A stretch of 63,594 bases of DNA, counting the filler, from Collodictyon triciliatum (taxonomy: Eukaryota), in the NCBI GenBank assembly GCA_043381765.1. It is 5 parts of 5 records of this genome, joined end to end, with 100 filler letters (N's around TTAATTAATTAA, not from the genome) between each part and the next. Parts side by side here need not be neighbours in the genome. Positions count along the whole stretch, not along the records: positions 1 to 15,376 come from JBHJMP010001336.1; positions 15,477 to 34,278 come from JBHJMP010001337.1; positions 34,379 to 53,176 come from JBHJMP010001338.1; 2 more parts are not named here. One strand, 5' to 3'. The position numbers and the translations under genes were made by a program. The notes beneath the pieces were generated by a model. That model made no database searches. It was given only the letters and a program-made list of their open reading frames with translations, and was not told where the DNA came from. Positions 1-63,594 of this stretch are shown here, piece after piece; the stretch's first letter is position 1, and each line of letters begins with the position of its first letter.

Positions 1-74
<74 letters not shown>

Positions 75-312
75 AAGGACAAAGAAAACAAAAAGAACAC
101 GGCATGACTGGAAATGAACAAAGTAATCGGGTGTCCCTACGCGCTTATGTTAAAAGAGCCGCACGCCCACAAGAATTTTTGCTTACTTTCTTGATATTTC
201 CCATCAGCCCGTGATTTTCAACACGATTGCTTTTTGTAATGCTTTACTATCCATAGAGAAAGAAGAAAAGTCAAAGAGAGTCGGGAGGGAAAAGAAACGG
301 GATGGGATTCGT

Positions 313-3300
313 CTAGATGCCCGAGTAGGTGGAGCGCTTGTTGCGGATGGCGTAGAAGGCGCCGGCAGCAGCGACAGTGGTGACGCCGAGTCCGACAGAA
401 AGCCCGATGATGAGCGCTGCAGTGAAGAGAGATGTGAGATGTAAGATGTGACATGTGACATGTGGGAGACAGCAAAATCCCAATAATGCTGAAAGTGGGG
501 CTCTGATTATCATCACGAATTGCTGCAGACACAAGCGAGACGCTTGTGAGGGCGGGATTTGATTGCAGTACCGAGGCTGTCGTCATCATCGTCCTCATCT
601 TCGCTATCATCGTCGTCGTTGTTGTCGGCAGGTGCGTCCTCAAAGTCGAATGAGAATGGCTCGGAAAGGGATGCACCGTTCAGAACAGCCTGCATGGGTG
701 TGATGATGGGTGTGATGATGAGTGTGATGACGAATGTGATGATGAATGTGATGATGGGTGTGATGATGGGTGCGATGATGAAATACGCACAACATATTTA
801 TCTCCGTCCTTGATGATAGACGACGAGAGAGTAGAGAGGCCACTGGGCTTCAGGTCGCGGTCAGTGAGGCCGTAGAACACAATCTTTTCGATGGGGTTGT
901 TTACGCTGTGGGAGGGTCACCGGTGGTAGAGAAATGGTAGAAGAGAAAGAAGAGGAAGAATAACTAAAAGGGCACGTATATATCATACATAATCTGTGCT
1001 ATGAATTGTGTATATAGTGAAAGCGGAATGAGAGCCCTGCGAGTCTGCAAACAAAGAGACAAACTCACACATATGAGCCAACGGACGAGCTTGTGACACT
1101 GAATGTAGTTTCGGAGGTGCGTCGGAACGTGAATGTAAACAGCTTCGAGTTTTCTGCGGTGTGCAATATGAAGGTGTGAGTCATCAGTATTGTTGTGTGC
1201 AGTACTTTTTCTTTCGCTGTCGGTGGTCAATGTGGTGCTTGGTTGGATAAGAGATTGGATGGGCTGATATGTTCAAAGGCAATCAAAGAAAAGCCAGAGG
1301 AGTAGAAGAGGTTTGGTGATTATCGTGATTATTTGTTGTTCTCACCTTCTGATACTTCAAGAGCTAATCCGTCATCTACATAAAGTTCGCCAGCTGCAAA
1401 TCCAGAAGAGTTCTGTCAAATAAAAGACAAAAGACAAAAGACAAAAGACAAAAGACAAAAGACAAAAGACAAAAGACAAAAGACAAAAGACAAAAGACAA
1501 AAGACAAAAGACAAAAGACAAAAGGGATAAATCACTCACAGAATACTGAGGTGTTGCGACCGACGGCGATGGCCAGAGTGTAGTTCAGCTTGCGGGCTTC
1601 GATAGAGTTGAGTGCTATTAACGCAGATTTGTTAGCCGCAGTGTATATGAAAAGTACAGTCTTTTGGGTGAGTAAATAGAGTGATTCAGCATTTCATAAT
1701 ACCAAAATATGCGGGAATGAGATTGTACCCTCTTGCTGAAGAACGACGATGGAGGCTTCGCGAATGTGGACTGTGGAAGGATGCAATTAAAAGTTAGCCA
1801 TCAAATTAGCTTCGAAAGAACTCATAATACTGCTCTTGGTTGCCTGTACAAAAGTGCCTATCTCTATGAAAGAAACAGAATTTCGTTTCATAGAGGGAAT
1901 ATAGATACTCATATTTCTTTATAAACTCACTGGGGATTTTCGACAGGGGTGCGTCCAGCACAATATTTTGACCACGTTCACCCTGAGGATATATCGGATA
2001 AGTACAATACGAAAGGAGATATAGAATTGGGATGATGTGGTTCGTTGAGACGAATATGGTGTGTATAACGTGTATAGTTGTTATCGGTTGGTATGATAGG
2101 TAATGGCTAGCTGTAATGACAGGATATGTATATGATATATAGATGAGACAGTTTATACCGTGGAAGTGACAGCGCCCGTGTACCAGTCATAGTAGGCATG
2201 GCCAGCAGGGAAATAGCCAGTGACTCGCACAGCTCCCTGGGTAACGACTGGTGTAACCTTTGAGCAACGTTTTTTTTTATTTTTGAGTGCTTGTACAAAG
2301 GTCACATTAAATAAGTGTAGCAGGTTGTGTATTTTTTTTTCCTTTATTCGATTCAAAGTAACAGGTTATGTATAATTATGTATGATCAATCAAGACAAAA
2401 TAAATAGGAACACTAAAAGAACCAAGGGTGGTCGAAAATGTTCAAATAAAATTAAAGAAACTCACAAGGATATTCTCGTTGACCATGAATTGGCTGTCGA
2501 TGTCCCATGTGAACTGTGTGCATTCAAGTTGAGTATGTGAAAATCTTCGTAGGCCACATGATTGAAATTGTAGCATAAATAAACAGGAGGAAAAAGGTAA
2601 AATATATTCATGAAGTAGTTCAATCTATCGTTCAGAATGTGTCCAATTTGTCACCTTGTCTTCTGGGTAGTTGAAGAAGAGTGGGCGAACCATGGTTCCT
2701 CCGTTCTTGTGGACCTTGTAGAGAGAAGTGTAGAAGTATGGCAGCATTTGGTAGCGAACTGCAGTGATTTCAGTTAATGAATAAAGATACCAAGGCAATT
2801 TCATGTTAACAGAGGCAAGTAGTTCGCAAAACTAAAAGAAAATAAAAGCTCCTTTACAGCGGGAATAAGTATTACAGTTTATGTGATTCAGTAAAGTTAA
2901 CACACAGTTTGATCACGTAGGAGGGCATAATGTCATTAGCATGAAAACTCACTGATGATGGAGTTGCGATTGATATTAGTCGCTTCGTCATCAAAGACAT
3001 AGGGCTCCTTCAATCAGAAGACGAGAAATGCGGTGAGTAAAATTCGTTTGTCATTTCGATAAATGAAAATGAGTACAGTTGATGGCGCATTTAAGGTGAC
3101 GATAGATATATGTTAGGCTGTATGTGCATGATGTGGTCGCAATTCATACTTGGGCAGGCTCTCCAATAGCGTTNNNNNNNNNNNNNNNNNNNNNNNNNNN
3201 NNNNNNNNNNNNNNNNNNNNNNNNNNNNNNNNNNNNNNNNNNNNNNNNNNNNNNNNNNNNNNNNNNNNNNNNNNNNNNNNNNNNNNNNNNNNNNNNNNNN

Positions 3301-6300
3301 NNNNNNNNNNNNNNNNNNNNNNNNNNNNNNNNNNNNNNNNNNNNNNNNNNNNNNNNNNNNNNNNNNNNNNNNNNNNNNNNNNNNNNNNNNNNNNNNNNNN
3401 NNNNNNNNNNNNNNNNNNNNNNNNNNNNNNNNNNNNNNNNNNNNNNNNNNNNNNNNNNNNNNNNNNNNNNNNNNNNNNNNNNNNNNNNNNNNNNNNNNNN
3501 NNNNNNNNNNNNNNNNNNNNNNNNNNNNNNNNNNNNNNNNNNNNNNNNNNNNNNNNNNNNNNNNNNNNNNNNNNNNNNNNNNNNNNNNNNNNNNNNNNNN
3601 NNNNNNNNNNNNNNNNNNNNNNNNNNNNNNNNNNNNNNNNNNNNNNNNNNNNNNNNNNNNNNNNNNNNNNNNNNNNNNCGGAGGCTTACCTCTCATTGTC
3701 GCCCAGCCAGTGGCCTGCATAACGGCCAGTACCAGGGAATGTAGCACGTGTAATGACAGCAGATCTCTCAAAAAAGAGCTCTTCGTAGGATGACTTTGTG
3801 ACTTTTGACTCAAAGTGTCCATACATGTTGTGGAGGTCGTATTCGATTCCGAGGTAGTACTTCGACTCCATGTCTAGCAAATGGAAATATTAGTCGCATG
3901 TATCTCGATGAAGAAATAGAAACTGAATAGAATGAGGTTTTAAGGGGTCGATGTGTTTTTTTTTTCCCCCTTTTATTCGATTCAAAAAGGGGTTGATTTG
4001 TTAGATATAAATATATATATATATTCTTACGCAGAGAGGTTCTATCAAGACGAGCTCCAGAAGTGTCATTACGGCCGGGACGAGAGTTATAATCACCTGC
4101 GAATGATGACAATATCCGAATGAGTTTTTCTGTCGGCTGTTTTTTTTCTTAAAAAGAGTACGGTGTAGTGTGAAATGTTTTAGTCTTGTAAAGCACAAGT
4201 ATCGCTAACCTGGAAAATATTCGGAAACGTCGTTATATTTGCTTGGAGGATATTTTTCCTATGATATATAAAGTGGTTGTGATTTAGAGACTGGATGAGT
4301 ATGTTAGTAGGTTGATAAACTCAAGGTATTCTATACAAAGTGAAATGTTGTGACTTACAGAACAATCGCAGTTGAAGAGGGATGGGTTTATCTCTTCGAA
4401 GGCAACGTTCACTTTGCATCGACCATCGCAGAAGGAGGCAATCTAAAAACACATAAGTTATGATATACACATATTCTTAAAGATAAAATAGCTCATTGGT
4501 GCGGAGGAAATATATGCGTCTACCCAGGTATTCATAATAGTGATAATATAGAATAAGGGACAGGATTGTTCGCAGAAGTGCTCAAACCTCATTCATGTCG
4601 ATCCACATTCCGCCATATTCAACGATATTATGGAATTCTAAAGTGAATGATTGGATGAATTTAGTGCCGTGATGAGGCTGTCGTGTTATTTTACTCTCAA
4701 GACTCCAGGGAACAGGGAATCCTGGTATTCATAGAGTTTTTGTTAAATTAAGATGACGCTAAATGTAATATGTACTCTCCAAGTGGAATTTCCAGAATGC
4801 GACAGTATCAGGGTTGGTAAAATCAGGGAATGCGGTGGCTCGAGGCCAAACCTGATAAGGGAATATATAGATGTATCAATCACGATGTCTCTGCGGATTA
4901 TATTCGAACGCGTGCATGGTAGATCATATTTATATAGCGGGAAGACGGACCTTTCCAAGGGATGGGAGAGAGCTATCGAGTGGGTCCTTCACATAGATTC
5001 CTCGAGCCAAGCCGTCTTCGTAAATGTCATATCCTGCCTCAACCTTCACTCCAGGGTCGACTAAAGAGTAGATAAAGGCAGCATTTAACAAGAAGGCTGT
5101 GTAAAACGGTATATAGACCTTATTCCATGGTTAAGCCCAAAGGGGACTCACTGATCAAAAACAGGCGCTTGGATTGTTCCTTCAGGTCTTGGGAGAAGGC
5201 ATAGAACTGCTCTTGAGGATAGTTAACAGGGTCAGTGGTGAAGATCTTGTAGCGGTCCATATAGTCAATGTCAACCCACATCGAGTCCAAGGGAAGCTGT
5301 ATGAATCCAGTGTGCAGATATTTATTTTAGAGTTCCGCAAATTAGCGCTTTAGATAGTATGAGGTTCATTGGAATTTGTTATGAAGGTTTATTTTAAAAA
5401 AAAAATCTCTGTAAATTGGAAAGTGACTGAATACAAACATTGTATCTGTTGAAGTTATTCACGACTTCTTCGACTTCAGCAATGTTCTTGTATCCATAGC
5501 GGCATTGGTGGAACCCAAGAATCCAGTAAGGGTGCTATGCGCCGTTTAATGCTTCATTACCAAGTAATTCAATAACAAGACGGCATGATTCTATCCGAAG
5601 ACGTGTTTCTAAACTTACAAGGCGAGCATGTCCAATGACATCGTGATACTGGCGAATAGCTTGCTCAGAGTCTGGGCCGACGAACACATAGAGATCAATC
5701 ACACCGCCTATTCAAGATAAAGTTTATGGTAAATGTCAACTTAGGGAATACAACAAAGTCGAGAGAGTCGTACAAGAAATTCATGGGCAAGCGTGTTCTG
5801 CGAAATGACTGAGAGGCGTTAGGATAGTATGAGCCTACCAACAGTCTTGAAGGTAAGGCTAGGAGTCCCTGTGCTGGTGAGGACAACATCCATAGCATTG
5901 CTGTTCAGTAGCAAAACGGCGTGAGAGCCGGATGTGCGCTTTTCAAGGTAAAAGGGCTGGCTTCCGTACAGCGGCAACTATGCAATTAGGACTGTTGATA
6001 AGTAGATCATACTTTATCTTTTTCCCCTTTATTCGATTCAAAGTGAAGTAGGCCATACTTTATACATATATGTATAGAAATATGTATAGGACTTATAGAG
6101 AACGGAGAAGGGAATGAAAGATGAACAAGGAGCAGTACCAATTCAGGGGTTGGGTGGTCGGTGTTGAAGAGAGTGTATGTGCGTTCGGTGTTGAGACGAA
6201 GTCTTTCGACGCGTTCACCAAGGCCGTAGATGTATGGGTCCTGATGAGATATTGGTGATATGATTGAGACTAGGATAAAAAAAATTGAGACTGGGATATT

Positions 6301-7381
6301 CATATATTGAATAGAATCCTTCGAGCCTTCCAGAGACCGAGCTGCAGGGGGAATTAAGATAGTGCGGTTGTTTTCCATAGTGACTGTACCTTGTCAGTCT
6401 TTGTTCCGATTTCGATGTATTGGTCATGGAAGACGAGCGAGGTAGACTCAAAGACAACAACCTTGTTCGCTGCATTAAATACAAGTGAGTGACAACGGTC
6501 TGGAAAACATTTTAGGACATTAATTCAGTAAAAGCGGGCCAGCTTGGTTAAGTCATTATAGTAAGGATGAAAAGAGTTCAGAATATAAGACTTTTGAAAG
6601 AATATAGGTGAAGAGAGAAAATAACAAAAGGAAGGGAGGGAGGGAGACGAAAAGAGGACATTAGAAGATGCGGAAACGGGAGAATTACATTTGCGGGTGA
6701 CGGTGATCTTGAACGGTATCGTCTCAACAGAAACGTCATAGTCCAAAGATTCCGGAATATCGACCGGGTCTTCCTTGATGATAACGTCGGGCACTTCCCA
6801 GCGCTGGTTGTTTGGGTCCGTGATTTTGAAGTGGAATGTGTTGGACGAGTGGTACACGGCAGTCAAAAGAAGAGGCGAAATGGCCCTGCACAAAGGAGGG
6901 GAAGTCAGTGGCCGAGCCAGAAGGCGGAGGCTTAGTCAGCCCTGAAACAGCAAGAGGCCTCTCGAAGCAGAAAGACTGCATCTCTTCGTGTCTGAGTCAA
7001 GTAAAGGGAGGAGGAAGGATAGGGAGAGAAAAAACTGGGAGCCAGCTAGGTCGTGCATATTCACTTAGTAGGAAGAAGTCTCTGGTGTTGTCCAGCTGTA
7101 ATATCCAGCAAGAGAATACGGAGAGAAGAGAAAGGGAATAAAAGGTAAAAAAAAATAAAAAAAAAAAAGAAATGAAAATGAAAATGAAAAGACAGAAGCT
7201 ATAGCAAAAGGAATCAAGGGACCGAAACTCACGCAGGATCGTCACCCACAGAGACGAGGGTGGCCACAAAGCCATTGCGAGTGATAGTAGTGTCCTGCGC
7301 GTTGTATTGCGCGGCTGCGACGCAGGAAGCAAACAGCACAAAGGCTGCTGCGATGCTCAAACGCTGCATCCGATGCTGCAT
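313..7381 (-). CDS. Glycoside hydrolase family 31 alpha-glucosidase (lysosomal alpha-glucosidase/maltase-like), multi-exon, with signal peptide and C-terminal TM anchor; interrupted by N gap 3174-3678
   Basis: Spliced minus-strand translation gives the GH31 nucleophile motif GGMWIDMNE (~4588-4615), the acid/base region AGHWLGDN (~3692-3720), FLGFHQCRYGY, LPLDSMWVDIDYMD, YDLHNMYG and YGLGER. N-terminus MQRLSIAAAFVLFASCVAAA (ATG 7369, or in-frame 7381). Last exon ALIIGLSVGLGVTTVAAAGAFYAIRNKRSTYSGI*. Confidence 0.93.
1425..1523. repeat. (GACAAAA)n intronic repeat
   Basis: Direct reading. Other simple repeats: (ATT)n 26572-26664, 31312-31417, 37735-37845 and ~40300-40408; (TTTTTC)n 27579-27686; (AAAAG)n 44692-44790; (TTGTA)n 50310-50420; poly(T) 17088-17139 and 21618-21688. 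Confidence 0.95.
2321..2373 (-). mobile_element. Micro retro-insertion, family A (insert 2333-2361), with ~12-bp TSD, in GH31 intron
   Basis: caggttgtgtat [t-run cctttattcgattcaaagtaa] caggttatgtat; TSD has 1 mismatch. Confidence 0.75.
3942..4002 (-). mobile_element. Micro retro-insertion, family A (insert 3958-3986), with 16-bp TSD, in GH31 intron
   Basis: aaggggtcgatgtgtt [t-run cccccttttattcgattcaaa] aaggggttgatttgtt; 2 mismatches. Confidence 0.75.
6000..6063 (-). mobile_element. Micro retro-insertion, family A (insert 6018-6045), with 18-bp TSD, in GH31 intron
   Basis: aagtagatcatactttat [ctttttcccctttattcgattcaaagtg] aagtaggccatactttat; 2 mismatches. Confidence 0.78.
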
Positions 7382-8399
7382 AAGGGATAAGTTTGTCTTT
7401 AGAACAGGTTCTTATTGATTTGATCTCATGCTTCCAACAGCCCCTCAGGCTTCAAGTTTGACGCCAACGTTTTTGTTTATTTGTTTGTTAATTTGTTAAC
7501 AAGTTAATTAGTTTTTGTAAAGAGTGATTCCGCCATAAGGCCAAACGTCTGGCTACAGAAGAAGACGAGTGCCTGTGATTTCCAAGCAGAAGAAAAAGAG
7601 CTGTTCTGAATGGAAACAAGATGAGCCATGGAAGGAACACGAGAAAGCGCCTTTGTTAGAGGGACGCTCCATTCCACCGTGGCTTCGTAATTGCCCTTGG
7701 CGCCCACTTTGGCAAAAGAGACAGGTGTTTGTATATTGCGAATGGCTTCGACCGTCCAACTGCGCTTTCGGCGCGACGAACAGGCATCGTCTGTTTGCAT
7801 GGACAGAACTTTAGACTCCTCTTTAAATCCCTCGCTCTTGTGCGGAAATTGTGTTAATATACACGCTCGGCGCGAATAGTCAACAGACTTTGGAATATCG
7901 GCGCAATGCTCCGTTCTTGTGCGAGAAAGGCTGTTGGGTACGAGTGGCCGAATTCGCGCGGTTTTGCAGATAGCGGCCGCCACAAGGGCATATTCGAGTG
8001 TGATTGTGTGGGTGGTAAATAAGAAAGTAAGACAACCGATTATGTGATGAAAACTATGTTAAAAATGTAGTAATATTTTGAATTAGGTTGTCTATAATTG
8101 TGTAATATTAAGAGTGAAATTATGCAGATGGTTCAGCGCGATGAATTCCGTGGTGGCTCAGAGATGACGTTGCTAGGCGATTGCATAGGTCAGGGGTCAT
8201 TGCTATAGTGTCAGTGTTCTACTATGCATATTATTCTAATTATTAGTTTTATCTAATGGATTAAAATATGAACTTATATAGTTACAATAGAAGCAAAAAT
8301 GTTTTTTATAATTAAATTCCACAAATATGAATTCTTGGCTTGGAACGATCTGCCAATTTCACGCTGGGTTTTTTTTATGCTTTTTTTCTCTCTGCATCA

Positions 8400-10799
8400 A
8401 TGACAGATCAGACTGGTCTTCGCAAAACAACAAGCAGTACGCGCAACACACTACGCAGAAATGGACCTACTCGACAAGAGCGAATTACTGCAGGTGAAAG
8501 CAACTTAGTTTGCATAATTAATTAATTAGTCTATATTCAATTTTGCAGTGACTTTTTTTGCCGAATGGAACTTTTTTTTTTATACCAACGCTCCTCTTTT
8601 ACTTATGTTATTTTAGTCCTTTATATATAAAACACATCAATAGGATGGTTTAATGTTGGTTGTTACATCTTTGAATCGAATATAGGAAAAAAATGTTGGT
8701 TGTTACATATACCATTTCTTTGTTTGGACGAGTCATTTTTATACCCAACGTGCAGGTTCGCTGTCTCATCGGGGCCTCCTCTGTTCTCTCGATACTTGGC
8801 TCATCCTTCATATTGGCAACCTACTATTTTTTCCCCAGAGTTCGTTCTTTTCCTGTCAAATTGCTCTCAATGCTCTCAGTGTCAGATCTCTTTGTTTCTG
8901 GGTTCCACTTTTCTAGTGTTCCATTCTACTCTGATTATGATCGACTGCCATCTGTTTTAGCTTGCCAGATCCAGGTTTTGATATATGAAAATCTATTCAT
9001 ACTTAGATATTGATTTATCATTATTTTACTACTATCATCGTCAATTTCATAATCATAGACATTATCATTTAAATTGTGAAAATGAATCAAATATGCACAT
9101 GCTCATTCAATCTTAAGCTATTATTCACTTTTCTCAATTAATCTGATTCGCCATATCTCTTCTCTTTTATCGATGGGAAGTGAGATTTTTTCTTTAAAAA
9201 AAGCATTCTTTAAAGGGGGCCGGAATCCAGTTTTTTAGCCTGGCTGCGTTTTGTTGGTCCTTTTCCATAAGTGTTACAGCATATTTGGTAAGAACCGTTG
9301 ATTATCTAAAATACTTTTCACCCTAAATTATTAGGCGATTGATGGGCGGGTCTTGTCTCTTAAGCCCATAGATTTCATTGCACAATATAATATCCTACTT
9401 TAGGTTGTTGTGAAAAAGGTCGTTGAAATATCAGAGTACGAAAAATATTATCATTTGTTTTGTTGGGGTTTACCGACAGCGACCCTTATACCACTGGTAG
9501 TTCGATATCCTGACATGGGTCCCAATTGGTGAACTTTTTTTTTTTTGTTCAATCTCGACTTTAATCCACATGTGATGTATTTTGATTCATAATTTTTATT
9601 TAATCTTTAATAGTACAGTTATGGATATCAAAACTGGATACATTAGATTTTCAGCACATATAACGAAATACTTACCATCATAATAATATGTGATTTGTTA
9701 TTTTAATTTTTAAAAGTGGTATAATTATACTTAAATTTAGGTGCTGGGTTGGGTTTGAAGGGAATGATGTAAGATTTGCCTTATCGTATGTTCCTGCAAT
9801 CATTTTGCTTCTACTTAGCATTCTGTTTTATGGATTCACTCTTTTCAGAGTCTTTAAGAGGAGAAAGAAAATGGAATTGTGAGCTTTTGTCATTTGCAAA
9901 CGAAATATCACGCCACTATGTTAGTTTCCTTTAAAATCGATTACCAACAGTGAAGTTAAAGAAATGCGATATTACACCTAAACATGTTGGCATCCATGCT
10001 ATTTTCAACATCAAACAGGGAATCACAAAAATATATACCGAGGATGCAGGCACCCATTAATGCTAAGGCGGAAGCATATAAATACCTTGGTACGAGAGTG
10101 GCATTTAGGCTGTCTCTTTATGTCATTATTTTTGTTGTCTGCTGGATTTGGGCCGTTGTCAACCGACTCCATGTTGCGATATACGATGTACGTTTGATCA
10201 CCAATATTTCTAACGGAAGCACGAAGTAACACATTACTATGGAATATGGACCCTAATATCATCATCCCTTTCTTTGATTCCCTGTAAAAGTATTTGCTTT
10301 ATGCTAACTCTAGCTTTCCATCAATCTCCCTTTTCCGATAGACAAAACCAGAGTATGTACTTTTCGCTCTTCAAGCGTGGTTTACCCCATTACAAGGTCT
10401 TTTAAATGCGATAGTATATGGATATAACAAACAAGTCAGAAAGGTAATTTTAACATTGTTTTTCATATTTTTTATACTTAAAATAGTTAACATTATTATT
10501 TACATAGACATATTTCATTTCCAGAAAAGTTCATGTCTGAGAGATATTTCATATGTCATGGAGTCAATAAAATGTAACAAAAAAACACAAACAAACAAAA
10601 ATAGGTGTACAGAGACCATTTTCAAAGTGTTAGGGACGAGAAAGAAAAGAAAAGGGAAAAACCTCAGCAAAAAATTAGACCAGAAATATATGTCTATGTT
10701 TCTTCAGATGACGAGGAATGTAGTACGCCTATTAGAACAGATTCTACATATTCAATTTATCAAACTGAACGACCTCTTTCTGATAACGAGGGTGTGTGA
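8400..10799 (+). CDS. cAMP-receptor-like 7TM GPCR (Dictyostelium cAR/Crl, plant GCR1-like family), multi-exon
   Basis: Exons give SVLSILGSSFILATYYFF...LLSMLSVSDL, CQIQ-GAGIQFFSLAAFCWSFSIS, EKYYHLFCWGLP, W-CWV, FRLSLYVIIFVVCWIWAVVNR and FTPLQGLLNAIVYG, typical of this family. The exon-1 assignment is less certain. Confidence 0.88.
8652..8708 (+). mobile_element. Micro retro-insertion, family A (insert 8669-8691), with perfect 17-bp TSD, in GPCR intron 1
   Basis: aatgttggttgttacat [ctttgaatcgaatataggaaaaa] aatgttggttgttacat. Confidence 0.88.
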
Positions 10800-11071
10800 T
10801 GTAATGTAGTAGGGGTTATGAAGCTGAATATCTCAAAAATAATCATGGATATTCAAGCTCAATGATTTCCATCAATTTACCTTGTCACTTTCTTTGGATT
10901 CTTAGAGGAAAAGACCAACCAAACTTATGAGCTGCAGATACTCCAACAAATGGAAACATAGAATAAAACACCAAATTAAAATCGTATTATGTATGAATTT
11001 TATTCTCATTCAGTGCCACCAACCGAGGCCTCGGATGGCTTAGAGTTTTGGAATCTGGCTTGCTTCTAAAA

Positions 11072-11375
11072 AAATCAATAATCAATAATCAATAATCAAT
11101 AATCAATAATCAATAATCAATAATCAATAATCAATAATCAATAATCAATAATCAAAATCAATAATCAATAATCAATAATCAATAATCAATAATCAATAAT
11201 CAAAATCAATAATCAAAATCAATAAAAAATCAAGAATAAAAAATCAAGAATAAAAAATCAAGAATAAAAAAAATCAAGAATAAAAAAATCAAGAATAAAA
11301 AAATCAAGAATAAAAAAATCAAGAATAAAAAAATCAAGAATAAAAAAATCAAGAATAAAAAAATCAAGAATAAAA
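11072..11375. repeat. Tandem repeats (AATCAAT)n followed by (AAGAATAAAAAAATC)n
   Basis: 7-bp and 14-16-bp unit arrays, read directly, between convergent genes. Confidence 0.95.
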
Positions 11376-11592
11376 AGAAAATTCTTTAGTCTGCATATAA
11401 GGAATACTATGTTCGCAAATGTGTTAATTTGTATTTTTTTTATTTTATGTCTCTGGCCTAGACACAATCAAAAATCTGAATGATAGAAAAGAAAAAGGAA
11501 GATTTTTCTAACCTCCTGAAACTGGAGCTCTTGACGCTTCGCTCTCTCCTTTTCTTGTTCTAGTAAAATCATTTGCATTTATCATTAGTATC

Positions 11593-14500
11593 TTATGAGA
11601 TTATATGTGTTATTTTGTCAATTAATGAGTAAGTTTGTCTACCAGAAAATGGATTTGCAAGATTTTTGATAAGTGTCGGTTTTGCATTTGTGGTGTTTTC
11701 GTTCAAAGGTGCTTTTTGCGAGTCCATCGTATAGGGATGCCGCAACTCAACGTTTCTTTTCAAAAATACATCTGCCCTTAAAATCTTTGAAGCTGACACA
11801 AAAGCTATTTCGACAGCAGTCTTTTTCACATGAAGAGAATCCCATAAGCCAGTTTTATCACTCTCAACGACAGACGAATCGCCCATTCCCTTGATATGAA
11901 TGCCGAAAAAACTGTAGCGTTCAACCTCATATCTGAGAAAAATTGAAACAAACTTTCAGGAAATGGCGGCGATTTATTCATATTGCTTGATGGTTAATAT
12001 TTTTCTTACTATAAACCAAAAAAATATTACCGAAGAACTAGCCTTCGTTTCACTCAAATTTTAAAATGCCTATTTTCTATAATAAACATACTTTCGCTTC
12101 AAATTTTCAAGGCTTTCAGGTATAAATCCTTCCTGTTTAATGGAATGGAAAATTTTAAACGAAAATATCTACGTAGATCACGTTTGAATGTAAGAAATGA
12201 AAACAAGTAAACTAAAAAGTAAATTAAAAAAGTAAATTAAAAAAGTAAATTAAAAAAGTAAATTAAAAAAGTAAATTAAAAAAGTAAATTAAAAAAGTAA
12301 ATTAAAAAAGTAAATTAAAAAAGTAAATTAAAAAAGTAAATTAAAAAAGTAAATTAAAAAAGTAAATTAAAAAAGTAAATTAAAAAAGTAAATTAAAAAG
12401 TAAACTAAAAAGTTAACTAAAAACAAACATAAAACAATCATAAAATCCGACAAATGAAAAAAAGTAATTGAAACCTGCTGAGAATTTGATATAAGTTTCT
12501 TCACTACATCTTCAAAACTTTGGGACAAACACCGATTAAACATTCGTTCAACAATATTCTCGTGTTCAGACTTTGACCTGGATGTGGTAAACAAGCAAAA
12601 TGAATCAACGATTCCCTACGACACTGGGTGTCAAAAGCATTAGCAAGAATATTCAAGGTACCAGACCTGTAATGAGAAGATAGAGCCACCTCAAAACCCC
12701 CACCACCACTGACCACATAGCCATCCTTCCTTGCCATCAAGGCAACCCGTAAAGCATCCTTTCCGGATGAAATCAAAGTTGGTATATCTGCTTCATATCT
12801 AGTTCGTATAAGAATCGTCTGGCAAGTGAGAGTAGCGGGTGCAATATTAGTAGACCTACGTTAAAGAAGGCTATTTTATTTTATGTTTTGCTTTATTTCT
12901 CAATAAAAAAGGCATAAAATAAAGAGGAAAATATTTAAGAGATAATAATTGTGAACATATAGGATTAAACACCATTTTGATTCTACTTTTTGACAATTGA
13001 TATGTTTCGCACGACCCAAAAGCTTCGAAAGTTGAACGCCTGAAAATTGGAGAAAAGAATCGTTACAATAAGGAAATAAGGGGATGAAATTTTAATTTAA
13101 TTATGATTTATACATAATATATTTATCAAATTACATGATAATACTAATATAAAGTAATTTTTTAAATGTACATTACCTGATAAGCCCTTTATGTCTTCTA
13201 TGCAGTTGAAAATACTTGTCCCTGTGCGATAAGCAATGTTTTTGCATAAATCCTGTTACGTTATGTGAATTCTTTATAAGAAAATTGAATAGAGGGAGCA
13301 AGAGATTTTAATCCAAGAATAGACGGACGAAGGTAAGGAATGCATAGATGTGTACCACATTTTTTTTTTTGGAAAAAGTACCTTCGGTAGCAGAGATAAA
13401 AGGAGAATACCCCTTTTTGCTATGTAATCAATGACCGGCTGGGTTTATTTTTTAATCAAAAAGGCGATGTTAACTCGAATGCAGATTGATTATTATTGAT
13501 AATTGATAGATGAATGATTATATAAATTATCGTTTTAATTCACCCGGATAATTTTACAAAATTTCTTAATAATTTGCATTGAGTGTGAAAATCGATTAGT
13601 ATAAGTATTAACTGGGGGAAGATACTTTTCTGTGATAATACACAAAGGCACGTAATCAGAAAGTTTGGAAACGAAGTGCTCAACTTCCTAGTTTTCATTG
13701 AGGAAAAAAAAGGTTCACATCGCAAGAATTTATTGCAAACATGTTTCGTGATACATTTGGATATCTTTTTAAAGATTGCTTAAATTCCTATACCTTAATC
13801 GACGATTCAAGATGTGACCTAACCATCTTGCCACTGACTGATTGGACTGATTGGCCTGGTATTTTGCACACGCAAAAGCTCACATTATAAACCCGCAAAC
13901 GTACTTTGAATCGAATAAAGAAAAAAATAAACCCTCAAACGTGGTTTGACATCGACCCTCATAAAAGCTTTTGTATACTCGACAATATTAAAAACTGATG
14001 ATAAAATTACTGGCAGGAGACCAATCTAACAAAATCAAAAGGAAAGGAGATTCAAGGTTTCGTGGCATGGAATGATGAGAAGGCTTTGTTTATGAAATAG
14101 AATTTCGAGGTTAGTCCGAAAAAAAAAAGAAGAAGGAAGACCTTTGACGAGAAATTGCATATTTCTTATGAAGTAACACTCATAAAGATAAGTAGTTATA
14201 CAAACCCCTCTGTCGAAAAGAAGACCATCGAACATTTGAGTTTTTGTTTCATTCAAAGCCAGTTGACATGTCAAATACGTCTCGATATCACCTCTTCTGG
14301 AAGCTTCATATATGATGGATGCAATATCCTTTATTTATTTATTTATTATATGCCATCATGTGTGATAAGTTGAAAAATATACATTAAATCAGTTTCGCAT
14401 AAAATGTCATCAAATGATTATGTGAGATATTTGAATCGAATAGAGGCGGAAAAATAATCGTGTGAAATCAGAGCTGCGACTTTGTCATGAGGCCACCTTT

Positions 14501-15218
14501 GCTTGTTGAATAGGCACTTTGGTGGAAAGAACTGATTCCACTAAAGCCTGAGCGCGAAGCGTAGGTTCATCCGTGACATCTCGTGTGTTAGAGCATGAAG
14601 TAAAACTACACTCCTTTGAAAAATCCTTCAGATGGTCAGATATGAAAAGAGATTCATGGATAAGTTTTTCACAGATGACAGACGGGTGCATTCCTTGTTG
14701 AATCAGAGTCCTTGCGTTTTCAAGTATTGCAGCCAATAAAAGTACCACGAAGCATGTCCCTTAATTATTATTTATTTTAAAAATTATTCATTCTATTAGC
14801 AACATCGCGTATTTTAAAAAAAATGATACATAGATGCAAATAAAATGAGTATACCATCGCCTGCTTTTTCATCCTGATTTTTGGAAACATCGATAATCAT
14901 GGCAGAAATAGGATGTTGAGCGACAGATTTCTGCAATTTCATACAATATCTCCATCAGATATTATAATTGATATATTTTGTCGGTGACAGATGAAAGATA
15001 CTTCTGTTGTAAAAACAAAATAAAAAGAAAATACAGATATTTCAATATGAAAAAAGAAAGATACTCGGTAAAACATTTACAGATAGGATGAGACTGGCTT
15101 TGCTGAGATACTCTCGCTTGGCATCCTCTCGAATAACAAGCGCTTTCATTTGCATGGGTCCATAAGTGGCGCCGATTAGACCAGCAAGGCTGGAGCATAT
15201 TTGGACCGAGTGTTGCAT
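11593..15218 (-). CDS. Divergent group II chaperonin (CCT/TCP-1 fold; possibly BBS6/10/12-type chaperonin-like), multi-exon
   Basis: LIGATYGPMQMKALV, AQHPISAMIIDVSKNQDEKAGDG-TCFVVLLLAAILENARTLIQQGMHPSVI, MFDGLLF, VVSGGGGFEVAL and GLWDSLHVKKTAVEIAFVSASKILRAD match Cpn60/TCP-1 equatorial motifs, with a degenerate GDGTT(T/S). Confidence 0.85.
12210..12420. repeat. (AAAAAAGTAAATT)n 13-bp minisatellite in chaperonin intron
   Basis: Direct reading. Confidence 0.95.
13887..13942 (+). mobile_element. Micro retro-insertion, family A (insert 13903-13926), with 16-bp TSD, in chaperonin intron
   Basis: ataaacccgcaaacgt [actttgaatcgaataaagaaaaaa] ataaaccctcaaacgt; 1 mismatch. Confidence 0.85.
14412..14468 (+). 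mobile_element. Older, degenerate micro retro-insertion, family A (insert 14429-14451)
   Basis: aaatgattatgtgagat [atttgaatcgaatagaggcggaa] aaataatcgtgtgaaat; 4 mismatches in 17. Confidence 0.6.
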
Positions 15219-15376
15219 CTCCTGAGACGGAGTGTGTCTTCTGCTTTGTACTTGATTCGTAGAGGATATTATGACAGTTTAAAAAGAAAAAAGAAAAGAA
15301 AAAAGAAAAGAAAAAAGAAAAGAAAAAAGAAAAGAAAAAAGAAAAGAAAAAAGAAAAGAAAAAAGAAAAGAAAAAA

Positions 15377-15476
15377 NNNNNNNNNNNNNNNNNNNNNNNN
15401 NNNNNNNNNNNNNNNNNNNNTTAATTAATTAANNNNNNNNNNNNNNNNNNNNNNNNNNNNNNNNNNNNNNNNNNNN
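15377..15476. other. Artificial contig linker N44-TTAATTAATTAA-N44
   Basis: Exactly 100 bp. The 12-mer has stops in all six frames. Identical linkers at 34279, 53177 and 61254. Confidence 0.97.
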
Positions 15477-16288
15477 TGGATGCACCTTTTATGACGAAGG
15501 TGTGAATAGATGGTATCTGAATTTCAAGCCCTGGATTCAATGCAGCCCAGCCTCGGATGAATATCAAAAACTGCTCGCAATATCTGTCCCAATTTTCGTT
15601 ATTTTCTTGGTCGGTCTGCCTGCTTTTGTACTGTGGAAAGTGAAAATCATGACAGAAAGACCTGGATACGAACCAGGAGCGCGATATGGATTCCTTTACT
15701 TGCCATACAAGGAGGTAATTGATTCAATATTCTTTTTATTTTGACACTATCAATTGTGAATTTTTATGGGAGTTATGTTATATAGAGTTTCAAGTATTGG
15801 GAATTTGTCATTATCGCACGCCGCATCGCTTTTTCGTTCGTGCTCAGTGTCATTCCATACACAAGCCCAGCCGTTTTCTTCGTGCTTCTCATCATTGTTA
15901 TTCAGGTGAATTAAATATTTATTTTTATGGTGCAATACATGAGATAATTTTTTGAAAATGAAATACTAAATCAAGCACAAACTATTAGGGCTCAATTTGG
16001 ATGCAAAAAGAATACAAGCCTTACCACTCGAAAATCGAAAATCAGATGGAGTTATCCAGCCTCTACATTATTTTTTTGTCATTTTTCCTTTCGCTTATGT
16101 CGACTCTTTTTGACTCGCAATCGTGGATTACAGTTTTTCTTATTGGAATGAACTCAATATGGTTGCTTTATTTTTCGTCAATCGCTTTTGTGATTCCTTT
16201 ATTCAGAAGTGGCGAAATCAAGCAAAAATTGGTCAAAATGAAAAATCTGATGAATGGAAAACGATTATCTGACCCGTTGTTGGATTAA
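15477..16288 (+). CDS. 3' part of a multi-pass membrane protein (TRP-like C-terminal TM region typical of large protist surface proteins); 5' truncated by linker
   Basis: Three exons: YLNFKPWIQC...IFLVGLPAFVLW...ARYGFLYLPYKE / FKYWEFVIIARRIAF / KPYHSKIENQMELSSL; several hydrophobic helices. Confidence 0.75.
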
Positions 16289-16477
16289 TCGAATAAATGA
16301 TTAAACAAACATTAAATTAATATTTATATCATTCTCTTAAGAAACTTACAATATTGGAATTTTCTAATTAACTTTCTTTATTTTTCAACAGTTTTCAATT
16401 CATTATATTATTTTTTGATTTTTTTTATCCTTTGCTAATAATAGATATCCCAATCATGTCATTCATTCCAAGGCATG

Positions 16478-16768
16478 TTTTTTTTCCTTTATTCGATTCA
16501 AAGTGCAACAAGGTTATGCCATAAAAAGAAGTGAGACAGGTGCGCATAGTGAAGAGCAAACGCGAGTAAGGGAAGACACTACTGTGGAGAGGGTAGCACT
16601 GGAAAGAAATCAGTGATAGCGAGTTGGTCAGGCGGGCGTCCCAACTGGTTGATTGGTTGCGTGGGTAGCAGGGGTTGGATATGCTGTGGGAGATATCTTA
16701 CGACGCATTCCCACATCTCTCTTCGCTTGCGGTCAGAGTAGCGAAGAATGCGAGCGTGTTTCAGCGGA
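16478..16768 (-). mobile_element. 5'-truncated non-LTR retrotransposon (LINE) 3' end: ORF2 C-terminus, 3' UTR and poly(A)
   Basis: The peptide ILRYSDRKRREMWE...QLAITDFF resembles the C-terminus of the zinc-finger-bearing ORF at 59847 (VLYYSDPVRRDMWK...QFLITDYF). The 3' UTR ends ACTTTGAATCGAATAAAGG(A)8. Confidence 0.75.
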
Positions 16769-17081
16769 TTATGATTATTATGATCATTATGATCATTATG
16801 ATCATTATCATTATCATTTGTTTCAAAGAGCTCGCTCCGTCTTATTAGTAGGTTGTTGTACTCACGGGTCGGTGGCAGCTGGCCTCTTGATCGTCGGTGT
16901 GTCTCGGTGCATAACCTGTGTTGCAAGGGATGTGGTAAAGTGACCTTTTCGCTCTCTGCGTTGGCTGAGTCGGCCTTCCCGGTTTGCGTCTAGTCAGTAG
17001 GCATTCATCGGCGCAGGGCTGTGGCGCTGGTCTCCTGGTAGGCGGTCTCGTTCTTCTCGGGATCCCTCTTTTCGATCCCTT

Positions 17082-17140
<59 letters not shown>

Positions 17141-18405
17141 TCGACTTCAGAACGTGGCTGGTTGATAGAAGAAGGAAAGAGCTCTGGTGTAGTAATATTA
17201 TTTTCAGAGAATGTGTCTTTTGTCTCTCAGTGTATTTATTTCTCAGCAAAAGATACTTTCTTTTTCATAGCGTTTTTTGTATTGATCTTCTCAAGTCATG
17301 TCTCTCAGTGTGATCACGTTTATTCACATTGTGATTCCCGATAAAAACTGGTGAATTCCATTAAAAGCTGACTCGTATATGTATTAAAAAAAATCTCACA
17401 AAAGCAACAGGAAGATATTCCTGTTTGAACTTCTCGGGCGTGCCTTTCGTCGGGGTGTTTTTTAAGGCGGTTATTGGACTGAAAAGAAAAAAAAGAAACA
17501 GGATGCACCTCCGGTTCTACCACTCACTCCTACCCGCGCCGTTCTGACAGTGTAATATTAGAATCCCACATAGACCAGCCGCCCTGGCGCCCAACTGCGG
17601 GCAAATGAGCATAATAAATTGTGCAATTAATACTTCCACAATGACAGAGACCCGTTCGGAGAGTCCCAGGTGCCTGAAGCTGGCATTCGTTACAGGCCAG
17701 AAGCTGCTACGGATTGCGCTGTATAATAAAATGAAGACGGCGTAAGCTTGCATTCGTTGCCTCATTAAACTTTATGCTGTGTATACATAAATATAGCGTT
17801 ACTGAATACACATTCTGACTTACAGTTATCCATAAGCTGAAGAAAAATACATTTTTATATAAATTCCGTAAATAGATAACATATAATACATTCTTACTTT
17901 ATTTGATGGATTGATTCCATATCTGGATATACAATATTATGTAGAAGCTTCCAAAGCCCCCGAAATCTCCGCTGAAAGATATTAGCACCTTCTCGAAGCC
18001 TCTTGGCCACGAAAAATCTTGTAACATTCTTTAAGAAACAACAGACCCAGATAAAACAACAGATTATTGGCGTTTTCTACAAACTCAATAGCGCCCGCTT
18101 CTTAATAAGTGAGAGTCTCTTAATCATTGCCATTTCCTCATAAAATTCTGTCAATTTCTTTCTTTTAAGAATAGTTAATAAACAGTTCAATTAATTTATC
18201 CGAAACGAGACATTATTCAGCCCGACACAACCGCGCGTGTACCTCCGACACTCCTTCAGATTACACAAATCTCAGACTCTTTCTGAGCTCGAGCTCGTGG
18301 CCCTTCAAAAACGACAAACACCAGTTACAATAGGACACACAAAGCAGCAGACGACCAGACCGCCGGACTTACTAACCTCCTGCTGAGCCGCACGATCTTT
18401 CCTAG

Positions 18406-21400
18406 ATGTTTCGACAATTCAGAGCCAACACGGTCGATAACTCAGCTCGTCTCGAAGAGCTGCGAAAGCTTGCGGAAGATCCAGATATTGTCTCCCTTCA
18501 AAACCGGACCCATTTGTACCTTGGATCAAAGAATCTGACTTCTTTTCCACCAGCAGTTTTCATACTGACCCGTTTGTTGCAGTTATGGGTGAATAGCAAC
18601 CAGATATCGTTCCTTCCGCCAGACATTTCGCGATTGAGAGGTCTCAAGGTGCTTAGTGCTGACAGTAACAAACTTTCATCTCTTCCGCTAGAAATATCCC
18701 ATTTGACCAACTTGGTTTACCTTGGTGTTTGCGGAAACCAGGTGTCGTTTTTGCCTCTAGAGATATCCGTTCTGACAGGTCTCACTTATCTGGGCTGCGG
18801 AAGCAATCTCCTAGCGACACTAGAGCCGGAGATATCGTGTCTGACAAACTTAAAAGAGCTTGATATCAGTGTAAATAAATTATCGTGGCTTCCTTCCGGA
18901 ATATCCTGCTTGAAGTGCTTGGAATACCTCAGCGCCTATGAAAATCTATTTTCATACCTACCTACTGAGATGTCTGATTTGGAGTGTCTCAGAGAACTAG
19001 ACATTGGGTCCAATCAGCTGTCCTCTATCCCCGAGGGAATTCTGTGGTTAACCGGCCTAAATGAACTGCATATCGGAGGCAATCATCTTCCCTCCATTAG
19101 CCCGCAAATATCATGGCTGGCTGACTTAATTGTACTCGCAATCGACAGGAATCCGGTACAATTTTCTTTCAATACAAAGAATATCAATATAAATCCTTCA
19201 TTTCCCTAAAATTGTGAGATTCAAATTATCACAGAATTTAGAAAACACATACCTTTAATGATAAAACCAAACATAGATCGAAGAGCTCCCATCTGAAATC
19301 ACAGCTTTAAAAAATCTGAAGAGATTATACATCGAAGCCTCAGGCCAGATAAATATAAAGAGAGCTCCCTGCGGAATTACTAACCTCCCTTGCTGGGACA
19401 ACAAGGACAAACCTTCCACAGACATGACCATGAGTTTTGCGGAGGCTCTTCAAAAGCTTGAACTCTACGACCCCGTAAGCAATATTTTTACATTGTATTA
19501 AGTGATACTAATTTTTTTTTTTTATTCTTCCTTTCAATTTTGTGCAGGATGGTGGAGATGTTGGCATTAAGTGATACTAATAATAACGTGGTATAATTAG
19601 GGAACATCTGTTTTTGAAGAACAGGGAGGTTTCAAATCTGAGCAAGCCAGGAGAGCTGAAGAGGATGCTAAGGTTTTTTCAAACCCTCAAGGAATAACCT
19701 ATCGACTAGAAATTGAGACTATCAGATTGTGTAATTGCCATCTAATTAATATATAGCATCAGCCATTGTTTGTCCAAGCGATCAAGTCTGTCCACCCAGG
19801 TTACAATGACTCCAACCTTCACTCAATTCATGGACTGATGACTCCAAGTATACCCATTGATTGTGGTCTCAGGACTAACACCGATTTTATAGATAAATCG
19901 AGGGCGAACTACAGACCCTTCGCAAGCGGAGAAGTGTTTCAAGTAAAGTCTCGTCTGGCGTCAGGGTGAGATTTATCGGTGTTTTCTTTTTTCTTTCTTT
20001 TTGACGGAATCTAAGCTCATCTTCTGGGCTGTAGTGTGCTCGAGGTTGACGGTATCGTCGAAAACTTCTATGTGGATGAGAAAAATGTAAAGGAGCTCGA
20101 CAGAGGCAGCTGCGGGAACGTGTCGCTGTATGGTGAGAATAATTGTGTTGGAGCAATCTGTCACTGTTTTCTACTCCATTTTAATGGAATCTACAGTTTA
20201 TTTTTCTTCTATTTGTCTTTTTCTTTTCCTTTTTATTCATTTCTTCTCTTTTCTTCTCCTTTGAATTCAATCTTACACCTCATTATCCTACTCGCACTCG
20301 AAACTAGACCAACACAAGAGAAGGCTGAAACTCGCAAAAATCCAACAGCGCATCATCCACGCAAAGTCCATGGTCTCGCAAGTAAGTAACCCAACAGTTG
20401 TGTCCCCATCGACCATCTATCATGTATAACGGTATTAAACACACCACGAGCGTCACTTGACTCATCCCTGTGTCAAGATTTGTACGGACGGTCTGGACGA
20501 TGATGAATGCACGACTTACGACGAGCTGTACCACGGAAAGGAAGAAGAAAATGAGATCGCTGTCGAAGGCGGCCAAATACCCAGGGATAGTCAGCAGGTC
20601 GCCGACTTCTCAGAGATTGTATATTTCGTGAGCGAGGACTTTGTAAACAGCGCGGTGGAAAAAAAGGACTCTGCTGACATTACGGCCAAGCGCGTCAAAT
20701 TAGAAGTCGACGCTTGCCTCTCTGGTGCATTGTGCGCGCTCTGCTTCAATTTCTACACAGCGCCCCGCTCTCTTCCTTGCCAACACACTTTCTGCACTGC
20801 ATGTATCAAGACTGCCATCATCGACTCCAAGCAGGAGCCTCCCTTCAGCTGCCCGATGTGCCACGAGCACACATATATCGACGAAGACTCCTTGTGCGAC
20901 TTGGCTCCTCCCCAGTACGACACCGGAGCTTCGGAAGCGGCAAAGCAAAGTCTGGATGCAGATAAGAATGAACGCTCGACTTCTCGCCAAAAATGCCGAG
21001 CAAGAGGATGCTCAGAAGATGCAACGTCGTACTGTGAGAACTGTGGCGAAAAGGGTGTTTACTGCACAGAACACAGCAAAATGCACACCGTTGTATTGGA
21101 CGACCATGTCATCAAGTAAGTATCTCTTCATCACCAGCATAGAAGTGGATGGTGGGTGGATGGGATTTATTTTTCACATTTGATATGGGAAGTGTGGTTA
21201 CCCTATAAATATATGAACATTTCACAAGGCCTTTAGTATGGGGAGCAGTGCCGAGCCTGAAGAAGGTGGAGAACTGTGCATTGCACAAAGATATTCCAAT
21301 CGGATTCTTTTGTCCGTCATGCCCCGAGTCTCCTCTAAAGTGCGCGAAGTGTGTATATGATGACAAATTTCATGATGCATTCCACAAAGAACTGAAGCAG

Positions 21401-21615
21401 GCAGGATTTGGAGCAGACGCCGTCATCACAGCGAAAATCAGAGAGCTTGGAGCCTCAGAGCAAAAGCTTAGGTGTATCACGGAAACTGTCCGGGACAGAA
21501 TCAACGAGGTATCTGGCCATCCACGTATATACACAGATGTGGCATGGGCTTACCTTTGAAACAAGTCGTGTGTCTTTCACATATACTCGCTATCTGTTTG
21601 TTGTCTCTCTTTTCT

Positions 21616-21690
<75 letters not shown>

Positions 21691-23174
21691 GATGTAGTTA
21701 TTATTCACTACAAACATCCTCATCCATTCTTTGTACAGGTCACTTGTTGCCACAAACAACAAACAGAAGAGTTGGACGAGTTTGTTAAAGAACTGGAGGC
21801 TCAGGTCAGGCGGTTCAAGATAGAATCCCGGGAGCAGGTACGCCCGAGAATAAATATTGAAGATGGTACAATGTCACACGGGCCCCTTGCTAGTGCCTTC
21901 CATCCTTTGTATGTGTGTATGTATGTTTTAATATTTTCCATAACGCAACAAAACAGCTCGAGGCCATGAACACATGTGTCCTCACCCCTCTGCAAGACCT
22001 TCAAAAGAAGCTGGAATGTGAGATGCACCGAATCCGCATCGCCAAGCGAAGCCTCGCCAAGCTGAAGAAGGATGCTGACGACCGATCGCTGATTCAGACA
22101 GGTAATGCGCTACGCTTTGCCAACCAAGTTCTCTATTCCAAGTACGATGCACCTGTGCCGATTGTGCCTCTCAAGATTATCTCAAGAGTCTCGGACTGCA
22201 TCCTGCATGACCTCAAGAGACTGAATGAGTCGTTCATGTATGGCTTGAGCTTCACAAACACAGGCAAGCCGCGCCAAAGGATAGAGCAATCATCTTCAGT
22301 CGAGCTGTTTTATGAGATTGGCATTCCGCCATCACAAATCCCACCGACGCCCACAGCAAGCGCAGATTCTCTGACAGCAAATATAACGATTGAGTGTCCG
22401 TGGGCTGTTTGTGTGCACCCACAGAACGGTAGTGTATATGTCACAGACGAAGACATGCAAACCGTGCTCATCTTCGACACAAACCTCAGACACATATCAT
22501 CGCACCACACCGGACTTAGTGTCCCAAAGTCGCTGCACGGCCCAAGAGGAATCGCTATCTCGGGCGATGGACTGATAGCCATAGCAGACTGCGAAGGTCA
22601 CTGTGTAAAACTCTTCACAGATGAGCTCACACTGGTCAAGACTATCGGTGGGAAGAAAGGCACGGGGAGCGGACAGTTCCACCGGCCATACTCGGTTGCG
22701 TTCGACAGCGAAGGGAGCTTCTATGTGGCCGACTCTGGGAACCAACGAGTCCAGAAGTTCAACAAGAAAGGCGACTTTGTCTGCATCGTGGAGGTTGGAA
22801 ATGAAGGTGACAGCCCCGCCAAGCCGCTCGTCAACGGTGTGTGCGTCAACGAAGAGGATGAGCTTTTGGTTTTGTGTGCCGGGTCCGACAGAGTTCGTGT
22901 GTTCTCCAAGGACAGAGGATTCGAAGGAAGTGTCAAGCTGAAGACTGCAACGAGTGTGGAAGGCTGGTCGCACATATTCCGGGCCTCTCGAGGCATCTTT
23001 GGTGTTTGCGACAACAAAAGCGGAGCGATAACCTTCTACGACTACAAAAGCGTAGTTCATCATCGTGCTGTCGTGCAGGGCTGCCTGGGGGCGTGCTTTG
23101 GACGTGATGGGACTTTCTACACGACGAGCCTTTCGCAAAAATCAGTGTCTGCCTTTTCCACAGGGCATGAATAA
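18406..23174 (+). CDS. Single gene: LRR array - uncharacterised linker domain - RING - B-box - B-box - coiled coil - NHL beta-propeller (LRR-fused TRIM-NHL-like E3 ligase)
   Basis: LRR exon 18406-19155 splices in phase 0 to 19277-19474 (IEELPSEITALKNLKRLYIE...DMTMSFAEALQ). Further GT-AG exons lead in frame to RING CALC...LPCQHTFCTACI...CPMC, B-boxes (CRARGC...CENC...YCTEHSKMH; CALHKD...CPSC...CAKC...H), a coiled coil, and NHL repeats (LHGPRGIAIS, FHRPYSVAFDSEGSFYVADSGNQRVQKF). Confidence 0.8.
19497..19581 (-). mobile_element. Short retro-insertion, family B (53-bp insert 19513-19565), with perfect 16-bp TSD, in intron
   Basis: attaagtgatactaat flanks both sides. The insert reads gccaacatctccaccatcctgcacaaaattgaaaggaagaat(A)n on the minus strand. 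The same 3' end recurs at 25908-25939. Confidence 0.82.
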
Positions 23175-24181
23175 CCTTTTGATTTCGCTTGTTTCCTTTT
23201 GCTCCCAGCCCGGGATTTCCGACAGAATAATGATAAAAAAGCACGCAATACCCAACACACTCACATGGACAAAGACATAACACCGAGATTCGCTAAAATA
23301 CATCGATGACTTTGAGTTGAAAACATCTCGGAGACGGGGCACAGGTGTGGTTTTTTCGGATTTGAGTGTCCGATTCAGGGTATATCTGGAAAATACTCAA
23401 AAAAAAATAAAGTCTGTTTATAAATCACATCGATGGACATGTTTTAACAAAATATGTGTGCATTTTGTATGCATTCTCGAATCCAAGCTAGATAATGGGA
23501 TAACATCAGCGTTGGCAGGCGTTCCTTCTTTTTATACAGATGCAGTGTCCGCAGGTATTTCAAAGGTGCAGGTTTGTAAGCGATCCTGCGTTGCCGCTCC
23601 CAACGCCAAGTCCCCTTATCGCACCAGTTAATACCGTTCTCTTTGCGCGTTGTGTGATGAAATAGGAGTATCACTGGTAACAAGTTATTAGTCTTTTTTG
23701 TCTCTTCTCTTATCAGCCTGTCGTTGCGTACCCTTGTTAGAGACCTTTTGGTTAGCTCTCAACTTGAGCTGCCTCAACCAAGGTTGCCGGCCTGCCTATT
23801 ATCCATTTTTCCGGCGTTATAATGGTATGTTTTCCCATGGTTTTCCCGTCTACTGTAGTAAAGCGGTTGATCTGACTTTGCTACAGATCCTGAGGACTGA
23901 TTTTTCTCTCCAATTAATCTAACAAATCGAGCAGCCTTTCTACTTATTCACTTATATATTCACCTAATTAGTTATCCTTGATTTATTTACGTATTTATTT
24001 GATTAGTTAATTATCCAATTAGGGTTATTTCTTATTCGTAGCTTTCCAAGATTTTTTTTAGATAATATCTTATTTTTTAAAAAGAAACAATACCTCAGCT
24101 CATGGTAGCAGCTCGTTTCCATCATGATATATTATAAAAATCAATATCTTTGCACAGCCAATAAAAACAGGAAAAAAAACA

Positions 24182-24348
24182 TGAAAAAACAGAGAAAAAC
24201 AGAGAAAAACAGAGAAAAACAGAGAAAAACAGAGAAAAACAGAGAAAAACAGAGAAAAACAGAGAAAAACAGAGAAAAACAGAAAAAACAGAAAAAACAG
24301 AAAAAACAGAAAAAACAGAAAAAACAGAAAAAACAGAAAAAACAGAAA
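24182..24348. repeat. (AGAGAAAAAC)n / (AGAAAAAAC)n minisatellite
   Basis: Direct reading. Confidence 0.95.
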
Positions 24349-26105
24349 ATAATAGGAAAGTAATTCAATAATGCAGTGAATTGAATAAATTCATGCCAAA
24401 TCACATGACGGTGAGGTATGCTATGATCTTGTCTCAGGGAAATTCTTGAAGTTAATAGGATACTTTTCTTTTACGAATACAGCTTACATATTTTGCACTT
24501 TGTTTGCACATAACCCTTCACTTTATCGTTTAAGTGTTTATCCTCCCTATATGTATTATGATTATCTGAATTATTAATTGTGATATATTCCCTCTTTTTT
24601 AATCATAGGATTATCTTTTCAAGATGGGTTTCATCCGCGAACACTATTTTATCCTTCAAAATGCATCGGGTTTAGTAGTGGTTCCATAAAGCATTTAAAC
24701 GTATGCATTTTTATTTCTTGTCCATGAACGGGAAGATAGGTATTGCAGCACAACTTACTGCCATGCGATGTATTTTATATATATCTATTTTTCTTTTCTC
24801 CTCTCATCAATAATCAAACTGTTTCACTAAATTTATTGATTATGTTCAACATTAATATTGGGATTAGATGCATATATTCTTGTTTGTACTATTCATCCAT
24901 TTGGTTGGGCTATTAAGTTCCTTACCTTTACTTCGTAGATTGGTTAGAAAAGCAATAGGATGTTGATAGTGGTAGATTTTCCTTCCTTCTTGCTTCCAAT
25001 CCTCATGTGGACTTTATCAGACTATCATTTCATGGTCCTGATATTCCTCTTTAGATACGTATTTTCAAGGACGGTACAACTATTGCTCTTTTATATAAAG
25101 AAGTAGAATTATCACACCACTTTATTATAAATATAAATGCTTGATTAAGCACAAACTATGTTTTTATAAAAATGTATGCAAGTAAAATATCAAAAGAATT
25201 TTCAAACCCTAATTCATTGATGTTAATTTTTTCCATCATCCATCTCATACATCTTACCGTACCAAACCACATATACAAAACTCAAAAAAAAAAGTATCAC
25301 CAAAAGAAAAGTGGGAGAAGCAGTTTCGCTTTCTACATATTTGTTCCATTGTTTAAATCATATATAAATATTTATCTAATAAAAGGTATACTTAACCCTC
25401 AACCCGGGAATTGTTTTTTACGATGTTTAACTGGTAACTCATTTGATCTAAATGCAAGTGTTACTCGAGACAGGATTTTTTAACAAGTGTCTATGAAGCT
25501 CTGCATTTTCAAAAATCACACTTATTAATCGAGCTTATCCTTTTATTTTATCAGCTCCAAAAGCATATACGTCGATGTAGTATTGACCTTATCAACTCTT
25601 TCTCATCAATGTTACAGCACAGAAAAAAAAAGAAACTTATATATTGATATGAAAAATAGTACCTGAGTGAATAAAAGTATGTTAATACAAATTTTATTAC
25701 TTCAATTAAATACATACTGAGTGATTTTTCTTTCATGTAGTTTTTATGTTGTCCATATAACAAAATATTTCATAAAAAAACATGTCGACACTTAGTTAAG
25801 GATGGTTTGTCTATTAAAATTAAATAATAATGTCAAACTATTCTATCGTGAATTTTGGTAGTACCTTTACATTCAATTGAGACAGAAAGCAATAGAAAGG
25901 ATATATTAATTGAAAGGAAGAATAAAAGAAAAAGAAAAATGGAAACGCCACATTAAATTATTATCGTGATTCGGAAATAAAATGACAATGAAACGAACAA
26001 CGCCATTTAGTGCTCATATTCAAATGATATATTTTCTGGTATTTTAATGCTTATATTTTTTTTTACTATATTTTCACTGATGAAATACTGACAAAGTACC
26101 TCTAG

Positions 26106-32278
<6,173 letters not shown>

Positions 32279-34278
32279 AACATCCACGCTCAACCCTTTA
32301 AAATCCCTTTGAATATAGGTATGGCTTCCTATGATGATTTTTTATTCTGAAGCGGTTTTTTTCACCCTCCCGAGATGTGTTTTAGTGCAACCTCATCCAC
32401 TTTTAGGGTGGTTTATGGATCTGGCAACTCTGCATGCTATTTATTTATTTATATTTTTTTTTTTCATATCCCACGCCGCCGCAATTTTACTACACTAGCA
32501 AGTCTCTTTTATTTATGAGAATGCGCGTTAATCTTCGATGACTTCTTTAATTTGCAAATAGAGTATGGAGATATACTACTCATATATCACGATTAAAAAG
32601 AGCACGAAATCGAAACACAATTTGAGAGTTCAACAAAGACATAATTGTTTCCTGGTTATCCCCACCCACTCACCGGGTGTTTTCATTATTTCTTTAAAGG
32701 GGTCGATTAAATCAATATCATGTCATAAAACTGGCACTAATTTGACTTGTTACTTACAAATACTGCAAGCATTCTTTTGTGCGCATTTGGTTTAACCCAC
32801 ACTTGATTTATAGAGACGAAAGCGAATTCACAAGCAGCAAGAAAGTTTGTGTATGTAAAGCAGTATTCTTAAAATTGACATAAGGTTGTACCCTCCTAAA
32901 TCACTGAAGAATAAAAGGAGGGGCATATTTTGAATTGAAGTTTCGCAACAAAACTATATCTCTTGAAAACCTCATCTCAGGAAAAAACCAATCTGTTTCG
33001 GATAACCTGGAATGATTTTTTTGTTTTTTGTTTTTTGTTCAGTAGCTATTCCAAGTCACCAACCACAATATTTAGATGGTTTAAGTAGGACTATAAATCA
33101 GCAAGATTTCTTGCTTTCGTTTCTTCGAATAGAAAAAATAAGGCATGAAAACAGAAGAGAAAATAACTTGGGAATTGTCATAGGGGATTTGGTTACCGGT
33201 TTTGATCCCATATTGACCAACGCCGCAGGTTTTGATGCCTCCTGAGCCTTCCATGGCTTTGCCTGCAGCTCATTCTAGATTTAAGTTTCGTTTAATATCA
33301 TGAAAAGAAGCATCTTACATATGCACATATCTGGGTTTTCCTTGGATGTTCATTATGCTATAGGTAATTACCGAGTCTGCATCTCCCTCAAAAACATTGA
33401 AAGTGGCTGGTCTCTCGCTGAACTCAAACTTTTCAGATTCATTGAATTTTTTTTAATATATACTCTATGTTATGACGTTCGGTAGAACATTCAAAAAGCG
33501 CAAATGGATTGGTGAGAGTTAATACTTCATCTTCGGGGCCGAGATGAGCGACAAGTGAAGCGAGTGGGCGATGGGGTGCTGTTTGGAAATTAATTCAGTA
33601 AAATTTGAGAACTCTATTTCTTGGAACCTTGCGCACGCTCAAAACTTGGATAGTAATACAAAATCAATTAAAAATGTGATTGACTACGCGTCTGTAATAC
33701 TGAAGATTAGCTATTGATTTACCAGAGTGTATATTTCGGTGTTTTCTCGCAACCTGAATTATGGCTGTTCGAAGTTCCTGAAATTTTTGTGAAAATAGTT
33801 GCTTATATGTGATGCCCGTAGGAATTTGAGTTTTCTATCCTTACAAAAGGCTACCTTCATAAGAGCAGGTTTCAATTTTTTAAGATACGTCTCTATGGAG
33901 CGGCCCGCTGATTCATATACTAATTTGCACGTTAACATAAGGTTTTGTGTCTGTAAATTATATTGCATGCGAAAGGCATGAAAACGTACCCCCATTTCTT
34001 TTATAATATATATAGCCTTTTGCTTTTTGCTTTTTGTTTGAAGGTCACATGAATTTAATATCGCTTATCACACAAGTGAGGGAGCATGCAAAGCATAATC
34101 GTCTTACTATGCAGTGTAATATCAAATGCAGATTTCCGCACTTTCCCATTCGGACTTTGGAATGTATTGATAACAAAACTCATAACCGGCTATGAGTAAA
34201 ATAATTTTTATTATAAAAACAAAAAAACAACAAAAAAACAACAAAAAACAAAAAAAAAACAAAAAAAAAAAAAAAAAA

Positions 34279-34378
34279 NNNNNNNNNNNNNNNNNNNNNN
34301 NNNNNNNNNNNNNNNNNNNNNNTTAATTAATTAANNNNNNNNNNNNNNNNNNNNNNNNNNNNNNNNNNNNNNNNNNNN
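34279..34378. other. Artificial contig linker N44-TTAATTAATTAA-N44
   Basis: Same 100-bp linker. Confidence 0.97.
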
Positions 34379-34567
34379 CCCCCTCCCCAATCAAAAACTC
34401 ATAAAAAAAAAAGAAAAGAAATCCCTTATCTTGCACGAAATGAAAAGGAGAAAAATAAATTCCTTAAAAGATTAGAAAATAAAGTTTATCTTTAATACAA
34501 CTGCCAATAGATTATGATATTTTTCTTTTATATATTCGAAATAAGTCAATGGGGGGAAAATAAAAAC

Positions 34568-36843
34568 CTCCCGCCAAGGTCTTCAAACAGATTAAGTATT
34601 TTGAAGTCGTTCGATGACGGCTTCGGGTTTCCAATCAAATCAGCCAGCAAATTGAGCTCAGCGGTGGCCATTCGGGAGTCCGCTGATGGGCGAGAATACT
34701 GGACATTTCGGTTTTTTTTTTAAAAAAAAAAACATATGAGAGTAAGCAATGGAAATAAGCAGCACTGAGAAAGACTGAAGAGGAAAATAAAAAAAAATTA
34801 GGCCGCAGATTCGATGACATACAGCTGAAGGCTCGTGGCTGTACTGGTGGTCCTCTGAATAAAAAATAAAATAAAATAAATGAATAAATAACGCATTCAT
34901 TAAGACCTCATAAAGCATCATAACTCTAATACGATGGTTGTCGCCACACAATTATATTGTTTTATGATAAAAAAAGAAATCCTAGAAATCCTAAAAATAG
35001 AAAAGTTCAAAGATATACCTCTCTGAGACTCAAGTGGCGAAAATGGCATCTTGTGATGCCCGGCGTATCTAGCAACATGTTTACGTTTGTACGTTCATAA
35101 AAATAGCTTTAGACCAATAAAGGGGAAAGTGATAATATGATATAATAACAAAATGATTTGATATAGTTATTATTATTATTGTTGTTGTTTTTGACATCGT
35201 ATACTCATATAAATCATACAAATTCATTCCTAAGGTGGATTCATATCCAGGAATGTGTGGTTTTGCAGGTCCTTGGTATGGGAAGTTACATATTTCCACA
35301 ATGCTACCAGAGTCGTCATAAAGCCTTAAAAATTAATCATCGTGTTAATGGCTGCTCATTAAATCCATATAGATCCCGTGGCATCGTAAAAATATTGGCA
35401 GGAGAGTAAGGGATAGAGGAGACAATCATCCAAAATAAATGGGGGGGGGGGGGGGGGAAAAAACACTGCAACAAATTAAAAGTGGTATGATGAAAACTTG
35501 ATCGATCCAGGGAGTTCAATTTCAGCTGGAAGGATGGGCGATGGGTCCAAAACAATGGAGCCATCTTTATTCTGTAATCCTTCCTGTAGAAAGAGTGAAA
35601 CCTTGGAGGCAACAGAACGTTTAGACCTCCTTGTAGTGCGCATTATGTATATGATTGTGTTCATAACATGGGATATTCACCCCAATATACCTTTTTCTTT
35701 TTATTTTAGTTCGACTTTATAATTTATGAGTAATGGAGACAAATGTACCATAATATGTAGAAAAATTTCATGAGAGTGTATCAAGCACCTTAATCCTTCG
35801 ATTCAAGAAAAACTGCAGAAGAGTTTGGCGCAAAAGGCTGAACTCACCGTTGTTGAGGGTGGAATATTTCTGTCAAAATATTAACACAATGACCATGAAT
35901 TCTAAAGTATATAGTAAAATTGACTCGATATTATAGAGTTGATTTGAAAGTATAATTCATACTTCCTTCATAGTCTTTCGAACAGCCTCAATGGTTTTGG
36001 AAACCTCAGAGTCATTCACCAATTCAATCATGCTCTTCAAATGATTGTCGGTCACCGTCAAAATTTCCTGGTGGCAGAATATTACTTTTAGAAGGCTGAA
36101 TCAAGCTGTAATTATCAAATCAATAGGCTCACCTTGGGTGTGCGGCTTCGAATTATTTGAAGTTTAAATCCCATGGTCATCAAATCATACAACTATGCAA
36201 AAATAAGAAAAAGAAAAAGATGCGCTCTGAGTAAATTATATTTCTTGGTCAAATAATGATAATCATATATATATATATATTTGTGGTAAAAATACAAAAA
36301 AAATATGAGAATGAAAATGGAGAATGGATGCTTCTTTGATTTTACGGAGCCATTAAAAGAATAAAATATTGGAAATTGATTGACATAGCCAGATAGAGGA
36401 GTACCTTTTCCATGGAAGATTCACTTAGTCTCATTATCGATGAATGAGCCAAACGGTCAAAAACAGTTCGTACTGAAGAGTGAGAATACATTTCTTGAGG
36501 ATTGAATAGCTCATCCACAAAGTGAGGCTTCAGCATTGTCTTAACAATGTCTTGCATGACTACGACGATAGTTATGCGTGCATGTTTAAAAGATAGGTTC
36601 AATTGAAAATAAAAAGAAGGTTGTTTGTTAGTTTATCATTCATAGGGCACTGCAATGTCTATATTTATTATTATTATTATTATTATTTTATCTACTGACT
36701 ATGTGCAGAAACAAGTAAGACAAAAATTAACCCTTGTGCCCCTTCTCAGGTGGAATATTTTGCGCTAGCAGGCGATGTTGGAGGATATAAAGCATTTCTC
36801 CCCCAAGGTTCAAAAAGGCGATCGGCAGGGCGTAGAGCGACAT
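34568..36843 (-). CDS. OSCP1: OSCP1 (organic solute carrier partner 1) homologue; 3' end probably lost at contig end
   Basis: MSLYALPIAFLNLGGEMLYILQHRL...VFDRLAHSSIMRLSESSMEK-LYDLMTMGFK...VSLFLQEGLQNKDG...ELNLLADLIG matches the recalled OSCP1 family N-terminus (LNLGGEMLYIL, RLAHASIM, LYDLMTM). Confidence 0.92.
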
Positions 36844-37505
36844 TGTCTTGAAGTGGGTTTAGCAAAAACATGAACGATAAGTAAAGCAAAAGAGTGAAGA
36901 AAAGAGAAAGAAAAGAGAAGAAATGTAGAAAAGAAAGAGTGAAGAAAAAGAAGAAAAGCTGAAATAGAAAAAGAACAAGAGGAAAAGTTGAAAAGGAGAA
37001 CATGAAGAAAAGAAAAGGAGAGAAGGGAAAGAATAGAATGAGTCTGTGTCTCGCTTGTTCGAAGAGAGGGACACACAGCACCAGACAAGGCAAGTCGCCC
37101 GGCTTGATCGCGGCAGAAAAATGATGAACCTCCCAATCTCCAGTCCCTTGGTTCTTTCTGGCCGAATCCACAGAAAATGAAATTTTAATTGCAAACATCA
37201 ATCCACATATCTGGAAATTATAACAAAATGAACTCGGATATTAAATGCAGCCACAACACAGCTAATCTGTCTCGCTAAATTCATGTGATTTTGAATGCCC
37301 ACTGGATGGTACATCTCAGTTGATTCGCATCGTGCCTTTTCCTAATACCAGCCCTCTTTTTCTAGTCCCGTTGATTACTTTTATTTTTTCTGCACGAGAG
37401 AACACTCAAAATGAACTTTTCCCTTTTCTAACGAGGCTTGTTTGAATGACTCCGTCATGATGGATATAGGTAATGCCGTTTTATTGGTCCTCGACTTATC
37501 TCCGT

Positions 37506-40871
<3,366 letters not shown>

Positions 40872-41393
40872 CGACGCAGACCACGTTCCTGTGAATTATG
40901 ACTTAACGGGTTGGCAGACGCCTGGAGAAAATCATGAGAGTTCTTGCATATCTTCTATTTGCCAGTGTATCCAAGCCATATCCCACGCTTCTGCAAGCAC
41001 TTAACACCCGACTTGGCTTTGACTTTCGGTCTTTATTCGATGCGTTTCTTGGGTGTGTGGATTGAGTGATTGCAACTCTTTATTGATTGATCGGTCGATC
41101 GAAAATGTGGATAATTCATTGAAATTATTCATATTTGTTTCCACATATATACAAATTAACAAACATCTTTACGAACTACCGGAAAAAAGGGCGAACAGGG
41201 GAATTAGCCGAAGGAGATTCCTAGTGCCATTTTTGAGCTTCATAATTGCTTTTTGCCTTATTATCAAAAAGCTAATGCGAAACTGTGTAAAATTCATCGG
41301 TTTCGATAGTTAGAACATCAAGATAAAAAAAACTGAAAATATATCCACAATTATCGAGACTCCAGCCCGGCAAAGGCAAAAATATCAAGGTGA

Positions 41394-41476
41394 TGACAAG
41401 AGTGGGATTTGAACCCACGCCCACAGAGTAGACTGCGACCTGAACGCAGCGCCTTAGACCGCTCGGCCATCTTGCC
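41394..41476 (-). tRNA. tRNA-Leu (anticodon CAG), intronless, long variable arm
   Basis: GGCAAGATGGCCGAGCGGTCTAAGGCGCTGCGTTCAGGTCGCAGTCTACTCTGTGGGCGTGGGTTCAAATCCCACTCTTGTCA: acceptor stem, D loop, anticodon stem CTGCG/CGCAG and T loop all pair. Confidence 0.97.
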
Positions 41477-42952
41477 CTTCTTAATAATAAAAATAACCAA
41501 TATATTATATATCCTCATTTATTATCTTCTTTTGGAATTTACTCACTCATCCTGTTTTTGCTTTTTGCATAGCTAATATAATCAGTTCCTCCGTTCCCAA
41601 CACGGTGTGACATTCCCTCCCTTTGGTAGCAATCCTTTTCTCGTCAGAGGGTGAGCCTGAAACTCTGTAGTGGAAAAAAAAAACTCTTACTTCATCGGCC
41701 TGGAAGAAACAAGGCAACCATGCCGGCATAGAAACTGGGAGGCGACGCGCCACTCTTTGTGAATAGCATGAGAACATCAGGCAGTACATACAGCGAGATC
41801 TGGCGTTAACGTGTCGCCCAGGAGAAGAGGCTTTCTTCTTACTCTGAAAATTCTCATATTCGTCATGGTTACCTTTCGATATGTTTCCACAAAGCCCACC
41901 AGTGCGGGTCAAATGGCTATGCATGCGTTATTTACTCTCAGATTACAATTAATTAAGCTCTCGTCTGTTGAATGAGGCAGGGCTAGTCTAGAGTTTATGC
42001 AGTCTTTTTCCTCTCCCCAAGAAGTCCCCTTGAAACGACCGATGCAGCACTTGTTAGAAGCACGGGTTCTCCGTCATCCTCCAAGAAACTAGTAGGTTCA
42101 CCATCTCCACTACCAACATTTTTTCGTGTATCATCGTTTCATAAAATAATCAAATAATTAACCGTGAGACAAAAACTCCATCGCACTCTTGACCTATCAT
42201 CTCGTTAGCTTCAGCGATTCCGAACAAACGGCTGTCGCCTTTGTCTTTTTTCTCAATATGCCTTCCATGCAGAATTCTCACAGCACATTTATATGCGCTT
42301 TGGATTCATTGACTATGGGAAGCAGAAGCATGAAGCTCCCTCCAATCAAACTAACTGCATTCGGCTCAAGTCGTCGTCATCACGGCGATATGTATGTCTT
42401 GATGTAAATATTTTCATCCCAATACATATATCATAAAGAACGACCAGATAACTTTTTGGATGTAGTGAAATTGATGGGGTTTTTGTCAATAGGCCGACTG
42501 TCATCACAATACCAGGCAATGTCCCCTTGACATGTACTGGGCCTATGACAAGCAGCCAATAGATTGGATGGGGCACAACACTTCCGGGTAAAGATTTCCA
42601 CACCGAATGGCCAAAAAGCTGTCGTGAAAGCGGAGTTCTACCGTAGCAGGGGCATTTCAAACTAATTCCTAGAATTAGACCGAAATGTGCATTCCTTTCG
42701 ATTTTGTTATCGCCCTTGTGGGTTGCTGCAGGAGATATTTATTGTGGTTCGAAAGCTTGAAAAGAAATATTCAAACTGTGTGGGGAAATCTATTGCTAGC
42801 ATCCCTTCCCTTCTTTCAGTGATCAAATATAACCTCGAGGGGTAAATACATGTCTTCAATGCCCAAGTTGAACAATCAAAGAAAAAATATTAGTGATCCA
42901 TCCATGAACCCACAACAGTTCATCATTCACATTTTCTTTGCATGTTGCTGAT

Positions 42953-43047
<95 letters not shown>

Positions 43048-43048
43048 C

Positions 43049-43123
<75 letters not shown>

Positions 43124-43130
43124 CTCTCTC
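42953..43130. repeat. (TTTC)n microsatellite
   Basis: Direct reading. Confidence 0.96.
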
Positions 43131-44485
43131 TTAAATCACTGTCAATTGATTTACGTAGCAATTTTCTTTCAATTATGTATGAGTCATGCTCAATCCTAGA
43201 CTCAGTCGTTTGTTAGTTTCTGGATTACGACTTTGTTGTCATGGTTGATGATGTTTCGTTTTGGGCCTGTTCATCCTATCTTTTATTCCTCTTACTGTCA
43301 TCGTTTTCATTCTCATATAAAACTTGCATTTCAAAACTATGAATACGAAATGAAGAACGATATGTCCTTATCGTCGTCCACTCACATCTTATTATGATGG
43401 TACCTATCATAAATGAAAATTAAAAAGGCCATGTAATACACTTCTCCCAAGCCTGAAAAGGAGTTATAAATCTTCTGTTTAGATTTTAGCAAATATATTT
43501 CGGATACATCTGGCGTGGTCAGTAATTTAGCATGAGAATAGTGATTTTGGAAGAAGATAATTCAATTTTTTTTAATAAAATATATTTTCTATATACCCTC
43601 CTTCTCCCCCTATGAGAGCGTCAATAAGGCAATTACATCACAGAACCAGTGTGTTACTTTATTATTACTCGTGAATATCACATTTTCTAGAGTCTCCAAA
43701 ATAGTGACGTCCTCGACTTTGTCAATTATCTTTGTAATGGTGAAAGTGTATTAAGGTCATCTTTTCCAGGATGAATGGAAATAGCCCTACAGGTTATAAG
43801 GAATCCCGAAATTCCTCTCGAAACAACGTATATAATATTACGTGATATAATCTTCAACCGCTGTTTTAGCCAAAAAAAAAAAATTGGACAGATACTCAGC
43901 ATAAGTAAACTAAGCAGGCGCAATTTTTTCTTGAAGGATAAAGGATTAGATAAATGCCGTAATTCATGATTGCGTCTCTAAAACAAAAAAAAAAAATGAA
44001 TTGAGATTAATTCCATCAATTTTAGAGTATTTGAATCAAATAAAGGGGGAAATCAATAGCTATTGTCTTCTATTTACAAGAGAAATGCATGGTAATCAGT
44101 TTATATAAAAAATAGCCTGCATGGTAGCTATCTTTTTCGCCTTCCTCTCATTCCGAGCCAAGTCATAGCAAAACAAAAAAAAATGAATATGTATCTCTTG
44201 GGAGTGAGTATGCATAGTAATATATGTTAAAAATATGTCAATTATATAATAAAATAAGATAACAATATGAGCCTCTTAGATGCTCTTACCAGGAATTCTT
44301 TCGCCCATATCCCTCTCTCCCACCAAATAAATCTACACCGACGTGCTTTTACGCCGAATAAATGCACCGAGCGGACAACCCAAGCCGCGACCGAAGACAA
44401 CCGCGAATGTTTTGTGAGGCCATCCGTTTTCTTTCCAGATTCGTTTATTTTCTTTTTCTGGAGCCGAGGGTAGAGCGGGCAGATT

Positions 44486-47400
44486 TTACGCGCCCTTGAA
44501 CAAAAGGTTGCGGAAGTCGCTGTTCGACAAAGGTGTCTTCTTCGAGTCCACGGCACCGACACCAGCCATTTCGATGTTGGAGGGGTTGTCAGATGCATCG
44601 CTTGACTTCAGGACGATCTTTTTCGCTTTCACAACAGATGACGGAACCATAAACGCCCTTGGCTTTGGCCTAAATTATTCATTTCGATATAAAGAAAAGA
44701 AAAGAAAAGAAAAGAAAAGAAAAGAAAAGAAAAGAAAAGAAAAGAAAAGAAAAGAAAAGAAAAGAAAAGAAAAGAAAAGAAAAGAAAAGAAAAATAAAAA
44801 ATTAGTAAATAAGTAAATAAGATCAGGGTATGGAATGGAAACATGCATTTGCAGTTTCTGCGAGGCTGCCTGGACATATTTCAGAGAAAAGCGCACTGTC
44901 ATTACACGGAAATGGTATTTGTTATGGAACGCAGAGGCATAAGGGGCGGAGCACAGGGGCTTACTTTTCTTCGCTTGATTTTTGTAAAGAAGTTTGGGCG
45001 TGTGCCTTCTTTTCCGTTTGCTTTCGGGATTTCTCCTCTTCGTTCTTTTTTGGGTCGGATAACGCCACCTCTAGTTTTCTGCCTTTCAAAGAATAGCCGT
45101 GCAGAGAAACAGCGGCTTCTGCTTCTTTCTGTTGTTGACAATAGGCTTTGGTTAGAACCATTTAATAAGAGCAATTTTTGAATACACATTTGGCTAATTA
45201 TTATTTATCATATAGTTGAATTGAATAAAGGGAAAAAAACATTTATCATATAGTATTTATCATAAGATTCCATAATGTTCGCTGAATTGCATGAAAAGCC
45301 GTGGATGGGAAAAAAAAAACATTGAATGGTTCATTAGATAAATATTTGACTACAAAATTTTTTTTTTGGTATAAAACGTAATATATATCTGATTTCATGC
45401 TGGGCCAAAGCAATATATATGAACCAGTGGGTGTTGATAGAAAGGAAACAAGAATAAAGGGAAATTTTGTAAGAGAAGTACTTCTGTGGAGTATTCGACG
45501 TAAGCAAATCCTTTGTGTGTTCCTTTGTGGCCACAAATCAATCGGATTTCCTTGATTGGTCCAAACTAAATATGAAAGCAAGATCACTTTATGAGTGATA
45601 TGTGCTTGATGTAAAATAAGCAAATATATTTATACCAAGATTGGTAGTGAATAAATTTGACACGCCGCATAATATATGCAATTCACAAGGCACACCTGGT
45701 TGAAAAGGTTCTCCAGGTCACGCTTCGTCGCAGAAAAATCAATATGGCGAACAAAAATGGTAGATTTATCAGAATACCTAGAGTAAATGTAGACTATTAA
45801 GTTTATAAAATTGGACTTGAGTTGCTCCATAATGCTAATATTCGGTCTCAAAATAAGGATATATATATTTGTTCAAATATCTTTCATGAGTTTACTCTGG
45901 CTTCTTCATTCTTGCATTCAAATCCACTTGCCCGACATTCCTCTCTTGGTCTTCTCGTTTCAGTTCTAATACGTTGTTATGTTATATAAAGAATAAATAA
46001 ACAAATAAAGAGATATATGAAAAAAAATATAATGCAACGATAATTCAAGAGGCGGTATCAAAGTTCAAAGATTTCAAGTATATATTTAAAAGTAAATAAT
46101 ACTTGCGTTTATAAGATTATAGAAGAAAAGTATGTGAAACTATTACAAGTGTGTGTATGTGTGTTTTTTTTATTACCTGACGTATCGGATTCCTTCCTCT
46201 TTTTCGGCAATGGTGCGGCAAATCCTTTCGTATCTTGCATTTGAAATATGAAATTGAACAGAATGATTTTTTTTTATATATTTCTCTACCCCATTGGAAT
46301 CAAAGGCATAAGTTGTTCAATAAATAATGAGTGTGGTCTATTTGATTATGGAATTACCTAGTGTTCTCTTAGGCCCATCGTGGCTTTGGGTATTTGTAGG
46401 CCCTTTTTGTAAACCCTTCGCCGTCAAATTACTTAAAGTGGGTTTATCCATGATTTTCTGAATAATTAGAGAGGAGAAAAAACCGTTCATTTAAAAAAAA
46501 ATCCAAAGATTTTATTCACGGTTTAAAAATACTCTCACTCGGGTGTGAAGCGAGTCTCTGTAAGTAAGAATTAATATTGAAAGAGCATTCAACGTATCCA
46601 GATATCCAGATATATATATATATATATATTATACGAGAATTGAAAGTAGGAGAATTATATAGGTCTAACTCTAGGTTTTGTTGTTGCTGTTGGTTTCGTC
46701 GCAGCATCATTATATTTATCGAGATAATCTTGTTGTCTCTGGTTATATTTTGCATAGGTATCATGAACCACTTTGGATGCCTCTTCCCACTAATATATAT
46801 CATTATCATGCTCGTATCAAAGCTTTCATATGCGGTAGATATACCGCCAATAAGACACCATAATAAATATGGGTTATAAGTTTTATACTTGCTGCAAAGA
46901 TCCGCTTTCTCTCTCAAAATCAATCCAGTATGCACCCAATGCATGAGGTGTATCCAGTTCGCTTTTCAAAGCCTTCTGGAGAATATCTCTGGTTTTTTCG
47001 CTATCGCCTAGCAACCTGAATTATACATGAATATTTGTATATGACAAAAAAAAAGCATGTCGATTGAGGATATAATGAATCAATTCGAAAGATATTGCAC
47101 AAATTTTTTTGAAGATGTAAGTCTTAAGATATAGAATTATCTATTAAATCAAGAAAAAAAGGAAAAAGACAGAAAACCTGTGATGTTGCGCACAATTCAT
47201 CCAAATATCGGACAAGTAAGGTGCAAGTTCTAAAGCGTGAGTCCAGGATATTGCGGCCGTATCAAGGCTCGAAAAGACATGGATCTGACGTATCGATTAA
47301 TGATGAATTTTTTGTTTATCCAAATACGACCTTAGAATCAGTTATAGACAAGATTAAAGATTATATTTTTTTTGTACCTCAAAATCTCCCCATTTTCTGT

Positions 47401-50400
47401 AAAACTGCGCAATACTTGGAATATCAGCAGAAAATTCTATAAAGGTAAGTAGTACACAATCAACACCTAAATTTACTCCTATGTTTTATGAGAATAATTT
47501 CTATTAGAAATAAAAATTTTTAACAATCAACACTTTGCCTCACTTTGTTCTATAGATTCAGCGGCTTCTTCAAAAACCCCACGAATTAAATCCTTAGCAT
47601 CCTGGAGATATTCCCCCGACATCGGGTCGCAAAGTAAACGACGAAAGTAATCGATATATGCTAGGTGTACTTGAGTGAGGTCATAGGATGATGAGAATGG
47701 TGCTGCGCTAGCTTTTTTGTAGACATCTAGATATTTGAAGAAATAAAATAAAATATCTCAGGATTATCTGGATTACATGTAATATGACCATTTTTAATAT
47801 GAGGAAGTGACAAGAGCGTTACTGATACATAGATAATATTCACGTTCAAATGATTTTTGCTTATATACAAGAAATGTGATATGGAAAACCTGTAATTTCT
47901 TCAAGAGGTTTTTGAAGCCTTTCCTATTAAATAAGTTTTTTTAAAATATATGAGATGGTCGTTAGGACGGTAGATACGGTGAAGAAGAAAAAAAACCCGT
48001 TCATTTCGATATATTAGCCTATTGGANNNNNNNNNNNNNNNNNNNNNNNNNNNNNNNNNNNNNNNNNNNNNNNNNNNNNNNNNNNNNNNNNNNNNNNNNN
48101 NNNNNNNNNNNNNNNNNNNNNNNNNNNNNNNNNNNNNNNNNNNNNNNNNNNNNNNNNNNNNNNNNNNNNNNNNNNNNNNNNNNNNNNNNNNNNNNNNNNN
48201 NNNNNNNNNNNNNNNNNNNNNNNNNNNNNNNNNNNNNNNNNNNNNNNNNNNNNNNNNNNNNNNNNNNNNNNNNNNNNNNNNNNNNNNNNNNNNNNNNNNN
48301 NNNNNNNNNNNNNNNNNNNNNNNNNNNNNNNNNNNNNNNNNNNNNNNNNNNNNNNNNNNNNNNNNNNNNNNNNNNNNNNNNNNNNNNNNNNNNNNNNNNN
48401 NNNNNNNNNNNNNNNNNNNNNNNNNNNNNNNNNNNNNNNNNNNNNNNNNNNNNNNNNNNNNNNNNNNNNNNNNNNNNNNNNNNNNNNNNNNNNNNNNNNN
48501 NNNNNNNNNNNNNNNNNNNNNNNNNNNNNNNNNNNNNNNNNNNNNNNNNNNNNNNNNNNNNNNNNNNNNNNNNNNNNNNNNNNNNNNNNNNNNNNNNNNN
48601 NNNNNNNNNNNNNNNNNNNNNNNNNNNNNNNNNNNNNNNNNNNNNNNNNNNNNNNNNNNNNNNNNNNNNNNNNNNNNNNNNNNNNNNNNNNNNNNNNNNN
48701 NNNNNNNNNNNNNNNNNNNNNNNNNNNNNNNNNNNNNNNNNNNNNNNNNNNNNNNNNNNNNNNNNNNNNNNNNNNNNNNNNNNNNNNNNNNNNNNNNNNN
48801 NNNNNNNNNNNNNNNNNNNNNNNNNNNNNNNNNNNNNNNNNNNNCCTGCGCAAGACTTGCGATATTTTCGATCTTTGATGTCTTCGAGTCGCTTTCATAT
48901 TGCTCCACAAGGAATGTCATATCTACTTGAAAGAGGGAGATGTGCTTGAAAAAATCATCAGCATGGTCGTTTTGATGAATATCTTCATTTGAAATAAAAG
49001 AGTAAGTGTCAAAAAAAAAAAAAAAAGAAAGATATAGCTAAGGAAGTGACGTACCACCGAATGGTACTAGTGCCATTCTGGAGTATATTTCAGCGACTTT
49101 ATCCATTTTGCTCTTGCTATACACAATCAGAATTAACTTCAACAAAAGAACGAATAAACGGATGATTGGGGGGGGGGGATTAACACAAGAAAAAGATAAA
49201 GTTATGAAAAATGTGCACATTTTTTCAGCATCTGGACTTTCTTCAGAAGAATAAATTGAGACGAGGTCTCTTTCGAATGCCAAGTATTCATCCCAAATAG
49301 ATTTTCCCTCGCGGATGTTCCAACCCATTGCTTCCAGAGCTACTTCGAATCCTTGCTCAACCTTGTGATATGAGTAGGGTATGGAATCTTATAAAAGCAA
49401 AAGAGTAACAACAGAGGACGCAGATCCCAAATATCATATATCAAGCCGCCTCTGCAACATTGCTTTTATAATTTTTATTCATCTTTCAGGTTCATATATA
49501 TAATTTTTTTGGAAGACTTGGATTACATCTTGCTCTTCAGCACCCTGATTCTCCCAGCACTTTTTTATGAAGTTTATGTGTCGCAGAAATACAGAAGGCA
49601 CTATAACACAGCGAAGAACGATGAAAACATTAAATCAAAATAAACCATTACCTCAGAATATGTGGTTTCCTTTACTTATTCGTACATAATATAAAATTAT
49701 GGAAACTAATAAACAAGTTAATTTTTGGACATAAGGCGCCCTGGATAGCTATACTTTAAGGTATATGTTTATGTTATGAATCTTTACGACATTAATTAAG
49801 ATGGGAGAAATCCCCAACTACAAGTTGACGTTTGGTTAAAATTAGATATATTGTACTTTTGTAGTCGGTGTGGGCAAAGTTAAAAAGCTCATAGAGCTTC
49901 ATAATGCTCTCGCCGTCGGTAAAATCAGTGCGGTTCTCCTCTTCGTCAAGCCATTCGGTCCACATCTCTATATTCAATCAAATGCATATTGACACATTGA
50001 AGATATTAGAGTTACAAGATTATTCATGTTTTGCACATAAAATACAAGGGCTCAATATAAGGAAGAGCCGAAAAAGTATGAAACTGTATATTGATATTAT
50101 GTTAATCGTTTGATTATCTGTTTATTTACGCTCGGTCAGGGGGTAATCTTTCAACATGGAGAAGCGTGCTCTCTTTGCTGCGACATGATCTTCAGAGTCT
50201 CGGTAATTTTGTATTTGCTCCAAGTGCTCTTCGTAGGTAAGATGCTCTGTCTATCGTTACATTACAGATACCATTTGTTTATTGTGTTTGTATTGTGTAT
50301 GTGCGAACGTGTATTTGTATTTGTATTGTATTGTATTGTATTGTATTGTATTGTATTGTATTGTATTGTATTGTATTGTATTGTATTGTATTGTATTGTA

Positions 50401-50475
50401 TTGTATTGTATTGTATTGTATTTGTCGCAGAAGGATAAGAACGTAGCATGTAGTGAGAGGACAGACTTCATCCAT
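44486..50475 (-). CDS. SART3: SART3/Prp24 (p110) U4/U6 recycling factor: HAT repeats, RRM and C-terminal LSm-interacting motif; N gap 48027-48844 inside
   Basis: YPLTE-MWTEWLDEE, GWNIREGKSIWDEYLAFE, RRM STIFVRHIDF...LKGRKLEVALSDP, FMVPSSV, and the terminal LSNSDFRNLLFKGA* (SNxDFR LSm motif). Start codon uncertain. Confidence 0.88.
45203..45254 (+). mobile_element. Micro retro-insertion, family A (insert 45217-45240), with perfect 14-bp TSD, in SART3 intron
   Basis: atttatcatatagt [tgaattgaataaagggaaaaaaac] atttatcatatagt. Confidence 0.8.
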
Positions 50476-50538
50476 CGGTTCTGCAACAGGATAGAGGGCC
50501 AAACGAGCTATATGAATTTGTAAAAGAACTTAGTCGTA

Positions 50539-50574
<36 letters not shown>

Positions 50575-51017
50575 CCATCTATCGAACAACACAAAAGTTG
50601 GGTTCTCTATAGCTGGGCTATTCTCGAAAATATTAGGTGGTGGGACACCATCACAGCATCGACTTATTCAAGTGTTTGTTACTACCCTATCTTTTTTTCT
50701 CTGCCGATAAATGTTTTGCTTTTATTTTATTTTATTTTTTACAAAATATAATATGTACGTAGCATCCTCAATATCATAGTGCTTTTTGGGTGAACAACAA
50801 CCGCGGCACGCCGTGCGTCGTGTTCGCGAAGTAAGCCGCAGACGAGAAAGCTTAAGAACGGGAAGACACAGGAATATAAGTTCACATGTTCGTTTATTCA
50901 TCCAAATATACTAAATTGGAATAAGTTGAATTTGATGCCGCGTCTCCGCACTAAGGTTGCTTTACTCACTTGTGGTGGCCGCCTTCCAGAGCAGAGAAAA
51001 AGGGCGAGTCAGTGGAT

Positions 51018-52649
51018 TCAAGAGTAATACATAATAGCCCACGTCATGGAGAGAATACAATTAATTGACCAGATGAATAAGAGCACCTTGTTCATAGGTT
51101 TCCATGCCTCAAAGTCACTTTTTCTGATATTTCCTTTTCTTATTTCGTAAGATAGGGTGGCGATGTCAGAGATAATTTCAAATGAAAACTGAATGATTAT
51201 TTGATAAAAGCATTCACGAAACGACTTAATCGGAAGTATCTTGGATTTTTTTGCTAAGGGGTAGGCAAAATACATGAGTAAGGGTGCAAATATAATGGAA
51301 TATACTTCTGAAACAATCCCATCGTAAAGATATTGCGCTCGAAATATCAAAGCTTCATCAATAAACTCTTTCTCTTGATTACCAATCGACTGACTTTCTG
51401 GCTTGCTCTCATCTTCACTGCTTTGGTTCCTCTGCGTACCTCCAGTGGGGGTTATAGGTTTTAGTTTTCTTGATTTGCATGAACGCATAAACCTCGCAAT
51501 TATTACACTCATTACAGACTGGCTTATAAATACCAACTTCATCCGAAGCTTAAATGTTACCGTCAAAAGCAGCTCAATCAAAGCCGCCACAAAGTTGACC
51601 AAAATGAATTCATACGATATTGCGCCATCCGTGGATAAATTCGAGACTAAGACTCGCCCTAGCAATTGAATGTAGTGATTACATAATTTATTTGCTATCA
51701 ATCTCTTGTCCATATGCTCTCTAGATAAATTGTAAATTAGCCTAATTTGAATCCAGTTGGATAGATTGAAACATATCGGGAACACTATAAACCGAAATAT
51801 CAGCTGAGTAAATAAAGACGACTCCAAGTACAAATTCAAGATATTTCGAAAGAAAAAAACAACAAGAATGTAAAACGCCAATAGTCCTTTCAACATGCCA
51901 GAAGCAGATCCGTCTTTAGTCAACTTGTAAAGCTCCTCTTGCTTTTTTGTAGCTTTTTCTGGTTTTTTCGACTTGAATATTAGAAATAACCCAACTCCAA
52001 TCCAAAAGAATTGATTAAACCGTATGACATTCACAAAAGCCGTGTTATCTTTGAGCCATAGATTAAGCGAACTATCTAGTACGTATCCTGGAATCAAAGC
52101 ATAGATAAATGAGTTCTTTGACTGGTGGAAGCCAAATATCTCAACTGCAGCTAATCCTATAGAAGCCCAGAATGTGGGTGACCATGTAAACTCTTGCATT
52201 TTTTCGTATAAAACATTCTTTATTATTTCAAGTACCCTGGGTGATAAAACGACTGCAGGCAAGAAATAAATCCATATAAAGAATAGATTTGCCGAAAGGG
52301 TTGGTGCTATCATCAGTACAGTTTTGAAACAAATTATATATGCTTCCTTACATGATAAACTCCATGATATTTGATCGCTTGTGGAAGGTTCTATTTCCTC
52401 TGGCAAGAATGCATTTTCATGGAAGATCTCATCTGCTCTGTCCATATCTACGCATTGCAGCTCTACTCCGATGCTTTCATTAGTTGGTTTACTGAAACAA
52501 TCAAGTTCTGTGCTCTGCGATTGGCTGACTTGGTACTCGTTTAGTCTGTTGGTCGGTTGCTTTTTGTTGCATGATTCGTTATCCTGGACCAGATGAAGTG
52601 GATCAAAGGGAATTTCGTTGTCCTTAGACGCCTCTATATCCTCTTTCAT
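51018..52649 (-). CDS. Intronless 543-aa polytopic membrane protein of unknown function
   Basis: Long uninterrupted ORF with an acidic N-terminus and about 10 hydrophobic segments; no family motif recognised. Confidence 0.75.
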   Translation of the reverse strand: MKEDIEASKDNEIPFDPLHLVQDNESCNKKQPTNRLNEYQVSQSQSTELDCFSKPTNESIGVELQCVDMDRADEIFHENAFLPEEIEPSTSDQISWSLSCKEAYIICFKTVLMIAPTLSANLFFIWIYFLPAVVLSPRVLEIIKNVLYEKMQEFTWSPTFWASIGLAAVEIFGFHQSKNSFIYALIPGYVLDSSLNLWLKDNTAFVNVIRFNQFFWIGVGLFLIFKSKKPEKATKKQEELYKLTKDGSASGMLKGLLAFYILVVFFFRNILNLYLESSLFTQLIFRFIVFPICFNLSNWIQIRLIYNLSREHMDKRLIANKLCNHYIQLLGRVLVSNLSTDGAISYEFILVNFVAALIELLLTVTFKLRMKLVFISQSVMSVIIARFMRSCKSRKLKPITPTGGTQRNQSSEDESKPESQSIGNQEKEFIDEALIFRAQYLYDGIVSEVYSIIFAPLLMYFAYPLAKKSKILPIKSFRECFYQIIIQFSFEIISDIATLSYEIRKGNIRKSDFEAWKPMNKVLLFIWSINCILSMTWAIMYYS

Positions 52650-53176
52650 GACTAAGGGACAATTTCAAGTGGTTAAGACGAAACAAAACTTTAAGTTTCA
52701 GATATTTTCTTTACGTTTGTGTGGAAAGTTTCATTGTTTTTGTTTTGGCTTTATGGCTTATTGTTTTTTTGGATTTTTGGCTTTTTGGCTTTTTGGCTTT
52801 TTGGCTTTGGGCGCCCAACTCATTTTATTTTCTTCGTAGAATATCCTTGGGGCACCATCCAACTAGCGCGTTCCCATATTCCCAAACCACATCGACATAA
52901 ACCTGCCTTGTCGATTTTTGTGACAATCAGGAAATTAAAGGTGAGCAAACGAAATTATGTCGGGGTTTTGGTGAAATGCGCGTATCCCCAAAGCTACGGA
53001 AAGAACTGTGAAATTTTAAATGAAAAGGTAGATAAGCAAACAGGTTCTACTTCGATATGCTGACGACACAGCATTCATCTTGCGGTCTCCCGAAGGCGCC
53101 ACACTCGCCAACAAATGCATGCAAGAATACACACGAGCTGTCGGCGGGAAAATCAACTATGACAAGACAGATGGAA

Positions 53177-53276
53177 NNNNNNNNNNNNNNNNNNNNNNNN
53201 NNNNNNNNNNNNNNNNNNNNTTAATTAATTAANNNNNNNNNNNNNNNNNNNNNNNNNNNNNNNNNNNNNNNNNNNN
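53177..53276. other. Artificial contig linker N44-TTAATTAATTAA-N44
   Basis: Same 100-bp linker. Confidence 0.97.
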
Positions 53277-56200
53277 AATTGTGACAAACAGCTGACCGAA
53301 TTACCAGCTCTATTATCTGCGATGACGTCAATCCACTTTCTAGACATCTCCATGAACCAGGCAACTTAAATTACACTTATTCGTTTCATTTATCAGAGTT
53401 ATGTTTTACATTCATGTTTAGATTATATCAATAACCCCTTTATTTTTTAAGATAACCGAATATCCTGATTGGCTCGGCAACATGATTCAAATTAGATCGC
53501 TCAATATCTCTCAATGCCAGGTATTTTTGATTAACTTATCACTCATCAAACTATTACGCGATTAACCTCTTGATTAGCTGTAACTAACCCGCACTGCAGC
53601 TTTCCAAGGTTCCAGAGCCAATTGCAAGACTCGAAAATCTCAAAAATCTGGATATATCCCACAACCTAGTTAGTGATTTTTTCATTCATGCATTCAATAT
53701 ATAATACAAAATAATTATATATAACATATGAAATGACAAAGATTAATAAATTAAAAACACATTATTTAAAAAAACCATCAATGCTCGTTTATCTTTATAT
53801 ACCTATTGAACACATACTTTTACTGAAGTAAAAAGTATCATTAATCATATGTATTTTTGCATGTAGATTGAAGTATTGCCACCTTTCTTGGGTAAAATTC
53901 CGACCTTGAGAAGTGGGCTCAAAATCGGTGGAAACCCAATCAAGAACGTGCCCCAGAACGTCCTTCAACGAGGCTCTGAGGACACGTTTGACTATCTTTT
54001 GGCATTACTTGAGGGCAAAACTTTGAATATTGAGGGGCGAATTCTATTACTCGGTGAGGGCGAGGCTGGAAAAACCACGCTGCGAGAATCATTGAAACAG
54101 GACAACCCCAAGGGTTTCAAATCAACTGTAGATGCCAACCGAAACAGAACAGATGGGATCGAGATTGAGAAAGGTTCCATTATCCTCAACTACCTAGAGC
54201 AGAATATCCATGCAAATATTTGGGACTTTGGCGGCCAGGACATATTCCACGCGACTCATTCGTTCTTTTTATCTGGAAATGCTCTTACGCTTATCGTGTA
54301 CAATATGAATGAACAACCCTTCCTTTCGAGTGTTTCACAGTGGCTTAATATGATTTCATATTTCTGCTCTGGGGCAAAAGTGATAATTGTGGGAACTCAC
54401 TTGGACAAATTCCAAACGAAGGAAGAATGTCACGATGCGACAGAGAAATGTAATGAGGAATACCAGAAACTGAAAGCTCTAGATTACTACAAGGGTAAAA
54501 TTGAGTTTTGTGGACATTTTACGACAAGCAATCAAACTGGAGCCAATATTTTTGAATTGAAAAGGGAGATTCATACTCAGCTTCTGGAACTTCCAAACGT
54601 TGGAAAATTCATTCCAAAACAATATAATGACCTAAAAGAAACCCTTGCGGATTGGAAAAAACAACAACACCTCTCAGTGTCCATAAAAAAAGATGTTTAT
54701 CCCGCGGCTACAGAATTAGGAATTAATCCTGCATCTACAGAGTCGGCACTTCGCTTCCTTGCAGACATGGGGATCGTTGTTTGGAGCGAAAAGAGTGAAA
54801 ACATACGCGATACAGTGTTTCTCAACCCAGAGATACTCATTTCTTGTTTTCGTGGAGTTTTCAATCTCAAAAGCAGCAGAACTTCTGATTCTCAAGCAGA
54901 AACCGACCCGAACGAAATCAGAGGTATATTTGAGGAAAGGACGCTCCAAGAAACACTAGATAAGACCATTCGGTCACAGTTGAAATCTATTTTACCATCT
55001 CTGATACCAAAGTTCACAAAACGAATAATGAAGCTCTTTTGTGATTACAAGCTCGCCTATTATATTGGAAAGTCCAAGATTATATTCCCCATTCTCGTGC
55101 GCGATGAAGAACCTCCCGATACTTGGATTGCCGATTTTTCTAGTGTCAAGGAGGCTGTTCATTATTTAATTGAATATCGTAGTGAAATTCCTAAAAATGA
55201 CATTAGTCATATAATTGGTGACATTGTGGCAAAGCTTAATATCACGTCTGGTACTTTGCCACAATGCTTGTTTCTGAGTAAGCAGCGGTTAATATTTCCA
55301 TTTTCGTTGACTCGTGTCGACGATTACAGACTAGTGATGAAGGAGAACAATTACAGTAATGATTTTACTGCCTTCATCCACTTTTTGCCTATGCACGAGC
55401 GTCAGGTACGACTCTTTGCCTATATTGTGAAAATATTCCATCAATTTTTTAACTTGTATTTTCTTAGCAAAATACTTAACAGTTCGAATTTTCTTTAGGA
55501 AAATGGGCAACCAAAATACATCAGGTTGCCGAGTACCCAAAAGATTATCGTCATAGTGAAAACTACGAAAGAAAACTGTTGCACGATTGATTCCACCAAC
55601 TACATTGTCAATCAATTAATAAAATCCAAAGTTGGGATGGATGTCAAGTTGGAAGGCGTAATGTGCCCAAAATGCATCGAAAAGTTTCAAAGTGGCAAGG
55701 GAATTAGAGAGCATGTCTCATTACTGATGCCCAAATATACAACGACAGTTGAATCTGGAGTATTGTTGACCCTAGGCACAGACAATGCATCTCCTAATCG
55801 CGAATTTCATTCTCATCTGGGTGGATGGAGTCCATTTCATCTCAGTGCCAAATGCAGTTTCGGTGCACATGAAATTAAGCAAGCTGAATATATGAGACTT
55901 AAGCTTCCCAGTAGCGCTTTGCGTCTCAATTATTCTGGGACAGTGCTCGAGCAGAGAGGAATAATTGGTATCGAAAACAGGGAGATATACATTTTCCTCT
56001 CGTCAACTTTTCAGGATATGATAGAGCTTCGAGAGAGCTTCGTTAGATATGCTAAGCCAAGGTAAGCCTTAAAACAATCCATCCAACAAAGTATTGCCCT
56101 ACTCATAAACACAGACCTGACGTACCGAATCAAAACTAGAATAATAACTGATGCTGAGAAGCTCGGTGTTCGTGTTAGATTCATCGATTTAAGATGGGGT

Positions 56201-59149
56201 GTTTCGATTGAAGAATCGGAAAATGGAAAAGTAATATTGTTGCCTACACAAATTCGCTAAATATTATTAACAAAACAACCCTTACTATGACTTAAGTTTT
56301 ATCCGTGCTTACTCATCAACAAAAATTGTTTCACAGACGATGCAAAAATGTCTTGAAGGTGTAAGAGACTCAAAATATTTTGTTTGCTTCTTGGGTTCCA
56401 GGTTAAAAGATGATGGTTTTAGATCTCATTTTTATAATTGTAACGGTTTTGGGTACGCTCTTATTGTATACTAAATTTCATCTGCAGGTATGGATGGATT
56501 CCAAGTAGAAACGATTCAAAACAATGGAACAGAAAAATAGAGACTGATTTTCCGTGGGTGAAGGCTTATTCAGAGGCCAGCGCTACAGAGCTGGAAGTAT
56601 GCAAGAAAGATACTTGCTTTGCTTATTTTTACTTAAAAAAAAAGTGTTGCAACACGATTCTTTTTTTAAAACAACAATCAAAAACCTGAAGATTCGAGCT
56701 GCTGGCTTCATAGAACAGCCCTACGCCCATCGCATATTCTTTTACCAGAAAACAGGAGTAATTTCCTCTTTTTGGAGCCAACTTTTCTATGATATTCACA
56801 TCATCAATATTTTGCGATATTCAATTAAGTCCAAATTTATCTATTTCCTTTCCAAACTATTGCACTGATGGGTAAATATATTTATACGTAACAAGGGAGA
56901 AAACTCGGACCAACCGGATAGCCAGAAGCAACAAAAATTGATTTCTAGCATCGAAGCCCGTTATCCAGTATTTAAGTTTGGCGTTGAGGAAGTCCATAAA
57001 CTCATCCAAACAACCAAAACCCACTTGATCAACGCCTTGCGAGAAGACTTTAGGGTATATTTTTTCGTTTTATCATTGTAATTTAGTTAATATGGTATGG
57101 ATGCCATTTTGTCACCCATATTTTTTAATATGCCATTCATCTAATCAGGGACCAAGTCCGCGCAATTTTGCAACTTGCATCGAGCAGGTTGATTTTATTT
57201 ATTGATTGTTGATTGATTTAGGAAAAATTTTCTGATAACACTCCCTGTCCAAACAAATATCTCGTAAATAAGATTGGATATCAAACTTTGGAACCTGAGG
57301 CTGTGGTGGCGCGCATAGAGTCCTGTTGTGAAATGTATTCCAAAAAATTATCTGAAGAACAAAACCGAATATTGAAAGATGGAATTCAGGAAAATTCGTC
57401 ATTACGTAATCCACTATCTCGAATAATTGCAACTAATAATATTACTCGTTTTTTTTAAAAAAAAAATCGTAATTTCTAATTAATATTTGAATTGCTTTAG
57501 GCAAACCCAACATGCTGCGTCTGGCTTTATCAGAGCTCATTGATTTCGGTGCGTTTGAAAAGCTGGGTTTCTTACTTCGAGATATAACATCACGAGCGAA
57601 TTTAGGAGATGAAAAGCTACTGGAATTCATAGTAGGCAACTACGAAGATCATTATGGTACGCTTTACAAGATTATTCCCTACGTTACAAAACGCCGCATA
57701 AATTCAATTTTACTATAATCATTCTTAATTGACATGCCACTAATTCAACGCAGGGCCGCTCGTTAAGCAAACTTTCAGAAATTTATTGGTTACAAAGATT
57801 GGTCTTTGTCTCGACTCTCACAAACAAGTCCAGCCGGGGAGAAGTCAGCAAGAATCCAGCAATTCAAAATGGTGATTAAATTATTCTTTTAAACGCAAAG
57901 AGATATTGCAGATAATCTGGATATTGTCATGCCATCTTATTTTGAAATTTGGGCACGCATTTTTCAAAAGAAAACTATTATGTTTACAAATAAATAACAG
58001 TGATGCACTTGTCGCTATATTGGAACATTTTGGATTTATTCAGTTGAAGGATGAAAGGTTTTACTATTCATTCTCATTTATTATAATCCGATTTATTATG
58101 AATAGATGTTGCGTAATTAAAAATCTACTCTGATTCACAATTTTAACTATTAGATACGTTTTTACGAATGACGGGATTCTGCGCCCATTTTTAGAAAAAA
58201 AGTATCTCGGTTCAAAACCGCAATCATATGGGGCCTGGCAAGATTACATCGACCTACTGATGTATGAGATAAAATCATGCCCAAACATTGGAGAAATAGG
58301 CACCAAACTTGTTAATGAATTGCTTCGCAGCTACGAGAAACTGTTTCTTAATGCAGAGGATTATCTGGATGGCCAGCAGAATAAATTTATAGGATTCTTG
58401 GGTGAACCGAACGTCGTCATCGTATTAAAATGTACTGCAAACGGTATAGTCCAACGTATTCACCAGAATCCAGATGCATTCAAGTTTGAGAGTAGTGAAG
58501 AATTATGGAAGGCGGCCATAATGGTAGGGTTTGCATAAGTAAAAAAAAAGTGGTAAAATAGTATTTTTAACGTCCTTAACATTAAATATGCTCAGAAATC
58601 AAAACATGCAGCCGCCTATTTACCAATGTATTTGGAGAGTGAAATAAGTTTAAGGAAAATGCTGTATGATTGTCTCATCGAAAAGACAAACGAACTCTAT
58701 GCCCCAAGCATGCAAGACTCAGGTTTGTTATTTTCTCTCCACTAGTGAGGTATTTACTCAATAAACTCCCACTTTCTTGAAGACAATAGGGTGTCAAACG
58801 CACGCTAGTGATGTTTAGTATGTTTTAAAAAAAATTAATGCGCCATAGGTGATATTGACTTACTGGATAAGACATACACTTGCCTTCGTTCTTTAGCTTC
58901 TAAACTTGAACTGTAATATTTCGACTGTTGTTACGCAATATTCACACATCAATGTTGATATTAGTTGAATAAAAGTAAGCTAGTTTTTACAAGAATTTGT
59001 ATTTTAGCTTAATCTTTCTCCTTTCTCTTTTAAGGTCAACCGAAATAAAGCAATTTGAGCAGAAAATCAAAGAATTAAAGGAGCAATCACTTCAACTGCG
59101 ATTAAAGGAGCACGGAATCTTGACTCCTGAGAACACAAGTAAAGACTAG
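53277..59149 (+). CDS. Roco protein: LRR - Roc GTPase - COR - DUF4062-like domain - NPHP3-like helical region; 5' truncated
   Basis: LRR exons; G1 GEGEAGKTT, G2 RTDGIEI, G3 WDFGGQ, G4 VGTHLD; COR ALRFLADMGIVV...VFLNPEIL; then IYIFLSSTFQDMIELR, FIDLRWGV, YFVCFLGSR-YGWIP, SATELE; stop at 59147-59149. Confidence 0.88.
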
Positions 59150-59846
59150 TTCGAAACTTGTCCCCTTTGGAATCCTTCCTATTCCTCCAAAAGGTGAATC
59201 CCTTCTTATCACCACATTACTACCTAACTTTTTTTTTTTTATAAAAAGACAATAATATTTAATTTCTTCTTTATATTAAGAATGAATTGAATAACACAGC
59301 AAACAAATTATATAAAAGATGGAGGCATACAATCATATGTATATGCCTAAATTGGAAGCTGAGTTACACTTTATTGTTTTTTTCTTTGTTTGTACTGGTG
59401 GTCGCGATAACGATTAATCTTTAAAATATGTGCGTTGTTCACTGATTTTAACGTATCAAATATAAATATTAAGTGACGTGAGAAGAAGAGGAAACGAATC
59501 ATTCTTCCAACGATGTACCAAGTGAGCATAAAAGTATGGCTATGACAAAATAGCCTCCATCAGATGTTAGGCTCAGCCTTGCAGAAATAACGTCCAAAGC
59601 TTATTCGTTCAATTTTAAGAAAATACATCCAAATCACCCTTATCACAATTTCAATACTTTTTTCTACCTCAATCATTCATTTTTCAGGGGTTTTCAGCAT
59701 TTGCTTTTTCCCGTCCATAAAAATCTACAAACATATACCTTTTTTTTTGCTTTTACCACTTAAAGCATACATCGAGCACAGAATAAAGATAATAATAATA
59801 ATAAAAATAAAAATAAAAAACAGTTGAACACTTCATTCCTTTTATT

Positions 59847-60503
59847 TTGGCAAAAGCTGGCAAAGTCTCCCAACGATGCACACTTTGCAGCAACGGTGAT
59901 GAATCCATTGAGCACACATTTGTGCAATGTCCCTCCGCTCAAAACCTGCGCGAAACAGCCGGTGAGATTCTCCGACTAACACTCAAGACGGCTGCGGCTG
60001 TTGACCCAATCCAGGCGATATTTGGGCCTCTGCAACAGCTGCGTCCAGATGCGAAAACATTCTGGGCAGTGACGCGAGGCCATTTGGTATGGACTATGTG
60101 GATAGCACGCATATACTCACGCAAAGCAAGATTCAACAACCAGCCACCCATTCCTGATAATAGGCTGAATGACATCATACAAATCTCTTTCCTCAATAGC
60201 TTTCTTCGCCACCTGCACGTTCTCTACTACTCCGACCCCGTGAGAAGAGACATGTGGAAAGAGGCTGAGAAGGACATTAAACCTCGCCTTGTATCTCTCA
60301 TGCAAGCGCAAGACCCAGGCTACAGGCCAAACCGCAGGATGCAATTCCTGATAACCGACTACTTCTCCGCCACCCGGCCACCAAGTAGCGTCCGTGCAAA
60401 CGATGATTAGGTGGCATATTCTGCACCATCGTCTTTATTGACGCGGAAAGAACATCATCTATTAATCGCGTGTTAGTCATCACAAAGCAACGCCCTTGAC
60501 AGG
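59847..60503 (+). mobile_element. 5'-truncated L1/Tx1-like LINE fragment (ORF2 C-terminal CCHC zinc finger, zf-RVT) plus 3' UTR
   Basis: CTLCSNGDESIEHTFVQCP followed by W...LVWTMWIAR...FNN, typical of L1-clade ORF2 C-termini. Intronless and GC-richer than its flanks. Possible 9-bp TSD ttattttgg at 59842 and 60504 (weak). Confidence 0.82.
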
Positions 60504-60769
60504 TTATTTTGGGAACAAAACAGCGTTTGGGGCTGTAAATGCGTTTGGAGTGCGAACCGTTTTCAGAGATGGGATTTCTTCTGGTGTCAGAAACGGTGAA
60601 TATAAAGTGAAAACCAAAACGCATATTCTCACAACAGTCGCATGAAGGAATCATGTTCGCGAAGACAGTAAGCCATCAACAGACGAAGCGAGAAGGGCAC
60701 GGCACTCTGGAAGCAAAATGTAGCAGGGATTGACAAGAACAAAATTATGAAACCAACCGCAGGACGAGC

Positions 60770-61151
60770 ATGAACGTAAGGATCGCTTTTGTTGCCGTGG
60801 TGATGTTGTTCGCCCTGGCAAACGCCCAGACACAGCCGATCAAGCATGTTGTTGTTCTGATGCAGGAGAACAGGTCTGTCGGTCATCACTTTTCTTTGCC
60901 CACTACTATACTTTAGCCCCCGCTTTATTGCGTCCTGGTGCCCACGTCTCTTAAGGTCGTGCATGTGCCAAACAAGACGACTCACATGAAAAGCAGGAGC
61001 TGAACCCTGGCGACTAACCAGAGCTTTACTGCGTAGGAGCTTTGACCATATGATGGGCTTCTTCAATCGCCTCAATCCTGAGATAAACGGCCTGCGAGGT
61101 GGCGAGTCCAACCTGGTCGACCTTGCTGATCCTGCCTCACCCTACGTCACG
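60770..61151 (+). CDS. Phosphoesterase-family (non-specific phospholipase C / AcpA-like) secreted enzyme; first two exons only
   Basis: Signal peptide [19 protein letters not shown], then [20 protein letters not shown]...INGL.G.ESN; truncated by linker. Confidence 0.9.
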
Positions 61152-61160
61152 GTTTGGCTG

Positions 61161-61198
<38 letters not shown>

Positions 61199-61253
61199 CC
61201 CCAAACAATTTAAAAACTCTTTAAAAAAAAAATTCATTAACCCAGTAGTATTT

Positions 61254-61353
61254 NNNNNNNNNNNNNNNNNNNNNNNNNNNNNNNNNNNNNNNNNNNNTTA
61301 ATTAATTAANNNNNNNNNNNNNNNNNNNNNNNNNNNNNNNNNNNNNNNNNNNN
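61254..61353. other. Artificial contig linker N44-TTAATTAATTAA-N44
   Basis: Same 100-bp linker. Confidence 0.97.
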
Positions 61354-61620
61354 TTATCATTCATTTATCATTCATTTATCATTCATTTATCATTCATTTA
61401 TCATTCATTTATCATTCATTTATCATTCATTTATCATTCATTTATCATTCATTTATCATTCATTTATCATTCATTTATCATTCATTTATCATTCATTTAT
61501 CATTCATTTATCATTCATTTATCATTCATCCAACATTCATTTATCATTCATCCAACATTCATTTATCATTCATCCAACATTCATTTATCATTCATCCAAC
61601 ATTCATTTATCATTCATTTA
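61354..61620. repeat. (TTTATCATTCA)n 11-bp minisatellite with CCAAC variants
   Basis: Direct reading at contig start. Confidence 0.95.
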
Positions 61621-61719
61621 CCTGTCTATCTTTATTGAAGTTCCATATGTCAACACGTAGTTAAATTATTCTTACGGCGCATCATTATCTTTTTTTTCTT
61701 TCATATATCATTTACAAAG

Positions 61720-63460
61720 CATCTAATCCCTCGTATCCACTCCAGATGCACCCGAAGTCCACGAATGGAGGCGGCTCGTCGACATTGCCCCTGGCCCTTG
61801 CTCCCTTTTCGTCGACGGAGCGAAAGACTCTGATGTGATTCAAGGTCACCTGGGAGATTGCTACTTTCTCGGCGCGCTGAGCGGTTTGTCCTCTGTAAAT
61901 CTCCCATCTGAAATGAATGCAAATTCACTTTGTCGTCTTAGCCTCCATCAAACCACCACGCGCAAATGTTTTCTGGTACTCCCTTTCTCCAACTTCATTT
62001 TTTTTTCTCCTCGGCGCACTTGAGAATGCCCTCTTTAATCTTATTTTTCTTTTCTATTTCTGGGTCATATTGTTTTTGGCTTTCCTTGACATGGCCTCTT
62101 ACGCAAGAAAGTTGGCGGTGCTTTTATCTTAAAATATACGCATGAGGGTTGAAAAGCAATTAACAGAATACAATATACTTAGTGCTTACCACGCGGCCTG
62201 ATTTGTTTCCTCGTTTTTTGCTCGAGTCCTATCCACAATACAGTCTTTTCATGGCGCAGTTTTACAAAGAAGGCGAATGGAAAGTAATTTATCTGATTCA
62301 CTCCAAAACTACTCTCGTCATATTTTCTATTGTTGGGGCTAATCTTTGCAGTCAAAGTCGCAAGGAGATCATCTTCGATGGTCAATTTTTAAGAGTAAAG
62401 AAACATTAATCATCACAGCAAGTAATTGTGGATGACTATATACCTGTTGGTGAAGACGGAAAACCTGTTTATGGGAGAAGCTCGAATCGTTAGTTTTTTT
62501 TTTAATCAACCCTCTGGGCCTCGTTCCAGTAATTTTATACGTAGCTGGATATATCGCGCATATTTTTATACTATTCACGTTGTACTTTTCTCTATCATAT
62601 TTTGTGGCAGCCAATGAGTTATGGGTTCCGATTCTTGAAAAGGCATATGCAAAGATTCACAAGTGCTATCATAATCTTGATGGCGGGAGCACTTCACAAG
62701 CCCTTGTTGATTTGACTGGTGGTGTTCCAGAGAAAATGTACTGCTGTTATTATTTCCTATTAATATACCTTCGACTAATTTTTTAGCTAAATTTTACACA
62801 TTCAATTACTTTTTTTTTTTCGTAATTGCAGAGAAATAATGGATGAATCCTTTTTCATCCTTTGCGGTGTATTGAAAACCATAATGAATAATACTATGCA
62901 TTAGTGATTTGGACGATAAGAGAGTCGCCGCTACGTTCAGAACTGGAGAGTTCTGGAAAAAACTGATTCGATTCCAAGCAGAAGGGTTCGTTCCGATGGT
63001 GTTATGATTCACATTTGTATATAATTTATCCACACTTTTATTTTCTCTAGATTCGATTTATTTTGAATCAACTTTTCTTAATTTTCGAAAAAGTTCGGCA
63101 TATTACCATAAATGATTTTCAGACTTATTATTGAATTTCTCCTTACCAAGGTTTCTAATGGGCTGTGGAATGAGTGTTGAAGGAGAGGGAGAAAACGATT
63201 TTGCTGGTGTCGGAATTCTGCAAGTTTGTATTTGTACAAATAATTTATAAAATTGTTGCATTTTTCAATTTCCAGTTTTTTTTATTCTTATTATTTTCTC
63301 TATATGCACACACGACATTCAAGAGAAAAGAATTTACGTCCGCAACATTCCTTTAATTCCAAGTGTGATGAATTCTTTTACTCCAACAGAATCACGCTTA
63401 CGGCATCATCAGTATTACAGAAACATCCACAGGACACAAGCTGCTTCGCATCAGAAATCC
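61720..63460 (+). CDS. Calpain-family cysteine protease catalytic domain (partial, multi-exon)
   Basis: DVIQGHLGDCYFLGALS (catalytic Cys), VIVDDYIP, ELWVPILEKAYAKIH...ALVDLTGG, NHAYGI (His) and LLRIRNP (Asn): intact triad. Confidence 0.93.
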
Positions 63461-63594
63461 GTAATTTTTTTTACTGATGCTCGTTTCTTNNNNNNNNNNN
63501 NNNNNTTCTGTTTCTGTTTCTGTTTCTGTTTCTGTTTCTGTTTCTGTTTCTGTTTTTGTTTTTGTTTTTGTTTTTGTTTTTGTTTTTGTTTTTG

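Follow-up and report, generated by a model that had tools for sequence, protein, structure and literature searches.

What might explain why nearly identical stretches of about 25 bases, ending in an A-run and typically bracketed by direct repeats, recur in the DNA of Collodictyon triciliatum? The window analysed here, a stretch of 63,594 nucleotides including filler, consists of five contigs whose joins are N44-TTAATTAATTAA-N44 spacers. With up to two mismatches allowed and both strands searched, it contains ten matches to TTTGAATCGAATAAAG, against a mean of 0.20 in 100 shuffles, among which the maximum was 3 and none (0/100) reached 10. Eight inserts had been listed in a preliminary description, and all lie where it placed them (2342, 3971 and 6027 on the minus strand; 8670, 13905, 14430, 29297 and 45215 on the plus strand), spread over three contigs as claimed. 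The description also named two degenerate cores: that at 44030 (plus strand, one mismatch) holds up as a copy, whereas that at 27323 has four mismatches and no flanking repeat. An additional perfect copy at 16487-16502 on the minus strand had been overlooked. Copies are carried on both strands at a density of about one per 6 kb within the window, and their core includes AATAAA immediately 5' of the A-run. These short inserts in non-coding DNA are genuine retrotransposon footprints; the retroposition process behind them is ordinary, and what is exceptional is the shortness of the copies and the uniformity of their length. The copies are as follows:

2317-2373, minus strand: micro-insert; 5' duplication 2358-2373, insert 2333-2357 (TTTG...AAAGG plus A-run), 3' duplication 2317-2332, 14/16 match
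3942-4002, minus strand: micro-insert; 5' duplication 3987-4002, insert 3958-3986, 3' duplication 3942-3957, 14/16 match; sense orientation within intron 3874-4030 of a minus-strand gene
6000-6063, minus strand: micro-insert; 5' duplication 6046-6063, insert 6018-6045 (CAC, core, GGG, A5 and G), 3' duplication 6000-6017, 16/18 match; sense orientation within intron 5978-6138 of the same gene
8652-8708, plus strand: micro-insert; perfect 17-bp duplications 8652-8668 and 8692-8708, insert 8669-8691 (C, core and A-run)
13887-13942, plus strand: micro-insert; 16-bp duplications, 15/16 match, insert 13903-13926 (AC, core and A-run)
14429-14451, plus strand: older micro-insert; one motif change, candidate duplication 13/17, not significant
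16478-16765, minus strand: 5'-truncated copy of the source LINE, 288 bp; 3'UTR, tail and A8, no clear duplication
29279-29336, plus strand: micro-insert; perfect 17-bp duplications 29279-29295 and 29320-29336, insert 29296-29319 (C, core and A-run)
44030-44052, plus strand: degenerate tail copy; one motif change, GGGGG, A-run of 3, duplication not found
45203-45254, plus strand: micro-insert; two motif changes, perfect 12-14 bp duplications at 45203 and 45241

Flanking repeats were scored without gaps, each match counting +1 and each mismatch -2. Direct repeats of 12-18 bp scoring at least 10 flank seven of the ten copies, compared with 3.1% of 3000 random positions of the same geometry. The perfect repeats reported earlier at 8652/8692 (17/17), 29279/29320 (17/17) and 45203/45241 (12-14 bp) are all there; the repeat at 13905 has one mismatch and those at 2342, 3971 and 6027 have two each. 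No significant duplication flanks the remaining three copies (14430, 13/17; 16487 and 44030, none). The duplications vary in length, and each copy has its own, unrelated sequence. The window was also scanned without reference to the motif, for an A-run with a flanking repeat, a repeat of at least 14 bp counting as strong and the mirror orientation serving as control. The retroposon orientation yielded seven strong loci, six of which contain the motif, and the mirror orientation yielded no strong loci and four weak ones. The A-run is confined to the 3' side of every copy and is 5-10 bases long in nine of the ten and 3 in the other. A T|A nick is found at 8/8 target sites, and TT|A at 6/8; the leading A of the duplication is to some extent dictated by its overlap with the A-run, and for T at position -1, given non-A, p is about 0.003. 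The one-ended A-run, the variable duplications and the nick site bear out the earlier assignment to target-primed reverse transcription (TPRT) by an L1-type LINE. Microhomology at the 5' junctions was not seen by eye, except for AC at 2342. The duplication at 2342 itself resembles the part of the LINE that precedes the tail, which makes this an odd locus, as simple TPRT into a random site does not predict such a resemblance. The age gradient read from the repeats in the preliminary description is not supported: the seven repeats span only 0-2 mismatches and do not track motif divergence, those at 8670 and 45215 being perfect despite one and two motif changes, respectively.

It is the overlooked copy at 16487 that identifies the source of the inserts. 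The 288 bp at 16478-16765 on the minus strand are 91.3% identical to positions 104-391 of metagenome contig L030 and end in the same tail. On its sense strand, L030 reads from an ORF2 C-terminus through a stop and a 3'UTR of about 420 nt to the tail and A10, and the C-terminus matches zf-RVT at 32.4 bits (cut-off 27.5). As read from these sequences, the motif lies at the very 3' end of a LINE with a predicted zf-RVT domain at the ORF2 C-terminus. The coding part of this element is seen only in metagenome contig L030, and the window has only the 288 bp of UTR. L030 ends inside ORF2; the part present shows zf-RVT, and an RT/endonuclease region would lie beyond the contig end. Longer close homologues of the L030 ORF were searched for and none were found. 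Distant full-length relatives of the ORF (1226-1275 aa, 25-38% identity) contain Exo_endo_phos and RVT_1 in 4/4 cases and zf-RVT, as a weak match, in 3/4. The APE endonuclease and reverse transcriptase of the source family are thus putative, read from relatives at roughly 30% identity.

The junctions also point to this LINE. Four inserts have additional bases, namely C, C, AC and CAC, separating the duplication from TTTG, and these repeat the LINE's own ...CAC; by an arithmetic estimate, seven junction bases would agree with the LINE by chance with a probability of about 6e-5. We consider it very probable that each insert copies no more than the tail of an L1-like LINE, one that has a poly(A) end and an APE-type endonuclease. 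A 17-mer scan of metagenomes found at least 118 loci, and L030 is the only clear relative among the matches listed. Contig L111 is a doubtful relative, and the remaining listed 17-mer matches look like chance occurrences in unrelated contigs. Viral contigs gave 0 matches. Prokaryote genome contigs gave one, inside a 347-kb contig of a Bacteroidota MAG, which we take as chance.

The copies form a discrete length class. Lengths derived from the LINE were measured from a 5-nt anchor (TAAAG plus A-run): the 288-bp copy gives 42+ and the others caught by this anchor give 19, 18, 18, 17 and 15, and the same scan found no tail copies of 6-14 nt in the window. Four further copies have about 16-17 nt, so that the 288-bp copy is the single long one. 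Truncation points are not broadly spread: lengths peak sharply, in a sample of 10 copies from one window that was selected because of its copies, so that the peak could be local. Such a peak fits the earlier suggestion of a TPRT process which "habitually aborts after ~20 nt".

How might such short copies arise? The element's endonuclease would nick the target at T|A, and the freed T-rich 3' end would serve as primer on the LINE RNA's A-tail. The reverse transcriptase would then copy the last 17-20 nt only (...(CAC)TTTGAATCGAATAAAGG), and the cDNA would be joined at a second, staggered nick 12-18 bp away, leaving an insert of about 25 bp between duplications. Non-coding DNA would grow by about 40-47 bp per event, counting both the insert and the duplication. 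The account of the stop that we tentatively prefer is a template shortened beforehand, the LINE RNA having been trimmed or cut to the part protected by a bound RT/poly(A) complex; the enzyme would then run out of template at a 5' end that is ragged and lies 17-20 nt from the tail. A fixed obstacle on full-length RNA, causing an early template jump, is an alternative only slightly less favoured. RNA folding at the stop point gave z-scores of -0.23 and +0.66, leaving a hairpin unsupported, and Rfam searches of the window and of L030 gave no convincing match to a self-cleaving ribozyme; because there is neither fold signal nor ribozyme match, neither account is directly supported. Returning to the short template, it is rather unlikely, though conceivable, that the last 17-20 nt and the A-tail constitute a self-sufficient minimal template for retroposition, generated by exact cleavage or by trimming limited to a footprint, for example through small-RNA-guided slicing or 5'-3' decay stalled by the bound RT/poly(A) complex.

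The preliminary description placed all of its inserts in introns. For those at 3971 and 6027 this is established by RNA contigs from three runs, which show splicing across 3873-4031 and 5977-6139; of the eight, the claim is verified for these two. The RNA contigs were compared with the part of the window beside a tandem repeat at 12214-12399. For 2342 an intron is likely, a GTGAGT ... AG pair being visible on inspection. The insert and one duplication make up about 30% of the length of the verified introns, which are about 160 nt each, and this agrees with the proposed contribution to intron growth. Distances to the 5' splice site are 44 nt for one insert and 93 nt for the other, with 82 and 40 nt, respectively, to the 3' splice site. 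The assembled RNA contigs contain no insert-free form of 3971, 6027 or 8670, although intron coverage is too patchy for this to weigh either way. The insert at 3971 is spanned by two contigs from run X2, whose sole difference is 4 letters in the insert's homopolymer run. Host-gene strand could not be read from T/A skew, which was uninformative when calibrated on 14 known introns. A spliced-leader origin of the motif was considered and rejected, since the leader found on an mRNA 5' end is a different sequence.

Could the inserts instead descend from a dedicated micro-SINE, a separately transcribed RNA of about 20 nt with a LINE tail that is mobilised in trans? The discrete length class, with a 5' end ragged by 0-3 nt, and the ratio of about eight short copies to one or two longer ones would suit such an RNA. 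However, the non-A part of 17-20 nt shows no Pol III-type head (tRNA, 7SL or 5S) and could not accommodate a Pol III promoter or known SINE head, no Rfam matches occur at the copies, and no master locus was seen in the window. We regard this origin as improbable, and the dedicated ultra-short SINE-like RNA invoked earlier as unneeded, given that the C, AC and CAC at the 5' junctions extend the LINE's own sequence and that the 288-bp copy shares the same tail. Retrocopying of an abundant host mRNA whose 3' end bears this sequence by chance would account for AATAAA in the core just 5' of the A-run, and a different short retro-insert at 19513-19565 (53 bp, perfect 16-bp duplication) indicates that the machinery does copy other tails. 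It is nevertheless very improbable for this family, in that the sequence upstream of the tail in L030 leads into a zf-RVT ORF, the relatives of which are LINE ORF2 proteins.

The duplications also weigh against two explanations that involve no retroposition. An intronic splicing or regulatory motif maintained by selection would be in keeping with the two copies that are intronic and in sense orientation, but its splice-site distances should not differ between the two introns as they do, both strands are used, and one copy terminates a 288-bp LINE fragment; every copy with a duplication has its own unrelated one, by which the idea is effectively refuted. Scarcely any credence attaches either to an artefact of the assembly or the library (for instance, reads into which an adapter-like oligo had been inserted), to which a short sequence near-identical at many sites might otherwise be attributed. 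The 0-2 mismatches in the duplications imply that the copies have aged in place, the same tail is found on a LINE in an independent metagenome contig, and coverage of the 3971 insert by the two X2 contigs, from an independent run, shows that it is not an assembly artefact.

As tail-only LINE copies, the inserts are closest to the 5'-truncated, "dead on arrival" copies of L1-type LINEs, with which they share TPRT, a 3' A-run, variable duplications, a T|A-type nick and a sequence identical to the element's 3' end. L1 truncation points are scattered over kilobases, whereas about eight of the ten copies here stop at 15-20 nt and have no coding or UTR sequence past the terminal tail. SINE/LINE pairs share a tail module, and in both SINEs with a partner-LINE 3' tail and the present inserts mobilisation needs a LINE-type tail that is recognised or used by the partner RT; unlike those SINEs, the inserts lack both a Pol III-derived head and a body, leave no space for a promoter, and have 5' bases that continue the LINE. 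Mammalian orphan 3' transductions and very short L1-mediated insertions are rare and heterogeneous. They likewise use LINE machinery and carry little or no LINE body, but in this window one uniform, tail-only class dominates the copies of the family.

Another comparison is with truncated RTE elements, which according to PMC2887409 were formerly misread as SINEs (Malik and Eickbush, cited therein). The RTE fragments described there resemble the present inserts in being short, non-coding LINE 3' fragments, flanked by duplications and vastly outnumbering full elements, and in having the appearance of a short element in their own right. As summarised there, they retain part of the RT coding region and have simple-sequence-repeat ends and 6-12 bp duplications (PMC2887409), unlike the present inserts with about 25 bp in total, an A-run end and 12-18 bp duplications. 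Uniform LINE tail inserts of about 20 nt were not apparent by keyword in the titles and opening lines of abstracts, and neither the motif nor the leader sequence was found in the literature searched.

If the class of about 20 nt holds genome-wide, it would define the minimal RNA that L1-like machinery can install, and would provide a natural read-out of the end of reverse transcription or of the template, a poorly understood step of LINE integration. Inserts so short go unseen by repeat annotation and would represent hidden growth of introns and intergenic DNA; they would also supply AATAAA signals within genes and serve as dense, easily typed presence/absence markers. Were the minimal-template reading true, many thousands of copies would have been missed by repeat finders, and introns in this lineage would owe much of their growth to a source so far overlooked. 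If the class is not genome-wide, the copies reflect ordinary LINE truncation. A second type of tail is also present in the window, as 53 nt at 19513-19565 and about 20 nt at 25908-25933, a hint that the behaviour may be common to several LINE families here.

The 16-mer TTTGAATCGAATAAAG occurs ten times in the 63.6-kb window (both strands, up to 2 mismatches); dinucleotide shuffles average 0.20 occurrences and never exceed 3. The recurrent short inserts of the preliminary description are therefore real, and the contig and spacer layout bears out their spread over three contigs (the five contigs are joined by N44-TTAATTAATTAA-N44 spacers). Named by motif start, the copies found in this search are:

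2342, 3971, 6027 and 16487, minus strand, copies of TTTGAATCGAATAAAG
8670, 13905, 14430, 29297, 44030 and 45215, plus strand, copies of TTTGAATCGAATAAAG

All share one layout on the motif strand: 0-3 nt, TTTGAATCGAATAAAG, 0-5 G and an A-run of 3-10 bases, with GCGG replacing the G-run in one copy. The number of G separating AAAG from the A-run ranges from 0 to 5 across copies, and at insert 3971 (window 3966-3970) the run differs by 4 letters from the RNA contigs of run X2; homopolymer slippage or heterogeneous source RNAs could lie behind this variation.

Where does the motif come from? The perfect-tail copy at 16487, missing from the preliminary description, is the key to the source element. 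A 17-mer scan of metagenome contigs gave at least 118 loci; among the matches listed, nearly all are chance occurrences without an A-run, and one, the 1157-bp contig L030, shares 91.3% identity with 16478-16765 of the window along 288 bp, up to the tail. The 5' part of its sense strand holds a 202-codon open frame with zf-RVT (PF13966; 32.4 bits, cut-off 27.5), followed by a stop codon, ~420 nt of untranslated sequence and ...GGCATAACCTCGCTACAC-TTTGAATCGAATAAAGG-A10. Seven close relatives of this frame lie on metagenome fragments, none named, and an exhaustive search added four remoter relatives, 1226-1275 aa long, to which the frame aligns near residues 960-1150; all four carry Exo_endo_phos (APE endonuclease) and RVT_1. 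Together, the frame, the tail and the relatives' domains identify the motif as the 3' end of a poly(A) LINE of L1-like type, and 16487 is an ordinary 5'-truncated copy of it, 288 bp long. Elsewhere, window 59817-60410 (plus) holds an ORF whose zf-RVT match is weak (26.3 bits, below the cut-off) and whose nucleotides are 78-79% similar to short stretches of L030; this is a piece of another, related LINE, with no recognisable tail downstream of it.

The preliminary description had proposed comparing flanking direct repeats with controls, and the excess is clear. When scored by the best gap-free match of the 5' flank to the stretch beyond the A-run, seven of the ten copies reach at least 10 (12-18 bp, 0-2 mismatches), against 3.1% of 3000 random positions of the same geometry, mostly tandem repeats. 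At 14430, 13 of 17 flank bases match, no higher than the null, and the same comparison found no repeat at 16487, 44030 or the degenerate 27323. A motif-blind scan of the window (A-run of at least 6 bases, repeat of at least 12 bp, insert of 8-100 nt) agrees that the duplications exceed chance: in retroposon orientation it gave seven strong loci (repeat of at least 14 bp), six with the motif, whereas the mirror control, with the A-run at the opposite insert end, gave no strong loci and four weak ones.

Where a duplication sets the 5' boundary of an insert, the bases up to TTTG can be read off: 8670 and 29297 have C, 13905 has AC, 6027 has CAC, and 3971 and 2342 have none. These are the LINE's own bases (...CAC|TTTG), and seven junction bases would agree by chance with a probability of ~6e-5 by our arithmetic. 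The junctions continue the LINE sequence, and the micro-inserts are pieces of that LINE. At all eight datable target sites, one unrelated insert included, a T precedes the duplication and an A begins it, with TT|A at six; since the duplication overlaps the A-run, the leading A is in part imposed, but no such bias affects the T at -1. L1-type endonucleases prefer T|A nick sites of this kind. At 2342 (window 2258-2464, minus), the 'duplication' is similar to the part of the LINE that directly precedes the tail, the 3' copy of the 'duplication' runs on as ...ACACTT, as in the LINE, and a second A-run lies at ~2270-2285; this locus may reflect an insert that landed in an older tail of a related kind, or else a copy of ~32 nt.

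The unusual feature of these copies is their uniform short length. A census that required no more than TAAAG and an A-run, and so could detect tails down to 5 nt, gave LINE-derived lengths of 42+ (the 288-bp copy), 19, 18, 18, 17 and 15, and no tail copies of 6-14 nt in the window. The four copies with mutated anchors also begin at TTTG, so about eight of ten copies end inside a 15-20-nt window, while one extends to 288 nt. L1 truncation lengths are broadly spread; the profile here is unlike that spread and unlike the smooth decay of random abortion.

How copying ends so early is a matter for conjecture. We tentatively favour, at somewhat less than even confidence, an LINE RNA template already cut or trimmed to the part under the RT/poly(A) complex, since the ragged 0-3-nt 5' end would suit an exonuclease stopping at bound protein. 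As a possible, slightly less likely alternative we infer that some fixed block immediately 5' of CAC would force copying to jump early to the second strand. The RNA sequence offers no clue to the early stop: the last ~160 nt of the LINE RNA fold no better than shuffles (z-scores -0.23 and +0.66), and neither the window nor L030 has a credible Rfam match, thus no known ribozyme.

The earlier interpretation is thus partly supported. Early-aborting target-primed reverse transcription (TPRT) by an L1-type LINE holds up as habitual, very early termination, and the micro-inserts, which behave as TPRT products when tested as such, work like 5' truncation in L1-like LINEs. The alternative of a dedicated SINE-like RNA has become unnecessary with the source LINE identified and is a remote possibility; the inserts do not fit the definition of a SINE, having no Pol III head and being too short for one. 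A splicing motif does not fit either, as distances to splice sites differ between the two introns examined and copies occur on both strands. The nearest published parallel found is truncated RTE elements, once mistaken for SINEs; their fragments, unlike the micro-inserts, retain coding sequence and end in microsatellites (PMC2887409). A search of the main text of freely available papers did not find the motif string, and within the same reach titles and abstract openings gave no apparent description of a uniform ~20-nt tail-only class; this silence is a weak sign of novelty. The interest of the inserts hinges on the discrete length class holding genome-wide.

The window's coding content includes RING and NHL-repeat ORFs together with LRR and Roc-COR proteins, and parts of the window occur in freshwater and lake metatranscriptomes. 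From the RNA contigs of three runs a minus-strand gene can be traced at 3690-7377, with 14 introns of 84-347 nt; these contigs splice across two inserts, confirming the intron location claimed for them:

Intron 3874-4030, insert 3971 in sense orientation
Intron 5978-6138, insert 6027 in sense orientation

All three runs show normal splicing of both introns, in which insert plus one duplication makes up 30% (3971) and 29% (6027) of the length; the distance to the 5' splice site is not conserved (44 vs 93 nt). Two X2 contigs cover insert 3971, their sole difference from the window being the 4 letters in the homopolymer run, and thus confirm it independently. None of the other copies lies in an open frame of more than 128 codons. 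At the mRNA 5' end (window 7377, minus), contigs of the three runs extend by a further 9-23 letters, attached at a canonical ...tgcag| acceptor. No match to this extension (up to 2 mismatches) occurs in the window; it may come from a trans-spliced leader or from a first exon far away, and its sequence differs from the LINE tail.

A different, 53-bp retro-insert within 19497-19581 (minus) ends in GAATAAA plus A11 between perfect 16-bp duplications at a TT|A target, and its final 26 nt reappear at 25908-25933 (plus) with 96% identity; the two may belong to a further LINE tail family, likewise leaving very short copies. Two long N-runs, distinct from the 44-N contig spacers, lie within contigs (3174-3678, 505 bases; 48027-48844, 818 bases). 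The window also holds a tRNA gene at 41394-41476 (minus; Rfam, 55.7 bits), and a 13-bp tandem array resembling AAGTAAATTAAAA (12214-12399) together with several A or T homopolymers 35-70 bases long (17088-17139, 21618-21687 and 61163-61198).

What the first reader, a model, noticed from the sequence alone, without database searches (positions are those of the whole stretch)
18406..23174. LRR array fused in frame to a complete RING-Bbox-Bbox-CC-NHL protein in a protist
Seen: the apparent stand-alone LRR ORF has a phase-0 donor at 19156. The next exon (19277-19474) encodes a further LRR and runs without a stop into exons that lead to the RING. Every junction I traced is GT-AG and phase-compatible. 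Established: TRIM-NHL proteins (TRIM2/3/32/71, Brat, Mei-P26) are best known from animals and normally begin with the RING. Inference: a two-sensor E3 ligase (LRR plus NHL propeller), possibly for cell-autonomous defence. I do not know this architecture from characterised proteins.
Basis: partly seen in the sequence, partly recalled or inferred. Interest (0 to 1): 0.75.

Follow-up and report, generated by a model that had tools for sequence, protein, structure and literature searches.

The report
LRR fused to protist TRIM-NHL ligase
This locus most likely encodes one large ubiquitin ligase with a leucine-rich-repeat domain in front of a complete TRIM-NHL protein, a combination also found in transcripts of the freshwater protist Diphylleia rotans, and TRIM-NHL proteins were thought to be confined to animals.

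Summary
The LRR ORF has a phase-0 GT donor at 19156. Exon 19277-19474 continues the 23-residue LRR register across the splice without a break. A 10-exon, all GT-AG chain from 18406 to 23174 gives an open 1211-aa frame: LRR, linker, RING, two divergent B-boxes, coiled coil and a six-bladed NHL propeller.

The main support for fusion is comparative. The closest full-length relatives found are transcript-derived proteins of two Diphylleia rotans genes (Trinity, EukProt). Each carries LRR, RING, B-box and NHL in one ORF, and each is collinear with the window model on both sides of the linker.

The four small linker exons rest only on coding potential and splice logic.

RING and NHL each match animal TRIM2/3/71/Thin best.

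I put a fused mRNA at about 0.8. Function, whether defence sensor or signalling scaffold, is inference. I class it as a new variant of a known kind, of moderate to high interest.

The parts
18406..19155 (+). Exon 1: start codon, about 35-aa N-terminal cap, LRR repeats 1-9 and the first 8 residues of repeat 10
   Evidence: Pfam LRR_4 4.4e-20 and LRR_8 1.1e-17. 23-residue register. An in-frame TAG lies directly upstream. The D. rotans homologues have N-termini of similar length.
19156..19276 (+). Intron 1 (121 nt, GT..AG, phase 0)
   Evidence: Removing it restores LRR repeat 10 exactly in register.
19277..19474 (+). Exon 2: rest of LRR 10, LRR 11 or cap, and a family-specific motif region ending before the linker
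   Evidence: 37% identity over 70 aa to D. rotans P0393 residues 102-171. 47% over 38 aa to P0244. Codon score +21.5 in frame against -21.6 and -6.8 in the other frames; this exon was not in the training set.
19601..19672 (+). Exon 3 (24 aa), linker; predicted only
   Evidence: Stop-free block chosen by the dynamic-programming chain. The donor GTTTTT is weak. No Pfam match.
19757..19965 (+). Exon 4 (about 70 aa), linker; predicted only
   Evidence: Its stop-free block has a codon score of 15.3, second to the 16.9 of the longer block 20015-20386 and higher per codon (0.22 against 0.14). In the best chain, which starts it at 19763. No Pfam hit and no Atlas hit.
20035..20132 (+). Exon 5 (about 33 aa), linker; predicted only
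   Evidence: Positive codon score. GTGAGA donor and pyrimidine-rich acceptor. Phases fit exons 4 and 6.
20308..20381 (+). Exon 6 (about 25 aa), linker; holds ATG 20371, a possible start of an LRR-less form
   Evidence: GTAAGT donor, ends in phase 0. Met at model residue 464.
20478..21115 (+). Exon 7: acidic linker tail, RING (nt 20733-20861), first Cys/His box (nt 20994-21107)
   Evidence: zf-C3HC4 1.1e-7. There is no Met in this frame between the upstream stop and the RING. Best solved matches are the TRIM2 and TRIM3 RINGs, about 1e-7. For the first box, ANCHR-like_BBOX scores 7e-4, below its cut-off.
21229..21508 (+). Exon 8: B-box2 (nt 21275-21385) and start of the coiled coil
   Evidence: zf-B_box 0.023, below cut-off. 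7 invariant Cys/His columns shared with the two D. rotans proteins. Aligned to the B-box2 columns of animal TRIM-NHLs by hhalign.
21739..21837 (+). Exon 9: coiled-coil segment (33 aa)
   Evidence: GT-AG, phase 0 at both ends. Falls in the coiled-coil part of the collinear alignment.
21957..23174 (+). Exon 10: end of the coiled coil (helix over residues 2-60 of this exon), spacer, six-bladed NHL propeller (nt 22398-23156), stop TAA 23172-23174
   Evidence: Pfam NHL 4e-22. AlphaFold2 gives 24 strands over residues 148-400, with 10-residue pLDDT block means mostly 89-98 and dips to 56, 75 and 80. Foldseek top hits are Thin, TRIM71, Lin41 and TRIM2/3, TM about 0.8 on the target.

Best explanation
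The finding is one gene (18406-23174, + strand, 10 exons, 1211 aa). It encodes an N-terminal solenoid of about 10 cytosolic-type 23-residue LRRs with a family-specific cap. This is followed by an acidic linker of about 230 aa with no recognisable domain, then a full TRIM module (RING, two divergent B-boxes, coiled coil) and a six-bladed NHL propeller.

What is shown:
- the domains;
- the first splice, by repeat register;
- the four TRIM-part exons;
- homology of both halves to single-ORF transcripts of Diphylleia rotans.

What is inferred:
- the four small linker exons;
- that the fused mRNA is the main product;
- all of the function.

Likely mechanism, by analogy with TRIM-NHL ligases (from established knowledge of the family, not tested here):
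- The coiled coil dimerises the protein.
- The RING recruits a charged E2.
- The NHL propeller binds a protein or RNA target.
- The LRR adds a second ligand-binding surface. It could bring a further substrate or partner to the ligase, or gate the ligase until a ligand binds.
For: 1. LRR repeat 10 is split by intron 1, and the 23-residue register runs unbroken through the junction.
2. Exon 2 matches the segment of D. rotans P0393 (residues 102-171, 37% identity) that lies directly upstream of that protein's linker and RING.
3. By blastp, model residues 165-322 match P0393 15-173 (E 9e-24) and 546-1204 match 278-914 (E 8e-48). The order is the same. P0391 gives a similar picture.
4. P0244/P0391 and P0393 are Trinity ORFs from two different D. 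rotans genes. 3 of the 5 isoform proteins scanned carry LRR, RING and NHL together.
5. The RING exon has no Met upstream of the RING, so it needs an upstream coding exon.
6. The 1-kb linker consists of GC-richer stop-free blocks joined by canonical sites with fitting phases. No intron is longer than 230 nt.
7. The best chain scores 29.2, the reverse complement 6.9, and the median of 244 controls 0.5.
Against:
- The linker exons have no detectable homologue and no Pfam or Atlas match.
- The D. rotans linkers are shorter: about 75-115 aa between the cap and the first RING cysteine, against about 235 aa here.
- 20 of 244 control stretches score as high as the linker chain, so the coding-potential test is only moderately specific.
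- The exon 3 donor (GTTTTT) is weak.
- Reading through the exon 2 donor gives a stop after 9 codons. That would make an LRR-only protein.
- ATG 20371 with a GTAAGT donor could start an LRR-less protein.
- One D. rotans isoform ORF (P0245) lacks the LRR.
- Trinity ORFs can be chimeric, although two independent genes show the same order.
Confidence: 0.8

Rival explanations
1. Two adjacent genes. An LRR-only gene (exons 1-2, ending at the stop reached by reading through the 19475 donor, or shortly after) is followed by a separate TRIM-NHL gene. The second gene's first coding exon would hold ATG 20371, or the Met in the 19757-19965 block. The locus would then be a fission of the fused form seen in D. 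rotans.
For: - Read-through of the exon 2 donor stops after 9 codons.
- ATG 20371 sits 12 nt before a GTAAGT donor, in phase with the RING exon.
- A T-rich stretch of 25-33% GC at 20140-20300 could hold a promoter.
- The D. rotans isoform P0245 starts at an internal Met and lacks the LRR.
- The linker exons have no homologues.
Against: - Blocks 19601-19672 and 19757-19965 score as coding, yet the frame has no start codon upstream of model residue 368. The only way to supply one is through exon 2.
- Their phases fit exon 2 and the RING exon.
- Both D. rotans genes keep the two halves in one ORF.
- P0245 is identical to residues 230-918 of P0393, so it may simply come from a 5'-truncated contig.
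Confidence: 0.13
2. A decayed fusion. The ancestral fused gene has lost a functional linker here, so the predicted linker exons are chance open blocks and one or both halves are no longer made as a working protein.
For: The linker is about twice as long as in D. rotans and has no recognisable similarity to it. Open GT-AG paths are plentiful.
Against: - Both halves keep intact frames, all zinc ligands, a regular LRR register and a confidently folded propeller.
- The linker chain scores in the top 8% of control stretches.
Confidence: 0.05
3. A rival reading of function, compatible with the fused gene. The LRR is not a pathogen sensor. It is a scaffold of the SHOC2/RSU1/ROCO kind that docks the ligase onto a small-GTPase or phosphatase signalling complex, while the NHL binds RNA or protein as in animal TRIM-NHLs.
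For: - The best solved LRR matches are LRRD1 (5e-74), Leptospira LIC LRR proteins, SHOC2 (about 5e-46) and RSU1.
- By my reading of the Pfam column, about 46 of the 120 listed LRR relatives are Roc-COR proteins.
- A Roc-COR gene lies in the same window.
Against: LRR similarity of this kind reflects the repeat class, not the ligand. No partner was tested.
Confidence: 0.4

Closest known systems
Diphylleia rotans transcript proteins TRINITY_DN445_c0_g1_i1 (P0393, 918 aa) and TRINITY_DN9790_c0_g1_i1/i2 (P0391, P0244); EukProt, uncharacterised
   Same: Same order of parts in one ORF: N-terminal LRR, the same cap motif region, linker, RING, two Cys/His boxes, coiled coil, NHL-like propeller. Collinear alignment to the window model (E 9e-24 and 8e-48 for P0393).
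   Different: Only 23-37% identical. They have about 3-5 LRRs against about 10 here. Their linkers are shorter (about 75-115 aa against about 235 aa between the cap and the first RING cysteine). Their NHL matches in Pfam are much weaker (1e-5 to 3e-4). It is not known whether they are orthologues or paralogues of the window gene.
Animal TRIM-NHL ligases: TRIM71/LIN-41, TRIM32/Thin(Abba), TRIM2, TRIM3 (Marin subfamily C)
   Same: RING, B-box, coiled coil and six-bladed NHL in the same order. The profile comparison is collinear over 544 columns (E 3e-39). NHL: TRIM71 2.5e-37, Thin 1.2e-32, TRIM2 2e-30. Fold TM about 0.8 on the target. The RING matches TRIM2 and TRIM3 best.
   Different: Under the fused model the RING begins at residue 553 instead of at the N-terminus. 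There is an N-terminal LRR. No filamin domain is present (as in TRIM32). The B-boxes fall below Pfam cut-offs. The host is apparently not an animal.
LRSAM1 (LRR + SAM + RING E3 that marks intracellular bacteria for autophagy)
   Same: An N-terminal cytosolic LRR combined with a RING E3 in one chain. This is the best-known precedent for an LRR steering a ubiquitin ligase (abstract of PMC11863841, seen in the listing).
   Different: No SAM domain was found here. In LRSAM1 the RING is C-terminal, and it has no B-box and no NHL. Its domain order is recalled, not tested. The window protein is not a member; LRSAM1 is a functional analogy only.
SHOC2 / LRRD1 / RSU1-type cytosolic LRR scaffolds and ROCO-protein LRRs
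   Same: 23-residue repeats of the same class. These are the strongest solved matches and database matches.
   Different: None of them carries a RING, B-box or NHL. None of the 120 listed LRR relatives has those Pfam domains; one (P0051) has SAM plus U-box.

Membership tests
TRIM / RBCC | C3HC4 RING finger | tested here: met
   zf-C3HC4 1.1e-7, 32 bits against a cut-off of 21. The TRIM2 and TRIM3 RINGs are the best solved matches.
TRIM / RBCC | B-box2 zinc finger after the RING | tested here: met
   Pfam zf-B_box scores only 0.023 (15 bits, below the cut-off of 24). However, 7 invariant Cys/His columns are shared with the D. rotans proteins, and the exon aligns to the B-box2 columns of nine TRIM-NHL representatives in hhalign.
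TRIM / RBCC | B-box1 (present in some TRIMs, e.g. TRIM71) | tested here: inconclusive
   ANCHR-like_BBOX 7e-4 and zf-B_box 0.22, both below cut-off. The Cys/His spacing is visible in the sequence. The AlphaFold2 model of RING plus this box has mean pLDDT 56.6, too low to search with.
TRIM / RBCC | Coiled coil between B-box and C-terminal domain | tested here: inconclusive
   A long helix covers residues 2-60 of exon 10 (pLDDT about 50-77), and the region is collinear with TRIM coiled-coil columns. No coiled-coil predictor was run and dimerisation was not tested.
TRIM / RBCC | RING at the N-terminus of the protein | tested here: not met
   Under the fused model the first RING cysteine is residue 553. 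In the D. rotans proteins it lies at about residue 199 or 285.
TRIM-NHL (class VII; Marin subfamily C) | C-terminal six-bladed NHL beta-propeller | tested here: met
   Pfam NHL 4e-22. 24 strands in six blades; 10-residue pLDDT block means mostly 89-98, with dips to 56, 75 and 80. Foldseek top hits are Thin, TRIM71, Lin41 and TRIM2/3.
TRIM-NHL (class VII; Marin subfamily C) | Full-length collinear homology to animal members | tested here: met
   hhalign probability 100, E 3.1e-39, 544 columns from RING to NHL. The query profile is carried mostly by the two D. rotans rows.
TRIM-NHL (class VII; Marin subfamily C) | Filamin/Ig domain before the NHL (TRIM2/3/71; absent in TRIM32) | tested here: not met
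   No Filamin match at E<=0.01 in the 21894-23171 piece. This feature does not define the whole subfamily.
TRIM-NHL (class VII; Marin subfamily C) | E3 activity and RNA or protein binding by the NHL | not testable with these tools
   Needs biochemistry.
LRR (cytosolic 23-residue class) | Tandem LxxLxLxxNxL repeats in register | tested here: met
   10 rows of exactly 23 residues plus a cap. LRR_4, LRR_8 and LRR_14 above cut-offs.
LRSAM1 | SAM domain and C-terminal RING after the LRR | tested here: not met
   No SAM match in any piece. The RING is followed by B-boxes, coiled coil and NHL.

The most novel reading that the evidence does not exclude
TRIM-NHL ligases are older than animals. A lineage in CRuMs-type protists coupled the whole RBCC-NHL module to an N-terminal LRR receptor domain. 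This would make a self-contained 'sense and ubiquitinate' immune or prey-handling protein that works like LRSAM1 or an NLR-E3 hybrid. The fusion predates the split between the two D. rotans genes and the window gene.
Probability: 0.25. Interest if true: 0.8.

Novelty: new variant of a known kind. Interest (0 to 1): 0.58.

Why it matters
First, taxonomic range. The only survey I read (Marin 2012, PMC3503706; abstract and three passages) lists the NHL-bearing TRIM subfamily as animal-only and finds only the TRIM37/MATH subfamily outside animals. Here a full RING-B-box-coiled coil-NHL protein has its nearest full-length relatives in a collodictyonid protist. If the window is from such a protist, the origin of TRIM-NHL moves to before, or outside, animals, or else there has been a transfer. 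CRuMs is placed at the base of Amorphea (abstract of PMC10492846).

Second, architecture. An LRR in front of a TRIM is not among characterised architectures as far as my searches reach:
- Literature searches found nothing. I saw titles and abstract starts only.
- None of the 120 listed LRR relatives has RING, B-box or NHL.
- None of the 120 listed NHL relatives has an LRR.
- Only 1 of the 54 RING-B-box relatives scanned has an LRR.

The protein offers a natural test of how an added recognition domain is wired to a TRIM ligase.

Tried and rejected
RNA evidence
- The look-up of sequencing runs listed 8 runs. The best holds 0.27 of the sampled words and is only guessed to be RNA. Five lake or freshwater metatranscriptomes hold 0.06-0.08.

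Resources not available
- No whole genome is held for the window, so paralogues could not be counted. Within the window there are none.

Word-based protein searches
- All three were swamped by generic repeats.
- LRR exon, lengths 'longer': 265 hits, 120 listed.
- Coiled coil plus NHL exon, lengths 'longer': 562 hits, 120 listed, mostly bacterial NHL proteins.
- P0393, lengths 'near': 73 hits. Apart from its own cluster these are LRR-only proteins or five amphibian RING-B-box-SPRY proteins.

Metagenome scan
- A RING/B-box1 alignment gave 73 loci. No locus matched more than one region class of the model. L001 matches one continuous stretch, model residues 553-823.

Linker
- No Pfam family at E<=5 for the four small linker exons; the linker part of exon 7 gave only DUF3131 at 0.073, below its cut-off.
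- No ESM Atlas hit for exon 4.
- No tblastn match to the D. rotans linkers at E<=50 beyond chance-level scraps.
- A weak resemblance of exon 3 to the residues that follow the cap in P0393 appeared in the MAFFT alignment. By my reading of that alignment it is 3 identities in 24, which I do not count.

Other
- The AlphaFold2 model of RING plus the first box was too poor to use (mean pLDDT 56.6).
- Hand-traced exon chains were off by one base and failed.
- Exhaustive path enumeration timed out.
- I did not identify the organism. No tree of TRIM-NHL proteins was built, so vertical descent against transfer is open.
Full report
**What is at the coordinates**

The region 18406-23174 lies on the + strand. 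It sits inside one uninterrupted piece of the window, 15477-34278, with no N. It is plainly eukaryotic: GC-richer blocks of 45-57% alternate with T-rich stretches of 7-33% GC.

Pfam on the large open blocks gives:
- LRR families for 18406-19155 (LRR_4 4.4e-20, LRR_8 1.1e-17);
- a weak LRR_14 match for 19277-19474 (0.0012, below cut-off);
- a C3HC4 RING for 20439-21116 (1.1e-7, above cut-off);
- NHL repeats for 21894-23171 (4e-22).

**The first junction is real**

Exon 1 is 750 nt and ends in phase 0 before GT at 19156. AG at 19275-19276 opens a 198-nt phase-0 exon. In the joined translation the LRRs fall into ten rows of exactly 23 residues. The tenth row is made of the last 8 residues of exon 1 and the first 15 of exon 2. 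Without splicing, the frame runs into a stop at 19207-19209. A codon log-odds score trained on other exons gives exon 2 a score of +21.5 in frame and -21.6 and -6.8 out of frame. So the 'stand-alone' 267-aa ORF is not the gene product.

**The TRIM-NHL part**

Four exons (20478-21115, 21229-21508, 21739-21837, 21957-23174) join with GT-AG introns of 113, 230 and 119 nt. They encode the following:
- A RING.
- A first Cys/His box. Its best Pfam match is ANCHR-like_BBOX at 7e-4, below cut-off.
- A B-box2. Pfam zf-B_box scores 0.023, below cut-off. Its ligand columns are invariant in the alignment with the two D. rotans proteins, and hhalign places it in the B-box2 columns of nine TRIM-NHL representatives.
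- A helical region.
- A propeller. AlphaFold2 on exon 10 with a 14-row alignment gives 24 strands over residues 148-400. The 10-residue pLDDT block means there are mostly 89-98, with dips to 56, 75 and 80. That is six four-stranded blades.

Comparison with solved structures:
- Foldseek ranks Thin, TRIM71, Lin41, TRIM2 and TRIM3 NHL domains first (E 1e-18 to 1e-13, TM about 0.8 on the target).
- By sequence the order is the same: TRIM71 2.5e-37, Thin 1.2e-32, TRIM2 2e-30. Bacterial PknD reaches only 5e-12.
- The RING matches the TRIM2 and TRIM3 RINGs best (about 1e-7).
- The profile of the window B-box2 exon with the two D. rotans proteins aligns collinearly from RING to NHL with the animal-type set (E 3.1e-39, 544 columns). 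That profile is carried mainly by the D. rotans rows.

**Is the LRR part of the same gene?**

This is the heart of the finding, and direct RNA evidence could not be obtained.

The evidence is therefore comparative.

- An exhaustive HMMER search of 1.84 billion cluster representatives with the RING/B-box1 exon found only 10 proteins at E<=1e-10.
- The best is a 126-aa metagenome fragment (47% identity).
- Among the next are P0244 (754 aa) and P0245 (689 aa).
- Exact look-up shows both are Trinity ORFs of Diphylleia rotans in EukProt, from two different Trinity genes. Their cluster mates are P0391, P0392 and P0393.

Pfam on these five proteins gives:

| Protein | Domains found |
|---|---|
| P0244 | LRR + RING + NHL in one ORF |
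| P0391 | LRR + RING + NHL in one ORF |
| P0393 | LRR + RING + NHL in one ORF |
| P0392 | LRR + RING, C-terminally short |
| P0245 | RING + NHL, no LRR |

P0245 is identical to residues 230-918 of P0393.

Alignment to the window:
- P0393 residues 102-171 align to window 19277-19486 at 37% identity.
- P0244 residues 81-118 align to 19286-19396 at 47% identity.
- This segment is the last LRR plus a distinctive cap region. In the D. rotans proteins it lies directly before the linker and the RING.
- With the spliced model built in a script, blastp gives residues 165-322 against P0393 15-173 (E 9e-24) and residues 546-1204 against P0393 278-914 (E 8e-48). P0391 is similar.

So three genes share both halves in the same order: the window gene and two in D. 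rotans. In the two for which transcripts exist, the halves are one reading frame.

**Evidence inside the locus**

- The RING exon is open upstream to 20439 but has no Met before the RING. It must therefore be preceded by a coding exon.
- The 1003 nt between exon 2 and the RING exon contain four GC-richer stop-free blocks with positive codon scores.
- These blocks join through canonical sites with fitting phases: donors GTAAGC, GTTTTT, GTGAGA, GTGAGA and GTAAGT; introns of 126, 84, 69, 175 and 96 nt.
- The blocks at 19601 and 19757 have no Met before model residue 368. If they are coding, they need exon 2.

I tested how special this is.
- A dynamic programme that maximises codon score, fixed at both ends, picks the same four blocks, with three alternative boundaries, and scores 29.2. 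The reverse complement of the same DNA scores 6.9.
- For 244 control stretches from the rest of the window, both strands, the median is 0.5, and 7 have no path at all.
- 20 of the 244 reach 29.2. The 15 best, the ones printed, all lie in other GC-richer stretches that hold long ORFs.
- The linker therefore looks like genic DNA. This supports the fused reading but does not prove it.

**What argues the other way**

- The linker exons match nothing.
- The linker is about twice as long as in D. rotans.
- Reading through the exon 2 donor gives a stop after nine codons.
- ATG 20371, 12 nt before a GTAAGT donor in phase with the RING exon, could start an LRR-less form.
- D. rotans has an LRR-less ORF, though that may come from a truncated contig.

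I put a fused mRNA at 0.8, two separate genes at 0.13 and a decayed fusion at 0.05. An LRR-less isoform alongside the fused one is not excluded.

**How it probably works**

Shown here: an LRR solenoid, a RING, B-box-like zinc modules, a helical region and an NHL propeller in one predicted chain.

Inferred from what is established for TRIM-NHL ligases (recalled): the coiled coil makes an antiparallel dimer, the RING engages a charged E2, and the NHL surface binds RNA or protein.

The LRR is of the cytosolic 23-residue class. Its best solved matches are LRRD1, Leptospira LIC proteins, SHOC2 and RSU1. By my reading of the Pfam column, about 46 of its 120 listed database relatives are Roc-COR proteins.

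That leaves two readings. [quoted passage not shown] The other is a scaffold that docks the ligase on a signalling complex. Nothing here tells them apart.

**Comparison with what is known, and novelty**

- Marin 2012 (PMC3503706; I read the abstract and three passages) lists the subfamily with TRIM2/3/32/45/56/71 under 'Animals'. It finds only the MATH-bearing TRIM37 subfamily in other eukaryotes.
- Literature searches for TRIM-NHL with metazoa/origin/unicellular, and for LRR + B-box + NHL + RING + domain architecture + protist (3 papers), showed no description of this architecture. I saw titles and abstract starts only, and later work may exist.
- In sequence space the combination was rare in my searches. 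None of the 120 listed LRR relatives has RING, B-box or NHL; one has SAM plus U-box. None of the 120 listed NHL relatives has an LRR. Of the 54 best RING-B-box representatives scanned, out of 150 listed, 1 has an LRR and 13 have NHL at E<=1e-6. Of 73 metagenome loci, none matches more than one region of the model.
- The named NHL-bearing neighbours are animal proteins from Lingula, Acanthaster and Branchiostoma. Several others are unnamed metagenome clusters.
- The architecture is thus already present in a public transcriptome but, as far as I could see, undescribed. I class it as a new variant of a known kind.

**Limits**

- The organism was not identified. 'Protist' rests on the nearest relatives being D. 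rotans proteins. Contamination of that transcriptome cannot be excluded by me.
- No tree was built.
- The paralogue count and an InterPro architecture query were not possible.

Noticed in passing
window 15377-15476; same geometry at 34279-34378, 53177-53276, 61254-61353: There are paired runs of 44 N separated by 12 bases. At the first site the 12 bases are a six-frame stop spacer (read). The other three share the 44/12/44 layout, but I did not read their letters. The window looks like contigs joined artificially, so adjacency across these points means nothing. The locus studied lies wholly within one piece.
   Followed up: partly
window 53867-55498 (+), continuing to 56065: There is a single long ORF with Roc (7.1e-20) and COR-A (3.7e-10) domains. 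Its first residues look like the end of an LRR, so it may be a ROCO-type protein in the same window as the LRR-TRIM gene. The spacer at 53177-53276 may cut off its 5' part.
   Followed up: partly
window 62454-62786 (+): A calpain catalytic-domain fragment (Peptidase_C2 1.3e-14), probably one exon of a larger gene.
   Followed up: no
window 31898-32278 (+) and 31202-31684 (+): TPR_12/TPR_1 repeats (2.8e-12) next to a long (TAT)n-type microsatellite that reads as poly-Tyr.
   Followed up: no
window 59817-60410 (+): An ORF with a zf-RVT match just under its cut-off (1.2e-5, 26.3 against 27.5 bits). It may be a retroelement remnant.
   Followed up: no
window about 21619-21688 and about 17089-17139: Uninterrupted poly(T) tracts of about 70 and 50 nt. 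The first lies inside intron 8 of the gene, the second upstream of it.
   Followed up: no
window 18365-18405: A TACTAAC-like box, a pyrimidine run and AG end exactly at the base before ATG 18406. The start codon may sit at the beginning of an exon that follows a 5'-UTR intron.
   Followed up: no
protein cluster P0369 (673 aa; 32 members, JGI/IMG, Logan, ENA contigs of 1-11 kb): Unnamed RING + B-box + NHL proteins encoded on short metagenome contigs. This is another possible non-animal or viral source of TRIM-NHL-like proteins.
   Followed up: no
protein P0051 (481 aa, EukProt m51a1_g10980): LRR + SAM + U-box in one protein (Pfam list). This is an LRSAM1-like layout with a U-box in another EukProt entry.
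   Followed up: no
proteins P0391 vs P0244 (D. rotans TRINITY_DN9790 i1 vs i2): The two isoforms differ by a 33-residue hydrophobic insertion before the propeller. It looks like an in-frame retained intron.
   Followed up: no

Follow-up and report, generated by a model that had tools for sequence, protein, structure and literature searches.

The gene described here raises the question of whether a Roco GTPase can stand in front of a DUF4062 domain whose accompanying STAND ATPase is genuinely missing and, if so, how such a protein arose and what would switch it. The window, that is, the whole stretch of 63,594 nucleotides of Collodictyon triciliatum DNA (GCA_043381765.1) that was analysed, carries this gene on the + strand of a 7,977-bp scaffold (53277-61253). 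Position 53277 had been taken as the start of the gene in an earlier sequence-only reading. It is, however, the first base after the linker that joins the scaffolds, and the scaffold edge truncates the gene on its 5' side. The spliced model comprises 18 exons, which together form an open frame of 4,005 nt (1,334 codons) with no internal stop. Sixteen of the 17 introns (72-198 nt) are GT-AG and one is GC-AG. The encoded order is LRR, Roc, COR, a Cys/His motif and DUF4062/NIR; a linker of 22 residues then leads to an NPHP3-type post-ATPase helical domain, and a helical tail closes the protein. In the following list, X1 and X3 are public runs, and P0001-P0003 belong to transcript families of Diphylleia rotans.

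53177-53276, no strand: scaffold-joining linker, N44-TTAATTAATTAA-N44 (N runs and sequence)
53277-53360, +: exon 1, LRR, incomplete at the scaffold edge, GC donor (gene model; X1 and X3 contigs)
53452-53520, +: exon 2, LRR (gene model with AG/GT sites)
53600-53668, +: exon 3, LRR (gene model)
53867-55405, +: exon 4, last LRR, Roc, COR-A and start of the COR-B-like part (Pfam, AlphaFold2, VIA-align)
about 54038-54406, +: Roc GTPase in exon 4 (Pfam; P-loop GEGEAGKT at 54053)
about 54614-55096, +: COR-A in exon 4 (Pfam)
55499-56061, +: exon 5, remaining COR-B-like part, Cys/His motif and start of DUF4062/NIR (model; alignment with P0001-P0003)
56140-56230, +: exon 6, NIR, FIDLRWG (model, alignment, profile)
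56337-56401, +: exon 7, NIR, FVCFLGSR (model, alignment, profile; weak Pfam DUF4062 match)
56488-56596, +: exon 8, NIR, YGWIP...SATELE (alignment to P0002 and TEP1 11gz_A)
56692-56757, +: exon 9, NIR, IRAAGF...FFYQKTG (model, alignment, profile)
56896-57054, +: exon 10, helical C-terminal end of the NIR region, last residues LREDFR (model, alignment)
57055-57221, +: intron 10, 167 nt, GT..AG, at the place of the relatives' STAND ATPase core of about 185 residues
57222-57405, +: exon 11, linker, then start of the post-ATPase helical domain (model, alignment, profile)
57222-57287, +: 22-residue linker in exon 11 (model, alignment, profile)
from 57288, +: start of the helical domain in exon 11, LEPEAVV...YSKKLSEEQ (model, alignment, profile)
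57501-57656, +: exon 12, helical domain, KPNMLRLALSELIDFG (model, alignment, profile; donor in X1 contig)
57754-57871, +: exon 13 (both splice joints in X1 contig, record 4)
58001-58057, +: exon 14 (both splice joints in X1 contig)
58154-58523, +: exon 15, C-terminal helical region (both joints in X1 contig; P0001-P0003 alignment)
58596-58722, +: exon 16 (joints in X1; downstream joint in X3)
58849-58912, +: exon 17 (joints in X1 and X3)
59035-59149, +: exon 18, stop TAG at 59147-59149 (model, alignment; end aligns with the P0002 C-terminus)

The locus is a real, expressed, intact, intron-rich eukaryotic gene of a small Roco family. The motifs on which the sequence-only reading was built all lie on the + strand in one spliced frame: FLSSTFQDM in exon 5, DLRWG in exon 6, LGSRYGWIP across the exon 7/8 junction, SATELE at the end of exon 8 (56596), LREDFR at the end of exon 10 (57054), YSKKLSEEQ in exon 11 and KPNMLRLALSELIDFG in exon 12. 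Its assignment of the Roco and DUF4062 parts to a single gene is borne out by the unbroken frame over 17 introns and by full-length relatives with the same order. A 1,265-nt contig of X1 is spliced exactly at introns 12-17. Its identity to the window reaches only about 96%, and it must therefore come from another strain, species or paralogue. The pN/pS ratio against this contig is about 0.42, from only 21 differences, which is a weak sign of constraint. Contigs of X1 and X3 also join 53360 to 53600 with GC..AG ends, skipping exon 2. No read or contig in the runs searched, including X1 and X3, covers 55122-57376, and the exon 10/11 junction is therefore without transcript support. Within 56936-57657, where confirmation of the exons by RNA-seq had been proposed, the exon 12 donor is confirmed by the spliced X1 contig.

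The Roc domain in exon 4 is recognized by Pfam at 7.1e-20 (71.9 bits, cut-off 27), with COR-A directly behind it (3.7e-10, 40.3 bits, cut-off 35.3). The window sequence has the residues with a conservation of 90% or more among 108 Roco proteins, namely G63, G68, K69, T95 and W119/D120/F121/G123/Q124, of which the last three match the DxxGQ motif. The AlphaFold2 model of exon 4 (mean pLDDT 85.4) was compared with known structures by VIA-align. Its LRR-Roc-COR fold resembles those of LRRK2 (8fo9_A, Z 31.6; model residues 51-482 on chain 1329-1745), LRRK1 (Z 30.9) and Chlorobium tepidum Roco (8r4d_A, Z 24.3; model 50-512 on chain 447-851), and the Diphylleia relative P0002 matches LRRK2 in sequence at 1.6e-24. 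The output of LRRK1 and LRRK2 is a kinase, that of C. tepidum Roco is absent, and none of the three has DUF4062. Pfam gives no COR-B match with an E of 0.1 or less in exon 4 or exon 5. The alignment of the exon 4 model extends to 1745-1757 of LRRK2 and to 851 of C. tepidum Roco, positions that probably lie inside COR-B. The structure alignment shows the first part of COR-B only, the exon 5 part being outside the model. The Roc-COR module is a putative GTP-binding and GTP-hydrolysing unit that may dimerize in a nucleotide-dependent manner. One study reports a monomer-dimer transition of a Roco protein during GTP turnover (PMC5714945), and in another, on conflict systems, Roc-type GTPases occupy the central position alongside STAND NTPases (PMC7159879).

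Behind COR, exon 5 encodes a Cys/His motif (CPKC at 55664-55675, C....H at 55853-55870); a C..C...C motif is present in the consensus of the 108 Roco proteins as well. DUF4062/NIR starts at about 55973 with FLSSTFQDM. Single exons score 15.0 and 16.7 bits against Pfam DUF4062 (the higher value in exon 7), under the cut-off of 24.7, because the domain is split over six exons. When spliced, it scores 109 bits with a profile of five DUF4062-NACHT proteins from outside the family, against -0.7 for the reversed control. P0002 matches Pfam DUF4062 at 38.8 bits and the TEP1 structure 11gz_A at 1.7e-13. These profile and structure matches place the window domain in PF13271.

The same alignments allow catalytic positions to be considered. 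Human TEP1 positions were mapped by aligning P0002 with 11gz_A and applying the residue numbers of the preprints cited below, with R908, R954 and R976 matched to arginines of the chain, and the window was placed on TEP1 via its alignment to P0002. By alignment only, codon 56594-56596, the second Glu of SATELE, corresponds to the catalytic E1008, and the R976 equivalent is retained as Arg (GSRYG). The aligned Glu is present in all five Diphylleia genes and the aligned R976 Arg in four. According to two 2026 bioRxiv preprints (10.64898/2026.05.01.722283; 10.64898/2026.09.04.749371), DUF4062 (= NIR) domains are TIR-like NADases, the catalytic Glu is E1008 in TEP1, E108 in PsAvs2 and E97 in KpSwz, the TEP1 domain gains in specific activity as its concentration increases, and eukaryotic NIR domains are mostly N-terminal in NLR-like proteins. 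The sequence-only reading had spoken of a putative effector; with the reported NADase activity, the function of such domains is no longer unassigned. The NIR domain of the window gene is predicted to hydrolyse NAD+.

The ATPase core expected behind this domain is missing. Apart from the Roc P-loop at 54053, no Walker A pattern G....GK[ST] occurs in the protein or in the six frames of the scaffold. In a tblastn search with the ATPase-core segments of P0001 and P0003, the lowest E across the whole window was 0.11, and the window exons have no Pfam match to AAA/NACHT. The earlier observation that no P-loop lies between DUF4062 and the helical part is upheld by the Walker A scan and tblastn. Walker B and the other parts of the nucleotide-binding core are likewise absent from the window gene. 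In the alignment, a stretch of about 185 residues in P0003 (about 1455-1640) and P0001 (about 1345-1530) has no counterpart in it. The three tiny exons formerly drawn between LREDFR and YSKKL are replaced by one 167-nt intron (57055-57221) followed by exon 11. The exon 10 frame runs into a stop at 57079-57081, and the exon 11 frame opens just past a stop at 57219-57221. Because these flanking stops confine the gap to the 167-nt intron, there is no room for a P-loop exon, and the absence of the core is inherent in this DNA and does not come from exons that were overlooked. The reading frame is retained across the exon 10/11 junction.

What follows the gap had been compared to the segment behind the ATPase core in NPHP3-like proteins, and this comparison is strengthened by a family profile of the helical segment. 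The profile scores 39.8, 32.0, 30.7 and 22.2 bits on P0285, P0286, P0128 and P0127, four of seven canonical DUF4062-NACHT proteins, in each case directly behind NACHT. It scores 7.1, -0.1 and -2.2 bits on the other three and -0.1 or less on reversed controls. The match in P0286 (387-547) overlaps the Pfam NPHP3_hel domain of that protein (403-515); NPHP3_hel itself has no match in the window exons. These scores identify the segment as the helical domain that trails the ATPase core in NPHP3-like proteins. The C-terminal 370 residues can be aligned to the end in all relatives.

The architecture was also sought in other organisms, as had been suggested. Roc-COR-DUF4062 was found in five transcript families of Diphylleia rotans, which are the closest relatives and come from the only other organism found with the family. 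Four of the five (P0001, P0003, P0133 and P0283/P0137) share the order of the other domains with the window gene and can be aligned to the C-terminus; unlike it, they keep the NACHT-like core of about 185 residues, with a second Walker A (GDAGIGKT, GKPGIGKS, GDAGTGKS, GEAGIGKS) and Pfam AAA_16/NPHP3_N. The fifth, P0002 (TRINITY_DN1672; EukProt EP00002), has the same domain order as the window gene and lacks the same ATPase-core segment. All four of its isoforms are without a second Walker A and are identical across the junction. The two proteins are 36% identical over 1,164 aligned columns, whereas their linker peptides (18 residues in P0002, 22 in the window) are unrelated. P0002 has about 970 LRR residues, which the truncated window gene cannot show. 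In the tree, the window gene and P0002 form a clade (support 100/98) in which each branch measures about one substitution per site; the four core-bearing paralogues lie on the opposite side (93/94). Since the window gene groups with the core-less P0002, and four of the five relatives carry both switches, the core was lost secondarily. The proposal of a chimera in which Roc-COR replaced the ATPase is thereby set aside; the tree fits a single old core loss from a two-switch ancestor.

The explanation judged slightly more probable than its negation is that of a core-less Roco-NIR gene in which the core was lost once, Roc-COR remained as the switch, and the product is an immune or cell-death NADase. 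The ancestor would have carried Roc-COR together with a NACHT-like STAND ATPase behind NIR, that is, two nucleotide switches on one polypeptide. In the lineage leading to the window gene and P0002, the core, from Walker A to the sensor, would have been removed once and the rest kept. TIR-type NADases, including DUF4062, would be activated by being brought together, and Roc-COR, which makes other Roco proteins cycle between dimer and monomer with GDP and GTP, would be the sole remaining assembly and switch module. A signal received by the LRRs, the C-terminal helical region or both would lead Roc-COR to alter the oligomeric state, so that NIR domains meet and NAD+ is hydrolysed as the immune or cell-death output. 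It is plausible that Roc-COR now regulates NIR/DUF4062; an immune role of the window gene is presumed. A broader reading is tentative and falls some way short of probable: a natural exchange of switches, in which one lineage of a two-switch receptor ancestor dispensed with the ATPase and kept the rest over a long divergence, in a distant protist and in Collodictyon. If true, a Roc-COR GTPase alone is enough to control a TIR-like NADase in eukaryotes, and the helical domain left over from the STAND module now has an ATP-independent role.

An unlikely but still appreciable alternative is that the core-less protein serves as a regulator or partner of paralogues that have the core, binding them by way of its NIR, helical or COR parts and acting within a mixed complex as a decoy, brake or sensor subunit. 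In Diphylleia rotans, four genes with the core are expressed in addition to the one without it, and X1 and X3 contigs that share exons 1 and 3 and then diverge from the window sequence point to paralogues. The helical domain, which in STAND proteins packs against the ATPase core, is retained. However, in the window, the part of the Collodictyon genome that was searched, no core-bearing paralogue was seen, and the gene has preserved both the Glu aligned with the catalytic one and the Roc G-motif residues, which would be needless for a pure decoy.

Somewhat less likely again is a NIR domain that does not hydrolyse NAD+, in a Roco scaffold or signalling GTPase with DUF4062 and the helical tail as interaction modules. 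According to the 2026 preprints, full-length human NWD1, NWD2 and NPHP3, all with DUF4062, are without NADase activity in vitro, and replacing TEP1 R908 with Ala lowers activity (10.64898/2026.05.01.722283; 10.64898/2026.09.04.749371). The equivalent of R908 is Gln in the window (STFQDM) and Leu in P0002. This position is, however, also non-Arg in the consensus of five canonical DUF4062-NACHT proteins, and the retention of the E1008 and R976 equivalents in the window gene and in five (Glu) and four (Arg) of the five Diphylleia genes argues for a working domain. It is very improbable that the missing core is an artefact of assembly collapse on a short, repeat-flanked scaffold or marks a recently dead gene copy: the scaffold does start inside the gene, with retroelement fragments flanking it, and the junction is uncovered by transcripts, but 1,334 stop-free codons extend over 17 introns with standard ends, the frame is maintained over the junction, six introns are spliced in contigs, and a sister gene in another organism is missing the same segment.

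The core-less Roco-NIR gene, as favoured above, can be set beside two kinds of known system. TEP1, NWD1, NWD2, NPHP3 and bacterial Avs2 with a NIR effector have DUF4062 with the aligned Glu, as the window gene does, and the NPHP3-type helical domain is common to NIR-NACHT NLR-like proteins and the window gene. In those proteins, however, DUF4062 adjoins a working STAND ATPase and there is no Roc-COR, whereas in the window gene NIR follows a Roco module and there is no longer an ATPase. In bacterial LRR-Roc-COR-TIR proteins (e.g. P0136 and P0147), a TIR-superfamily domain is joined to the Roco module without any STAND ATPase in between, the logic that the core-less form also follows. At their C-terminus these bacterial proteins have a classical TIR_2/TIR in place of DUF4062, and no STAND remnant, in contrast to the helical domain that the window gene retains.

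The Roco and DUF4062 combination without a P-loop core that had been described in the sequence-only reading is confirmed, while the exon structure is corrected and the gene proves to be truncated at its 5′ end. The product of the window gene belongs to both the Roco and the DUF4062/NIR proteins, and it is not a STAND NTPase. The exon model is based on stop-to-stop frames, the sequence itself, and homology to full-length relatives, and it comprises 18 exons on the plus strand, from 53277 to 59149. The joined exons span 4,005 nt (1,334 codons), with the sole stop codon at the end. The introns are 72-198 nt long, and 16 of them have GT-AG borders, the exception being intron 1 (GC-AG). Exon 1 is open at the scaffold edge, which leaves the model without its N-terminus; in the closest full-length relative, approximately 970 residues of LRRs precede Roc.

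The GTPase module is located in exon 4 (513 residues), in which Pfam detects Roc (7.1e-20) and, above the curated cut-off, COR-A (3.7e-10). The fold of this exon, predicted from an alignment of 108 Roco proteins, has a mean pLDDT of 85.4 and a pTM of 0.86. It resembles LRRK2 (8fo9_A: Z 31.6, rmsd 3.9 over 382 residues, model 51-482 on chain 1329-1745), LRRK1 (8e05_A: Z 30.9), and the C. tepidum Roco protein (8r4d_A: Z 24.3, model 50-512 on chain 447-851). COR-B is not detected by Pfam; the aligned ranges on the LRRK2 and C. tepidum Roco chains extend into what is presumably COR-B. Behind COR lies a further conserved element:

55664-55870, plus strand: Cys/His motif (CPKC, about 60 residues, C-x4-H) in exon 5, between COR and DUF4062

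All six family members keep this motif, a possible zinc site at the end of COR-B. At the corresponding place, the 108 Roco proteins, mostly bacterial, show a C..C...C pattern in their consensus.

The spliced DUF4062 domain scores 109 bits, versus -0.7 for the reversed sequence, with a profile made from five DUF4062-NACHT proteins outside the family of the window gene. As the domain extends over exons 5-10, single exons score low in Pfam (15.0 and 16.7 bits). The DUF4062 of P0002, a relative from Diphylleia rotans that also lacks the ATPase core, matches the structure chain of human TEP1 (11gz_A) at 1.7e-13. To place the catalytic glutamate, R908, R954, and R976 of TEP1 were matched to Arg residues of 11gz_A; by alignment, E1008 then falls on the second Glu of T-E-x-E. 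The window gene keeps, again by alignment, the Glu aligned to E1008 and the equivalent of R976, and it has Gln at the equivalent of R908. The NADase nature of DUF4062 was shown only in 2026. Osinski et al. (bioRxiv 10.64898/2026.05.01.722283) describe the domain as a TIR-like NADase and report hydrolysis of NAD+ and NADP+ by human TEP1, for which E1008 is required; as the isolated TEP1 domain becomes more concentrated, its specific activity increases, and NWD1, NWD2, and NPHP3 are inactive in the same authors' assay. Le Mouellic et al. (bioRxiv 10.64898/2026.09.04.749371) call the domain NIR, present it as an Avs effector, and describe eukaryotic NIR proteins as mostly NLR-like with an N-terminal NIR.

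The interval in which the ATPase core would be expected is short. LREDFR closes exon 10 at 57054, and the frame of this exon stops at 57079-57081; exon 11 starts at 57222, immediately after a stop codon, and the two are separated by 167 nt with GT..AG ends. The sole occurrence of G....GK[ST] is that in Roc, with no second one in the protein or in the six frames of the scaffold. P0003 and P0001 are two core-bearing genes of Diphylleia rotans; a tblastn search of the whole window with their core segments gave nothing better than E = 0.11. The gap in the window protein corresponds to approximately 185 residues of P0003 (~1455-1640) and of P0001 (~1345-1530). It covers, in P0003/P0001 respectively, GKPGIGKS/GDAGIGKT, the LLVDGIDK/IFIDDVDK strand, and the next strand, IIVTAAEK/ILTTAGK; behind it, the alignment resumes at LEPEAVV and continues to the C-terminus. 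A Walker B remnant in the linker (NKYLV versus IYLLVD) was suggested by one alignment and is unsupported, as a second alignment placed the linker elsewhere.

The segment behind the gap had been proposed to be the helical part that follows the ATPase core, and this assignment holds. A profile of family sequence strictly behind the gap was tested on seven canonical DUF4062-NACHT(-TPR) proteins. In four of the seven it scores 39.8, 32.0, 30.7, and 22.2 bits directly behind the NACHT domains, which identifies the segment as this helical part; the remaining three give 7.1, -0.1, and -2.2 bits, and reversed controls at most -0.1 bits. In P0286, one of the canonical proteins, the profile range (387-547) overlaps the Pfam NPHP3_hel match (403-515). 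Pfam finds no family at E up to 0.1 in exons 11, 12, 15, and 16 taken singly, and a single-sequence AlphaFold2 model of the C-terminal 582 residues of P0002 has a mean pLDDT of only 37.4.

Relatives were sought with exon 4 by a word-indexed search and by an exhaustive HMMER search over 1.84 billion representatives, with agreeing results. At E up to 0.001 there are 8,247 Roco relatives, and scores above 260 bits are confined to P0001, P0002, P0003, P0133, and the fragment P0132; P0137 reaches 144 bits. Pfam domains were checked for 13 of the best 150 of these relatives, so that lower-ranked Roco proteins bearing DUF4062 are possible. P0132 is a 254-residue NCBI fragment, 54% identical, the end of which coincides with that of exon 4; P0001, P0002, P0003, P0133, and P0137 are Trinity transcripts of Diphylleia rotans from EukProt. 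The Roc-COR-DUF4062 architecture, for which a search in other genomes had been suggested, occurs in this organism in four core-bearing genes and the core-less P0002. Pfam and motif scans give LRR-Roc-COR-DUF4062 with a second Walker A in P0001, P0003, P0133, and P0137/P0283, although Pfam misses the DUF4062 of P0001, which shows only as a TExE-type motif and in alignment. Outside this Roco family, a word-indexed search with residues 1600-2181 of P0002 found no DUF4062 protein that lacks the core: its matches are five near-length and two shorter proteins, all seven with a NACHT/AAA match.

For a maximum-likelihood tree, the window model was combined with five family members and with four LRR-Roc-COR-PH outgroups, 10 proteins in all; the alignment has 1,515 columns, the core columns having been removed through the fill rule. 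The tree pairs P0002 with the window gene (100/98) and groups the core-bearing genes, four in number, together (93/94). The tree program reports an unusual amino-acid make-up for the window protein and not for P0002. On the simplest reading of this topology, the core would have been lost once, ahead of the split between the lineages of the window gene and P0002. The end branches, with about one change per column, argue that the core-less form has been long maintained. The earlier proposal of a chimera with Roc-COR in place of the ATPase is therefore retained in part: the core is absent and Roc-COR is the remaining switch, whereas the route would be loss from a two-switch ancestor and not replacement. 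P0137/P0283 may represent the reverse situation, a decaying GTPase switch: its Roc P-loop has GKRLSGKS in place of GEGxVGKT, its Pfam Roc match is weak (8.8e-07), and its STAND Walker A is intact.

TIR-type NADases turn on once brought together, a task of the STAND ATPase in NIR-NACHT proteins; in the core-less gene, Roc-COR is the sole nucleotide switch left. In prokaryotic conflict systems, Roc-type GTPases with COR are described as a less common alternative to STAND NTPases (PMC7159879), and a bacterial Roco protein is reported to change between dimer and monomer during GTP turnover (PMC5714945). The bacterial proteins P0136 and P0147 are LRR-Roc-COR-TIR without a STAND module. On these grounds, the best reading of the gene product, favoured on balance, is an NADase gated by Roc-COR that would act in immunity or cell death; its architecture is much better established than this mechanism. 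With four core-bearing relatives in Diphylleia rotans, where P0002 accompanies them, the window protein might instead be a partner or decoy of core-bearing paralogues, which is unlikely. Somewhat less likely still is an enzymatically silent scaffold, a role for which the Gln at the R908 position speaks and against which the retained Glu aligned to E1008 does.

An artefact or a dead gene copy behind the missing core is highly improbable; P0002 lacks the core in all four of its isoforms, with an identical junction sequence, and the 3′ part of the window gene is matched by spliced contigs. The kind of contig in the public sequencing runs X1-X3 is presumed, none of the runs being on record as RNA. 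One X1 contig of 1,265 nt is spliced exactly at introns 12-17:

57656/57754, 57871/58001, 58057/58154, 58523/58596, 58722/58849, 58912/59035: splice joints of introns 12-17 in X1

In X3, the splice joints of the last two introns are seen. No X1-X3 contig lies over 55122-57376, the interval holding the exon 10/11 junction. The X1 contig shows approximately 28 differences from the window in 778 aligned letters and hence stems from another strain, a near relative, or a close paralogue. For exons 13-18, 21 differences are listed, of which 13 are non-synonymous and 8 synonymous; the resulting pN/pS of ~0.42 (174 synonymous and 675 non-synonymous sites) is a weak sign of constraint on the window gene. 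In another contig of X1/X3 (53290-53668), exon 3 follows exon 1 directly, with GC..AG ends at the joint and exon 2 left out. Exon 3 of this contig shows 7 differences, and the sequence beyond it no longer resembles the window, as would be expected of an isoform or a paralogue in related organisms.

Known outputs of Roco proteins are kinase, TIR, and death domains. The present family extends them by an NAD+-cleaving domain common to bacterial antiphage systems and human TEP1. Eukaryotic DUF4062 has been described almost only beside a STAND ATPase; here it stands behind a Roco GTPase, with one branch free of the ATPase. Roc and GTPase are unmentioned in the main texts of the Osinski, Le Mouellic, and Evangelion DUF4062 preprints, and Roco in those of two of them; the supplements may list the Diphylleia proteins. 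A literature search found nothing combining Roco, TIR domain, and NADase, and, among the matches listed for Roc-COR or Roco with NACHT, none concerns the present fusion by title. The family offers a tractable test of whether a Roc-COR switch can drive a TIR-type enzyme, and of the role of the NLR helical part without its ATPase.

The window consists of five separate scaffolds, so that neighbourhood across the linkers is without meaning. The scaffold of the window gene measures 7,977 bp (53277-61253). A G+C content of ~35-40%, many short introns, and retroelement fragments mark the sequence as of eukaryotic kind.

15377-15476, 34279-34378, 53177-53276, 61254-61353: four linkers, N44-TTAATTAATTAA-N44, between the five scaffolds
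53032-53176, plus strand: reverse-transcriptase-like YADD ORF running into the scaffold end, a retroelement fragment
59817-60410, plus strand: zf-RVT ORF (match at 1.2e-05), a retroelement fragment

The flanking retroelement fragments are probably the reason for the assembly break at this scaffold. Elsewhere, an intronless open frame of 548 codons at 51018-52664 (minus strand), seemingly rich in hydrophobic stretches, has no Pfam match at E up to 0.01. LRR ORFs at 18406-19483 (plus strand; Pfam LRR_14, 7.7e-24), with no Roc behind them, resemble in tblastn the LRRs of both P0002 and P0003 (best E 2e-17) and may be a separate LRR gene or a piece of another family member. A RING finger ORF (20439-21119, plus strand) and an NHL-repeat ORF (21894-23174, plus strand) share one scaffold in a TRIM-NHL-like arrangement, and their nearest Atlas clusters are animal, mostly Mollusca, with scores of 0.91-0.93.
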